In this document: positions 1 to 45,794 of the stretch, piece after piece | Position numbering within the stretch: position 1 is the stretch's first letter | How the letters are laid out: every line of letters starts with the position of its first letter | Assembly (NCBI GenBank): GCA_001724265.1 | Contig: MEDY01000049.1 | Span: 62,001 to 107,794 of the forward strand | Origin: Rhizaria sp. SCN 62-66 | Lineage: Eukaryota | Length of the DNA: 45,794 nucleotides | Reading direction: 5' to 3' | Notes under the pieces: model-generated | Told to the model about the DNA's origin: nothing | Database searches by the model: none | The model's input: the letters and a program-made list of their open reading frames with translations, nothing else | Translations under genes and position numbers: made by a program

Positions 1-2
1 TT

Positions 3-1565
3 GAAGCTGCGGTCGCCCAGAGCAGCGAGACTGGCGACGGAATTGACCTCCACGACGCTGCTGCGGCCGACGCAGCTGCTGTTCGCGCCGCGGAGGCGGC
101 CGCAGACACCGGGGCAACGCTCGCCGCGGATGCTGCTAGGGAGGCCGCCGCTGCAACTACTGCTGCCTCCGACGCCGCTGTTCTTGCAGCTCAGACTGCA
201 GCCTCCGTCTCTCGTAATAGTGCTACAACACAGCCAGACTCTGCTGTCGATGCCTCTGCGGCCGCTGCCGAGGACACCGCGACTGTCGCCGCGACGACTG
301 CCGCGGACGCAAGGGCTCTGGCGCAGCTCCACCACCACCACCGTGCCCTGCTCTCAGCGCTCGCCGCGACCAGCGCGCGCAACCTCAGCCAGGCCGCGTC
401 CGCTGCGTCCGCCGTCGCCGCGCGCGACACCGCCCTGCGCAGCCTGCGCCGCGAAGTTGCCTCCAACGAGGCCCTTGTCGCGACTGCGGAGGCGCGCATT
501 GCCAAGGCCGAGCGCGCACGTGCCCGCGCCACCGCGGAGCGCGTTGCCGCGGCGACGACGGCGCGCAGCGGGCTGGCCGGGATCGCCGAGGAGCGTGCGC
601 GGCTGCAGCGCGGGCAGAACGCTCTGCTGGCGCAGTCGCGCGCGCAGGCCGCCGCGGCGCAGGAGCGCGAGACGGCGCTGATTGCGCGGCTGCGCGACAC
701 GGCGCGCGAGCGCGACGCGCTGCAGCTGCACGGCGAGTCCGCGCAGGCGTCGCTGCGGCGGGAGGCCACCGCGCGCGCGACGGCGCTCGAGGCCCGCGTG
801 CGCGCGCTCGAGACGGACCTCGCTGACACCGTCGCGACTGCGGCGGACGCCGCGGCCGCACTGACGCTGCGCGTTGAGGCGGCTGAAGGCAAGCTCTCGC
901 TCATGCGGCGCGCGCGCGGGTTCCTCGAGGGCGAGCGGCTTTGGCTGGGCGTAGAAGTCGCGGGCGAGACGCGCGCCAACGCGCGGCCTGGTCTGCGCGT
1001 CCTCGCCCTCGCGCGCGCGGGCCCCTGTCGCGAGGCTGGCGTCGAGCCCGACGACTACATCGTGTCGTGCAACGGCGTCGCGCTGACGCAGACGAGCGAC
1101 ATGGTCGCCATCGCGGCTTCCGCGTGGCCTGGCGACACCGTCTCTCTGCTCGTCGAGCGCAAGGTGCGCGGCGCGCGCGATCAATACGAGCCGCTGCTGT
1201 TCTCGATCAAGACGTGCTCGCGGTCGCTGCCGCACGCCGCGCTGGCGCACCTGGGCGAGATGGCGCGCGGCGCGGCGCTGAGCCCGGACGACGACGCCGC
1301 GCTGGGGAGGTACTTGCGCGCCAACGCGGCCGCGGTCGCCAAACGCGTCGCGACGAGCCACGATGAGGGCGGCGCCGGTGCCGGCTCCGGCGCGAGGGCG
1401 GGGCAGCAACAGCACCAGTCGCAGGCTGGGAGCGCGCGTGACCGCAGCCGCGAGCGCCGGGGCAGTCGGGTCGGACAGCAGCAGCAACAGCAACAACACG
1501 GAGCGGGTGATAGCAGCGGCTCGCCGCGGAGGAGGAGCTTATCGCGCATGGACGAAGGATTCTAA
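3..1565 (+). CDS. Ala-rich coiled-coil protein with C-terminal PDZ domain (5' partial)
   Basis: Frame 3 is open from the window start (GAA GCT GCG GTC...) through ORF 798..1565. A helical Ala/Glu/Arg segment precedes the PDZ-like WLGVEV...GLRVLALARAGPCREAGVEPDDYIVSCNGVAL...PGDTVSLLVER. Ends in TAA, then the sequence drops abruptly to AT-rich. Confidence 0.75.
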   Translation, partial: EAAVAQSSETGDGIDLHDAAAADAAAVRAAEAAADTGATLAADAAREAAAATTAASDAAVLAAQTAASVSRNSATTQPDSAVDASAAAAEDTATVAATTAADARALAQLHHHHRALLSALAATSARNLSQAASAASAVAARDTALRSLRREVASNEALVATAEARIAKAERARARATAERVAAATTARSGLAGIAEERARLQRGQNALLAQSRAQAAAAQERETALIARLRDTARERDALQLHGESAQASLRREATARATALEARVRALETDLADTVATAADAAAALTLRVEAAEGKLSLMRRARGFLEGERLWLGVEVAGETRANARPGLRVLALARAGPCREAGVEPDDYIVSCNGVALTQTSDMVAIAASAWPGDTVSLLVERKVRGARDQYEPLLFSIKTCSRSLPHAALAHLGEMARGAALSPDDDAALGRYLRANAAAVAKRVATSHDEGGAGAGSGARAGQQQHQSQAGSARDRSRERRGSRVGQQQQQQQHGAGDSSGSPRRRSLSRMDEGF

Positions 1566-2213
1566 CGCCACTCTGGTTTAATAACATGTTTCAATTCACT
1601 TTATTTTTTACTGATACCTAGAGTATTGACTATATACACCGAATACTATGTTTGATTCAAACTTCGTTTCGCTTAGGTGCGGTACGCGGACGGTTTGCAC
1701 GATGGCAGAATGACTAACCGTATGTACACAATGTATTACAACTACTGATGCATGTTTTAGTTTTCAAGTTCCGTGCGCCTCGGCCGCCTTTTTATACTTT
1801 TTTAACGACTGGACGAACCATCCCGTCCCAAATCGCCTACAGTCCAGTTAATTACGGAACAAGATCACTTTTCCGATGCGAAATCAGTTGAATTAGTACG
1901 CACTACCTAGTTGATTATCTAGATAAGCTTTTATACACAGAAAATACATAGTATTTATTCTGAAATCAACTCAAATTAATTTCCACCACGAATGACTTTT
2001 GCTCGGTCAGCAGAGAAATAGCGCTTGTGGCCAGAACGAATGTCCAGACTAAACAGGTTGATAGTCGTCAAACGTGAATAATATTGCAGTCACCAATATG
2101 AACCAACTTAAACTTATATATATTATTTTATCATTTCTCTTAGATCACTTTGACAGACACTCTGCAGAGACGACGAATCTCCCAACCAAGTGCCACGTCC
2201 TCCCTCTTCGACG

Positions 2214-3338
2214 ATGCTTTCGAACGCGAATAACCTTGGACGCAGTGGTCCTGGCTCAATGTCCCCGCCTGGCCCGCACACGCCAGCTGCTAACTTTACG
2301 CCCTTTGACGACCGCGTGCTGAACCGGCACTGGGAGATGCGCGCCGTGGACCACCCTGGCTCTGCTGGCCTGGGCAGCAGCTTGCCTGTGAGCAACAGCG
2401 AGCTCACTGTCGCGCACCTGCACCGCGCCGCGACCTGCGGCGACCTCAACACTATAATCCGCTGCCTCACCAACGACGACGTGCGCAAGGCTATCAACAC
2501 TCCCGACCACGGCGGCGCTACGGCGCTGAGCCACGCTGTGTTCAAGGACGCGGAGTGGTGCGTCGCCGCCTTGCTTAACGCGCGCGCCGACCCCAACGTA
2601 AAGCTCAGCGACGGCCGCACCGCGCTGCATGTCGCGGCGTACTACAACAAGACGGGCGCGCTGAAGCGGCTGCTGCAGAATCCGATGACGCGCACGAGCG
2701 AGATCAACTTCCCCGTCAAGCCGATGCTCAACGCGAGCATGATCTTCTCCCGCAACGGCGTCCTGATGGGCACGCCGCTGCACTTCGCCGCTGAGAAGAG
2801 CCGCTCGGAGGCGTTCCTTATGCTTGTTAAGGCCGGCGCGGACGCGGCTGTGGTGACGTTTGGGGGGGAGACGGCCCTGCACGTTGGTTGCCGCTCGCAT
2901 GTGAGCGCGGAGGGGTTGTGGGAGTTGTTGTGGGCGACCAAGACGCGCATGGCGCGCGAAGACGACGCTGCTGTCGCATACAGCAACAGCGTTATGACAA
3001 ATGACCGCAACAATAGCAGCAACAACGCTGACGACGAAAGCAGCACCAGTGCTGGCAAAAGCGAGGGTTGCGAGAGCAGTCCTGCTGAGGGTGCGGTGAA
3101 GCCTGAGAGCAACAACTGCGAGTCAACGGCTGGGGCTGTAACTGCGTCTGCGCCTGGGGCTGATGCTGAAGCAGTGGCGGACTGCGCCGAGACACATGAG
3201 GCACGTGGTATGACCGACACTGATGCCGGTACTCGGGACAACGCAGAGATTGTGTCTTAGACAGCTGCAGTTACTTCGCCGGCGAAGGTTGTGCATGAGA
3301 GCGCTCTCTGTGAGGAGGAAGAAGAAGCCGGGGTTTGA
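2214..3338 (+). CDS. Ankyrin-repeat protein with one in-frame TAG (3258-3260); 374 aa if TAG is sense
   Basis: Ankyrin motifs HLHRAATCGD, GATALSHAV, GRTALHVAAYYN, GTPLHFAA, GETALHVGC. ATG at 2214. After TAG 3258-3260, coding-like sequence continues (TAAVTSPAKVVHESALCEEEEEAGV) to TGA 3336-3338, where AT-rich DNA begins. Confidence 0.8.
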
Positions 3339-3781
3339 ACTCTAAACAGGGTTTAACTTGTGCCAAATTTGAAATTTTGAAGTTTGTCGCGTTTATATGA
3401 TGCGATACCTCGGGCCAGTTTAATTCGCATATTTGAATGCGACGTTTCTTCTTCCTTAGTCACTGTTTTTTTATTTGGGTTGAGAGATGCGACCAGATAT
3501 TCAATTGCGTAAATAAATTATTTGATTGTGAGAATCTTACAAACGTATTTTTTAACTGAAACGTGCATGTACAAAGTTTAATAATTGAGATATGAAAGAC
3601 GTCTGTATAAATATTGAAGCATAGCTGCAGACTAGTTAAAGATAGGGTTCACGAAATAGTCAATGTTAATCATCAATGTTAATCGTAATAATGAGAATAA
3701 GGAGAGGATAATTATTTTAATATCTTGCTAAATAACAGACTGGCTGTCAATGGTTGCAACAACAAAATGATACGAGTGAAA

Positions 3782-6700
3782 TTACCGCCAAGCATTCGGA
3801 CCCTCAGGCACCTGTTGAGTGTTTCCGTCGTTGTTGGCACCACTGCGACTGTTGTTGCTGTTGCTGCCGCTGGCATGCGCTGCGCCGCGCCTAATGAGCG
3901 CGGACTGTTCGCCCTGCTTAACGAGGTAGTCTTTGCGCCGCTGCGTGCACGCCCGCGCCAGCGCGCTGAAGGCCACATTGCCGCGCGCGGCCACCTCGAT
4001 CGCGCTGCGTTGCGCGCCGCTGGCGCCCACGGTGCGCGCCGCGGTGACGGGGTACGCGGGGCTGCCTACGCACGAGGCCACGACAGCGGCGGAGTGGTGC
4101 TGTGGCTTTGACAGTGGGGGGAATGGCAGCGCGGTGGCCGCGGCGGGGGCGTCTGAGAGGAATGCCAGTGAGGGCAGCAGAGACGGCGGGACAAGCGACA
4201 TCGACGACGGCGCATGGGTCATCCCAGCATGGTAAGGGCCTGGTACAGCAGCGGTAGTGTAATTGGGCAAGTCCGAGCCTGCCGTGCCGCGGGCCCGCAT
4301 CAGGCCTGCGAACACTTGCTCTGGGGGTTGAGTGTGCGCGGGCGAGGCAAAGTGACCGTGAGCGGCGAGGTTGTGACCGTGACCGTGGCCGCGACTGCGG
4401 GCAGAGACCGGCTGTCCTTGGCTTTGACTGAAGTGACTGTGTGCAGCTGATGTGAGAGACTCGTCAGCCTCGGGAAAGCTCTCGAGTGACTGGGAATGCA
4501 GCATCAACGACGGTGAGTGCTGCAGCAACGCTGCTTGCGACTGAGCCTGTGAGCCTCCAAACGACTGTGTCTGAGACACCGATTGCGACTGCGACTGAGA
4601 CCCGGTGGTGCTGAGCAGCTGCAGCTGCGAGAGCGACTGCGACAACGCCAGCACGTGCGAGTGCGACTGCTGCGACTGCAGCTGCGCGTGCGACGTCGCC
4701 GTCTGCAGTTGCCGCGACATCGCGCCCTCCGCGGTCGCCTCAGCGGCGGCCGCGGCCGCCGTGGCGGCGGCACGCGCGGCGGCCGCAGCGGCCACGGTTG
4801 CGGCCGTCACGCCGCCCGCGCTCGCCGCAGCGGCAGCGGCCGCGGCCGCCAGCGTCGCAGCCGTGACGGCCTCGCTGTTGCCGCTACGGCCCCCGTGGGC
4901 CTGCGCAGAGGCGTGGCTGCCTGCGGCGGTCGTGGTGCCGACGAGAAACGGCAGCGCGAGCGGGGACAGCAGCGGCAGCGCAGCCGCGCTGGGCGTCGCC
5001 GTGCCGCTCCGAGTGAGATGCGGGTACGCGTGCATCGTCGCTGGGGACACGTGAGCGGCACCGGTACAGGCCGCAGCGGCGGCGGCGGCGCGGCGCGTGC
5101 GGCGCGGCGACGAAAGCACAGCCGTGCTGGCAGACATGGGCAGGAGCGCGACGGGCGTCTCCACGCTGCCGCCGTGCGCGACGGTGAAGTTGTGCGTTCC
5201 ACTGGCGAGGGCAGAGGCGTTGTTGCTCGCGCCGTACACACTGTACTGGTTGAAAGCGTTCACGCCGCCGTTCCGCAGCGGCGACTGCATTCCCCCGCCG
5301 CCACCGTCCGCAGCCGCACTGTAAGCGCCGTGCCCGGCTGCGTGCGCGTGCGGACCGCGGGCGAGCGTGTACGGGGGAGCCTGCGTGAGCGACTGCGTGT
5401 GCGCGACGGCGCGGGCCCGCGTGCGCGAGCGCGGCGTCGCGGTCGGGCGCACCGAGCTCTGCAGCAGCGGCGACTGCGGCGCCGACGGATGGCCGGGCGG
5501 GGGAGCGTAGGGACTGTGCATGAAAGGACTGTGGGGACCGGTGAGGGGCGCGCCAGGGCCGCCCGTGCTGTTGAAGAAGACGGGGGACCCGGCGGTGTGA
5601 TGGGGCACAAGGCTGGAACTGCCGGGAATCAATGGCAGTCCTTGCGTCGGCGACTGCAGATATCCTTGCGGAGACTGAGCGTATAGAAACTGTTCGAGCT
5701 GTTGTTGCTGTTGTAGATGTTGTTGCATCTGTTGTTGTTGCTGCTGCATCTGCTGCTAATGTTGCATCTGCTGCTGTTGTTCCGGAGTGAGCGGCGTTGA
5801 CCGCGGGGACTGTGCAAACGGATCGCTGCCATCCAGGAACCCGCCGCTCGATGTAAGCATCATCACGGGGCCATACTCGTCTGCGCCACTGCCACTGTTT
5901 GTCCCGGGCCCGCTCTGGCCGCCCTGCTGCGTGTTGAGACCAAGCGCAGCAATACTGGGCGCCTTCGCGTTCTTCGCGGCGGCGGCGTCGACTGTAGGCA
6001 GTGGTAACATCGTCGCGTTGATTATCGCCACGCTTGTGTCCGCGCGCTTGCTACCGTCAACGCGAGTCGTGACCAAGTCGACGTGACTCGGCGCCAACGC
6101 GTTCGCATTGGCGCTGACAAGAGCCTGTATATCGACAAGAGCGGTGGGCTCAGAGCTGGCGCTCGCGGGCTGAATCGCCTCTAGATCCCGGTTGCGACTG
6201 GGCTTGCGGCTGTGGTGTCCCCCGCGACTGTGCCCGCGACTGTGCGCGCGGCTGTGTCCAACAGCGCTGACCTCACTGATGTTGCGGCTGTGCCGCCCCG
6301 TCGCTTTCCCGCCGTTGTCGACGTCGCGGCTGTGCGTGCGGCTGTGCAGCCCGTGGCCGTGGTGGCCGTGGGCCGCCGCCGGCGACGGACTGTGGGTCGC
6401 GGACCGCAGCAGCGCCACGTCGGGCGCCGGGGACGGCGACGACGCAGCGCCCGCAGCCGCGCCCGCGTCGAGACCGGGCGTGGGCGAGTGCGGCGTGCCG
6501 CCGTGCATCTGCGACGGGGCGCGGGACAGCGACCGGGACTGCGGCAACACGACGGCGCCCAGCCACCACTCTTCCTCTCTCGCGCCGTCGCCGGCCTCTG
6601 CAGCGGCGGCCGCCGCAGCGCTCACGGCCGCGACGTGATCGCTCTCGGTGCCGGGGGCAGGCGTGACGGACAGCATGACTCCGTGGTGCTGCACGGGATT

Positions 6701-7837
6701 TTCGGGGCTGTTTGACTTGGCAACGCCATGGCCGTACGCCACCGTTGCGACACTCGCGCGCGCATTATTGCCATGCGACCCGGCGCTGCTATTGTTGTTG
6801 CTGTTCGGGTTCATCCCAGGGGGGCTGTTGAGCGCGTTATTGGCGTTCGAGATCTGCACCAGCGACCGCATCCGGACGAGGTACGCCCTGGCCTCGCTCT
6901 CCGCGTCCGCGCGGTCACGCTCGCCGTCGTCATCAGCCATCGCCGGTCCCACTGCAAGTGCGCCGCCGCCGCCACCGCCGTCATCGCGCTGCGAACGCGA
7001 CTGCGAGCGCGACCGCGAGCGTGACCGCGACTGCGGGTGCAGGGGCGAGCGCGTGCGCACTGAGCGGGCGGTGAGGAACGGCGACCGGCGCCGCGACAGC
7101 GCCGGGGACTGCGACGGCGAGATGTCCCGCGGGTGCAGCAGGTGCGAGGGAGCACGACATGGCGACTGGGGCTGAGGCACATGCGTCACTGTTGGCGCAG
7201 CTGCAGGCCCAGCGGGGACCGAGCCCACAGTGGCCAGCCGGCGCACCGGGGGCGGCGAGCGCGCGTCACTGCCGTCCTGCTGCTCTTGTGCCTGCCCGGC
7301 GCGGCTGTGGCCGGACATAACAGTGCCGCGGCGAAGGATGGCGCTGGAATGCGTCTGTTCTCCGTGTAGTTGTCCAGGCAGCGAGAGCATTGACGCGCGG
7401 CTGTGGGTATTCGGCCGGGTCGTAAGGGTCGCAGGCAGCGTCGTTACCAGCGGGGCGTCGCGCCAGTACAGCGTCTGTGCCGTCGCCAGCGGCGCGGGCC
7501 CGGACGAGGCTCCTATGAGAGAAGAGCTCGAGCCGGAGGCGGTGAGCCCAGCTGCGGTGGCGGTCGCCGTGGGGACCAGCGCCAGGTCCAGGAGCAGCGC
7601 GTTCATGTTGGTCGCACGGCGGGACGGTGCGTAGGGCTGCTGCGTCGGCTGGTCGCGCTGCGAGTGTGGCTCGGCCAGCGGGTCGTGGATGAGAGAACGG
7701 CGAGGGTTGCTCGCAGGGGAGAGAGTAAGGCCGCGCGCGCGCGATGCGGGTGTCCCCATCAAATCCGGTGCGGACGAAAAGTCGCGAGAGCCTGAGAGCA
7801 CGTCCCCGCCCGAGTGTGGGGCGGACGGGGAGTCCAT
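3782..7837 (-). CDS. Large low-complexity (Ser/Ala/Gln/His-rich) protein, about 1351 aa, with one in-frame TAG inside a polyQ tract
   Basis: ORFs 5756..7837 and 3782..5749 are in the same frame, separated only by TAG (5758-5756) in ...CAG ATG CAA CAT TAG CAG CAG ATG CAG.... GC-rich coding character is unbroken with no AT-rich intron. Ends in TAA. No recognisable domain. Confidence 0.7.
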
Positions 7838-8296
7838 GTGGATCAGGGCGGCCCGAGCGCAGCAAGAGCAACGGAGGCTGCTTCAGAGAGTGTGGGATGG
7901 CTTCAGAAACGATTGCTGAAAACAGGAATAGAATCGTTCGAGGAGGGTTGTAAGAAGATTTCGTGTGCTAAACAGTACATCAAATGTGGAATCGTCACGC
8001 GAATGCATTTCTACGATGGCCTTGCTAAGAACAACCTTTATGAAAACAGTCGCTTCGAGCCTGACCCGCCACGATCCTTCCCATGGTTCCACGATCACCA
8101 CCCAAAAGTTGGCGCCGAAGACCTGAACTTAGTTCACAAGTCATGCAATGTTTTGATTGTCAAATGTACAAATTGGACTGTTTATGGATAAAAATTGTGT
8201 TTTATCTTAATGTGCCTTTATAAAACTGTGTATTAGTCTTACAATTCCTGTTTATTATTGTGTTTTTAAACCTGTAGTGCGAAGTCGACAACTCCG

Positions 8297-11200
8297 ATGC
8301 CGCACCCAACATCGGTTGGCTCCGCGGAGTCCCCACCGTCGCAGACCGCTGCAACGCACTCATGTGCAGTATGCGGCGCCGCAATGCCCTTATCGGCAAA
8401 GCGCGCCGCACGTCAACGCTCTGTTTGCAAGCCATGCTTGCTGGTATGTCGTGTGCAACCCGTGTGCAACCCATCCAGCTCAAACATGTTATCGAGATTC
8501 CATTCGCCAATGCGGCATGTAGACTCACCATCCATGTGTTATGGTTTTTTCCCTTGGTATATAGGCTGAGATTGAGGCTGGTGATGGTTCTGGTACTGAT
8601 AACGAGCTACCTGTCTCGGACAACACAACCACGAGCGCATCCGCGACCTCATCTGCAAGCGAGTCTGTCACTGATCGCGCATTCGTCGCGACCGCAGTGA
8701 AGTCGTTTGCTCGTCAACTGCGCGAAATGAAGTCACTGGGCACACATACTCCACCCACTATGGCCTTGCGTGACTCAAATCCTGCTGTCATAAACGAGAA
8801 CGGCAGCGGCGGCTCCACAAGTAAGGCTGAGCGACGCGATGAAAACGTAGGCGCACTTGACAAGACGCTGACTAACATTAGGGTTATTTGTGTTTGAATT
8901 TCCAAAATATCTCGAACTACGTCTCATTAACATCATTTTTGTCACTGCTACTGTCTTGTATTTGCGTCTAGTACTGTTACGAGCACCAGACACCGATCCG
9001 CATTGTGAACTTTTGCGACACATGCGTCACCCCGGTCTGTCACCAGTGCGCACTATTGCACCCTACCCACAAGGCGCACCAGTTTCGCACGGTTGTTGAT
9101 GTCGAGCTAGAACTGCTGGAGAGGACGAAGACGCTCCATGCGCTCTACGCCGACTTCACATATCGTCAAGACGTACGCATTAATATGACTATAGGTTACC
9201 TTCAATCCGCTTTTAAAAGAATCCATGTTCAGAAATCCAGCTGTGAAGAACTCACATGTCAAATTGTGTGCATTTTTTGTTTCCAGTCGCAATCCATTGC
9301 GATGTCCAAGCTTGTTTCGGCCTCGTCGTCACTTCTTTCGCACACAAAAGACGCTTCTGCGACGTCGCTATCCGTGCGTTCGGCGCGCCCCGCCATCAGC
9401 GCGCACTCGAACATTGCTGCCTACAACGACCTAGCACACAAACACGAGGCCTCACTGCGCGCCTCTGCCCTCGCCACGCTGCAGTCGATCACCGCGGCGA
9501 CAGCGACCCCGGCTCTGGCCACGCTCGCGCCGCTGCTGCTGGACTGTGCGTGCTGGCCCACCCGCGTCGCGCCCTCGCTCGTCGTTGGCCCCGCGCGCTG
9601 GCAACGTGCGCGCGCCGCTCTCGCCGCAGCGGCTGCGGACGCCGCGCGCGCCACGGCACCACTCGCAGTCACCGTCGCCGCCGCGGTCCCGGCCACCGCA
9701 TTGGGCGTGATGGTCGATCGCAAGTCCACCACAGTAGTTGCAGGCGCAGCTGGGGCGGAAAATCGTGTTTTTATCGGACAGACAGCGTATCACGGTCTGG
9801 TGATCTCGTACTATGCTGTGCGCGTGTGTGGTGGCTGCGGCAACTGCGAGCACAGTAACACCGTTGCCCACAGGCAAAACCGCGCCGCCGTCGAGGGCAT
9901 TTCATCGTCTCTGTCGTGCCCCTCAAGCACTACGACTGATGCGAACTCCAATGGTACCAGCCGTGATGACGTATCAGCCGCGCCCGTCTGCAGCAACGGC
10001 TGCGCTATCGGCGTCGAGGCCGTGGTCTCCGTCCCTCGGCACGCGCCGCTCCTGCAGTCCAAGTACCGCACCCACCGCGAGCGCGGCCGCGAGATTGCAG
10101 CCCTCTTTTCTGACGAGATCAGGGTTCAGGCTGACGCAGCCGCAACGGCAGCAGCGGGTGCGGACGTGTCGCTGCCGTACCCCATGTTGCCTGCAGCCAC
10201 TCACAGTATTAGCTCGAGTCAGGTGACGAGCAGTGTGCTTGATCCTGTCGGCCCCAGCGCGGCTGAGAGCGGCAACGCGCCAACGGCAGTTGCTGTTGGC
10301 AAGGGCAAGACCAAGAACAAAGCTAAGAACGCGGGGACTGCCTCGGCGAGTTCCTCAACAGTCACGGGGGCGACTGTGTCAGACGTGGGCGCCGCGACTC
10401 CGTCAATGGTTGACATCGCCGTCTTCTCGGTTGACGCCACAGTCACCGTCGTCGCCGCGGCGGTTTCTCCCAGTGCGTTTACTCCCAGCTTCTTGTCGCC
10501 GGCGTGGTACGCGGAGAAACTCATCGCCGCCGCGCGCGCGCTGCCGCCCAATGAGGCGCTGTGCGTGCCGAGGTAGGTTGCCGTTAAGGCGGAGAATGGT
10601 GAAGAAAAGAAGAGCGAGGACAGTGTGAGTGCGCGTGCGACTGGTGCTAGTGACGCAAAGCCAGCTGAAGCTTCGGCGAGGTATATCCCGTCGAAGCTTA
10701 TCTGCCGCTATCCGACTCTGTTACCGAAGGCGGCTCGCGATGACATGGTACTAACGCCCGCGCCGTATACGAGTGAGGCGCTGAGTCGTGCGCTTGCTGA
10801 AGCCCACAGTTAGTCCCGAAATAACTCTGAGATTACGACGGCCGGTCTCGGCAGCGGTTTTGAAGATGTCATCTGGACGCTGCAGTCTTCGGCAGCTGAC
10901 GCATTGGCGTTGACGATCGCGACTCCGACAGACCCTGTTGTGGCAGCAGTCTCCAATGCGGACGCAGATGCTGATACGTCAGGATTGTCAGCCACGGACG
11001 CAGCTTCTGCTGCTCTCGGTAGCACCGCAACGCACATTGCGGACGCTGACTCCACCCATGTGTCGTCATCGCCAGCGCTGGCCTCAATCCCCGGAGTTGT
11101 GGACGTCATCATGCGCTCTCAGAGCGTGGTCACCGTGGGCGCAGCCGTCTCCACAGTGGGCCGCGGTGCAGTAGTGACTGTGAGCAGCGTCGCCGCAGCG

Positions 11201-13558
11201 TGCACTGAAGTGCTTGAGCGGAACGCGGCCGAAACCCTAGCAGCTAGGGCAGCTGCGAAGGCCGCCGCGAAGGCTGCGAATGCTCTCGCCAGGACGAAGG
11301 CGCGGGCAGAAAGGGTAACTGCGAAGGCAGGTGGAATGCGGGGCTTGCGACGAAGCGCGCGCGCTCGGGCTGCTGGCTATGGCGACGAGAAGAAGACGAA
11401 GGATGGGCGTGTGCTTCTGTTCTCAGTTGACTTTGGGCCTGCAGACGAGGATGACAGCGACGATGCGGACTATGTGGCAAGCGACGACTGCTACAGCAAC
11501 GAAGACGACGAAAATGAGGATTGTGAGAAGGATTCTGGTTCTGACGACTGCGACAGTGGCAGTGGCAGCGGAAGCTTTGCTACAGACTCTGAGTGCAGTG
11601 GATTTAGCGACGGATTCACCGACCCAGATGAGCATTACGCGGACCACGATAGTTAGCTTATCAAATAGCTGCTAGACAGCCACCCGAGTCATAAGATGAC
11701 TATGCGGGGACACAACAGCAATGCGGCTCGACAAAAGTTCGACAAGTGCCTCAGCAGTCTTATGTATGATGCTGTGGATAAGTACTACTGCTATGACATC
11801 AAGAAAGATTACAAATATGGCATGAAGGTGAGGCTTGCTGAAGCGAATGCAAAGGCTGAGGCGGAAGCCGCTGCGAAAGACAAGGCTGATGCAGAGGCCA
11901 AAGCAAAGGCGGAGGCAGAAGCCGAGGCAAACGCGATGGCTAATGCGGAAGCCGCTGTAAACGCGCCGGCTAAGGCTCGAGCTGGTTTAGACACAGACAA
12001 GACAGATTCAGGCACAGACAAGGTAGACTCAGACACTCAAGCTTCTGATGAGGAACACGAGGTCATCCCTAGATCTGCTGCTACCGAGAAGGTGTGCGCT
12101 GTTGAGGATGCAAATTTGGAAATTTATGTCAACTCAAAGGCTGATGCGAAGATCTCCACTGACAGTAGTGTTAATCCAGTCCCACCCAAGTCTGATCCGG
12201 AGTCAGAACCGACGTCTGACTCTGTTTTTGAGTCTGATCTCGAGTTAGAGTCAGAGTCCGACTCGGAAACAAATGCTTTAATCGAGCATAAGACCGAGTT
12301 TTATCTCCACTTCTCACTTACCGCGCGTGTTGGTGACGTATTTCAGCAGACCCGTCTGCTGCGGCTGCTGAGCGAGGCACATGACGAACTTGAACTCGAA
12401 CTTACAAACGAGACATTCTCGTTTGAAACCAAGCTTCTGAACTCGAGTGTTCCGCCATTACTTCTCTCACTCAACGTGAACAATCTTGAGAGTCACAAAG
12501 GCATTGCCATCAGCAACAAACTGACTGCAGCCGACGCTATCACTTCCCTCTCCGCGGCATCCGCGACCGACCTCTACACCCACGCGCGCGCACTACTTGC
12601 GCGGCAGGTTCCGCGTATTTTGCCTCCGTACGCTGCCCCGCCGAACGCGAGCTTGCTGTACAAGTGGCGTATGCCAGGCGACGCCCGCTACAACGGGCAG
12701 CGGCTGCGCATCATGATCGACGATGATGAGTTTCCGTGTCACGCCGCCAGTCTGCGCATGTTGGCGTACAAGGGTCGCCATGCCGCGTTGAACGTGCACA
12801 CGTGCTACAAGATGCTGACGGCTGACTGCGTTGCTCGGAATCAGGCTAACAGCGCTGCCGAGGTCGAAAAAAGCGATAGGTTGTCATTTGCTCAGTTTCT
12901 CGCAGTTGGCTTTGATCAATGTTGCAACAGTCTCGGTCTTAGTACTGTCAAGCGCATCACGGACGACAGTGAGAGCGAAAGCAAGAGCAAGACCGAGAGC
13001 TTTTGTCTCAACCCTGCGGCTCTCTGTGACCGGTTCTACAACGAGTGCACAACGCCTGCCACGAAGACATACCCCGCTGGCACAGTGTTTGCGCTATCCA
13101 TGTCCGCGTCACCGGCTACAGTGAATCATGCGATGTTTCTTATTGCGATCGCGCCCATCGCAGCCAAAGACGCGCCTGGCGCTGTGCCTGTGGGCTCCGT
13201 CGTGTCAGAGACGGGAGGCCCCGCAGTGGCACCGCCGGTGCTGCCGTCGGGGGAGAAAACAACGAAAACATCGATAGTGTCGACGATTGCGTCTGGGGAA
13301 AAGAATGCATCGGATGGTGATTCTGCGAGGACGACTCCAGTTGATGTTGAAGGTGGACTGGAGGCGGAGCTCATGCAGATCTGGTACTGGGCGCGGGCGC
13401 ACTTGAGCAAGAGCAACCGCTATCTCGAGAGCAGGAACAAGATCTTTGGGAGTGAAGGCTATGCTGACGGATGTGGAAGTAAAAATGACAATAATCGCGA
13501 ATGCAAGGCCCAGCTTGAGTTTGTTGGCTTTTATGACGGTGAGCAAATGGGCGAGTGA
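8297..13558 (+). CDS. CxxC-CxxC / B-box zinc-finger protein, paralog A (about 1633 aa), four in-frame TAG codons
   Basis: Exons 8297-8443, 8565-8846, 8972-9172, 9287-13558; all introns phase 0 GT-AG. Exon 1 encodes CAVC...CKPC; exon 3 encodes the B-box YCYEH...FCDTCVTPVCHQCALLHPTHKAH. ORFs 9005, 10625, 10904 and 11696 share one frame, broken only by TAG at 10574, 10811, 11654 and 11666. Ends in TGA. Confidence 0.75.
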
Positions 13559-14572
13559 GTCTGCTGCAGCTTGAGTTTGTCGAATTTTACGACAGTGATT
13601 TTATGGGCGAGGAATAATTTCCCGAGTGCATGACAATCTATGTGACTAAAGACACCGGCAACAGTACATTTTGGCCACTGGTGTACCTGGTAATGAAAAG
13701 TTTGCAACCACTATCAGAACACAGAATTGTTGAGTCCCATTTTGTTTGGATATGCAATAAATTAATCAACCTATTTTACTGTTGTATTTTTATGATTTAT
13801 TTTGTATCGAACAATTTTGGGTCATGCATGTTTTCTGGTATAAAATCATTTTCATAGAAAATCTCAATGAACAGGCATCACGAGATGTCGTCCATAATTT
13901 TACCGGTTTATGTCCCTAACAATAATATTAGTCGTTGTGAAACAAACATATTATATTCGATTTAAGCCGTTTTGAAATTAATAAATTTGTTTAATTTGCA
14001 TATGGAGTTATATTTGAGAGCTATACTTGTTTTCACACTAGTTCGTCGCAATTCATGGAGAGTAAGAGCGCTTAGCTGTCAAGATTTTGTGCTTCAGCGA
14101 CTCCGCCCGCGTAAGCCATCATTTGCAGAAGGCAGCCTTACATGTTGCTTGAATACCAACATTCATTGAGACCTCCACGCACGAACGCATCTTTGACACA
14201 TGGTCGTCGCCAGAATATGGATGTCGCACCCACGGTTTCACCAGCCAAATGAAACAAGAACCTTGTTAATATGTATTCAACCAATAAATATGTAGTAATT
14301 TCTTCTTCTAAAATATCTGCAGCTCCCACCGTTTCCTACTCAGCGCGCGTTTCCAATCAACAACACCACTCACCGACTTTGCTGACTGTCACAGCGTACC
14401 AACACCAGACCCGATACTTCGGAACGCATTATTCAACTAAAACAAAGCACATTGACACTCTAGATGTCATACTCCAATCTTGCGCCTAGACATAGTTCCA
14501 CGACACATGATGACAATGTTTTCCAAGCATAGAGCCAACAGAAACCGCAGAATGCATTAAGTCGCGTTTGCC

Positions 14573-16844
14573 TCACTCAGCGCCAGCGATCCAGCCGTCT
14601 TCGCTCTTGGTCGGCAGCGGGATGTCGAACGCCGCGCCGGCCTTAAGCGTTGCGATGACGGCGTCGATGGGCAGGCGCACCTGCATCGTCGAGTCACGGT
14701 CGCGCACAGTCACCTGGTTGTCGATAAGCCTAAACAGAGCAAAGTGAAATCCATCAAAAACAAAGCATAACATATCGATGAGTGTGGTTTTCAATGAATT
14801 CACACTCCATTGACACAAGAGACCCAATTATAATCAAGCACAAGAGTCATTACGCAATAAGTTGGGCGAGCATTAGTGAAGTGCAGTAAAGTTCAACGGA
14901 GTAACGTACGTCTCAGGATCAATGGTGACGATGTAGGGCGTGCCGATCTCATCGTGCCGCTTGTACCGCTTGCCCAACGTGCCCGTGACGTCCAGCGCGG
15001 TCGACACGTGCTTCGCGAGCCTGCCGTGCAGCGCCGCCGCGGCGTCCTTGACCGCGGCGTCCGACTTGGACGGGATCACGGCCACGCGGTAGGGCGCGAG
15101 CTCCTGGTGCACGCTGAACACGGTGCGCTTGCTCACCGTCACCTCGCCGTTGCGCATGCGCGTGACGCTCTCCTCGCGCCACCCGTCGGCCAGCAGCGCC
15201 ATGAAGAGCCGGTCGACGCCGACCGAGGGTTCGACCGTGTGTGGCAGGTCGCGGCCCGCAGGTGGGGCGGGGATCTTGGCCGTGGGTCCCAGCGCGCGGC
15301 GCGCGTCGTCGACGATGGCGGTGAGCCCCACGCCGTGCTGCCGCAGGTCGTAGTCGCCGCGGTTCGCCACGCCCCAGAGCTCGCCCCAGCCGAAGGGGAA
15401 CTTGTACTCGATGTCCGTCGTTGCCAGGGAGTAGTGCGCCAAACCCGTGGTGTAGGCGTTCAGACGCAGGTTCGCCGGGTTGAGGCCGTAGTCGAGCAGG
15501 AAGTTGTGGCACGCAGTGACAAAAGATGCGTAGTGCTGGGGGGACTCGTCGGGCAGACAAAAGTACTCAAGCTGTTGTCGCGAAGAGACAAAACAGGACA
15601 ATACATGTGTTAAGGGAAATCGGGGTTGTGAAGGGTCCAGTGATATTTGACGACATGCGCATCCATTAAATCAAATATGCTCCATAGATTTTTTGTTTTC
15701 GGCTGTTTTGACCGAGCAAGATCACGTACCTCGAGTTGCTCGAACTCGCGCATGCGGAATAGCAAGTCCCTGGGCGAAATCTCATTGCGGAACGCTTTGC
15801 CCACCTGCCCAATGCCAAACGGCATGACCAGGTTCGAGCTGCGGCGCACGCGGTCAAAGCTGACGAAAATGCCCTGCGCCGTCTCAGGGCGCAGGTAGGC
15901 GTCGTGCGTGCCGGCGCGCGTCGCCATAAGCAGGTTGAAGGGCTGCGGGTCGGTGAAGGTCGCGCAGCCGCACGTGCACTTAAAGCGGCACGACAGGAAC
16001 TTAGTTTTGACCTCATCGGTCCTGAGCACAGAATAAAGAGCACACATGAAGATGATGTGAGAGTTGGATGAGTTCATCAATTGATATGAAAAGTTGCGAG
16101 AGTGACTATCAACGCTTAACGGACCACTGGTTGAGGTTGGCAAGGGAGGACTCAATCACCATACCCTTGTCCTCGATAATCTTGTCGACGCGATGCTTAG
16201 TGTGGCACTTGGTGCACGCAACCTGGGGATCGGTGAAGTTCGCAACGTGGCCCGCAACTTCCCACGCTAAAACATCAAAAGCAATCAATTACACCACATA
16301 TAGGAGATGGGATGAGTCATTGAACCATATAGCAAGAGAAATACAGAAGAATAAACACAAAAGCACTCTGCAACATGGTTATGTCGCAATTTACGTTCGC
16401 TGTGCGAACGCAAAACAGTGTTTTGTATGAACACGTACTCTTGGGATGCTGAATGATGGCGGTGTCGACGCCCACAACGTCGGCGCGCTCCTGCACGAAG
16501 CGCTTCCACCACGCGGCAACAACGTTGCGCTTGAGCAGCACGCCCACGGGTCCGTAGTCGTATTGGCCCTTGACGCCACCATAGATCTCGCTGCTGGGGG
16601 AGACGAAGCCGCGGTGGCGGGCCAGCTGCGTCAGTTCCTCGAACGACAGCGGAACGCTTTTGTAGAACTGCTTCGGCTGCAGCGCGGGCTCAGCAGTGGG
16701 CAAAGCGGTGGCTGCCGCAGAGAAAAACGCGCGCGGAAGAGCGGTAGTGACGCGTGAAAAGCGGGAGGTCGCAGCCGCGGTCGCCGCAGAGACGACCGAA
16801 GACAGGGCCGGCATGGTGGTGCTGCGAAGGGCCCGACGAAGCAT
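14573..16844 (-). CDS. glyQS: Glycyl-tRNA synthetase, alpha2 (GlyQS-type), probably mitochondrial; 552 aa
   Basis: Exons 16844-16439, 16266-16125, 16021-15730, 15571-14910, 14729-14573 splice in frame. Motifs: SSEIYGG..YDYGPVG, TWEVAGHVANFTDP, YLRPETAQGIF, GIGQVGKAFRNEISPR..FRMREFEQLELEYF, FPFGWGELWGVANRGDYDL, EPSVGVDR, and the anticodon domain GKRYKRHDEIGTPY..VTVRDRDS. The N-terminus is Arg/Ser/Ala-rich and lacks acidic residues. Ends in TGA. Confidence 0.95.
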
Positions 16845-17225
16845 CACTGTAGGAGATGAAGGCAGAGGAGAAGGCCAATATTTTAGTAAAATGACTATTT
16901 GTGCGTTTCAAATTGGGTTGCACTCTGTATGAGTCTACTGTGTGCTTCGCTGTTCAGCGCTGCATGATTTACGCCGTGTGCGGGCGGTCAACGAGCGCAG
17001 CGGCTACGGGGACGAGCGAACTTTCAGCTAGTAGAACAACGAGTAAAGTCCGTGTAGTACAGGTGTCACACTTTGCACATACTGTTTATGTCATACCATA
17101 TATTTTTCCAAAATTGTATTTGAACTGCCTCACTATTCGCTCACTTAGCACCTCTTTTCACTTCCAACCACATTTTCTCTACTGCTCGACTCCGCACCTC
17201 GCCTGCCGCGCTCCGTCCAGGCTCC

Positions 17226-19619
17226 ATGTGTACGTCCCAATCAAAATCAACACTACTGCCCGGTTCAATCGACTTGTTTCTTTTTTAATTTTATCCGGAT
17301 TCTCTTCTCATCATTCGATCCTCTCCGCCCTGTGCCCCTCCTTCGCTCGAAACTCCAGCCTGGGGAGCCCCCAACCGGTTCAACACCGTCGGCGCCAACG
17401 CCTACGGCTTCGGCGCGCAACAGCCCACCGCCGCGCCTGGCTTCGGCTTCGGCGGCCAGCAGCCCGCTGCGGCGGCCGGTTTCGGCCTGCGTCCCGCTGC
17501 CACGACGGCTTTCGCGCCCGTGGCTTCCGCGGCGGGCGCCTATGGCTTCGGCGGCGCCGCGCCCGCCGCGGGCGGCTTCGGTGCTTTCGGCGCCAAACCG
17601 CTCGCGGGCACTGCCGCGGGCTTCGGCGCCACCCCGGCCGCGGCCCCCGGCTTTGGCGCCGCGGCCGGCGGCGGCTATGGCGCCAACCGCTTCGGCGCCC
17701 CCGCGGCCGCGCCCCAGCAGCAGCAGGGCTTCGGCTTCGCGCCTGCCCAGCCCGCCGCCGCCGCGCCGGGCGCGTTCGGCGCCGTGGGCTTCGGCGCACG
17801 TCCCACCGCAGCCCCCGGCGCGTTCCGCTTTGGCGCCCAGCAGCAGCAGCAGCCCGCCGCCGCGCCCGGCGGTTTCGGCTTCAACCTCGCGCCCGCGGCC
17901 GCGCCCGCCGCGCCAGCCGCGTTCGGTTTCGGCGTCCAGCAACAGCAGCAGCAGCCCGCCGCCGCGCCCGGCTTCGGCTTTGCGGGCTTCGGCGCCCAGC
18001 AGCCTGCAGCCCCCGCGGCGGGCACGTTCGGCGCGTTCGGCATGCGCCCCGCCGCGGCGCCCGCCCCCGGGGGCTTCTCTTTCGCCCCCGCCGCCGCCGC
18101 GCCCGCTGCAGGCGCCTTCTCCTTCGGCGCCAAGCCCGCGGCCGCGCCCGGCGCTTTCTCCTTCGGCGCTGCCGCCGCGCCCGCCGCGGCCCCCGCGGCG
18201 CCCGTGCCGACGCAAGCCCAGATCGCCGCCGCCACGGCCGCGGCGGCGGCGCAGAAGGCCGTCGCGGCCCGGGAGCTTGCGCAGCAACGTATCCAGGCCC
18301 AGCGCGCTCAGGCTGCCCCGCTGGTGGCGCTGGTGGACGACGACCCGTTCATGCTGGGCCAAGTCCGCGCCCCCGGCGGCAACGTCCCGCGCGCCACGCC
18401 CGCTGAAGTTCTCGCCAAGGCCGACATCGTTGCGCAGACACGCTACGGTATCGTCCCGCTCGCAAACGTTCCCGCGGCTGCCGCCGCCGCCGCCGCTGCC
18501 GCCGCGACTGCCGCCGCCGCCGCGACTACGTCGGTGTCGACCCCCGCGAAGCCCCCGCTGGGCGCCGGCGCCGGCGCCGTTGCGGGCCCGCCCCCGTCTG
18601 TGCTCAAGACGCCGCTGCCGGCTGCCGTGACCGCTGCGCTGCGCGCGTCGAGCTCTCCCGCCGCCGCCGCGCTCGGCGGCCGCAAAACCAACGCACACGC
18701 CGGCGCCGCCACCGCTGGCGAAGAGGAAGACGAGGACGGCGGCGTTGCCGGCGACGGCGTGTCTGCGTTCGCGCGCACACCGCTGCGCCACCACTTCACC
18801 ACCAACACGATGACCCACTCCAACGCTGTGGGCGCGGCGCTCCCCGGGGCTCCCGGCAGCGGCAGCGGCGGCGTCGGCAGCGGCAAGAAGGCCAAGGCGC
18901 GCCTCCACGGCCACTTTGGCGGCGCCGCGCTGGGCGGCCAGTTCGACGAGTTCGACGACGGCGCGGGCGGATACTTCAGCTCCGCCGGCGCTGCCGCCGG
19001 CGCTGCCGCTGGCCCCGCCGCCGCGAGTGACCGTGAGCAGCAGCTGGGGCTCGGCGAGGTTGCCACGCCCGCGCGCGCCCGCGTTGCAGGGGCCGGCTCT
19101 GTTGCCGCCACCCCCGCCGCGGCCACGGCCCACGGCCACGGCACGCCCGCCACCTTGACGCCTGGCTACGGCTTCCCCGCCTCGTACATGTCCCCTGCGC
19201 CCACCAGCGCCGCCGCCGCCGTTGCCGCTGCGGCAAGCGCGACGACGGCGGGCTACACGCCCTCCGGCGGCTTCGCCATCGCTACGCCGGGCCGCGCCGC
19301 GCCGCCCGTGTCGCCCTTCGTCACGCTGACGCCGCAACGGTCCGACGCGGCCAGCGCGCGCGGCCTCGTCGGCGGTGACGGCGCGGCGGCGGGGCTGTCC
19401 CCGTTTGCGTACAGCAGCGCAGGGCTCAGCGGCAGCGGCAGCTTCGGCGGCAGCGGCGCAAGCGTGGGCGGTGGCGCGACGCCGGTGACGCCGCTGTGCG
19501 GCGTGCGCGGGTCGCTGCTCTCGTCACCCATGGCCGTCGCGGCGCTCTCTGCGCACGCCGCGGGCGCCGGGGCCGTGACCGCGGAGCAGCAGGCGCTGCG
19601 GGCCGCGCTCGAGCGGTGA
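17226..19619 (+). CDS. FG-repeat nucleoporin-like protein (Nup98 N-terminal-like), 754 aa
   Basis: A 4-nt first coding exon ATGT (17226-17229), intron GTACGT...CCAG (17230-17358), then exon 17359-19619 give MSWGAPNRFNTVGANAYGFGAQQP.... Many GFG/AFG/FSFG repeats are spaced by Ala/Pro/Gln. Later DDDPFMLG and RYGIVP motifs. Ends in TGA. Confidence 0.7.
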
Positions 19620-20090
19620 GCCAGTGCATTCCAATTTGGGCGAACGAACGAAGATGACGTGTTGGTTACGTTGTTCCGTCAAAGGTCAGTGCGAGTGATT
19701 GCATTGTGATAAAGCAGGCCTGCTTGAACAAAAGAGCAAGTGCCGCATATGTTAGAGTTTATTATATCCGATACATAATTATGTTAATATCAACAAGTCG
19801 CTCGCAGATGTATTAATATGAATACGCATTTCATTCATATTCATATCGGTTTTGTTTTCATGTTTGAATTGAATATTGAATGGTGTATTAAGACTAAAAC
19901 TATTGTGGTTAATCTATCTATTTCACATGGCGTGTATATAAGAAATCGTAACTATCGATGCGAAAGTTTTAAAAATGAAATGATTGAACCAAATTCCCTG
20001 TTACCGACGTTTCTGCTATCCGCTCGACGTGACATGGCGTTGCGGTTAAGTGAAGATTGTCGATCATGGGCTGAGTGACTGAGAGATTCT

Positions 20091-23000
20091 TCAGTGCTTG
20101 GGCGTGGCCCTGGGGTGCGCCTTGCCGGGCTTCTCCGCCTGCGCCGCGGCCTGCGCGGCCTCGACGACGGCGGCCAGCACGATCTGCGGCTGCGCCTTGA
20201 CCTGTGCGCGCGCCCGCTCCAGCGCGCCGGCGGCCGCGTCCTCGGGCCACAGCTCCTCTTCCAGCGGCGGCGCCGTGTAGTGGCCGTGGTGGTGGTGGCC
20301 GTGAGCCGTCCCCGTCCCCGTCGCAGCGACAGCGGCGGCGGCGGCAAGAGCTGCGCCGCCGCCTGCGTAGAACGAGTCGTTGCCCTCCTCGCCGTGGTAG
20401 GGAATCAGCGCGCGCGGCAGCCCGTGCATGCGCCGCTGCGCCTGGCGGTACCCGGCCAGATCGGGCGCCTGCCCCACCGCGGCCTGCGTCTGCACAAGCA
20501 GGTTGTGCGCGCGCGCCAGCGCGGCGTCGGCGTCGGCAACGGCGGCAGCGTCCGAGAGCGCGACCGGAGTCACGCTGCCCCACTTGCCCCCGTCGTCGTC
20601 GTCGGCCGCGCCCTTGCCACCGGGACCCACACCTGCACCACCGGCGGCTCTCGCAACGCGGCCCGAGCCGCCCGCGGGCGCAGACAACTTGCCGCTGGCG
20701 TTAGCGCCGCCGCCACCGCCGCTGCTGCTGCCGTTGCTCGCAGCGGCCGCCGGCGGGAGCGGGTTCATGTCTGGCGGCACACCGCGCAGCGTCTTGTAGC
20801 CAAACCGCTCGCGGTAGGCGCGGATGAAGTCGTTCTCGGCGCTCCGCAGCGCCTTGCTGGCCTCGGCGCGGTCCGCGCGCCGCCGCGCCGCCGCCAGCAG
20901 GCGAACTTTGGCGGCGTCAACGGTCTCGGCCGTGTCAGCGAGCTCCTCCTGCAGCATGCGCACGGCGTGCGACACGGCGTCGTCGGCGCGCGCACCCGGC
21001 AAAAGCTGCTCCAGATACACCACCAGGCCTGTGTTGGACTGCGGGAGCAGCCCTGCGGAGCGGAGCTCCAGGATCGCGCGGTCCTCGAGCGAGTAGTGCG
21101 CAAGAGAGGCCTCGGGCAGCGCGGACGCGCGCAGGTGGGGCTCGAACGGCGCCGGGACGGGCGGCGCGGGGCCGACCACGCGCGAGAGCGCGGCAGGGGC
21201 GCGCGAGAGAGGATCGAACACGGCGGGCGCCGCCACGATGATCATCGCAGGGTCGTCCTGCTCGTTCTCCGCAGTCCCGGAAACATCAGCAACACGGCGA
21301 TGTGAGGAGCTGCGCTTGCGGGGCTTGGAGCGGCTGCGCTTGGCGTTCGCGTCCGCGGCAGAGCTGGCGTTGACGTTGGCGGGACTGGGGAGACAAACGT
21401 CGTTGTCGTCGTTGTCGTCAGTGTTGTTGGTTGCGAGACGAGAGCGCTTGTGCTCATGCTCACCGTCAACAGCAACAGCAGCAGCGGCGGGATCAGCTGT
21501 TGCACTGGCACTGTTCGTGTCGTCCAATCCATCGCCTGTCAGAGTCACTGTCGGTTTCACAGCAGCGCCAGCAGACACAGAGCTCGCACTCGCGTCAGTT
21601 GCACCGGTCTGATTCTCAGTCTTGGTGACACTGTCGACGGTCTGAGCGACATCGTCAGCCGTCGCCTCAGCCTTCACCTCACCCGCACCCGCACCCGCAC
21701 TGGCACCGGCGCTAGCGTTGCGGGAGGCTTCGTCCGCAGCTTCGGCCTCCCGACGCCGCTTGCGCCGCTCGCGCCTCTGCGTCCGCCTCTCGTCGCGCCT
21801 CTCAGCGCGCTCCCAGCGGCCCGCGGCCTCGCGGACGTACCGCGCGTACGCACGCTCGGCCTCGGCGTCGCCCTCCCAGACCGGCGCGTACACCGTCACG
21901 CCCAGCCCTGGCACCTCGCAGTCGCCGAGATCGGCAGAGGCACCGGGGACGCGCGAGTGCGCGCGTGCGCGCCGTGGGCCGGGGTCAGTGAGCCCCGCGG
22001 CGGCGCAGACCAGAGCGGGGTCGAGCGCGTCCGCGGGCACGCCGAGCTCTGCCGCGACCTCGGCCACCAGCGCCGTGACGGATGGGTGCGGCACGGCGAC
22101 GCCGAGGGGCCGGTACACGCGCGGCAGCAGCGGCGCGCCGGGCGGGCACTCGACCAGCGCGCTCAGCAGCCGCTGCGACAGCGAGTGCGCGCACAGAGAG
22201 CGGTCGGCGCCCGCGCCGCCCACGAAGGACGCGGCAGCGGCAGCGGCGGCGGCGGCGGCGGCGGCGGCGGCAGCGGCGTCGGCGTCTGATGTCACCGGTG
22301 CGGGCGCGTTGCTGCTGCTGCCGCTGCCACTGCCATTGCTGCTGCCGTTGCCGCCGTTCGCGCTGCTGTTGCCAGAGCTAGATGTCGTGAACGGAGCGAT
22401 GAGGTCGGGCGACACCGTGCTCGGCAGCCGTAGCGGCGCGTTGCTGTGGCCGTGGCCGTGACCGTGACTGTTCCCGTGGTGACTGCTGTGGGAGGCCGCA
22501 GCAGGAGCAGCGGCAATCTCAGTCGCAGTCGCGGCGACCGGCGCATTGCCGGTGCTGCCGTTGAGCGTGGTAAGCGCAGAGACGCCGCTGGCGACCGAAG
22601 CGCTGGCGGCACGCGCAGTGATGCTCGGCGTCAGACTGCCACTCCCGCTCTTTGCTCCAGCGCCCTTCTGACCACCGCCCTTGCCGTGGCCGGCGCCCGC
22701 GCCCGCGCCGGCCTCGGCGTCGGCGCTGTTGCCCGCAGCCGCCGCAGCAGCGTCCGCCGCGGCTTTGCGTGCGGCCTCGCGCGCCGCGGCCGCGATTGCT
22801 TGCGGCGAGGCGGCGATGTTGTGCAGATGCCCCGCGGCCGCGGCCGCCGCAACCGCGGCAGCGGCCGCCGCGGCCTCGTGTCCGTGCGCGGCCTGCGTCT
22901 GCTGCTGCTGCTGGTGCTGCTGCTGCGGGGTGAGCAGCGGCGGCGCCAGCGCGGCGGCGGCGGCGATGGCGGCCTCGGCCTCGGCGACGGTCGCGCCCCC

Positions 23001-23861
23001 GGGCGCCCCCGCCGCGGCCGCCGCGGCCGCCGCGCCGTAGAGGCGCGCGGGCGGCGGGCGCAGCAGCGCGAGCGCGGGCGCCACGGGCAGCGGCTGCAGC
23101 GGGCGCGACTGGCCCGGGTTGAACAGCGCGCGGTCCACGGCGGCGATGCGCGCGCGCACCAGCGGCGGCAGGTGTGTCGCCACAAGGAGCCTCGCGCCGG
23201 AGGTGAGCGCGGTGCGGTCGGAGCGGGAGCGGAAGACGCGGGACAGCGCGAGGGCGCGCCAGACGGAGGACATGACCGAAGTCGATGACGGGAGGTCCGC
23301 GGGAGACATCGTCTCGGTCGACGTGGGGGTTGCCTGCGACGACTTGCCGTCTGTGGAAATAGAACTCGCAGAAGATGCGTTGCTAGTGCTCTTTTCAGCC
23401 TGCTTCTGCTTCTGTTGCTGCTGAGTGGGCGAGAGCGGCGTGTCCTCGCCCCTGTCCGCCGCGGCGTCGGCCTCGGCGTTCGGCATAGGCACCACCCCGG
23501 CCAGCATGTAGCACGCCGCGAGCGTGGCCAGCGACGCGTCGACCGAGTGGTCCCACGCCACGGTCGCGAAGCACGGCGGCGGGAGCCCGTGCAGGTGGCT
23601 CTGGCCCGACGGCGCGCCCAGCGCCAGCTGCGGCGCCGCGGGCAGCGCGAACGGCGGTAGCAGAGGGGTCGGCCCACTGTGGTGTTTGCTGTCGTCGCTG
23701 TGGCGGCGGCGGCGGCGAGCGTTGTCGGTGTCGACGTCGGTGACGTGCGCTGACGACGATGATGAGTCCTTGCTGTCGCCGGCGCTGGCGCCTTCGCTCT
23801 TGACTGCATTGCTGTCACTCTGCTGCTGCTGCTCGTTCTCGCTCTTAACCTCGGTCTGACT

Positions 23862-23897
<36 letters not shown>

Positions 23898-26800
23898 AGC
23901 TTGCTGCTGCTGGAGCTGTTGTTGCTGCTGGGCTTGCTGCTGCATCGCGATGCTGTGGGTCAGCGCCTGCTGCTGCACCCAGGCCCAGTGCGCGGGGCTC
24001 GCGTACGTGTAGCCACGCGTTACTGGGTTATACACGTAGTACCCCACGAGCTGCGCCGGAACCGGTGCCGCGGTACTCGCGCCGTCAAGCGTTCCCGTTC
24101 CCGTCGCTGAACTAGCGGTGCCCGTGGCGTTCGTGGCGGAGGCCGGGAGGAAGGCCGGTGGGAGCGGACACCGCGCAGTGACCAAAGCACCGGTCTGGCC
24201 GTTGGAATACACGGGGTACGCCACCGTGGCGGCGGCGGCGGCGGCGGTGGCGGCGGCGGAAGCGGCCGAGGCGTCGCTGTCGCTGTGCTGCTGATGCTGC
24301 AGCTGCTGTTGCTGCTGAGAGCCGGAGTCAGCGTGGTTCACACCGAAGAACTGCGCGCGCGCCTGCGCGCGCGCCTGCGACAGCGCCATGGCCTGCGCGC
24401 GGGCCTGGCTTTGCGCCTGTGAGGTAGAAGAAGAAAACAAGGAGAGAAAACAAATGAAACAAGATATAGAGCGTATATAAGAGACCGCAAAGCCAATTAA
24501 ACATATTTCACAACAATCTTTGACCTGAGATCGAATGTTTTGTTTTCCGACTTCAACATACCTGAGGCCCGTAGTGCGTGGCCACGGCCCGCTGCAGGCG
24601 CAGCACGAGCCCGACGCCGCACAGCGCGAGCGCCTGCGACGACTGCGGCGCCGGCGTCGCGGAGCCGATGGCCCCCGCGTGGCTCGCCAGCGACGACTGC
24701 AGCAGCGCCGGCAGCGCGGGGCGCGGCACGGGGGAGAAGAAGCCCTCGAGAAAGGACATGAACTCGAACGGGGTCGTGAAGTCGGGCTTAGCCGCGGCGG
24801 CGGCGGCTGCGGCGGCCGCGGCGGCCTTGTCCGCGGCAGTCGCAGCCTTCGCAAGCGCGGCCGCCGATCCCACAGTTACTGCAGTTGTTCCAGCAGTCGT
24901 CGCAGTGATGGCCGTCTCGCCGTCGCCAGTCGAGGCGTCGGCAGCCGTCGATGTGCCAGCTGCGTTGGCAGTAGCTGCAGAGGACAGAGACGACGGCAAC
25001 AGCTCTGCCGACGCAGCGGCAGTGTCGACAGGTGACGCCAGAGCACTAGATCTGTTCACAGCAGCTTTGCTGTCACCCATCGTGCTCGTACCGGTACTGC
25101 TGGAAGTGGTGTTTTCACCGAGCGCCTCCGGAGGGAACCATAGTCCAGTGGCAGCATCGACGCCAGCCACAGCTCCAGTCACATTCACCGTCATCGCAGT
25201 CGCATGCGCTTGACTACTCGAGTTGACCGACTCATCGCTCATTGCAAGACCCGAACCAACACTCGCACTCGATGCGCTCGAGTAATTGTTGTGCGCGTTG
25301 GAGGCTGAGATAGCGGCAGACGTGGCGCCGAAAAGCGCAAGCAGCATGGCCCTGGCGTCGCGCGCGCCCCGCATCACCTGCGTGTAGCCCGCGTCGCTGC
25401 CTACCTCGCCCTCACCATCCCCCGCGGGCCCCGCCCCGCCCATAGTAGAGTTGTGACCGTGCGCCGCCGCCGCTGCCGCCGCCGCCGCGGAGGACGACGA
25501 GGCCGAGGGACGCTTTGAGGCTGCCCCACGCATCGCGCCCGCCGCGCCGCCGCCGCGGCCGCCGCGCGCGCCGCTGCCGTGGCCGCTGCCGTGGCCGTGG
25601 CCAGCGGTGAAACGGCCGCTGTAGCTGGACACGGCGGTGTGGTGCGGGTGGTGATGCGCGTATCCCCCGACGCCGCCGCTGCCACCGCCGCCGTGGCCGC
25701 CGCTGTGACCGATTCCCGCGATGCCGGCGCCGGCGCCAGCGGTATATGCCGAGTTGTGGTACACCCCGTGAGCGTACCCGTAGCTGCTGCTGAGACCGGC
25801 GCTCGCACTGCCGTGGGCCGAGCTACTGTGCGCGCTCGCGCCGTGGTGGTGGTATTTGTTCGCGGACGAGAGGTTGTAGAACACCGCCGGGTGCGCCGCG
25901 CCCGGCCGTCCCGCCGCCGTGGCCGAGGCCGCCGCCGCGGCCGCCGCGAAGGCCTGCGAGGCGCCGCAGCGCTGCCACAGCGTGCCGTGCGCCGAGCCCG
26001 TCGCCGGCCGCGGCGGCGCGGCGGCACCCGACAACAGCGGGCCAAACGCACCGCCGGACAGCGGCGCAATCGCATTAGCGCTCGCACTCGCGCTGAAGCT
26101 CGAGCTCGAGCTAGAGTTTGCACTCGAGCTCGCACTTGCGGTGACGTGTGATGCGTTGTTGTTGTTCGCAGTGGTGGCGGCAGTGTAGGCCTTGTGGGGC
26201 GCGTAGCCGGCCTGCCAGGGGTGCAGCGGACCGGGCGTCGCGGCGACCAAGGCGGCAGCAGCGGCGGCGGCGGCGGCGGCCCGGCTCCGGCGCGGCTGCG
26301 CTGGATTCACAGTCACCCCAGCAGCAGCGGCGGCGGGGGTTTGACTGAGGAGCGCGATGGGGCTCGGGCTCGCACCGCTGGCGCCGTCGCCGCCGCCCGG
26401 AGCGACTGGGGTGGCGCCGCCGCTGCTGGCCGGCGACAGCGACGGCACGGGTGGCGGCACAGATGCTGCCGTCGCGAGGCCGCCGTGCGTGCCGCTGCTG
26501 TTGTACGGCGGGAGCGCGATGGCCGCGATTACCGGGTTCACGGTCACCGGGGCCGCGAACACGCGCCGCGCAAACAGCCCGAGCGGCGGCGCGTTGCTGA
26601 CGCCGCCGCCGCCGCCGCCCTCTGCCCCCCCGGCGCCGGCGCCCGAGCTGTAGTAGGCGGCCGAGGAGGAGGAGGAGGAGGAGGACGAGGTGGAGGTGTA
26701 CGGCGACGGCGCGGGCGCGGGCAGGGGCGCGGTGGCGTACGCGGACTCGGCGACGAGCTTGCGCGCGGCCACGGCGACTTCGGGGGCGACGACGATGCAC

Positions 26801-27027
26801 ACAGGCTCAGGCACGCTCGGACTCGGACTCGCACTCGCGCTCGCACTGGTGGCGCTATCAGGCGCAGTCGCTGTAGAATCACTTGCAGTCGCAGAGTCTG
26901 CGGCGGAGTCTGAGGCTGAAGCTGAGGCAGAGACACCAGAGTCACCCGAGTCGCCTGCGATGTTGGCGGCGGGGCCACTGGCCGGCGACGGCTCAGCTGT
27001 CGCCGTCGTCGTCGTCGTCGTCGTCGC

Positions 27028-27062
<35 letters not shown>

Positions 27063-27709
27063 TGCTCTCACCGGCACCGGCACTCGCGACAGGACTTGCA
27101 GCAGTACTCGTACTCGTGACCACGGGTGCGCTGGAGAAAGACCCGCCGTGGAGAGCGATGTACTGTGCCGCGCCGGCGGGCTGCGGGCCGGCGGCGACGA
27201 GCGCCACGCCGGCCTCCTCGGCTGCGGCGCGGGGCAAGCCGCGCAGCGCCGCGAGCGAGGGCGGCACGGTACCCGGACAGCGCGCGACCTCCTCGAGCGC
27301 CTGCAGCAAGTACGCGGCGCGCGCGCGGGCGAGGGCGCCAATAGCATCGAGCTCGCTGCCGAGAGTTGTGAGCGACTGCGAAGAGCCGTGCGAGGCCGAG
27401 GGGGCAAGGTGCGCGCCCCAGTGCTTGCCGCCCTTGTGCGCAATGGCCAAAAAACTGCGCAAGACGGCGCAGCGCGTGAGAAGATCGTGGTGGCAAATAA
27501 AAGCGAACATAGGCGAACAGGAGGAGGTTACAGCGAGGTGTTCAGAGTGAGAAGGGCAGGCGTGAGGAGACGTATGGCGGGGGTTAACAAGCGATTTAAG
27601 ATGTAAAATCGAAATATTATATACGCCATGTCGCCATGCTAAGAACGTACGTGGGGAAGTCGTCAGGAGCCGCGCCAGGGCCGGCGGCAGCGCCGGCGTT
27701 TACCGACAT
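20091..27709 (-). CDS. Ada3/TADA3-like SAGA/ATAC HAT-module subunit, greatly expanded by low-complexity inserts (about 2425 aa)
   Basis: Exons 27709-27651, 27454-24562, 24416-20091 (donors GTACGT, GTATGT) splice in frame. Ada3-like islands: TPFEFMSFLEGFFSPV, SLSQRLLSALVE, SLEDRAILELRSAGLL, DDAVSHAVRMLQEEL. Ends in TGA. Confidence 0.6.
23863..23897 (-). repeat. (CAG)n tract encoding polyQ in the Ada3-like gene
   Basis: Run of tgc/ctg trinucleotides on the + strand; encodes a poly-Gln tract on the - strand. Confidence 0.9.
27004..27064 (-). repeat. Adjacent trinucleotide tracts encoding poly-Ser and poly-Thr
   Basis: (gtc)n followed by (ctg)n on the + strand, matching SSSSSSSSSSATTTTTTT in ORF 24553..27510. 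Confidence 0.85.
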
Positions 27710-28537
27710 GTGACTTGTGGGCGCGGGGGTGTCCCGATACGAGCAGGGCGGACGACTGTTGCGGGCGATAAACGCGTGCTCCGTGAATAAACTCTCTTGA
27801 AACTAAGCCGAAGAATAGTACGATATATGTTAGTGAAGAACTGGTGTTGAAGGCATCTGAAGAGAGCGCGGGCAGCAGTTCGGAGTAGAGATTCGTTGTT
27901 GCGTCGGTGCTCCTCTGGTGGCAACGCGCCAGCAGGATTATTCATCATATTAACGTCTGTGAACCCACATAGAATTAACACATATTATACACAACTATGC
28001 GTGCTTTACGCACTATTAAAATAATTCGAGATACTCAGACGTTTCCACGCACAGTTCAATTCAGCAGAGGCTTGCTCGATTCGACCGCAACGGAGCACCT
28101 GCTGACCGGCGGATCTTCGGAGTAATCATGTTTAGTCAACAATTTGAGCTCTACGTCTTGACAACGAGCACTTGTGCATAAGCTATGCAACATATGATAT
28201 TTCAAAACGTGATGTATTGAATACAACTCGAATTTTCACTCTTAGCACTTATATATTTTCATTGTTCACGTCTTTCGTGTTTGCGTCACATCGTCACAGT
28301 TACTCATCCGGACAACCTTTAATGCACACACCACACAAACACATTTTCTGTACATCTATATTTTCACGGTTAATACTTACATCAACACAAATGGCGTGTA
28401 AAGTGCATCAAACTCGCGCCCATGTGCGAATATTGCACTCTGACATCCATTCCAAAAAGTTTGCACACTTTAAGTTCCCAAAAGACCAGCGGGTACGGTC
28501 GCTAACTGCTTTCGCTGCAAGCGCTTACTTGCATGAC

Positions 28538-29514
28538 TTACTTGCCGCCGCAGCAGTCGCCGCACTTCTCGAGTTTGCTCATGTCGGTGCCCGAGGGCGC
28601 CTGGCCGAAGAAGCGCAATGAGTTGACCTTGGTTTTGTCGGTCCCGTTCTGGTTGCTGGCCACGAACACGGTCACATTGAGCGTGTTGGCGAAGGGAAGC
28701 GGCTTGAGCTCGATCGCCTTACCGGCAAGGTGCTCGGGGGTCAGCTCGAACACTTGCGCTATGAGAGACAACACGTAAATCACAACAAAGCAAAACAATA
28801 CAAGACAAGTAACAGTGTGAGGTTGAGTGTCGATCGATACGCAATGAAGCGGTTTGGCATAGCAACGACGTGATTATGACACATAGGTGTATATTTAGTC
28901 ATTTTACGCTGTTTCGCTGTAGAATATCGAATATGTGGACGTACCGGGCTTGATGGTGTCGACGTCGTCGAACGACATGTTGGGCTGGTTAACGTAGACA
29001 CGCACCTCCTTGGGCCCGCTGGCCTCGGCAGAGGGCTCCAGAGAGACGATGCGGAGGCCGCGGAGACGCACGTGAGAGGTGAAGGGAACCGTGAGCAGAA
29101 GCTGCTCGTCGGAGTCGGACTCGAGGGCGGCTGTGCGGGGGCGCAAGGGGGCGAAGCAAAGGCGATTGCAGCAGAGCAGGAGGATTCGTTAGGTATAAGA
29201 AGGCGTATAGAGGAAAGTCGAGGTATCGCAGCTAAATTGAGGTGAGATAGCACACGACTCGGCAAACCTAGAAATACACAGGTAGTATATAAGATGACAC
29301 AGCAAACTCGCTCTGTGGTGTCACTGTGGCGAGATATGGTCCATCTTGACGCGAATGATGAAGCTTGCGAGTCGTTTGTGGCTGACGTACCAATGCCGTT
29401 GCCGGTGAGGATGCTGTTGACATCGGCGTCGGCAGGGATGTTGAGGGCGTGGGCCTTGTTGGGGGTGATCTTGTCCTCAAGATCGACCACGTTCGTGGCG
29501 CTCAGCGCGGACAT
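28538..29514 (-). CDS. PITH-domain (proteasome-interacting thioredoxin-like) protein, 176 aa
   Basis: Exons 29514-29391, 29130-28945, 28758-28538 (both donors GTACGT). Motifs LESDSDEQLLLTVPF, GPKEVRVYVNQPNMSFDD, IELKPLPFANTLNVTVFVASNQ..TKVNSLRFFG. Ends in TAA. Confidence 0.9.
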
Positions 29515-29877
29515 GCGGGACGAAACGGGGGTCTGTGGCACGGAGTGGGAGCAGGGGCAACGTTCGAGAACGGGGATGATAAGCGGAATTGTCATTGAGC
29601 GACACAGAAACTGAATTTAGATGCATAATTAATAGACATTACAATTAACCATAGTTTATATATCGGTGCAATACCTGACGCCGATTTGTCGATGGAAATG
29701 CGTTCAACTTTGTCAGATATCATCTGCTCAACAATCGGGTCAGCCACGCAGAGCACCCCATGCCTCTTTTCAATCTCCCGCCACAGCGTCACACATCAGA
29801 CTTTCAACGCATATCTTCGCTCAAACTTTGATAACACATGCTTTCAACTTAATTTGCGTTCCTTTCGCACCCCAGAT

Positions 29878-31610
29878 ATGCTTGCCACGCGGTCATTCGC
29901 GCGGACTTTTAAGGCCGTCGTGCCCCGCTCGAGCGCCGCCGCCGCTGCGCTCTTCTCTTCCGCGGCCTCCGCGGGCGGCAAGGGCGACTACAAGGTCACC
30001 CAGATCGTCTACTCCAAGAACGGTCCCCCCGCAGAGACCCTCGAGTACGTGCACTCACAAGCACTTGCATCACGGTCGCGATATCGCACCAACACTCCAA
30101 CTCGTCAACTCACGTGATCTTTCCATCTTTTTCTTCTCGCTTTCCGCCGTCCCTTTCCCACTCCGCCCCGCAGACTCGCTACCGCGACCGTCTCGAGCCC
30201 CGGCGCGTCCCTGGCACCGCGGTCTGTGTTTGTGCGCCAGATCTGCGCGCCTATGAACCCCGCCGACTTTAACCTCGTGGAGGGCACCTACGGCGTCAAG
30301 GCCCCGCTGCCCGCGATCGGCGGTAACGAGGGCCTGTTTGTCGTCGAGGCCGCGGGCGCCGAGTCCTCGCTCGCACCCGGCGACTGGGTTATCCCCACGG
30401 TGCCTAACCTCGGCACGTGGCGCTCGCACGCTGTGCTGGAGGATTTCGCGCTGTGCAAGATGCCCCAGACTGTGTCCGCCGAGGCCATCGCCACGCTCTC
30501 CGTCAACCCCTGCACTGGTACGCTCAAATCACTTGATAACAACTGTATACTTGTCGAGATATTAATTTGATTGATGCTATACCGTACACTTCAATTGATA
30601 TGAGTTCATCTAAGGTCCTTACTGTTCTTATTCTTTTCATGCTGCGCATTTGCAACCAACCCACTCGATTCATATTTTTTTTTCTCATTTATTTGTCTCT
30701 TCTATTTTGGTTTTTGTTATTTTCATCATTTAGCGTACCGCATGCTGTGCGACTTCGTTTCCCTGAAGCCCGGCGACGTGGTGCTCCAAAACGGCGCCAC
30801 CTCTGGGGTTGGCAAGGCCGTGATCCAGATCGCCAAGGCCCTGGGCGTCAAGACCATCAACATCGTCCGCGACCGGCCCGACGTCGCGCAGACGCGGCTC
30901 GACCTCATGTGCCTGGGCGCCGACGTCGTGGTGACCGAGTCCGCGCTGCGCAACAAGGAAGAGATGAAGGGCGCGCTCGCCGCCGCCGGCATCGACAAGA
31001 AGCCGCGCCTCGCGCTCAACTGCGTTGGCGGGCCCCTGGTCGGCGATATGGTGCGCCACCTCGACGCCAAGGCCACCGTGGTCACCTACGGCGGCATGAG
31101 CAAGAAGCCCATCACGCTCGGCACTGGTACGTTTCATAATAATGTTTTATTTCGATGATATATACGAACTCAATTCACGTGATATATGTGTGTTTGCTAT
31201 GGAGTTGATTTGTTCTTTTAGATTCTCATTATTTCACAATCTTTCATTGAGATATATGATTCGTTTCGTAATCGTTATGTGACAGGCATTTGAACGCAAC
31301 ATAAATCTCTGACATTGCTTTTATGATGACTCGCTTCTTCATTTCGTCTTTTTCAGGTCCGTTCATCTTCAGCGACCTCTCGCTGCGCGGCTTCTGGATG
31401 ACCCAGTGGAACGCGGAGCACGCGCCGTCCGACCCCAAGCGCATGTCGATGCTGTCTGCGCTCATCCAGCTTATCGAGAAGGGCCAGCTCAAGACCGACA
31501 CTGTGACCGTCGAGGTCGCCTCGCAGGCCGACGTTGTTAAGGCCGTCGAGATGGCCGGTGCGAGCCACAAGACCTCGAAGGTCCTCATCAAGTTCCCCAA
31601 GCAGGCGTAA
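29878..31610 (+). CDS. MECR: Mitochondrial trans-2-enoyl-ACP/CoA reductase (MDR family), 385 aa
   Basis: Exons 29878-30044, 30174-30517, 30734-31126, 31357-31610. Motifs APMNPADFNLVEGTYG, GGNEG, GTWRSH, ATLSVNPCTAYRML, QNGATSGVG, LALNCVGG, VTYGGMSK, FIFSDLSLRGFW. Presequence MLATRSFARTFK. Ends in TAA. Confidence 0.95.
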
Positions 31611-32015
31611 AATGCTTAGCGCAACGACTCGTTGGGACGGGGAGTAACAACTAACTTACACAGCACAGTTTTACAGTGCATGTCAAGAATCGATGGCTGG
31701 GGGTTTTTCTTGCATGGAAAACATTTAATTGGTTAAATATTACGCTTATATACTCGAAGGCAAATAAAATACTTCTCATTTAAGATAAATTATCGGCGTT
31801 GATATGCCCATGCGAACGTGTTTGGTTGTGTTGAGATTGTTTGTGTATTCTTTTGTGTTCAATCTTTGATTGTGTCAGCCACAATTGCGTGGACATTTGT
31901 GCAAATATAAAGCTAAGTAAGATATAAACGTGGTATCAAAGTCACATTTTGACTGGAACCACTTTTAGGATATTGATGTAAGAGACCACGTCGCTCAGAC
32001 CCTTGGACAGCGTCT

Positions 32016-33455
32016 TTAGAAGAGGCCCTCACCAGCGGGCGCGATGAGCAGGTCCAGCACAGGTAGGCCGTTGGGCACTGCACAGAGCTTCGCCAACAGG
32101 CTACACAAAACAGAAGCAGCAAAACAAGATACAAAAGCATAAAGGACAGACATAACATAGTGAGCGCTATAGTCAATGACTAGAATGAACATAATCAAGA
32201 ATTGACATAATCACCAAATTGTGCAGAATATGTGTAATATGTCCACAAAGAACGTACCCTGTGAGCTGGAGCAGCGAGTCGCAGCCGTCGGCGACGCGCA
32301 TGTGCGTCATACCGATCTCCTTGATGAAGCCGAGCTTCTGCGCGTCTGGCAGTGGCGCGGCCTTGCAGACCTGGAACAGCGACGAGGCGAGATCCACGGC
32401 CGCGTAGCCCTGCACCCAGAGCGTCTCCAGGGACGTGATCGCGGAGTGGAGCTTGCCGGACGCGCAGTCGGACAGAATCGACTGTGGAGAAGCAAAAACA
32501 AAGGGAAGAAAAGAACAGATTCACAAATTAGTTGTTAAAACCACAATAAACATAAAACACTCTAAAATTGAAGAGGCCCTCTAAAGAAACATTGTTTACG
32601 TCGAAACATAAAGCTATTATTCATGAGGCCATGTTATCGTTGAGATATAAGGTCGTGAGTAGTCCGTACTTGGATGACGAGAGGGTGGGGCTGGTCGACG
32701 ACCTTAAGCACGTTCTCTGCCGTCACGGCGCCCGTGCCCGCAAGCGTGGCCTGTAGGTTATTAAGCGCCTGGCGCATGTCGCCCTGCGCAGTGTACACAA
32801 TCGTCTCGAGCCCTGCGTCGTCGTACGCGGAGACGTTCTCGTGGTCGAGCACTTCTTTGACGCGGCGCACGATGTGAGCGTCGCCGAGACGCGTGTAGCG
32901 CACGATCGCACAACGTGACTGGATCGGCTCGATGATCTTGGAGCTGACGTTGCACGCAAGCGCAAAGCGCGTGGTCTTGGAGTAGATCTCCATGGTGCGA
33001 CGCAGCGCCTGTTGCGCGCCTTTTGTCATCGAGTCCGCCTCGTCGAGAATGATGATCTTGTGGCGCGAGGGCGGGAGGTTGACCTTCTTCTGCGCGAAGG
33101 CTTTGATGCGGTTGCGCACGACGTCAATGCCGCGCGAGTCGGAGGCGTTGAGCTCCAGCACGGCCTCTTTGCACTCGCTGCCGAGCAGCTCGCGCGCGAG
33201 ACAGAGGATCGAGGTAGTCTTGCCAGTGCCGGGCGGGCCGGAGAGAATGAGGTTCGGCAGGTTGCCTTGTTTAGCGATGATGCGAAGGCGCGAGACGGCC
33301 TCCTCGTTGCCCACGACGTCGTTAAGCAAGCGGGGGCGGTACTTTTCAACCCAAGGGAGCGAGGAAGTCTGATCTGTCGTCACCGCGGAGGCGGAGGCAG
33401 AGGAGGCGGAGGCCGTGGACGAGAGGACAGCGTCCTCGTCGGTCATCGCGGACAT
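32016..33455 (-). CDS. RFC2: Replication factor C small subunit (human RFC2 / yeast Rfc4), 364 aa
   Basis: Exons 33455-32670, 32481-32258, 32100-32016. Motifs PWVEKYRP, Walker [42 protein letters not shown], and C-terminal [27 protein letters not shown]. Ends in TAA. Confidence 0.97.
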
Positions 33456-33772
33456 ACCGGCTGCTATTGAAGAAGGGCCGTAAAACAATTTTGTTGGAAG
33501 GGAGAATATTATGAAACAAAATCTGGGTGTAGAGATCAGACGTGTTTACGGAACTTCGAGGTCATAATATTGTGAACAAGATTGGCGTCGACAAGGCGCC
33601 AACTCGCGAAGCCAGACTCGCCCGCCACCACATCTTCTCAGTAACATCGTCAAGTCAGTCGCATATACTGCATTTAGATGTGAGGCGTGGAGTTTGAGGT
33701 TTATCTCACGATTAAATATTGTCTAACAAATTATTTTCTTCTTGAATGCAATCTTAGGACCACGACAACCTG
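33456..33772. promoter_or_regulatory. Probable bidirectional promoter between RFC2 and XPA
   Basis: 317-bp gap between divergent start codons; inferred from gene geometry only. Confidence 0.45.
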
Positions 33773-35711
33773 ATGTCTGGGCTCGGGTCCTCATGCGACT
33801 ACGATGACCGCGACGACTGCGTGCCCGACGACGACCTGGACGCGTCCTACTTCGAACAGAGCGCCACAGACTTTGCCGCCGAGGAAGCCGCATGGAACGC
33901 CGCAAACACGTTCACCACAACACCCAATAACAGTCACCCTAGCGCAGTCGCAGTCATGAATCTCTCTTCCGCCGTGAGCAGCAACACCTCTACTCATAGC
34001 AACAGTCTCTCAACTACCGCTGTCGCGCCGTCCCTGGCATCCGCACTCGCCGCGACTATTGCGCACGCGTCTTTGTGGCGTTGCGTTGTCTGCGGCTGCG
34101 GGTTAGCGCATCCCAACGACGCTGCCGCGCGCAAAGCCGTCGCCGCCGCGTCGAGCGGCAACGCTTCCCTCAACGTCTTCCTCCCGACCTTCTACCGCGC
34201 GTTCCGCGTCTGCCTCTGCTTCGCCTGCTCGTCCCGCGCCTTTGACACCGCCGCGGCGGCCGCACAGGCTCTGTTGGTGCTGCCGCCGCCGACCCCCGCG
34301 GCTGCGGCGCGCGCAATCGCAGACTCGCACGCATTCGCCGCCGCCGCGGCTCGCTCCGAGCTGCTCAGCACCACCGCGCCCGCGGCGCCCGCCGCGCCCG
34401 GGTGGAGCGGGAGCCACAACGCGGGCGGCACGGCCGTGAGCATGGGCGCCCGCGGCTCGGCCTCGGCGCCGCTGCCCGCGCCGCTGCCGCCGGTGCCGCC
34501 GCCGCCGCCTCCCGCTGCGCTCGCAGCCGCGGTCGCGGTCGCTGCAAACAGCAGCAAGACAACAACTGCCCTGAGTAGCGCGTCAAGCGATGACGGCGCT
34601 GTTGTTGTAGCGGGCGTCGTGGTGCCCGCGCTAGTTCCGCTGCCGTATATCACCGACGACGAGGCCTTCCACGTCGCGCCGTGGGCATTGTCGGCGCGCT
34701 CCACGCTCAAAAACACATTTTTGCTCACCGACGACGATTTCTTTGGTCTCGCGTTCATCTCTAAGCCGAACCCGACGCACCCAACGTGGGCGCCGATGCG
34801 GCTTTACTTGACGGCACAGGCGGCGCTGCTGGCGCTACGTCGGCACGGCAGCGCGGCGGGCATGCGCGCAGAGGCGCAGAAGCGGGCGCTGGCGCGGCTG
34901 CAGCGGCGCACGGATGCCGCGATGGCCGCCGCCGACGCCGAGGCTGACACCGACGATGGCGGCGATGACGCCGCCGCGGCTGCTGCTGATGATGGCGGTG
35001 CGAGTGGTGTGGGGGGAAAGGCAGCTGATGGCGGCGGGCTGGGGCAGTTCATTAAGAAGAAACAAAAGGCTGCTGCGAAGGCTGAGGCCAAGGCAGCTGC
35101 TAAAGGCGTCACCAAGACTGTTGAAAAAACTGATGTGGAGACTGGAGATGCTTATCATGATAGTGAAGGTTCTGGCGACACGGATGTCGGCTTTGTTGCG
35201 AAACGTAGCCGCAAGACCACAGACAGTCAGTCAACAACAGTGAGCCTTCGAGATGACGACGGCGATGACGACGTTGTTGCTGTCGATGAGGATGCTGATG
35301 CGACTGACAGCAAGGGCAAGATCAAAGGTAAAGCTGTCAAGGGCAAATGCAAAGGCAATGCGACTGCTGCTGCGGAGATTAAACCGAAGACGAGGGTCAC
35401 GAAAGCAAAGGGAGGGAAAGGTACAGACTCCGCTGCTGCGAAAGCTGGAGCTCAGCAGTCCGCATCCGCGGCCGCATTTGCGCAGTGCGTGGCGCAAGGC
35501 CACCAGTACGAGGCTGTTGCTGGTAAATCTGGTACGTCAAGACTACCACGCTCACTATTCTTTATACGATGACGTTAATATCACATTTAATATATCATTA
35601 AATAACCTCTTATTATTCTTTGACTCATTAAACCGTATTCATTTATCATATTTTGTAGTTGAGCGCTGTGTGCGCTGCGGTGCAGAGAGTGAATTTGAAG
35701 AGTTCTTTTAA
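33773..35711 (+). CDS. XPA: XPA/Rad14 nucleotide-excision-repair protein, 603 aa
   Basis: Exons 33773-35531 and 35659-35711. Zn-finger CVVC...FRVCLCFAC; XPA core LKNTFLLTDDDFFGLAFISKPNPTHPTWAPMRLYL...ALRRHGS; C-terminal HQY...RCVRCGAESEFEEFF. Ends in TAA. Confidence 0.88.
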
Positions 35712-36406
35712 TGCATCATAGGAGATGCTTCTTGATGCGCCAAACATTGTTCTTTTTCAATTCAAAGCTTGACGACGTAATGGTCAGGTTACATGTTTCA
35801 ATGCGTCGACAATCAACATCCGAGTTTATTTATTTAGAAATGTGATTTATAAAGCGAAACATATCAGTACATACACGTGAGCACATCATGCAGTTTTGTC
35901 ATTCGTCAACAGTTACCTGACATGTCGAATCGTTGCTATCCATCTGTCGCGTCGCAACCTGTGTTCATCATCATCACGACTCCAAGCTATGATGAATTTC
36001 CGAGCTGAGCGCTGGAAAAGGCATGTGTTCAGATGCAGCGTGTTATGGCTCACGGAGCTAAGCAGCGGCGTTAATTTCAATAAGATTGTTAATAACGGAC
36101 TCAGCCGCCAGAGTTGTTTGATTTGCTGAGCTGAGGCCGTGGATGATATTGTGCGTTGGCGCATCACAAGTCAGCCAACGCTCCCTCAGTTGAGCAGTTC
36201 CATTGAGAATTACCACAACTACCTCACAATTCTTCTTCTTTCTAGCATCAAGTTGGCGCAACTTTACGTGAACTTTTTTGTGGCCTGTACTTTCCAAGAT
36301 GGGGAGATTAGAATTTAAGGAGATATATGAAGTTTACATGTACGGATACCAATGAATATGCTCAATTATGCTCTATATCGAAGACTGTATTGAGGGGAAA
36401 TACAAA

Positions 36407-39103
36407 TTAAGTTTGTACTTTCCAAGAGGTGGTGCTGAGCAACTCTTGCATTACATTGTCAAACAACGTCAATTTTTTTGTCTCGTTGTTATGCAGCTTC
36501 GGCCAGTTTGCTCTTAGTGAAGAATCGGCCTCCTCGAGCTTGACCTGGTTTATGGCCGCCTTTGTCGCCTTGACGTCGGCCGCGGGGACAACGCGGGCGG
36601 ACACGGGACTGGCCTTGCCAGCGGCCGCGGGCTTGATGCTGTGGATGGCAGAGATGAGCGCGGCGGGCAAAACTTTAGGCTTGCCAGCAGCGGCACCAGT
36701 GGCGGCGGCTTGCTCCGCCTTCTTCGCGGCTTCTTTAAAGGCAGCAAGCTCGGTCTTGAGAGACTCCTCGGTTTTCAGGGAGTGGGACGCGGTGGCCGCA
36801 GCAGCAGCATTAGCGACGTTGTCGGGCGTATGTTTCACAGCATGCTCGACGGGCTCAGCGGCAGCAAGGACAGACATATCGAACGAGGCGATCGCAGATA
36901 AAAGATCAGCAGGCTGACTGGCGAGGGTGGCCACTCTAAGCGCCATAGCATCGGTGTACAACTGCTGAGCACGCGCTTGCTGCATAACGTCGGGGAACGA
37001 CACTACACATTGCACACGAATTCGTGACTTCACCTAACTAATATTGTTGGCAATCTGTTTTGAATCATGTGCAAACAGTACCTAACTGACATTATCAGAA
37101 AGAACGAGTGAAACAACAGCAATGCGTGACTTCTCCTTTCCAACGCTGGCAGCAATCATCACGTCTGACCGATTATTTTCTTTGCTCTCCTCGTAAAGCC
37201 ACACCTCGCATGAAGCAGTCGTCTTACAAGATTTGTTACTGCTTGTATCGAGCGCAGAGATAACGGTAACTTCTGCGGTTACGCGGCCAAAAGTATTTGC
37301 AACAGTTGCAAACGGTGTTGCCACATGTTTTGCAGTCTTCATGAGATCCATTTTAAATGTGGAATGCGATTCGACTGGAGGACGGCAAGTTTTGCTATCA
37401 TTGTCGCTACGGCCACTGCCAATTTGATCCTGATCTTTCATAACAAAATCGTCACCGGCAACATCATCGCAGAAATGATCTTCTGTAAACACAAGATCAT
37501 CAACAGCACGTGCACGTGAGCCACATGCCTCATACAACGCAGCAAGCATTTTGCACGACGGCTCCGCCGTAACTTCGCACACGATCCCACATAAGCACAG
37601 GTTCTGCCTGTCGACACCTTCAATTCCGTTACCGTTTTTTGCAACACGGACAATATTTGCTTTCGCGCAACTGCAACCGCGGCCCAGGCGAAAACGGAAA
37701 CGCACACCGCAAAGCTCAGCTGTGCCAAGCTCCACCGGCTTGGCACCGAGCGCAAGCTCTGAGATTGGAATATCTGCTTCACAAACGGCTTTGCGCGGGG
37801 TTAAACCCGTAGCAGCGTCAGCCAGTGCGGCCTCAAATGCCTCGCGCGCGGCTGCGTGCTTTGTACTCCCAACCTCAAGTGGTGGGTCAACGCGTGCAGG
37901 CCAACCTGTGCTTGCAGTGACGAGCGCAGCCATCTCCGTGATATCGGGTGCGACGACCGACTTTGTGAAGCTCTCCAGGTTGTCGCGAGCCACGACAAGC
38001 TTTTTATCTTCAGCGATAATCGATTGTGCGGTATAGAGTTTGAGCTGGGACAACACTGCCGCAAGGGGCGCGGCAGCCTGAACAGCAAGCATCTTGCTTT
38101 GATCGAGCAACGCTGTGTGCTTACTGTTGACCATATCCCTGAACTCCGCCATTGCAGCTGCTTGTTCCTGAGGTGAGAATCGAAGAAGAAACAACACATT
38201 TTACGTTACGTACATGAAAAAAAATTAGAAATGTGAGCGGGTATTATTACGGAGATTGCAATTTCCGATTGCAATTCCTCACTTTGTGACACAAGCAAAA
38301 GCTTCCAGCTCTCTGTTACGAACCTAAACTTTGCACTCAAAGCTGCCAAGCTGTAATGGCAGTTGCTCCGCGCAAATTTTAAGCTGTGTACGCACATCGC
38401 TAATCATGCGGATATTGTGACCCACATGAGTGCGGCTCCTCACATCGCACTGGAGGCACACCGTGGAGTTGCAATTGTCGCACCAGTTGATGATCTCGAT
38501 GGGCTGCCCGTGCAAGTGGCAGTACTAAAGCAGTAGCAACAGCAATAATAAGAAATACAAACAATGTTAGGCTGTTGCACCATGTTTTTGATATTAAATC
38601 ATGCGAAATCGACGACGCATAGTTGAGTGTAACGAATGAGTGAATCTGATGGAGTTGTACAGGAGCGATAATAAAAGTGAGAGCCGAATCGAAATGTGGT
38701 GGAGTGACCAAGCGTACGTTTGGGGCATCAGCAGGAATGCTTGATTGTTTGTTGTCTGCAGCAACGTTGTCGTTAGAGGACTTGTGGCCGCGAATCCCCG
38801 TGTTAGTCGGGACTCCAGGGAGGTCATGCTTTGCAATCTCAGCCTAATGAAAAGAGTTAGAAAGTGAACAAAAATATTGATAGCCATAGTTGCGTTCAAC
38901 TAAATCTGCAGAATCATAATGGCTGACTTCGCCTCATGTATCGCTTACGACAGACTTTACGATAGCAAATAGAGAACACAAGAAATACAAGGACTTGGAA
39001 TCTGTAGACTTACCTGTATGCAGTTCTTACAAAGGCGAGATGGTCGGCCTCCGGGTGGAAGACTCAGAGTTCGGCCACATATAAGGCAGCTAGAAACACT
39101 CAT
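36407..39103 (-). CDS. CxxC-CxxC / B-box zinc-finger protein, paralog B (about 725 aa), three in-frame TAG codons
   Basis: Exons 39103-39014 (MSVSSCLICG...LCKNCIQ), 38843-38718, 38524-38324 (B-box YCHLH...WCDNCNSTVCLQCDVRSRTHVGH), 38167-36407. Same exon layout as paralog A. TAG at 38326-38324, 37084-37082 and 37036-37034. Ends in TAA. Confidence 0.75.
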
Positions 39104-39920
39104 GGAAGTGAAAACTCAGAAAACGCCGGGAAAGTGCTGTGGTGAACGATCCGACGATGTGCGAATTCTGTGAGTTTGGAGCAACGCACATAAAGATCAT
39201 GACGGTTTGAAAAGAATGTAGATAAACATATACAGCAGTGGATGACTATATGATATCAAGTTCAGTGATGATACGATAATTGTCGCGTCATTATGATATC
39301 GAAAACAGTCACCCTTCGTCCGTGATGGTCGTTTGGTCACCGGTCACAGTTGAGACCGAGAGACTGTGCCTTCAAGTGACGAGTGGACCTGATATGAGCA
39401 GCAAAAGAACGAGCTGGGTCTAAGGGTCAGGTGAGGTCGACTTGCGTTAACCGATCCTGCATCTTATTGTGCATTGTTTTTTTTTTGGTTTTTTTTTGGA
39501 TTTGTGTTCTAACTGTCACCTTCGTGACCAAATGGTGATTCGCTGTTTGTAATACACATCTCTTAGCGTACTCACATCTGGTTCACTCGAGATGCTCGCA
39601 TCATACAGTACATGAAGTAGCTAATCATATAGCAAATTTATTTGGTAGTGAAATGTAAACATTAATAATTATGCACACGTATCACCGCGTTATGGGGTTT
39701 CCGTGACAGCAGCCACGTAAAAATTGCTGTTACACTCGTCATGTTCGAGGGTTGACAGCGATGAAGTTATGACTGTGGTTCTTTGGTGTAACCTTTTATT
39801 TTCAACGCTACGCTCAACAACGCTTCAAGTTCGTAGCATAACACTAAGACTTAGAAGTGGCGATCCAAGATCGTCGAGTGCAATCTTGGCATTGTGTAGA
39901 GTTACTAAGACCTTAGATCC

Positions 39921-41085
39921 TTAGATCTTCTTGCTCTTGACCGAGGCGCCACCGGCAGCCGCAGCGGGGGAAGCAGAGGACGCGAAGGCGGCCGGCACGG
40001 GCTGCTTGGTAGCGTTGCTGTCAGAGCCGTTGGCCAGGGACGACAGAATGCGAGGAACCTCCTAAACAACAATGCCAGAAACATAAGAGTAGCAAAACAT
40101 ATGTAAGTTAGTCCTGTTAAAAGAAATAGAAGAAACATCCAAAAATAGGTCGGTTTTTACGATTTATACAGTCACCGAACGTTTTAACACAATAAAAGTT
40201 CGTCGACGACGCATGTTAACAATTAGAATGCGTAAGTACCTGGCTCCACATCTTGAAGTCACCCATGAGCGAGTACACGGGGTAGATGAACGTCGCAGGG
40301 CGGTTCTTCTGGTACACAAAGTGGCCAACCCACGCGAACGCGTAGCCGATCACCAGGGCCATCTGTGTGCCGTGTGAAGTAAGCGAAAGCAAATACAAAG
40401 AAAAACACAAGATATGAGTACAGGGAACAGATAACAAGTTAGTTCCACGAGTGAATACATCAGAAGAAGCGCGCAAAACAAAGCAGGAGGACGAATCAAG
40501 TTAACTTAAACAAGGAAATGCGCGATATTCGTCGTAAATACACGTTTGCGCGAGATATGCGTTGATTTGTCGACGTACGAGGCCAAGGCTGAACTGCTCG
40601 TTGAAGTGGGCAAAGGCGAGAAAGTACACGAGCATGGTGGCAAACTCAACAAAGCCGTGCGAAAGGCCCGCGAGGATGTTGCAGAGGATGTAGCCGATGG
40701 CGCCGCCACCAATGAGGCCAGCAGCAAGGATGGGGTTGCAGAGCATGATGACGATGATGATGGAGGTGCCCACCACGTGCAGGCGCCGGTTCGTGAAGTC
40801 CGAGTGCTCCGAGAGGTAAAACGGGAAGAAACCCTCGAAGCTATCATACGGCTGCAATAAAAACAAAGTACAATACCAAGGAAATTTGAATCAAGTTAGC
40901 TTTATCGACATTTCAGGGCTGGAACGACTAGGAGAGTAGATTGAGAGAGCACGACGTAGTGGAAGATTTGCGCGTGCTAGACGGACCTTCTTTTCGGAGC
41001 GGGGACCGGTGTAGGACTTGTTCAAAGGCTCAATGCGAGCAGCGGCCAGGCCCACAAGGGCAGCAGTGAAGAGATATGGGTACAT
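39921..41085 (-). CDS. DUF962 / Mpo1-like membrane protein, 211 aa
   Basis: Exons 41085-40987, 40851-40579, 40362-40240, 40061-39921. Motifs SFEGFFPFYLSEHS..NRRLHVVGT and GYAFAWVGHFVYQKNRPATFIYPVYSLMGDF. Signal-peptide-like N-terminus; C-terminal KSKKI. Ends in TAA. Confidence 0.88.
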
Positions 41086-41260
41086 TTCTCAAGTTCACGG
41101 AGACACCAGGGACTAAAAAGATCTAGAAACAATCACGCCGTTCCGCGGAGCTGGACGACGGCTTCGTCCAGATTTTTGCGAACCAGACTGACAAGAGTGT
41201 GTGGTCAACTTTTGTTCAATACACCCTGATGTGAACTCATCGTCAAAACGATAACAACTA
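41086..41260. promoter_or_regulatory. Probable bidirectional promoter between the DUF962 gene and CENP-X
   Basis: 175-bp gap between divergent ATGs; contains the inverted repeat CTGGACGA-cggct-TCGTCCAG (41151-41171). Confidence 0.45.
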
Positions 41261-41658
41261 ATGGAGGACGAGCAAGAACAGTTTGATTGCTATTCCTTTC
41301 GAGATGTACGTCTTAACCTAGCAATGCTACGCCACAATCGGACTTCCCATTTTGCCTTCCAAGACCTCACTTCGACTCTCATCGCATTATCTTGCCATTT
41401 GCTCTGAACTGGCCCACCTAAACTCAGGAAGTCATCCACCAAATTATATCATCGGCGCATGACGGTACTCCACCACCGTTCCGCCCCGACGCGGTGGCTG
41501 CACTGAGCGAGCTACTACGCGTCGCGACGCTCACTGCAGTTGCCCGCGCTCGTGCTCGTGCTGCTGCCGCTGGCAACACTGACGGCAACGACGATGTCAC
41601 GCTTGACGCTAAGGACATTGAGGCGGTCGCACTGCAGCTTATGTCTGATTTTACATGA
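41261..41658 (+). CDS. CENPX: CENP-X / MHF2 (STRA13) histone-fold protein, 91 aa
   Basis: Not in the ORF track. Exons 41261-41305 and 41428-41658 (GTACGT...CAG) give MEDEQEQFDCYSFRDEVIHQII...PDAVAALSELLRVATLTAVARA...LDAKDIEAVALQLMSDFT. This matches the CENP-X pattern FRxE.....DAL.L..ELL..F..EA..R and the C-terminal LEKVLPQLLLDF. Ends in TGA. Confidence 0.82.
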
Positions 41659-42052
41659 TCTATGCGCGCCCCGCGCTGAATGCGATGTTTCACTCATCCT
41701 AGCCACGATACGTGAGCTCTACTCCTTTGTACCTGCAACATTAGTTATACGAGTCCGACAGTGCGATGTCACAACGTTTATATAGTATTTTGTCAGTATT
41801 ACCTAGAATACAGATTGATATATTAAGCTATTAATGGTGTATTAACACATAATATGTGACGATTAGACACAGGGCATCCCTGCTCGAAATTTGGTACTGT
41901 CATGAACCCAAAGGAAAACATAGAAAGGAAATACATAACATAGAACCGAATAGATTGAAGATAAAAATAAGTAATTCACAAAAAAAGATCCATTAGTAGT
42001 CATACGAAGATCTTCACTGCAATCGAAACAAACGCTTTTCTTTAAGGCCTGC

Positions 42053-45000
42053 TTACGCAGTGTTGGCGGGCGCGACAACGGTGGCCACGGCCGCAGTGAC
42101 AATGCGCCCGTCGGCCGTGCCGACCACGAGCGCGCGGCCGCACTGCGACAGCGTCAGCGCTGTGATCGCCGCGGTCCGCGCTGCCACCGCGGGCGCCGCG
42201 AGCGCTGCGACCATCCCGTCGACGCCGTTGCTGTTGCTGTTGCCGACGGACCCTGGCAGATTACTGGCGGCGGTGTTGCCGGCCGCAGCGGCGCTGGCCG
42301 TGGCGGCGGCGTTGGCGGCCTCGGCGTCGGCGCAGAGCGCGAGCACGGGGAACCGCAGCCTGGCGACGGGCTCGGCGCAGAGCGCGGCGGCGAGCTGCAT
42401 CGCGCGCGCGCGGGATCGGCTGCCGCCGCCGACCGTGGCTGCGGCAGCGTCCTCGGCAGACTCGCGGTGCACCGGCGCCAGCGTCTCGTAGCCGTTGCCG
42501 CCCACGCTCACGACCGGGGCCGCGGCGGCCGCGCCGTGGCCGCTCTTGCTGCCGCTGCCGTTGGTGTTCGCAACTGCGGCCGTTGCAGTCGCAGAAACGG
42601 CGGCGGAGGCAGCGGGCGCGGTGCAGCCGGCGTAAGCGAGGTCGGCGGTGGCGAGGTCGAGCGCGGTGACGGTGCCGTCCGCGAAGCCGACCGCGAGCAG
42701 CGAGCCCGAGGGGCCAAGCGTCGCCGCGGTGGCCACGACGGCGGACAGCGACGCCAGCGGGCTGCGCACAGGGCCAGTGGCAGCGACGCCGTCCACTGCG
42801 GGGAGCGTTGACGACGACAGAGAGCGCGAGGTCGAGTTGAAGCTCTCGCGCGAGCTGTCACCGCCACCGGCGCTGCTCGCGGTCACGGCAGAGCTGGTAG
42901 CGTTGGCGTGCGGAGTGGGCAGAGGGTCGGTGCCGAGCCAGCGCGAGGCGATGAGCTCACTGGTCGCCGCGCAGTTGCATTGCACGAACGCCGACGCCAG
43001 CGCGACAGTGAACGACAACACGTTGCCGTTCGCAGTCGCACCCGCATTTGCGCCCGCACTCGCACCAGCAGGAGCGGCGCTGCCCGCGCGCGGCTTGGGC
43101 TGTTGCTGCGCGGCGCTGATGGCGGCGTCGGTGTAAGCCTCTGCGAGCGCGGCTCTGATGCGCGCGCCTTGCTCGCCTGCGGGCAGCGTGACGGTCACTG
43201 TAGAGACTGTGAGCAGCGTGCTCACGGTCACCACGCGGCCCGCGCCCAGTGGCGACACGCCCACCCACAGCGGGAACAGCTGCGCGCGCGTCGCGACCGC
43301 GGCCGAGACGGCGACAGTAAGCAGCCCCGCCGCGGGCGCCAGCGTCGCGCGCGCGGCGGCCAGCACGGCGGTGTCCACGGCTGCGGTGGCGGCGCGCCAG
43401 GCGGGGCGCACGGGCCGCAGCAACGCGCCGGTGCGCAAGCAGTGCAGCGTGACAAACGCCGTGCCCGCGCGCGCGCCCGATCCGCCCGAGACGGCGGCGG
43501 AGTCGGCGCCAAGCTGGCCGGCGCGGGCGCGGGAGCTGGGGCGGCCGTGGGCGGAGGCGCGCGCGGCCGGGGTCGGCACGGCGGCCGCGGCGGCGACGGC
43601 GGCGACGCCCAGGTCCGGGTGCGAGGCCACGGCGCGGACGGCGACGCCCGCGGGGAACGACGGCGCCGCGGGGGCGACAGACGCGGCCCAGGCCAGCTCG
43701 GAGCCCGCGGCGGCGACGAGCGCGGGGGCCGGGAGGCCGAAGTAGGAGCCCGTGGACCGCGGGAACACGCCCGCTGCGACGCGCTTGCTGTTGCCGCCGC
43801 CGCCGCCAACACTGCCGCCGTGCGTGCGAAGCGCGGACCGCGAGCGGCCCTGAGAGCGCGCATTGGCGTCACTCGCATCGCCGTCGCTGACGTCACCGAT
43901 AGCATTGCTAGCGGAGTGCGTATTCGTAACCGGGAAGGCGGAGAGTCGGCGCGCGTGCTGATGGGTGCCGGCGCGGCGCAGGCTGTGGCGGGCGCGGTCG
44001 ACCACCGCGCCCGTCGCCGCGCGGCTGCAGTCGCCGCCGCGGACCGTGCCGGGGTCGGGGTAGCAGAACACGCCGGGCGCGGTGCCGACCACGGCCGCGG
44101 ACCCCGCGACTGCGCCAGAGAGACGGATAGCGAGCACGCCGCCCGCGCCCGCCGCGCCCGCGCCGCCGCCCGCGCCCGCGGAGCCGCTGGCGCCGGACAG
44201 CGCGGCCGCCTCTAGCCACAACGCTGCGGCGAAGGCGGCGCGCGACACAGGCTGTGCGAGCGCGACGACACCGCCCGCGCCGACGCCTGCGCCGGCGCCA
44301 GTGTTGACGCCCGCAGCAGTAAGCGCGGCCGCTGCGGCGAGCGCGCGCGCGCGGTCCTTGGCACGGTCGCCCGCGGCGCCGCCGAGGCCGAGCGTGGTCG
44401 CGGCGGGGCGCATCGACAGCGACGACGGCGGGTCCGGCAGGCGGTACAGCGGCAGTGCGAGGCCAGACGCCGCGGCGACGACGGCCACGGGCGACGCCGA
44501 CGTGGCCGCGGTGGCGGCTGCGCAGGCGACCGAAGACGCGGCCGGCACGGCGGACGTTGCGGCCGCGGTGGCGAGCGCAGCAGCGGCCTCGGCGACGACG
44601 TGGCCCGCGAACCGTGCCGGCGCGGTGTAGGGTGACGCGCGCCACGCCAGCGCGCTGCCGGCCGTCGCGGGCGCCGCGGTCATTGCGACGCAAGCGGACG
44701 CGGCGGCCGCGGGGGCGGCGGCGGCGGCGGCGAGCGCGGCGAGCGGCATCGGGACGGGCAGCGAGCGGCGCGCGATGCGCATGGCGAGTGGCAGCGGCAG
44801 CGGCTGCGACAGCGCCGACGCCGAGGCCAGCGAAGCCGCGAAGGAGCGCGTGCCCGGCGAGAGCACGAGCGCGGGCCGGCGGATGATCGACGAGCGCGCG
44901 CGCAGTCCGGAAACCGAGGGCGAGGGCATCGCGGCCGGGTTACGCGTGTACACAGAGTACGTGGGCGGTGAGATGAGCCCGAAGCTCTGCTGGCTGCCGT

Positions 45001-45794
45001 TACTCGCGTACGCGTTGCGCGGAGGACCGATGGGTGAGTTGAGGTCAATGATGGCGTTACCGTCTTCCTCTTCGTCGCTGTCGTAGTCGTCGTCGCTGTT
45101 GTTGTCGCCCTCGCTGTTGTCGCCCGCGTGCGCCGCGTCGTCCTCGGCAAGGTCGACCCACGGCGCCGCCATGCCGTTGGGCGCCACCACGGCCGCCGCG
45201 GCGGCGTGCGCGGCGGCGGCGGCGGCGGGCAGCGACAGACGACCGGGAGCGCCGCCGACCACGGTGGCGATCTGGTAGGCGACCGTAACACCGTCGGCGT
45301 AACCCACGAAGCAGACGGAGCCGTCGGGGGTCACGCACACGGCGGTCGCAGGAGCGCGGCGGGCGCCGAAGCGGCACACGATCGGACCCTAGAGAGTAAG
45401 AGGAAAAACAAAGCACGTTAGAAAAGTGATTAATGAATGTTGAGATATTATTGATAATTTCAGCGATATCTAGTTGTTTTATGACACGGAATCGTACCTG
45501 AGAGGGAGACGCGAAAGCGACGGTGGAGCCAAAGGGCGCGCCGGCCGCGGCGGATGCGGCGGCGCTGGCGGCCGAGATGGCCGACGACGACCCCGCGCCC
45601 ACCGCAGCGGCCGCCGCGAGCGTCGTGTTGGCCGCCGTGCCGGGCTGCGCGGGCGGCGGCGGCGCGGTGGCGCCCGCGGCGACGGCGGCGGCGAGCGCGC
45701 TGCCGCCGCGGACCTGGCCAACCGCAGGCACGGCGGCCGCGGTGGCGGCGGACGCGGCGGCCGTGGACGGCAGCGAGTGCGCGACCCATGGCGG
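42053..45794 (-). CDS. WD40-repeat C-terminus, probably of a BEACH-domain (neurobeachin/LRBA-type) protein (5' partial)
   Basis: Frame is open from the window end to 45498; intron 45497-45389 (GTACGA...TAG); exon 45388-42053. WD-like strands AVCVTPDGSVCFVGYADG, AVASHPDLGV...VTLHCLRTGALLR (typical of BEACH-protein WD40), LGPSGSLLAVGFADGTV, ITALTLSQCGRALVVGTADGRI. Ends in TAA. The BEACH domain itself is not in the window. Confidence 0.6.

Follow-up and report, generated by a model that had tools for sequence, protein, structure and literature searches.

Several genes in the stretch of DNA analysed here are interrupted by in-frame TAG codons, which raises the question of whether UAG acts as a stop or as a sense codon in the source organism. 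This stretch, a window of 45.8 kb, belongs to a contig of at least that length; it carries about 17 genes, with coding sequence of up to ~70% GC and introns of ~100-490 nt, and is nuclear DNA from an uncultured eukaryote that is GC-rich, has introns and occurs in wastewater-type metagenomes. In an RFC2 tree, the window's sequence clustered only with environmental sequences. The original prediction was that UAG is read as sense here and that UAA and UGA are kept as stops. This core inference is supported by read-through in relatives, by the single frame that holds the motifs of one B-box gene and by TAG and CAG codons at a homologous exon end, each of which is described below. UAG thus probably encodes an amino acid here, for which glutamine is the best candidate, and UAA and UGA remain terminators; the organism's relatives apparently share this code.

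The observation of in-frame TAG codons was confirmed. All nine TAGs first noticed in the window were found in place and in frame, each within a long frame whose only bounds are TAA or TGA. As had been claimed, there is neither an internal TAA nor an internal TGA among the 3,943 codons of the four genes that carry them, and no frameshift has to be assumed. TAG is infrequent as a codon (9 among the ~10,100 codons that make up the listed frames) and is clustered in fast-evolving genes of lower GC content. Two genes, Bbox1 and Bbox2, which are members of a lineage-specific B-box family, hold seven of the nine, and the eight other listed frames have none despite their 220 CAG/CAA codons. TAG is absent from the housekeeping and conserved genes of the window, and sense TAGs with read-through in homologues were found only in the B-box family.

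The tally of terminators was also reproduced: nine of the 15 delimited genes end in TAA and six in TGA. None ends in TAG, a count that comes from a small sample (n = 15) and includes one entry, the ankyrin gene, that depends on the reading under test. TAA ends the PDZ, polyQ, GlyRS-like, PITH, MECR, RFC2, XPA, Bbox2 and WD40 genes, and TGA ends the ankyrin gene (given read-through of its TAG), Bbox1, an FG-like ORF, Ada3, the ORF at 24553-27699 and CENP-X. TAA had been proposed to be a real stop, and we found it at the homology-supported C-termini of several genes. These are the GlyRS-like gene of class II aminoacyl-tRNA-synthetase type (14873..16907, minus strand; with introns; Pfam tRNA-synt_2b and HGTP_anticodon), the PITH-domain gene (28538..29616, minus strand; Pfam PITH, E = 9.2e-9, profile positions 105-171 of 176; TAA at 28538-28540), the MECR-like enoyl reductase gene (29880..31610, plus strand; Pfam ADH_N and ADH_zinc_N; three introns whose donors begin GTACG; TAA at 31608-31610), the RFC2/4 clamp-loader subunit gene (32016..33455, minus strand; Pfam AAA and DNA_pol3_delta2; two introns; TAA at 32016-32018), whose product is 65-78% identical to RFC2/4 proteins, and XPA (33746..35711, plus strand; Pfam XPA_C, E = 2e-10; a 127-nt intron at 35532-35658 ahead of the true end; TAA at 35709-35711). 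In the PITH and GlyRS-like genes, TAA lies at or near the end of the Pfam profile, which in the latter is that of the anticodon-binding domain. TGA falls exactly at the profile end in CENP-X (41422..41658, plus strand; Pfam CENP-X, profile positions 2-74 of 74), and in Bbox1 it falls at the C-terminus that this gene shares with its relatives. A further in-frame TAG (33755-33757) would be possible in XPA if translation started at the first ATG (33746).

A comparison with contigs from other sequencing runs (X3 records 1, 2 and 5; X4 records 10 and 13) covered the six TAGs at 3258, 5758, 10574, 10811, 11654 and 11666, all of which are unchanged there. One of these other assemblies represents a different strain. 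TAG 5758 is retained in both the X3 and X4 contigs, and X4 differs from the window close to it, at 5430, 5517, 5617 and 6024; Bbox1 is colinear with X4 record 13 without a single difference. A contig from a polyA-RNA library (X5 record 20, covering 10747-11055) is colinear across TAG 10811, which is the only one of the nine TAGs that an RNA-library contig spans, and the library may contain DNA.

Under the standard code, such TAGs could reflect decay, with the B-box family, the polyQ ORF and the ankyrin tail being recent pseudogenes or dispensable sequences that have acquired nonsense changes of the CAG-to-TAG type. The genes concerned are fast-evolving or orphan, a decaying gene family would equally concentrate TAG in the B-box genes, and among the one-step nonsense changes open to these codons, those to TAG are the most frequent (54-63%). 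The original prediction had argued against pseudogenes from the absence of TAA, TGA and frameshifts. This absence stands, but the argument is weaker than claimed, as nine TAGs out of nine have a probability of 0.004-0.016 under simple decay. Moreover, GC-rich DNA readily yields long open frames: in a chance control on non-coding frames of the GC-rich parts of the window, there were pairs of same-frame ORFs (at least 150 codons) with a single stop between them, which was TGA in nine cases, TAG in four and TAA in one. Thus, long flanking ORFs alone prove little for the 70%-GC polyQ gene. On the other hand, the uniform use of TAG over 3,943 otherwise uninterrupted codons, the fixation of TAGs in two strains, the presence of Bbox1 in the polyA RNA library and the lack of any TAG-terminated gene argue against decay, which we consider quite unlikely on these data and on those from the relatives given below.

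Two TAGs lie outside the B-box genes. The ankyrin-repeat gene (2214..3338, plus strand; Pfam Ank_2, E = 2.4e-17) has its TAG at 3258-3260, followed by 25 further codons and a TGA at 3336-3338. GC content is 0.57 over the 75 nt past this TAG and drops to 0.37 only beyond the TGA, a pattern that hints at read-through; TAG 3258 may also be the ordinary stop of this gene. The orphan, low-complexity polyQ ORF (3782..7882, minus strand; 1,366 codons, ending in TAA) has its TAG at 5756-5758 within a CAG/CAA run (QQQQMQH-X-QQMQQQQQQ), where an internal repeat of the tract predicts CAG. GC content at the first, second and third codon positions is alike in the two halves of the ORF (0.69/0.62/0.79 versus 0.69/0.61/0.78), and no AT-rich spacer separates them. 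No homologue of this ORF was found among 1.84 billion representatives.

Bbox1 (8972..13558, plus strand) consists of a B-box exon, an intron (9173-9286; 114 nt, in frame) and one long exon, which ends in TGA and contains four TAGs (10574-10576, 10811-10813, 11654-11656 and 11666-11668). The motifs of the family occur in a single frame ahead of 10574, beyond 10811 and beyond 11666, with the TAG pairs 10574/10811 and 11654/11666 separating the motif blocks; they comprise FGRV-like and F-x-DV-x4-Q motifs and a C-terminal domain (RIRLDDxxFPxHAA, YPxGTV, PGAVPVG). All of these motifs are found within single proteins in the relatives P0007, P0008 and P0010. Another explanation under the standard code is that the TAGs lie outside the mature coding sequence, being either spliced out or true stops with the downstream parts translated from a conserved methionine in exon 2 of the family. 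The intron of Bbox1 is stop-free as well as in frame, so that frames can stay open across introns, and GT directly follows three of the TAGs. However, none of 10811, 11654/11666 and 5758 can be excised in frame by a GT..AG pair whose donor is plausible, and the colinearity of the RNA-library contig over 10811 also speaks against splicing.

The same question can be followed in Bbox2 (36407..39103, minus strand; zf-B_box, E = 6.7e-6; TAA end). This gene is composed of exon 0 (39103-39014), exon 1 (38524-38324), which encodes the B-box and has TAG (38326-38324) as its final codon, and exon 2 (38167-36407), which contains TAGs at 37084-37082 and 37036-37034. The stretch with the latter two is flanked by the conserved blocks AVxxLxLP... 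and RVxCxVSFPDVxQQA, and is uninterrupted and length-matched in five of six relatives (P0005, P0006, P0007, P0008 and P0010), whose overall identity is 42-47%. Between the two TAGs, a 48-nt stretch (37034..37081, minus strand; GTACTG...TTAG) has a GC content of 0.33, versus 0.51-0.57 in its flanks. It starts with GTAC, as do most donors in the window, and may be a very short intron, with TAG 37036 supplying the acceptor AG. However, this intron would be less than half as long as the shortest of the 11 recognised introns (about 103-489 nt), would lie where the five relatives have coding sequence of the same length, and would leave TAG 37084 exonic.

At the end of exon 1, Bbox2 reads GTT TAG followed by GTTCGT, the related locus L002 reads ATT TAG followed by GTTTGT, and L003 reads GTT CAG followed by GTCCGT; all three rejoin exon 2 in phase 0 (EQAAAM, MQRNSM and EQNAAM for Bbox2, L002 and L003, respectively). 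The B-box and the downstream domain are found in one ORF in Bbox1, and the fusion of exon 1 to exon 2 is therefore the architecture of the family. A methionine six residues into exon 2 is kept in all family members, which would suit separate translation of the downstream part. L002 has no GT ahead of its exon-final TAG, so that this TAG is not intronic there. Taken with the evidence above from Bbox1 and the five relatives, this makes it very unlikely that the TAGs are excluded from the mature coding sequence.

The relatives also bear on decay. Locus L004, whose TAGs lie within the conserved C-terminal domain, carries a frameshift and a deletion of ~120 residues, as a decaying gene might. In contrast, all four in-frame nonsense codons of the relatives are TAG, the exon-final TAG is common to Bbox2 and L002, the proteins of which are ~55% identical, and the sixth relative of Bbox2 (P0009) ends at the very column of TAG 37084. 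In locus L001, a TAG lies within a pure CAG run and is followed by 254 further open codons up to a TAA.

With UAG as a sense codon being the preferred reading, glutamine is its most likely meaning. Sequence-based hints that UAG may stand for glutamine come from the TAGs embedded in CAG runs, which are seen both in L001 and in the window, and from the CAG of L003 at the homologous exon end; with this meaning, the code would correspond to NCBI table 15. The residues that align with TAGs vary, being T/V/V/R and N/N/N/H in relatives, D in the paralogue and Q in L003. None of the TAGs sits in a column of strong conservation, and the amino acid is therefore not fixed by alignment. Decoding would be carried out by a CUA-anticodon tRNA, for which tRNA-Gln(CUG) is the probable source, and recognition of UAG by eRF1 would be weakened. 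The same mechanism, a tRNA-Gln with anticodon CUA together with an altered eRF1, has been proposed for the fornicate Iotanema spirale (PMC5304391). Neither the 45.8-kb window nor the relatives' loci L001-L004 contained a tRNA of any kind, and the eRF1 gene lies outside the window.

The sequence ahead of the TAGs is biased. The third position of the preceding codon is T in seven of nine cases versus 20% overall (P = 3.6e-4), a serine codon precedes TAG in five of nine, and AGT, which makes up 1.6% of codons, does so in four of nine (P = 7e-6); both TAGs of L004 are likewise preceded by TCT or AGT. Plain reassignment leaves this bias unexplained. It is one of the points in favour of context-dependent or dual decoding, in which UAG terminates in some contexts, whereas others, such as a preceding U or serine codon, allow it to be decoded efficiently. 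The reassignment would then not be clean but partial or ambiguous, or the TAGs would be passed by programmed read-through. The rarity of TAG, its limitation to few genes and the position of TAG 3258, which may be leaky or a real stop, would also fit. However, none of the 15 genes is TAG-ended, and the four TAGs of a single Bbox1 mRNA would require a high decoding efficiency. In addition, the TAGs within CAG runs are preceded by CAT and CAG, and hence the upstream-context rule is not absolute. We thus regard context-dependent decoding in this organism as unlikely. A related proposal, that the whole clade of wastewater GC-rich eukaryotes reads UAG as glutamine mainly after U (especially after the serine codons AGU and UCU) and may terminate at it elsewhere, is doubtful, with a small but appreciable chance of being correct. 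If true, such a clade-wide, context-gated UAG code would have evolved independently, outside the ciliates.

In ambiguous codes of the Condylostoma type, decoding depends on the position of the codon relative to the 3' end of the mRNA. Ambiguous stop/sense codes have been described in Condylostoma, Parduczia and karyorelicts (PMC4967479; bioRxiv 10.1101/2022.04.12.488043). The present case would resemble these in its context-dependent decoding of UAG if the upstream bias is functional, and differs from them in having UAA and UGA as dedicated stops and no gene that ends in TAG.

The closest parallels are codes in which UAG alone is reassigned. In the nuclear code of I. spirale, UAG is glutamine and UAA and UGA are stops (PMC5304391); the present organism would share with it the reassignment of UAG only, the retention of UAA as a stop and the likely meaning of glutamine. 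Iotanema, however, is an anaerobic fornicate known by its transcriptome and the meaning of its UAG was fixed by likelihood, whereas here the data are genomic, with GC-rich genes, spliceosomal GTACG-donor introns and a MECR-type enoyl reductase, and glutamine is a candidate. In the rhizarian exLh, UAG is leucine, UAA and UGA are stops, and UAG is scarce in ribosomal-protein genes (PMC5304391). Both cases are UAG-only and non-ciliate, and the conserved genes in the window likewise lack TAG; exLh lives in an insect and reads UAG as leucine, in contrast with the hints of glutamine and the wastewater-type metagenomes here. These two organisms had been named as known exceptions to the joint reassignment of UAA and UAG, and both hold; more UAG-only lineages than these two are known, among them phyllopharyngean ciliates (PMC11687900). 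As in such ciliate cases, which likewise came to light in metagenomic and genomic data, UAG alone would be reassigned here and UAA is the preferred stop.

UAG-only codes are thus already known in a few lineages, and the present code, if real, adds one more case. Nuclear codes that give UAG and UAA different meanings are very rare, with one fornicate, one rhizarian and a few ciliate lineages reported in the sources cited, and they inform the co-evolution of release-factor specificity and suppressor tRNAs. Another, apparently non-ciliate lineage would be an extra independent data point, with several related species already visible in metagenomes. Since genomic DNA is available here, it should be possible to retrieve the genes for the tRNA and eRF1 from sequencing runs that are already public. 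Standard gene callers break the genes of this clade at TAG, as is seen in the truncated database proteins P0004, P0131, P0132 and P0133.

All nine TAG codons claimed to interrupt genes of the window were found, present and in frame, in the window sequence and its translations: one in the ankyrin-repeat gene (3258), one in a polyQ ORF on the reverse strand (5758; ORF 3782-7882), four in the B-box gene Bbox1 (10574, 10811, 11654 and 11666; 8972-13558, forward strand) and three in its paralog Bbox2 (37084, 37036 and 38326; 36407-39103, reverse strand). The original prediction had also described these genes as free of internal TAA, TGA and frameshifts, and none could be identified in the 3,943 codons of the four TAG-bearing genes. 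With the last exons of RFC2, MECR, PITH and XPA worked out, the terminator tally came out as first given (TAA 9, TGA 6 and TAG 0). TAA stops were found near the end of the Pfam profile in PITH and of the anticodon-binding domain in the GlyRS-like gene, and TGA stops at the last profile position in CENP-X and at the C-terminus that Bbox1 has in common with its relatives. GC content was reduced in the 75 nt past all 13 terminators examined (by 0.01-0.37). On the basis of the current results, we consider it quite likely that UAG is a sense codon in this organism.

Near-identical DNA in several public assemblies labelled bioreactor, wastewater or activated-sludge metagenome allowed a comparison with three of those assemblies and one RNA library; of the sampled words of 2214-12200, 78-100% were present in runs X1-X4. 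Six of the nine TAGs were unchanged in contigs of other runs, the compared stretch lying outside the three Bbox2 TAGs; thus, assembly error is excluded for those six. Four contigs (X3 records 1, 2 and 5, and X4 record 13) had zero differences from the window, and another (X4 record 10) represented a different strain, with four differences nearby and TAG 5758 kept. The 14 strain differences, 12 of them in listed frames (5 of the 12 at third positions and 4 synonymous), are too few for showing purifying selection. In the polyA RNA library, one contig (X5 record 20; 10747-11055) was colinear with the window over an unchanged TAG 10811, the sole TAG of the nine to be bridged, and may derive from DNA carry-over. 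Cover in this library was absent from bins within 8076-9403 and 12060-14051, to which no weight is given. Comparison of RNA-library contigs, which do not reach rare spliced forms, yielded no usable splice joints and was dominated by low-complexity cross-matches.

Pseudogene decay had been discounted on the ground that it should also create other stops. The restriction to TAG in nine out of nine cases is suggestive (P = 0.004-0.016 under simple decay) but not decisive; TAG accounts for 54-63% of the one-step nonsense outcomes for codons of the TAG-bearing genes. Chance is of particular concern for the polyQ ORF, a low-complexity frame of 1,366 codons with poly-Q, poly-A and SQ repeats. Where the window is GC-rich, non-coding frames by chance contained pairs of ORFs of at least 150 codons each, in the same frame and separated by one stop (TGA 9, TAA 1 and TAG 4), so the long ORFs flanking its TAG prove little. 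Unlike flanking ORF length, composition does count as evidence for read-through: a coding-type GC pattern at the three codon positions is shared by the two halves (0.69/0.62/0.79 and 0.69/0.61/0.78), without an AT-rich spacer in between. An exhaustive search of 1.84 billion representative proteins with the table 15 translation returned only the two fragments of this ORF itself.

In Bbox1, a FGRV-like block precedes TAG 10574, a F-x-DV-x4-Q block directly follows TAG 10811, and the C-terminal domain (RIRLDDxxFPxHAA, YPxGTV and PGAVPVG) lies downstream of TAG 11666 (alignment A2). These three blocks share one reading frame and occur together in single proteins of relatives (P0007, P0008 and P0010); therefore, Bbox1 is one gene running through four TAGs. 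A protein search with its middle part, which contains the four TAGs, recovered nothing beyond the fragment from the window itself. TAGs 11654 and 11666 seemed to align with a conserved W...F pair, but this was rejected as an alignment artefact, because EFYLHFSLT, further downstream in Bbox1, is by eye a better counterpart of the EFYTHIACT-type motif of L004, a locus of a relative. Splice models removing the Bbox1 TAGs were also rejected: 10573-10813 (241 nt) breaks the frame; 10573-10809 preserves it, yet leaves TAG 10811; 10565-10813 has a poor GTGCCG donor and clashes with the RNA-library contig, which is colinear there; 11652-11668 spans just 17 nt; and 11598-11675 has a poor GTGGAT donor. 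The first intron of this gene (9173-9286; 114 nt, GTACGC...CCAG) is in frame and stop-free, so the raw ORF continues across it, and residues encoded by the intron would enter database gene calls.

Of the two paralogous B-box zinc-finger genes, Bbox2 only was covered by the B-box domain scan. Its protein search recovered its own fragment (P0004), truncated at TAG 37084, together with six metagenome relatives with 35-47% identity; the contigs that encode P0006-P0010 measure up to 208 kb. Five of the six continue without interruption across the stretch of TAGs 37084 and 37036, which is flanked by two conserved blocks, and their sequence there matches the window in length; the sixth (P0009) ends exactly at the TAG 37084 column (alignment A1). 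It is possible that TAG 37036 is the acceptor of a 48-nt intron (37081-37034), which has a GC content of 0.33 and starts with GTACTG directly past TAG 37084. However, the shortest recognised intron is more than twice as long, and relatives have coding sequence at this place. TAG 37084 is exonic with or without it. The large domains of this family (a WPxRVxPPLxVG region, a VSFPDVVQQARALQL motif and the C-terminal RIRLDDxxFPxHAA/PGAVPVG domain) had no Pfam match in P0008, P0010 or the C-terminal part of Bbox1. Only seven members, including the window's own fragment, were found in a collection of 5.8 billion proteins. The family alignment had no matches in genome or viral contigs, nor did the C-terminal part of Bbox1 in a first scan of JGI metagenomes. 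The family is lineage-specific.

A second metagenome scan revealed four short loci of relatives (L001-L004). L001 is the contig of the relative's protein P0005, whose "end" proved to be a TAG in a pure CAG run (cagcagcagcagcag TAG cagcagccgcagcag), past which the frame stays open for 254 further codons before a TAA. The exon-end comparison of L002 and L003 is the most telling case among these loci. The B-box exon ends in GTT TAG/GTTCGT in the window, ATT TAG/GTTTGT in L002 and GTT CAG/GTCCGT in L003, the slash marking the boundary (alignment A4), and L003 is part of the P0009 gene (100% identity over 108 residues). Since L002 has no GT ahead of the TAG, the donor must come after it and the TAG is exonic. 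Exon 2 starts in phase 0 with EQAAAM, MQRNSM and EQNAAM in the window, L002 and L003, respectively, and with EQGAAM in L001. Bbox1 carries the B-box and the downstream domain in one ORF, which makes the fused protein the family architecture; given this architecture in Bbox2 and L002, the exon-final TAG (38326 in the window, directly ahead of the 38323-38168 intron) must be decoded. L004 contains two in-frame TAGs within the conserved C-terminal domain. Its B-box-family gene (637-2429) also has a 1-nt frameshift within the conserved VSFPDV-QQARALQL motif and an N-terminal domain short by about 120 residues, and represents a pseudogene copy or else a misassembly; little weight was therefore given to its TAGs.

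Two further TAGs are ambiguous. TAG 3258 could be a normal stop, lying 25 codons ahead of a TGA; the GC content, 0.57 past the TAG and down to 0.37 only past the TGA, hints that it is read through. In XPA, the first ATG (33746-33757; ATG CAA TCT TAG) is in frame with the main ORF, and its TAG is a possible tenth sense TAG, depending on the transcription start. Under the standard code it would close a 3-codon uORF; if TAG is sense, it would belong to a 9-residue N-terminal extension.

The main rival to a general reassignment is context-dependent decoding, in which the surroundings of a UAG would decide whether it is read, and the data would fit it. T precedes TAG in seven of the nine cases, although it makes up 20% of third positions (P = 3.6e-4), and the preceding codon is AGT in four of nine, against 1.6% of codons (P = 7e-6), or any serine codon in five; the sites singled out are 10808-10813, 11651-11656, 37034-37039, 37082-37087 and 3255-3260. 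The two TAGs of L004 (2025-2030 and 2358-2363) are preceded by TCT and AGT. AGTTAG as such was not over-represented in the whole window (13 found vs 8.6 expected). The distribution is also very uneven: the two B-box genes hold seven of the nine TAGs, and the eight other listed frames, with 220 CAG/CAA codons in all, lack them. Bias and clustering also fit an inefficient, recently captured codon that is tolerated in weakly constrained genes, and scarce UAG in ribosomal-protein genes of the rhizarian exLh was explained likewise, according to PMC5304391.

If UAG is sense, glutamine is its somewhat favoured meaning. TAG 38326 aligns with a CAG in L003 (alignment A4), the TAGs at 5758 and in L001 stand within CAG runs, and CAG is the codon expected in place of TAG 5758 from an 18-nt repeat inside the polyQ tract; residues aligned to the remaining TAGs are variable. 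Decoding would involve a tRNA(CUA) and a change in eRF1. Rfam and ARAGORN scans of the 45.8-kb window and L001-L004 detected no RNA genes, tRNA included.

Besides the two B-box genes, the gene content is ordinary eukaryotic by Pfam: PDZ, ankyrin-repeat, GlyRS-like class II synthetase-type, Ada3, PITH, MECR-like, RFC2/4, XPA, CENP-X, Mpo1-like and WD40 genes. A GC-rich ORF of 776 codons (17289-19619) has 39-42-nt tandem repeats whose unit includes TTCGGCGC, which reads Phe-Gly in one frame; the ORF had no Pfam match and may encode a putative FG-repeat nucleoporin. GC content reaches 66-75% in coding DNA, compared with 45-55% in spacers (2-kb windows) and 23-52% in the first 75 nt past stops. 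Homology and frame structure revealed 11 introns of about 103-489 nt (for example, 32669-32482, 32257-32101, 30045-30173, 30518-30733, 31127-31356, 15729-15572 and 35532-35658). The donor consensus is unusually uniform, with GTACG in 8 of 11 and GTCCGT, GTTCGT and GTAAGT in the others. The best named matches of RFC2/4 (59-74% identity) came from plants, green algae, chytrids, other fungi, animals, ichthyosporeans and a haptophyte, and environmental proteins reached 78%; among genome contigs, RFC2 matched only two archaeal MAG loci and, weakly, a bacterial MAG (27% identity). In a tree of 38 of 121 sequences (the window, 24 named and 13 environmental, from the 120 matches listed), the window fell in a 12-row clade of otherwise environmental sequences (support 99/96), outside the sampled animals, ichthyosporeans, fungi, green plants and one haptophyte. 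Stramenopiles, alveolates, rhizarians, amoebozoans and excavates were absent from the sample, so the tree does not place the organism. Atlas look-ups with RFC2 and the GlyRS-like protein pointed to no taxon. Compared with a ciliate macronucleus, the window seems, by impression, unlike in its many-gene contig, coding GC (up to about 70%) and intron length (about 100-490 nt). The uniform GTACG donor may aid placement of the organism or gene-finder training.

Iotanema spirale (UAG = Gln) and an uncultured rhizarian, exLh (UAG = Leu; PMC5304391), had been named among the known UAG-only exceptions. Both stand, and further lineages are documented: among phyllopharyngean ciliates, UAG alone was reassigned in three events, to Leu in one lineage and to Gln in Hartmannula and Trochilia (PMC11687900), and PMC10553269 concerns a ciliate whose UAA and UAG differ in meaning. 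Among the articles listed in our literature search, none reported a UAG-only code from wastewater or from a GC-rich eukaryote outside the ciliates. The organism of the window probably joins the already documented UAG-only nuclear codes.

Follow-up and report, generated by a model that had tools for sequence, protein, structure and literature searches.

A B-box gene with four in-frame TAGs

The window, a 45,794-nt stretch of contig MEDY01000049.1 from Rhizaria sp. SCN 62-66, contains a gene with a predicted B-box exon and a long terminal exon that holds four in-frame TAGs; TAGs also occur in other frames of the window. The features are as follows.

8883..8971, + strand: probable intron 5' of the B-box exon; phase-0 junctions preserve the frame, boundary predicted
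8972..9172, + strand: B-box zinc finger exon (Pfam zf-B_box)
9173..9286, + strand: in-frame 114-nt GT-AG intron with eRF1/Thg1-type donor and T-rich acceptor, predicted from DNA
9287..13558, + strand: terminal exon of 4,272 nt (1,423 codons) ending in TGA, from reading of the frame
10574..10576, + strand: in-frame TAG 1, overlapping a donor-like GT
10811..10813, + strand: in-frame TAG 2, from reading of the frame; spanned unchanged by a polyA-library contig
11654..11656, + strand: in-frame TAG 3, from reading of the frame
11666..11668, + strand: in-frame TAG 4, from reading of the frame
12677..13180, + strand: possible degenerate cyclophilin-like domain, a lead from ESM Atlas features
3258..3260, + strand: TAG 25 codons upstream of the TGA in the frame of an ankyrin gene; may be a sense codon, a terminal stop or part of an intron
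5756..5758, - strand: in-frame TAG within a polyQ run of the neighbouring 1,366-codon frame 3782-7882
37082..37084, - strand: in-frame TAG of frame 36407-38200
37034..37036, - strand: second in-frame TAG of frame 36407-38200

The zf-B_box match in 8972..9172 scored 22.9 bits (E 9e-5), slightly below the Pfam cut-off of 24.1. The probable intron before it has a weak, non-typical donor, and the TAG at 8969 would be its acceptor. The terminal exon encodes a low-complexity, fast-evolving protein (GC3 0.63) in which no Pfam family was found at E ≤ 0.01. Within 12677..13180, ESM Atlas features matched PF00160 clusters at 0.88–0.90, with recognition under threshold and no Pfam match to a cyclophilin-like domain; a single-sequence fold of the C-terminal part (pLDDT 31) gave an unusable model.

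A sequence-only reading of this locus had joined the ORFs starting at 9005, 10625, 10904 and 11696 into one frame across TAGs at 10574, 10811, 11654 and 11666, with linkers lacking TAA, TGA and any AT-rich intron-like segment, and these observations were confirmed. Frame 9287-13558(+) holds no TAA or TGA upstream of the terminal TGA at 13556, and in 120-nt windows GC stays at 0.45–0.78 and T at or below 0.28 throughout the exon; on either side, the windows at 8880 and 13680 have GC of 0.31–0.39 and T of 0.37–0.38. Micro-introns were also sought, and no in-frame GT..AG with a canonical donor and T-rich acceptor excises any of the four TAGs. At TAG 1 the coding signal runs on past the donor-like GT, with no acceptor downstream. 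The GT..AG span 11652-11668 was rejected as an intron, being only 17 nt long and shifting the frame if removed.

In run X3, which may itself be the source sample, a contig of 3,407 nt matched 10428-13834 with 0 differences. In run X1, a polyA-library contig (10747-11055) that may be DNA carry-over carries TAG 2 unaltered; since X1 also covers the apparently non-coding 14055-14327, it is no proof of transcription. Runs X1, X2 and X4 showed no intron joints.

The probability of four TAGs by chance was 0.002 under an off-frame stop mix and about 0.07 under single-base nonsense mutations from the gene's own codons. Given the latter value, the four TAGs alone are only suggestive, and the genome-wide data carry the case. 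The TAG load of the gene (4/1,423 codons) exceeds the genome rate (Poisson p 0.002–0.004 at 0.35–0.45 per 1000), which makes relaxed selection possible. This load, the p of about 0.07, RNA support from one short contig and a pseudogene-like paralogue (L067, with an in-frame TAA and a frameshift) are the points that speak for the standard code, under which the TAGs would be pseudogene nonsense mutations, leaky readthrough or editing sites, or would fall in small introns.

TAG at gene ends and in conserved genes

The genome sample covered <3% of the genome, included some loci picked for holding TAG, and relied on model-based gene ends. Clean gene ends were found for TAA in 32/36 cases, for TGA in 26/28 and for TAG in 3/13, those three TAG ends being doubtful (Fisher p=3e-8 for the gene ends). 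TAG occurs about 0.35 times per 1000 codons, ~100-fold below CAG or GAG. In-frame UAG was present in conserved coding sequence of eRF1, Thg1, SUV3, an SNF2 helicase, kinases and ankyrin repeats. Thg1 is single-copy, and the sole eRF1 and sole Thg1 found each contain TAG in frame, with alignments gap-free across it; a separate JGI contig bears the identical eRF1 TAG. The other eRF1_1 match is Pelota.

The inspected domain matches had no exonic TAA or TGA; matches on C520, C66, C6, C64 and C317 that contain TAA or TGA lie outside this set. No stops occurred in AAA (0/21), ABC (0/20) or WD40 (0/149) matches. Among 11 TAG-bearing kinase matches, five TAGs were exonic and six acceptor or intronic. 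In seven dynein heavy chain genes all TAGs were intron acceptors or intronic, and these genes are thus uninformative on the residue; L069, a candidate for TAG facing Glu in a paralogue, was rejected because its TAG is an intron acceptor. No polyubiquitin junction was found in four ubiquitin loci examined for lineage.

TAG appears to be a sense codon in this genome. The standard code is very improbable in view of the ungapped TAGs within eRF1 and Thg1, each found once, the near absence of genes ending in TAG, the lack of exonic TAA and TGA in the inspected domain matches, and the co-occurrence of a CUA tRNA with a change in the GTS loop of eRF1.

The CUA tRNA, eRF1 and the residue at UAG

One tRNA gene with anticodon CUA was found on an 86-kb contig with nuclear genes on either side; it scored 58 bits (Rfam tRNA) and is followed by a T run. 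ARAGORN labelled it 'Pyl'. Its structure is a canonical cloverleaf in which the D and T loops are standard and positions 1-71 fit RF00005, and it presumably differs in this from the tRNA-Pyl architecture. Its best match among the genome tRNAs examined was Glu(CUC), at 68 versus 30.5 and 18.5 for two Gln types, at an identity of just 47/73. Acceptor pairs 1-5 are those of both Glu tRNAs and differ from both Gln tRNAs; G73 is shared with Glu(UUC), whereas the Gln tRNAs have U73. These features point to a Glu-type tRNA derived from tRNA-Glu, with charging predicted accordingly. A DNA search with tRNA-Gln(CUG) gave five near-identical copies and nothing further, and patterns for intron-less tRNAs, which would miss intron-containing or atypical genes, detected no UUA-anticodon tRNA. 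A dedicated tRNA agrees with the earlier preference for reassignment over successive leaky readthrough; the reassignment may be less than full, TAG being rare, one tRNA gene serving it and the eRF1 change being conservative.

The CUA tRNA has U35, U1-A72 and G73 and is without C36. In the accessible text of PMC9976931, the former are linked to glutamine charging of bacterial amber suppressors, those with U35 often being charged with glutamine in E. coli, and C36 is a bacterial GluRS determinant. Such charging, with the scarcity of TAG, would suit an ambiguous codon, in which GluRS and GlnRS both charge the Glu-derived CUA tRNA and the resulting Glu/Gln mix keeps UAG rare; the mixture would cover the Glu columns in Thg1 and eRF1 as well as the Gln contexts described below. 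We nevertheless consider it unlikely, because the organism's own tRNA-Gln has G1-C72 and U73, so that GlnRS would probably not favour U1-A72/G73, and because transition bias from CAG accounts for the Gln contexts without mischarging.

The eRF1 carries T32S in the GTS loop, where S32 occurred in 0/117 homologues and T32 in 117/117. G57S, L124M and K130Q are likewise unique among the 117 homologues, and the exLh change L69A is absent. The sources, as far as their text was available, tie T32G of eRF1 to UAG reassignment in Iotanema (PMC5304391; PMC9161772), and we infer that T32S may weaken the hold of eRF1 on third-position G.

At the eRF1 TAG column (E107), the 117 homologues had Glu (106), Asp (10), Val (1) and Gln (0), with Val in the nearest relative. 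At the Thg1 TAG column (E77), counted in a 50%-cluster library, Glu was present in 157/165 aligned stretches and Gln in 1/165; the nearest relative, 71% identical, has Glu. E77 is described, in the portions available, as one of three conserved carboxylates (PMC3701042, PMC6471195) that does not itself bind metal directly (PMC3701042). The two strongly conserved TAG columns found are thus Glu, although the sites are few. Human SUV3 has Asp opposite the SUV3 TAG. Summed Pfam scores over 14 TAG sites gave Glu-Gln +5.9, Glu-Lys +5.8 and Glu-Leu +21.6 bits; 3.9 bits of the Glu-Gln margin came from Thg1 and +2.0 from the other 13 sites, four of which lean slightly to Gln. With the Glu-type tRNA and Thg1 E77, the most constrained TAG site found, Glu is more likely than Gln; at the protein level the case lies mostly in that one site.

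Other contexts resemble Gln. Five TAGs lie inside polyQ runs, while Glu runs yielded none. Gln faces TAG in human NEK1 and in the genome's own ubiquitin, and the Sel1-kinase paralogue columns hold two Gln and a Lys; Gln opposite TAG is confined to variable or paralogue columns. The context model ranked Gln first. A first context mixture, with its optimum at 40% Gln-like, was discarded for polyQ bias; the binned flanking-residue likelihood rejected a purely Glu-like origin (-86.8 vs -77.1) and was flat between 40% and 100% Gln-like. These tests used 40/61 candidates, leaving out L008, L020, L067, L108, L131, L151, L156, L157 and weak-scoring sites. The -1 base at TAG differed from that at CAG sites (p=0.002) and matched other T-starting codons (p=1.0), and is therefore uninformative; C at +4 was not clearly more frequent at TAG than at CAG sites.

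The sequence-only reading had taken TAG as Gln with UAA as stop, as in Iotanema. Its single 4.3-kb exon and sense TAG are upheld; Gln is not, given the Glu-type tRNA and Thg1 E77. The polyQ-embedded TAGs, the facing Gln residues, the context ranking and the fact that Gln is the commonest result of UAG reassignment, in the part of PMC11687900 available, speak for Gln. We judge it a similarly improbable reading, for it places Gln in the Thg1 and eRF1 columns where it is all but absent, the sole CUA tRNA found is Glu-type, the search with tRNA-Gln(CUG) having yielded no Gln-derived counterpart, and TAG in polyQ (5) does not exceed missense interruptions (10-33 each) and is well under synonymous CAA (240), the TAG count coming from a different filter.

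A proposed UAG-only glutamate code and its relation to known codes

We propose, with moderate confidence, a variant nuclear code in which UAA and UGA are stops and UAG is a rare sense codon, mainly for glutamate. The CUA tRNA would descend from a tRNA-Glu whose anticodon changed at one base, from CUC to CUA; GluRS would charge it, and it would pair with UAG but not UAA, while T32S would loosen the eRF1 grip on third-position G. TAG would be rare because a single tRNA gene has to compete with an eRF1 that is still partly active. Many TAGs may be former CAG codons, changed by a C-to-T transition where the site tolerates it, so that the polyQ TAGs would be Gln-to-Glu substitutions; in the window gene, at kappa 3, CAG and GAG are one-step sources of TAG of about equal size. 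That gene would encode a B-box protein, its 4.3-kb exon translated across four UAGs. Since TAG is rare, the tRNA gene single and the eRF1 change conservative, some UAG termination may persist.

A related reading, to which we give a slim chance, is an early reassignment in which the Glu-derived CUA tRNA contends with T32S eRF1, perhaps inserting both Glu and Gln, and the UAG in eRF1 acts as a feedback valve: a rise in eRF1 would increase truncation of its own message in the codon-recognition domain. In bacterial RF2, an internal stop gives comparable self-regulation.

To our knowledge, UAA and UAG are nearly always reassigned together. In the accessible text on Iotanema spirale (UAG=Gln, UAA/UGA stop; Panek et al. 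2017, PMC5304391), the UAG-only change, UAA as main stop and an altered T32 of the GTS loop (T32G there, T32S here) are shared; TAG is far scarcer here than the 204 UAG in 126 genes reported there, and a Glu-type CUA tRNA gene is identified here, whereas none is in hand in the Iotanema/exLh study. Oligohymenophorea sp. PL0344 (UAG=Glu, UAA=Lys; PMC10553269) likewise has tRNA-Glu-like CUA suppressors and decoupled UAA and UAG, but with UAA as sense and ten CUA tRNA genes; in the present genome, which yielded a single CUA gene, UAA is the most frequent stop. Peritrich ciliates and Blastocrithidia also read UAG as glutamate, yet reassign UAA with it, and Blastocrithidia UGA as well, according to the text available (PMC11687900; PMC12153298). 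The UAG-only codes with UAA as stop in the available part of PMC11687900 specify Leu (rhizarian exLh, TARA phyllopharyngeans), Gln (Hartmannula, Trochilia, Protocruzia) or Ser (Scotinosphaera), and phyllopharyngeans there have UAG in 78-91% of genes, against the low rate found here. Leu suits the TAG sites here poorly. UAG=Glu with UAA as stop was not found among the nuclear genetic codes in the literature searched, including these partly available sources, whose other UAG-only codes lack Glu.

Rare decouplings of UAA from UAG are test cases for how eRF1 discriminates third-position G from A. If correct, UAG=Glu with UAA as stop would be a code table absent from the lists consulted, and T32S would be a second, independent T32 change in a UAG-only lineage, for which a close relative that keeps T32 offers a natural control. 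That the codon is so scarce hints at a reassignment still young or incomplete, with consequences for codon-capture versus ambiguous-intermediate models. Standard gene callers would truncate about a tenth or more of the longer genes, as estimated from the codon rate, and genetic-code expansion might take T32S as a simple candidate change towards an amber-selective release factor.

Four in-frame TAGs in a B-box gene

The B-box gene of the window lies among the following features (window coordinates).

Features of the window
8972-9172, forward strand: B-box exon (Pfam E 9e-5), upstream of frame 9287-13558
Between that exon and frame 9287-13558, forward strand: 114-nt intron
10574, 10811, 11654 and 11666, forward strand: in-frame TAGs of frame 9287-13558
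14873-15670, reverse strand: glycyl-tRNA synthetase-like exon with an HGTP anticodon-binding domain
17289-19619, forward strand: FG-repeat nucleoporin-like gene, recognized by eye
20091-24875, reverse strand: Ada3 (domain match)
32634-33545, reverse strand: RFC-type AAA ATPase (domain match)
33746-35572, forward strand: XPA (domain match)

The sequence-only reading had joined four ORFs across TAGs and proposed full reassignment of TAG to Gln. All four ORF starts were located in frame 9287-13558 (forward strand), and the single open frame was confirmed, with no TAA or TGA before its closing TGA. Micro-introns removing the TAGs were looked for, and no canonical in-frame intron able to excise one was found at any of the four. 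A contig from run X3, possibly the source sample, is identical at every letter to 10428-13834, and one 309-nt polyA-library contig (n = 1; carry-over of DNA possible) spans TAG 10811 unaltered.

Because one-step nonsense mutation of this gene's codons yields TAG in half of the cases, four out of four has p ~0.07 under a nonsense null, which leaves some room for the standard code; taken alone, the four TAGs are modest evidence for reassignment. TAG density in the gene is 2.8 per 1000 codons, well over the genome average, and codon bias is low. The gene is probably weakly expressed and fast-evolving, and selection on it may be relaxed with the code change still standing.

Elsewhere in the window, a 597-codon frame at 36407-38200 (reverse strand) with zero Pfam matches has two TAGs, separated by 16 codons, whose immediate surroundings are nearly identical. 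The glycyl-tRNA synthetase-like exon appears to be of a bacterial type; the nucleoporin-like gene, Ada3, the RFC-type AAA ATPase and XPA are nuclear genes of an ordinary kind that carry long insertions rich in Ala.

TAG across the genome and in conserved genes

The genome is a eukaryotic assembly of 34.9 Mb in 714 contigs, and ~0.98 Mb of it was examined, overlaps counted. Long frames were scanned with a model for TAA, TGA and TAG codons that lay in coding sequence and had no donor motif; non-coding sequence followed 32/36 TAA and 26/28 TGA vs 3/13 TAG (Fisher p = 3e-8 for the contrast at gene ends). In-frame coding continued past 10/13 TAG vs two TAA and no TGA, a TAG count inflated by some loci having been picked for holding a TAG, which leaves the terminator count unaffected. 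Of the three apparent TAG ends, two interrupt polyQ, with a TAA or TGA following after 8 and 32 codons, and beyond the third the frame stays open for 212 codons. TAG accounts for 70 of the 201,060 codons counted as coding, a rate of 0.35 per 1000 that includes some intron noise; CAG stands at 32 and GAG at 35 per 1000.

In eRF1, an in-frame TAG falls within a gap-free alignment at the site equivalent to human residue 107, and it recurs in a separate JGI contig; the second eRF1_1 match in the genome is Pelota. In the single-copy Thg1 gene, TAG stands at the third carboxylate of the active-site motif. The genomic G at -1 is missing in 2/3 tRNA-His copies checked, which suggests that Thg1 is probably needed. 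Further exonic TAGs were found in SUV3, an SNF2 helicase, five kinases and three ankyrin repeats, and no exonic TAA or TGA across all domain matches inspected.

The eRF1 gene (L001, minus strand, TAG 1594-1596) shows GC3 of 0.89 and strong codon bias, with the rare TAG in its own stop-recognition domain. At the rate of strongly codon-biased genes the chance of this is ~1 in 10, so autoregulation through the internal TAG is only a suggestion. A kinase and Sel1-like repeat family (L067, L068, L069) is TAG-rich, and its L067 copy is pseudogene-like, with an in-frame TAA and a frameshift.

Decoding machinery and the inserted residue

The searches identified a single tRNA gene with a CUA anticodon (Rfam 58 bits), which has a T run behind it and formin and GINS as neighbouring genes; pattern searches for intron-less tRNAs found no UUA tRNA. 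A tRNA-Tyr-like gene with a short intron (L011:2709-2793, minus strand) is without ARAGORN assignment. The GTS loop of eRF1 reads GSS (T32S), and T32 is retained in 117/117 aligned homologues, including the closest relative (84% identity). This relative, P0004, has M34V, T58K and T99E in common with it and likely represents a standard-code sister lineage. Iotanema eRF1 differs at the same position by T32G, a change proposed to abolish its contact with the third base (G) of UAG; GTS is described as retained in the standard-code relatives of Iotanema (PMC5304391; PMC9161772). Since T32A is reported as lethal in yeast (PMC4381064), serine may plausibly be a mild change.

Reassignment of TAG to a sense codon, as the sequence-only reading held, is well supported: TAG seldom ends genes and occurs in the essential eRF1 and Thg1 genes, and a CUA tRNA and eRF1 T32S are present. 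Against these, the standard code is very improbable.

For the residue, Glu ranks above the originally proposed Gln as our moderately favoured reading. Among the genome's tRNAs compared, the CUA tRNA scores highest with Glu(CUC), at 68, and reaches 30.5 and 18.5 with the two Gln types; its first five acceptor pairs are common to both Glu tRNAs, and both Gln tRNAs depart there and at base 73. The Thg1 column has Glu in 157/165 stretches (150 proteins), the other eight being mostly weak, degenerate copies, and the eRF1 column has Glu 106, Asp 10 and Val 1 among 117 homologues. Summed over 14 TAG sites, Pfam scores put Glu ahead of Gln by 5.9 bits (2.0 with Thg1 removed), of Lys by 5.8 and of Leu by 21.6. 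Against this, five TAGs lie within polyQ runs, Gln stands opposite TAG in NEK1, two paralogue columns and ubiquitin, and flanking residues at 40 TAG sites reject a purely Glu-like origin, with 40-100% Gln-like fitting equally. We consider Gln alone improbable. The two sides can be reconciled if transitions in CAG gave rise to many of the TAGs, at sites tolerant of change, since TAG in polyQ runs is no commoner than missense interruptions. Mixed Glu/Gln charging of the CUA tRNA would also reconcile them, and bacterial amber suppressors are reported frequently to accept glutamine (PMC9976931), but we consider it unlikely.

Proposed mechanism, lineage and known codes

The codon distribution, the CUA tRNA gene and the eRF1 substitution are established in DNA. 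Under the Glu reading, the CUA tRNA would descend from tRNA-Glu and be charged by GluRS, eRF1 would be weakened selectively at UAG, and leftover competition would keep the codon rare.

With about eleven loci for dynein heavy chains, the organism may be a flagellate, and the sequencing runs compared are labelled activated sludge and wastewater. The ubiquitin genes open with an extra serine (Met-Ser start), a faint hint of Rhizaria by analogy with the one- or two-residue insertions described in rhizarian polyubiquitin (PMC12930898); no monomer junction was seen in the ubiquitin loci read. These copies (L155, L158, L159, L162) are unusually divergent monomers with a three-residue tail, two of them interrupted by contig ends. 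At L157:1336-2400, a fusion joins ubiquitin to an unrelated domain and carries an in-frame TAG at a position that is Gln in the genome's ubiquitin; the fusion may belong to a mobile element or to a recently duplicated one. An AT-rich, very divergent SSU rRNA gene with four group I introns (L034:1501-5945, contig C706), whose first insert seems to hold a His/Cys-rich frame that by eye is homing-endonuclease-like, may come from another organism in the bin.

In the literature searched (few subscription journals), no nuclear code with UAG = Glu and UAA = stop was found, and an earlier report may exist; UAG = Glu is described alongside UAA = Glu or UAA = Lys (PMC10553269; PMC11687900). The UAG-only nuclear codes listed in the Discussion of PMC11687900 use Leu, Gln or Ser, whereas here UAA is stop and Glu is favoured. 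Were the residue Gln, this organism would be a further independent instance of an already known code.

What the first reader, a model, noticed from the sequence alone, without database searches (positions are those of the whole stretch)
38324..38524. Internal control: a paralogous exon of identical length places a TAG inside the coding exon
Seen: the B-box exon of paralog B (38524-38324) and of paralog A (8972-9172) are both 201 nt (67 codons) and align without gaps: YCHLHGQPIEIINWCDNC...SFECKV* versus YCYEHQTPIRIVNFCDTC...DFTYRQD. The TAG is codon 67, followed by the donor GTTCGT, which fits the local GTNCGT consensus. The next exons stay homologous (EQAAAM vs SQSIAM; WPARVDPPLEVG vs WPTRVAPSLVVG). 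Inference: the spliced mRNA contains UAG upstream of a conserved region, so it must be decoded. Its alignment with polar Asp favours Gln over Leu.
Basis: seen in the sequence. Interest (0 to 1): 0.85.

Follow-up and report, generated by a model that had tools for sequence, protein, structure and literature searches.

The report
In-frame TAG read as sense codon
A stop-like TAG codon sits inside the coding part of a zinc-finger gene of an unidentified wastewater eukaryote and is most likely translated, probably as glutamine, which points to a rare change of the nuclear genetic code.

Summary
Exon 3 (B-box) of paralog B (38524-38324, minus strand) and of paralog A (8972-9172) are both 201 nt. B's 67th codon is TAG, followed by GTTCGT.

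Evidence that the TAG stays in the mRNA is indirect:
- Nine RNA-verified introns give a GTACGT-type donor. GTTCGT scores +5.9 bits and the alternative GTTTAG -4.9.
- Five relatives with no intron at this site, plus paralog A, align gap-free only if the TAG codon is kept.

Evidence that TAG is decoded:
- B has two more in-frame TAGs, inside a colinear contig of a cDNA library, upstream of a conserved motif.
- A has four upstream of its conserved C-terminal domain, and a polyQ gene has one inside a CAG/CAA run.
- None of 14 unambiguous gene ends in the window uses TAG.
- Paralogs in a related metagenome organism also carry in-frame TAGs.

The residue is probably Gln. It fits best over 17 aligned sites (Leu is worst among plausible candidates), and 4 of 7 TAGs pair with CAG in close paralogs.

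No RNA contig covers the 38324/38167 junction, no tRNA(CUA) gene was found, and the lineage is unknown. This looks like a new member of the known UAG-only reassignments.

The parts
38324..38326 (-). The in-frame TAG, codon 67 of exon 3 and codon 139 of the paralog B model
38324..38524 (-). Paralog B exon 3, 201 nt, B-box zinc finger
   Evidence: Pfam zf-B_box 26.6 bits
38318..38323 (-). Donor GTTCGT directly after the TAG; favoured splice site
   Evidence: PWM from 9 RNA-verified donors: +5.9 bits, inside the leave-one-out range 5.0-11.4
38324..38329 (-). Alternative in-frame donor GTTTAG, which would remove the TAG; disfavoured
   Evidence: PWM -4.9 bits; forces a 2-residue gap against 6 relatives
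38168..38323 (-). Intron 3 of paralog B, 156 nt, GTTCGT...CACCTCAG; inferred, not RNA-verified
   Evidence: its length lies within the 129-260 nt of verified introns
36410..38167 (-). Paralog B exon 4 (586 codons), followed by stop TAA at 36407-36409
   Evidence: relatives at 41-49% identity
37082..37084 (-). Second in-frame TAG of paralog B (codon 501)
   Evidence: inside colinear X1 contig 36867-37165
37034..37036 (-). Third in-frame TAG of paralog B (codon 517). Relatives have N5, S5, G2, H, P, D at this column
   Evidence: inside colinear X1 contig
36941..37027 (-). Conserved motif SRIRVQCVVSFPDVMQQARAQQLYTDAMA, downstream of all three TAGs and in frame
   Evidence: 19 of 29 identical to P0002, E 8e-9; same motif in 15 other family members
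38718..38843 (-). Paralog B exon 2 (AEIAKH...APN)
39014..39103 (-). Paralog B exon 1, ATG plus CxxC...CxxC, donor GTAAGT
8972..9172 (+). Paralog A exon 3, 201 nt, B-box, ends GAC|GTACGC
9287..13555 (+). Paralog A exon 4 with in-frame TAGs at 10574, 10811, 11654 and 11666. The conserved cyclophilin-like C-terminal domain lies downstream of them. Stop TGA at 13556-13558
8297..8846 (+). Paralog A exons 1 (8297-8443) and 2 (8565-8846); same three intron positions as paralog B
5756..5758 (-). In-frame TAG of an unrelated gene. It joins ORFs of 708 and 657 codons (7882-3785) and sits in QQQQMQH@QQMQQQQQQ

Best explanation
The window is nuclear DNA of an unidentified intron-bearing eukaryote found in wastewater-type samples. 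Paralog B is a four-exon gene for a B-box / coiled-coil protein. Its third intron is spliced at the GTTCGT directly after the TAG, so the mRNA keeps UAG as codon 139. The ribosome reads this UAG as an amino acid because UAG is no longer a terminator in this organism, while UAA and UGA still are. The residue is most likely glutamine, which would need a tRNA with anticodon CUA, the usual route being a mutated tRNA-Gln(CUG). Shown here: the sequence, the donor consensus, the spacing in relatives, other in-frame TAGs followed by conserved sequence, and stop usage in the window. Inferred: use of this donor in vivo, translation through UAG, the identity of the residue, and the tRNA.
For: Splice site:
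- Nine introns verified by spliced contigs of runs X1-X3 have donors GTACGT x5, GTCCGT, GTACGG, GTACGC and GTACTT.
- The PWM gives +5.9 bits for TAG|GTTCGT and -4.9 for AAA|GTTTAG.
- Five family members with the B-box contiguous to the coiled coil (P0008, P0136, P0137, P0142, P0143), plus paralog A, align to B without a gap if the TAG codon is kept. They need a 2-residue gap if it is spliced out.

Decoding:
- B has two more in-frame TAGs (37084, 37036) inside an X1 contig that is colinear over 36867-37165 with 0 differences.
- A motif conserved in 15 other members follows those TAGs in frame.
- A has four in-frame TAGs upstream of its conserved C-terminal domain.
- A polyQ gene has one TAG between ORFs of 708 and 657 codons.
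- Across these three genes, 8 of 8 in-frame stops are TAG, with no TAA, no TGA and no frame change in 3509 codons. A random-nonsense model gives P about 0.01.
- 0 of 14 unambiguous gene ends in the window use TAG (8 TAA, 6 TGA; 3 are RNA-verified).
- In 28 loci of a related organism, family ORFs also carry in-frame TAGs, for example 3 in a 641-codon ORF.

Residue:
- Mean BLOSUM62 summed over 17 sites gives Q +16.2, E +7.6, S +5.7, K +5.3 and L -26.3 half-bits.
- TAG pairs with CAG in close paralogs at 4 of 7 sites checked.
- One window TAG lies in a CAG/CAA run.
Against: - No RNA contig covers the 38324/38167 junction, so donor use is inferred.
- The tool labels X1 and X2 'RNA? (probably DNA)'. 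They do hold spliced forms, but the two contigs on paralog B lie within one exon and could come from DNA.
- There is no protein-level evidence.
- No tRNA gene was found in the window or the 28 loci.
- Every window TAG lies in a poorly conserved stretch. The conserved genes of the window and of the loci have none.
- The residues opposite TAG are mixed: L at L001 X288 (TTG in paralogs), K, D, S and A at other sites. By single best homolog, only 1 of 14 sites shows Q.
- 15 of the 17 sites come from a relative, not from this organism.
- The family includes pseudogene-like members: L024 has a TGA and a frame change, L021 has a TGA.
- Given the codon usage, random nonsense mutations would already be TAG 54-58% of the time.
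Confidence: 0.7

Rival explanations
1. UAG is a sense codon here but stands for another amino acid: Glu, Ser or Lys (all polar), or Leu as in the rhizarian exLh and some phyllopharyngean ciliates.
For: At the finding's own column the relatives have K, E, K, E, A, D, where Glu and Lys score higher than Gln (E 2.2, K 1.7, Q 0.8). At B's third TAG, N and S dominate. L001 X288 pairs with TTG/Leu in 5 homologs, and L010 X310 with L in 3 of 5. UAG=Leu and UAG=Ser exist elsewhere (PMC5304391 and PMC11687900, passages read).
Against: Over 17 sites Gln leads Glu by 8.6 half-bits and Leu by 42.5. Only 2 of those 17 sites fall in columns where the homologs are mostly Leu. TAG pairs with CAG at 4 of 7 sites. 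One window TAG lies in a polyQ run.
Confidence: 0.12
2. Paralogs A and B and the polyQ gene are decaying pseudogenes, or carry nonsense alleles, and TAG is an ordinary stop.
For: The family is large and fast-evolving and has broken members (L024, L021). TAG would make up 54-58% of random nonsense changes. Half of the best-homolog residues opposite TAG are one-step neighbours of TAG (K, L, Q, E, W), as new mutations would be. No protein evidence exists.
Against: 8 of 8 stops are TAG (P about 0.01) and there is no frame change in 3509 codons. Conserved motifs remain in frame downstream. The TAGs recur in several assemblies and in an independent sample's contig. No gene end in the window uses TAG (0 of 14). 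Long intact ORFs with only TAG interruptions recur in the relative.
Confidence: 0.07
3. The TAG at 38326 is removed by use of the in-frame donor GTTTAG six bases upstream, so this exon says nothing about decoding.
For: A GT lies at 38329, the frame is kept, and no RNA contig covers the junction.
Against: The site scores -4.9 bits against +5.9 and matches only the GT of the GTACGT consensus. It has A rather than G at position -1. It makes B two residues shorter than all 6 compared relatives. It would leave the two exon-4 TAGs unexplained.
Confidence: 0.04
4. The code is standard, and these UAGs are leaky or programmed read-through sites decoded by near-cognate tRNAs, so UAG still terminates other genes.
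For: The residues opposite TAG are heterogeneous. TAG is rare and confined to a few low-GC genes. The Ank ORF ends at TAG 3258, with only 34 further codons before a TGA.
Against: Seven read-through events within two genes, two of them four codons apart (11654 and 11666), would leave almost no full-length protein. 0 of 14 gene ends use TAG. The sequence after the TAGs varies (G x4, C x3, T, A) and shows no shared read-through context.
Confidence: 0.05

Closest known systems
UAG-only reassignment to glutamine: Iotanema spirale (Fornicata), Protocruzia tuzeti, Hartmannula sinica and Trochilia petrani (ciliates)
   Same: In-frame UAG in coding sequence, UAA (and here UGA) kept as terminators, UAG rare, Gln the best-fitting residue. 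Sources: PMC5304391 (passages read) and PMC11687900 (abstract and discussion passages read).
   Different: This organism has long multi-gene contigs, GC-rich exons (up to 75% GC) and spliceosomal introns with a GTACGT donor, unlike ciliate macronuclear DNA. Its lineage is unknown. RFC2/4 is at most 74% identical to any named species, while unnamed metagenome relatives reach 84%. The residue rests on 17 weakly conserved sites, not on hundreds of conserved positions.
Rhizarian exLh (Sainouroidea) and an uncultured phyllopharyngean clade: UAG = leucine
   Same: Only UAG is reassigned, and UAA is the main stop.
   Different: Leu fits poorly here: -26.3 half-bits against +16.2 for Gln. Most TAG sites lie in polar columns.
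TRIM/RBCC proteins, especially TRIM5-cyclophilin fusions (TRIMCyp)
   Same: A B-box (Pfam) is followed by a long helical region. In most family members a C-terminal domain follows whose model has a cyclophilin-like fold (4dgd TRIMCyp is among the hits). The family is large and fast-evolving. The parallel with TRIM5-CypA is recalled, not tested.
   Different: No RING was found or tested; exon 1 has only CxxC...CxxC. Pfam does not detect Pro_isomerase. Paralog B itself lacks the C-terminal domain. An independent origin is likely.
Programmed stop-codon read-through in standard-code eukaryotes
   Same: UAG is translated and near-cognate Gln insertion is possible.
   Different: Here there are several UAGs per gene, far from the 3' end, and none at gene ends in the window.

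Membership tests
Nuclear code variant: UAG reassigned to Gln, UAA/UGA as stops | In-frame UAG inside bona fide coding sequence, with homology continuing downstream | tested here: met
   B: 3 TAGs followed by a motif conserved in 15 other members. A: 4 TAGs upstream of the conserved C-terminal domain. Relatives' ORFs also carry TAG.
Nuclear code variant: UAG reassigned to Gln, UAA/UGA as stops | UAG positions correspond to Gln in homologues | tested here: inconclusive
   Gln ranks first over 17 sites and TAG pairs with CAG at 4 of 7 sites. The sites are poorly conserved, the residues are mixed, and 15 of 17 sites come from a relative.
Nuclear code variant: UAG reassigned to Gln, UAA/UGA as stops | UAG not used as a terminator; UAA and/or UGA used | tested here: met
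   0 of 14 unambiguous gene ends in the window are TAG (8 TAA, 6 TGA). Only 3 ends are RNA-verified, and the Ank gene is ambiguous. The sample is small.
Nuclear code variant: UAG reassigned to Gln, UAA/UGA as stops | A tRNA with anticodon CUA | tested here: inconclusive
   No tRNA gene of any kind was found in the window or in the 28 loci. No whole genome is held.
Nuclear code variant: UAG reassigned to Gln, UAA/UGA as stops | eRF1 altered so that it no longer recognises UAG | not testable with these tools
   eRF1 is not in the window and no genome is held.
Pfam zf-B_box (PF00643) | Score at or above the gathering cut-off of 24.1 bits | tested here: met
   Exon B scores 26.6 bits, E 6.7e-6. 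Exon A scores 23.4 bits, just under the cut-off. P0136 scores 24.2 bits.
TRIM / RBCC | N-terminal RING finger before the B-box | not tested
   Exon 1 shows CxxC-x16-CxxC. It was not scanned on its own, and no RING hit appeared in the calls made.
Cyclophilin-type PPIase (PF00160) | Sequence match to the family model | tested here: not met
   No Pfam hit at E up to 1 in 7 family members. Only the fold is similar: Foldseek E 1e-4 to 2e-3, TMt 0.43-0.55, 10-17% identity.

The most novel reading that the evidence does not exclude
An undescribed non-ciliate eukaryotic lineage, seen so far only in wastewater-type metagenomes, has reassigned UAG alone to glutamine. The new codon is still young. It is absent from conserved GC-rich genes and accumulates in a fast-evolving, much-expanded family of B-box / coiled-coil / cyclophilin-like proteins (TRIMCyp-like). 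That would allow the spread of a reassigned codon to be observed in progress.
Probability: 0.5. Interest if true: 0.75.

Novelty: new member of a known kind. Interest (0 to 1): 0.62.

Why it matters
Nuclear codes in which UAG and UAA differ in meaning are known from only a handful of lineages (PMC5304391, PMC11687900). A further case in a GC-rich, intron-bearing eukaryote would add an independent data point on how UAG escapes the coupling with UAA.

There is also a practical consequence. Standard gene callers cut these genes at every TAG. The public protein sets hold paralogs A and B only as fragments ending at the TAGs (P0001, P0141, P0202, P0140). Proteomes of this organism and its relatives are therefore systematically truncated.

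The exon examined here is a useful internal control. Exon length, intron position and the spacing in intron-less relatives fix the reading frame independently of any assumption about the code.

Tried and rejected
- RNA across the junction. Runs X1-X3 gave no contig over 38274-39207, so neither donor could be observed.
- Whole genome. None is held, so no genome-wide codon inference, tRNA(CUA) search or eRF1 check was possible.
- tRNA and RNA families. ARAGORN and Rfam found nothing in the window, and ARAGORN found nothing in the 28 loci.
- Collection scans with the N-terminal family alignment. The metagenome scan and the prokaryote-genome scan found no relative. Narrower alignments were then sent, and succeeded.
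- Lineage. RFC2/4 hits were spread over fungi, animals, green algae and plants at 59-74% identity for named species, so no placement was possible.
- PolyQ gene. No homologue of 751-2391 aa was found, so the continuity of its two halves rests on ORF length alone.
- Cluster members of the window's own fragments were only alternative start calls, not strain variants.
- Flanking-ORF-length test. It does not separate TAG from TGA in this GC-rich DNA.
- Best-single-homologue tally. Its background was inflated by identical copies of the ORFs in the protein set, so I did not use it as a likelihood.
- Sites dropped before the 17-site score: L010 X3 and L007 X8 (intron acceptor TAGs before the B-box), L020 X96 (an indel next to the site; HMMER places it in a column that is 77% Leu), and L023 X174 and L003 X123 (homology stops at the TAG).
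- ORF fragments P0194 and P0216 stop directly before the Q of CFVPxGQS, which is Q in 14 of 41 rows. Their stop codons could not be seen, so this is only a hint.
- Earlier findings of this scan: none.
- Literature searches found no description of such an organism. The Scotinosphaera (UAG=Ser) paper is not in the library, and supplements were not consulted.

Full report
WHAT IS THERE

The window is eukaryotic nuclear DNA. It has GC-rich exons, AT-richer short introns, and genes for PDZ, ankyrin, class II aminoacyl-tRNA synthetase, Ada3, zinc alcohol dehydrogenase, RFC2/4, XPA and Mpo1-like proteins.

- Exon 3 of paralog B (38524-38324, minus strand) and of paralog A (8972-9172) are both 201 nt.
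- The translations are as quoted.
- B's 67th codon is TAG, followed by GTTCGT.
- 23 of 67 residues and 99 of 201 nt are identical without gaps.
- Exon B passes the Pfam zf-B_box cut-off (26.6 against 24.1 bits). Exon A falls just short at 23.4 bits.

I built both gene models.
- B: exons 39103-39014, 38843-38718, 38524-38324 and 38167-36410, then TAA.
- A: exons 8297-8443, 8565-8846, 8972-9172 and 9287-13555, then TGA.
- The three intron positions are shared and all lie between codons.

WHICH DONOR IS USED

A search of public runs found two cDNA libraries of one wastewater sample (X1, X2), a biofilm metatranscriptome (X3) and one unspliced holder, X4, which is probably the source DNA.

Laid on 28000-42000, X1-X3 contain contigs that skip nine GT..AG stretches in the neighbouring genes, whereas X4 does not. 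X1-X3 therefore hold spliced RNA of this organism, although the tool labels X1 and X2 'probably DNA'.

The nine donors are GTACGT x5, GTCCGT, GTACGG, GTACGC and GTACTT, and the introns are 129-260 nt long. A weight matrix built from them gives these scores:
- TAG|GTTCGT: +5.9 bits, inside the leave-one-out range of 5.0-11.4 for the verified sites.
- AAA|GTTTAG: -4.9 bits.

No RNA contig covers 38274-39207, so the junction itself was not seen.

An independent test came from relatives. A search with exon 4 of B found seven relatives beside the window's own fragment (8 proteins at E <= 0.001 among 8000 candidates scored). A profile search then found 101 family members, 92 of them at E <= 1e-10.

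Five of these members (P0008, P0136, P0137, P0142, P0143) have the B-box and the coiled coil in one uninterrupted ORF, so they have no intron at this site. Aligned with them and with A, B needs no gap if the TAG codon is kept and a two-residue gap if GTTTAG is used. At the TAG column the others have K, E, K, E, A and D.

IS TAG DECODED

The same gene has two more in-frame TAGs, at 37084 and 37036. Both lie inside an X1 contig that is colinear with the DNA over 36867-37165 with no differences, so that molecule has not spliced them out. Directly downstream, in frame, lies SRIRVQCVVSFPDVMQQARAQQLYTDAMA. It is 19 of 29 identical to P0002 (E 8e-9), and the motif is present in 15 other members.

Other in-frame TAGs in the window:
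- Paralog A has four, upstream of a C-terminal domain that aligns with P0008 at E 1e-6.
- An unrelated gene (7882-3785, minus strand) consists of ORFs of 708 and 657 codons joined by one TAG inside QQQQMQH@QQMQQQQQQ.

Across these three genes, 8 of 8 in-frame stops are TAG, and there is no frame change in 3509 codons. Given their codon usage, random nonsense changes would be TAG 54-58% of the time, so 8 of 8 has P about 0.01.

Of 14 gene ends that I could read unambiguously, 8 are TAA, 6 are TGA and none is TAG. Three of them are RNA-verified. The ankyrin ORF is ambiguous: TAG at 3258, then 34 more codons to a TGA.

THE RELATIVE ORGANISM

A metagenome scan with the C-terminal domain returned 28 loci (81.5 kb), all from one metagenome.
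- Family ORFs there also carry in-frame TAGs, for example three in a 641-codon ORF (L001) and three coding ones in an 800-codon ORF (L010).
- In-frame TGA occurs only in L021 and L024. L024 also changes frame and looks like a pseudogene. One TAA in L013 coincides with a GTAAGC and may start an intron.
- The conserved non-family genes in these loci (a 1411-aa P-type ATPase, a histidine ammonia-lyase fragment, TRP, SPA/Afi1 and GNAT proteins) have no TAG.

TAG is therefore rare, and in what was sampled here it lies in weakly constrained, low-GC genes.

WHICH AMINO ACID

The evidence here is weaker.

For 45 TAG sites in family ORFs, 20 had at least one homologue with 50% or more flank identity. 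I dropped five of them:
- two intron-acceptor TAGs;
- one site next to an indel, which HMMER places in a column that is 77% Leu;
- two sites where homology ends at the TAG.

I then added the two alignable window sites, giving 17.

The mean BLOSUM62 score summed over the 17 sites is Q +16.2, E +7.6, S +5.7, K +5.3 and L -26.3 half-bits. The residues opposite TAG are mixed:
- Q-majority at four sites;
- L at L001 X288;
- L3/Q2 at L010 X310;
- K, D, S and A elsewhere.

With the single best homologue only, just 1 of 14 sites shows Q.

At codon level, close paralogs have CAG at 4 of 7 sites, and TTG, TCG and GAT at one site each. This is what a young Gln codon in fast-evolving genes would look like. 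Other polar residues are not excluded.

RIVALS

- Pseudogenes. These are disfavoured by the TAG-only pattern, the intact frames, the downstream conservation and the stop usage.
- The alternative donor. This is disfavoured by 10.8 bits and by the spacing in relatives, and it would not explain the other TAGs.
- Leaky read-through. This is unlikely with up to four TAGs per gene, two of them four codons apart.

COMPARISON WITH WHAT IS KNOWN

UAG-only reassignments are described for:
- the rhizarian exLh (Leu) and Iotanema spirale (Gln) (PMC5304391, passages read);
- Protocruzia, Hartmannula and Trochilia (Gln), a phyllopharyngean clade (Leu) and Scotinosphaera (Ser) (PMC11687900, abstract and discussion passages read).

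Four literature searches found no description matching this organism. Its lineage could not be placed.

I file the finding as a probable new member of a known kind.

SIDE RESULT

The family's C-terminal domain (model pLDDT 86) has a cyclophilin-like fold, although Pfam sees nothing there. The resulting architecture resembles TRIMCyp. Paralog B lacks this domain.

Noticed in passing
window 12600-13350 (+); loci L001-L028: The conserved C-terminal domain of the family (present in paralog A, absent from B) is predicted to have a cyclophilin-like fold (model pLDDT 86; Foldseek hits almost all cyclophilins, E 1e-4 to 2e-3). Pfam finds no match. With the B-box and coiled coil this gives a TRIMCyp-like architecture. 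The family has at least 28 loci in one metagenome and 101 cluster representatives.
   Followed up: partly
window 3785-7882 (-): Low-complexity, Q/S/A-rich gene of 1366 codons with a single in-frame TAG (5756-5758) inside a CAG/CAA run. No homologue of similar length was found.
   Followed up: partly
window 2154-3362 (+): The ankyrin-repeat ORF runs to TAG at 3258-3260 and would continue for 34 codons to a TGA. This could be a read TAG or the only TAG terminator in the window.
   Followed up: no
window 37034-37081 (-): The 48 bases from just after the first exon-4 TAG through the second begin GTACTG and end TTAG, like a mini-intron. The X1 contig 36867-37165 is colinear, so it is not removed in that molecule.
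   Followed up: partly
window 30884-32104: Run X4 holds a second, diverged copy over the alcohol dehydrogenase gene (29 differing letters and a 6-base insertion in one contig). It may be a second haplotype or a close relative in the same sample.
   Followed up: no
window, the nine TAGs listed: Seven of nine in-frame TAGs are preceded by T, and four by the serine codon AGT. The sample is too small to interpret.
   Followed up: no
L021:2080-2670, L024:767-1200, L013:1-1150: Some family members in the relative carry an in-frame TGA (L021, L024), a frame change (L024) or a TAA at a GTAAGC (L013). These are pseudogene-like copies or unrecognised introns.
   Followed up: partly
window, whole: GC content swings between 45% and 75% from gene to gene. 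All in-frame TAGs except the polyQ one lie in the lower-GC genes.
   Followed up: no
P0194, P0216 (family ORF fragments): Two unrelated ORF fragments stop exactly before the Q of the motif CFVPxGQS (Q in 14 of 41 rows). This fits TAG standing for Gln in other members of the clade, but their stop codons could not be seen.
   Followed up: partly
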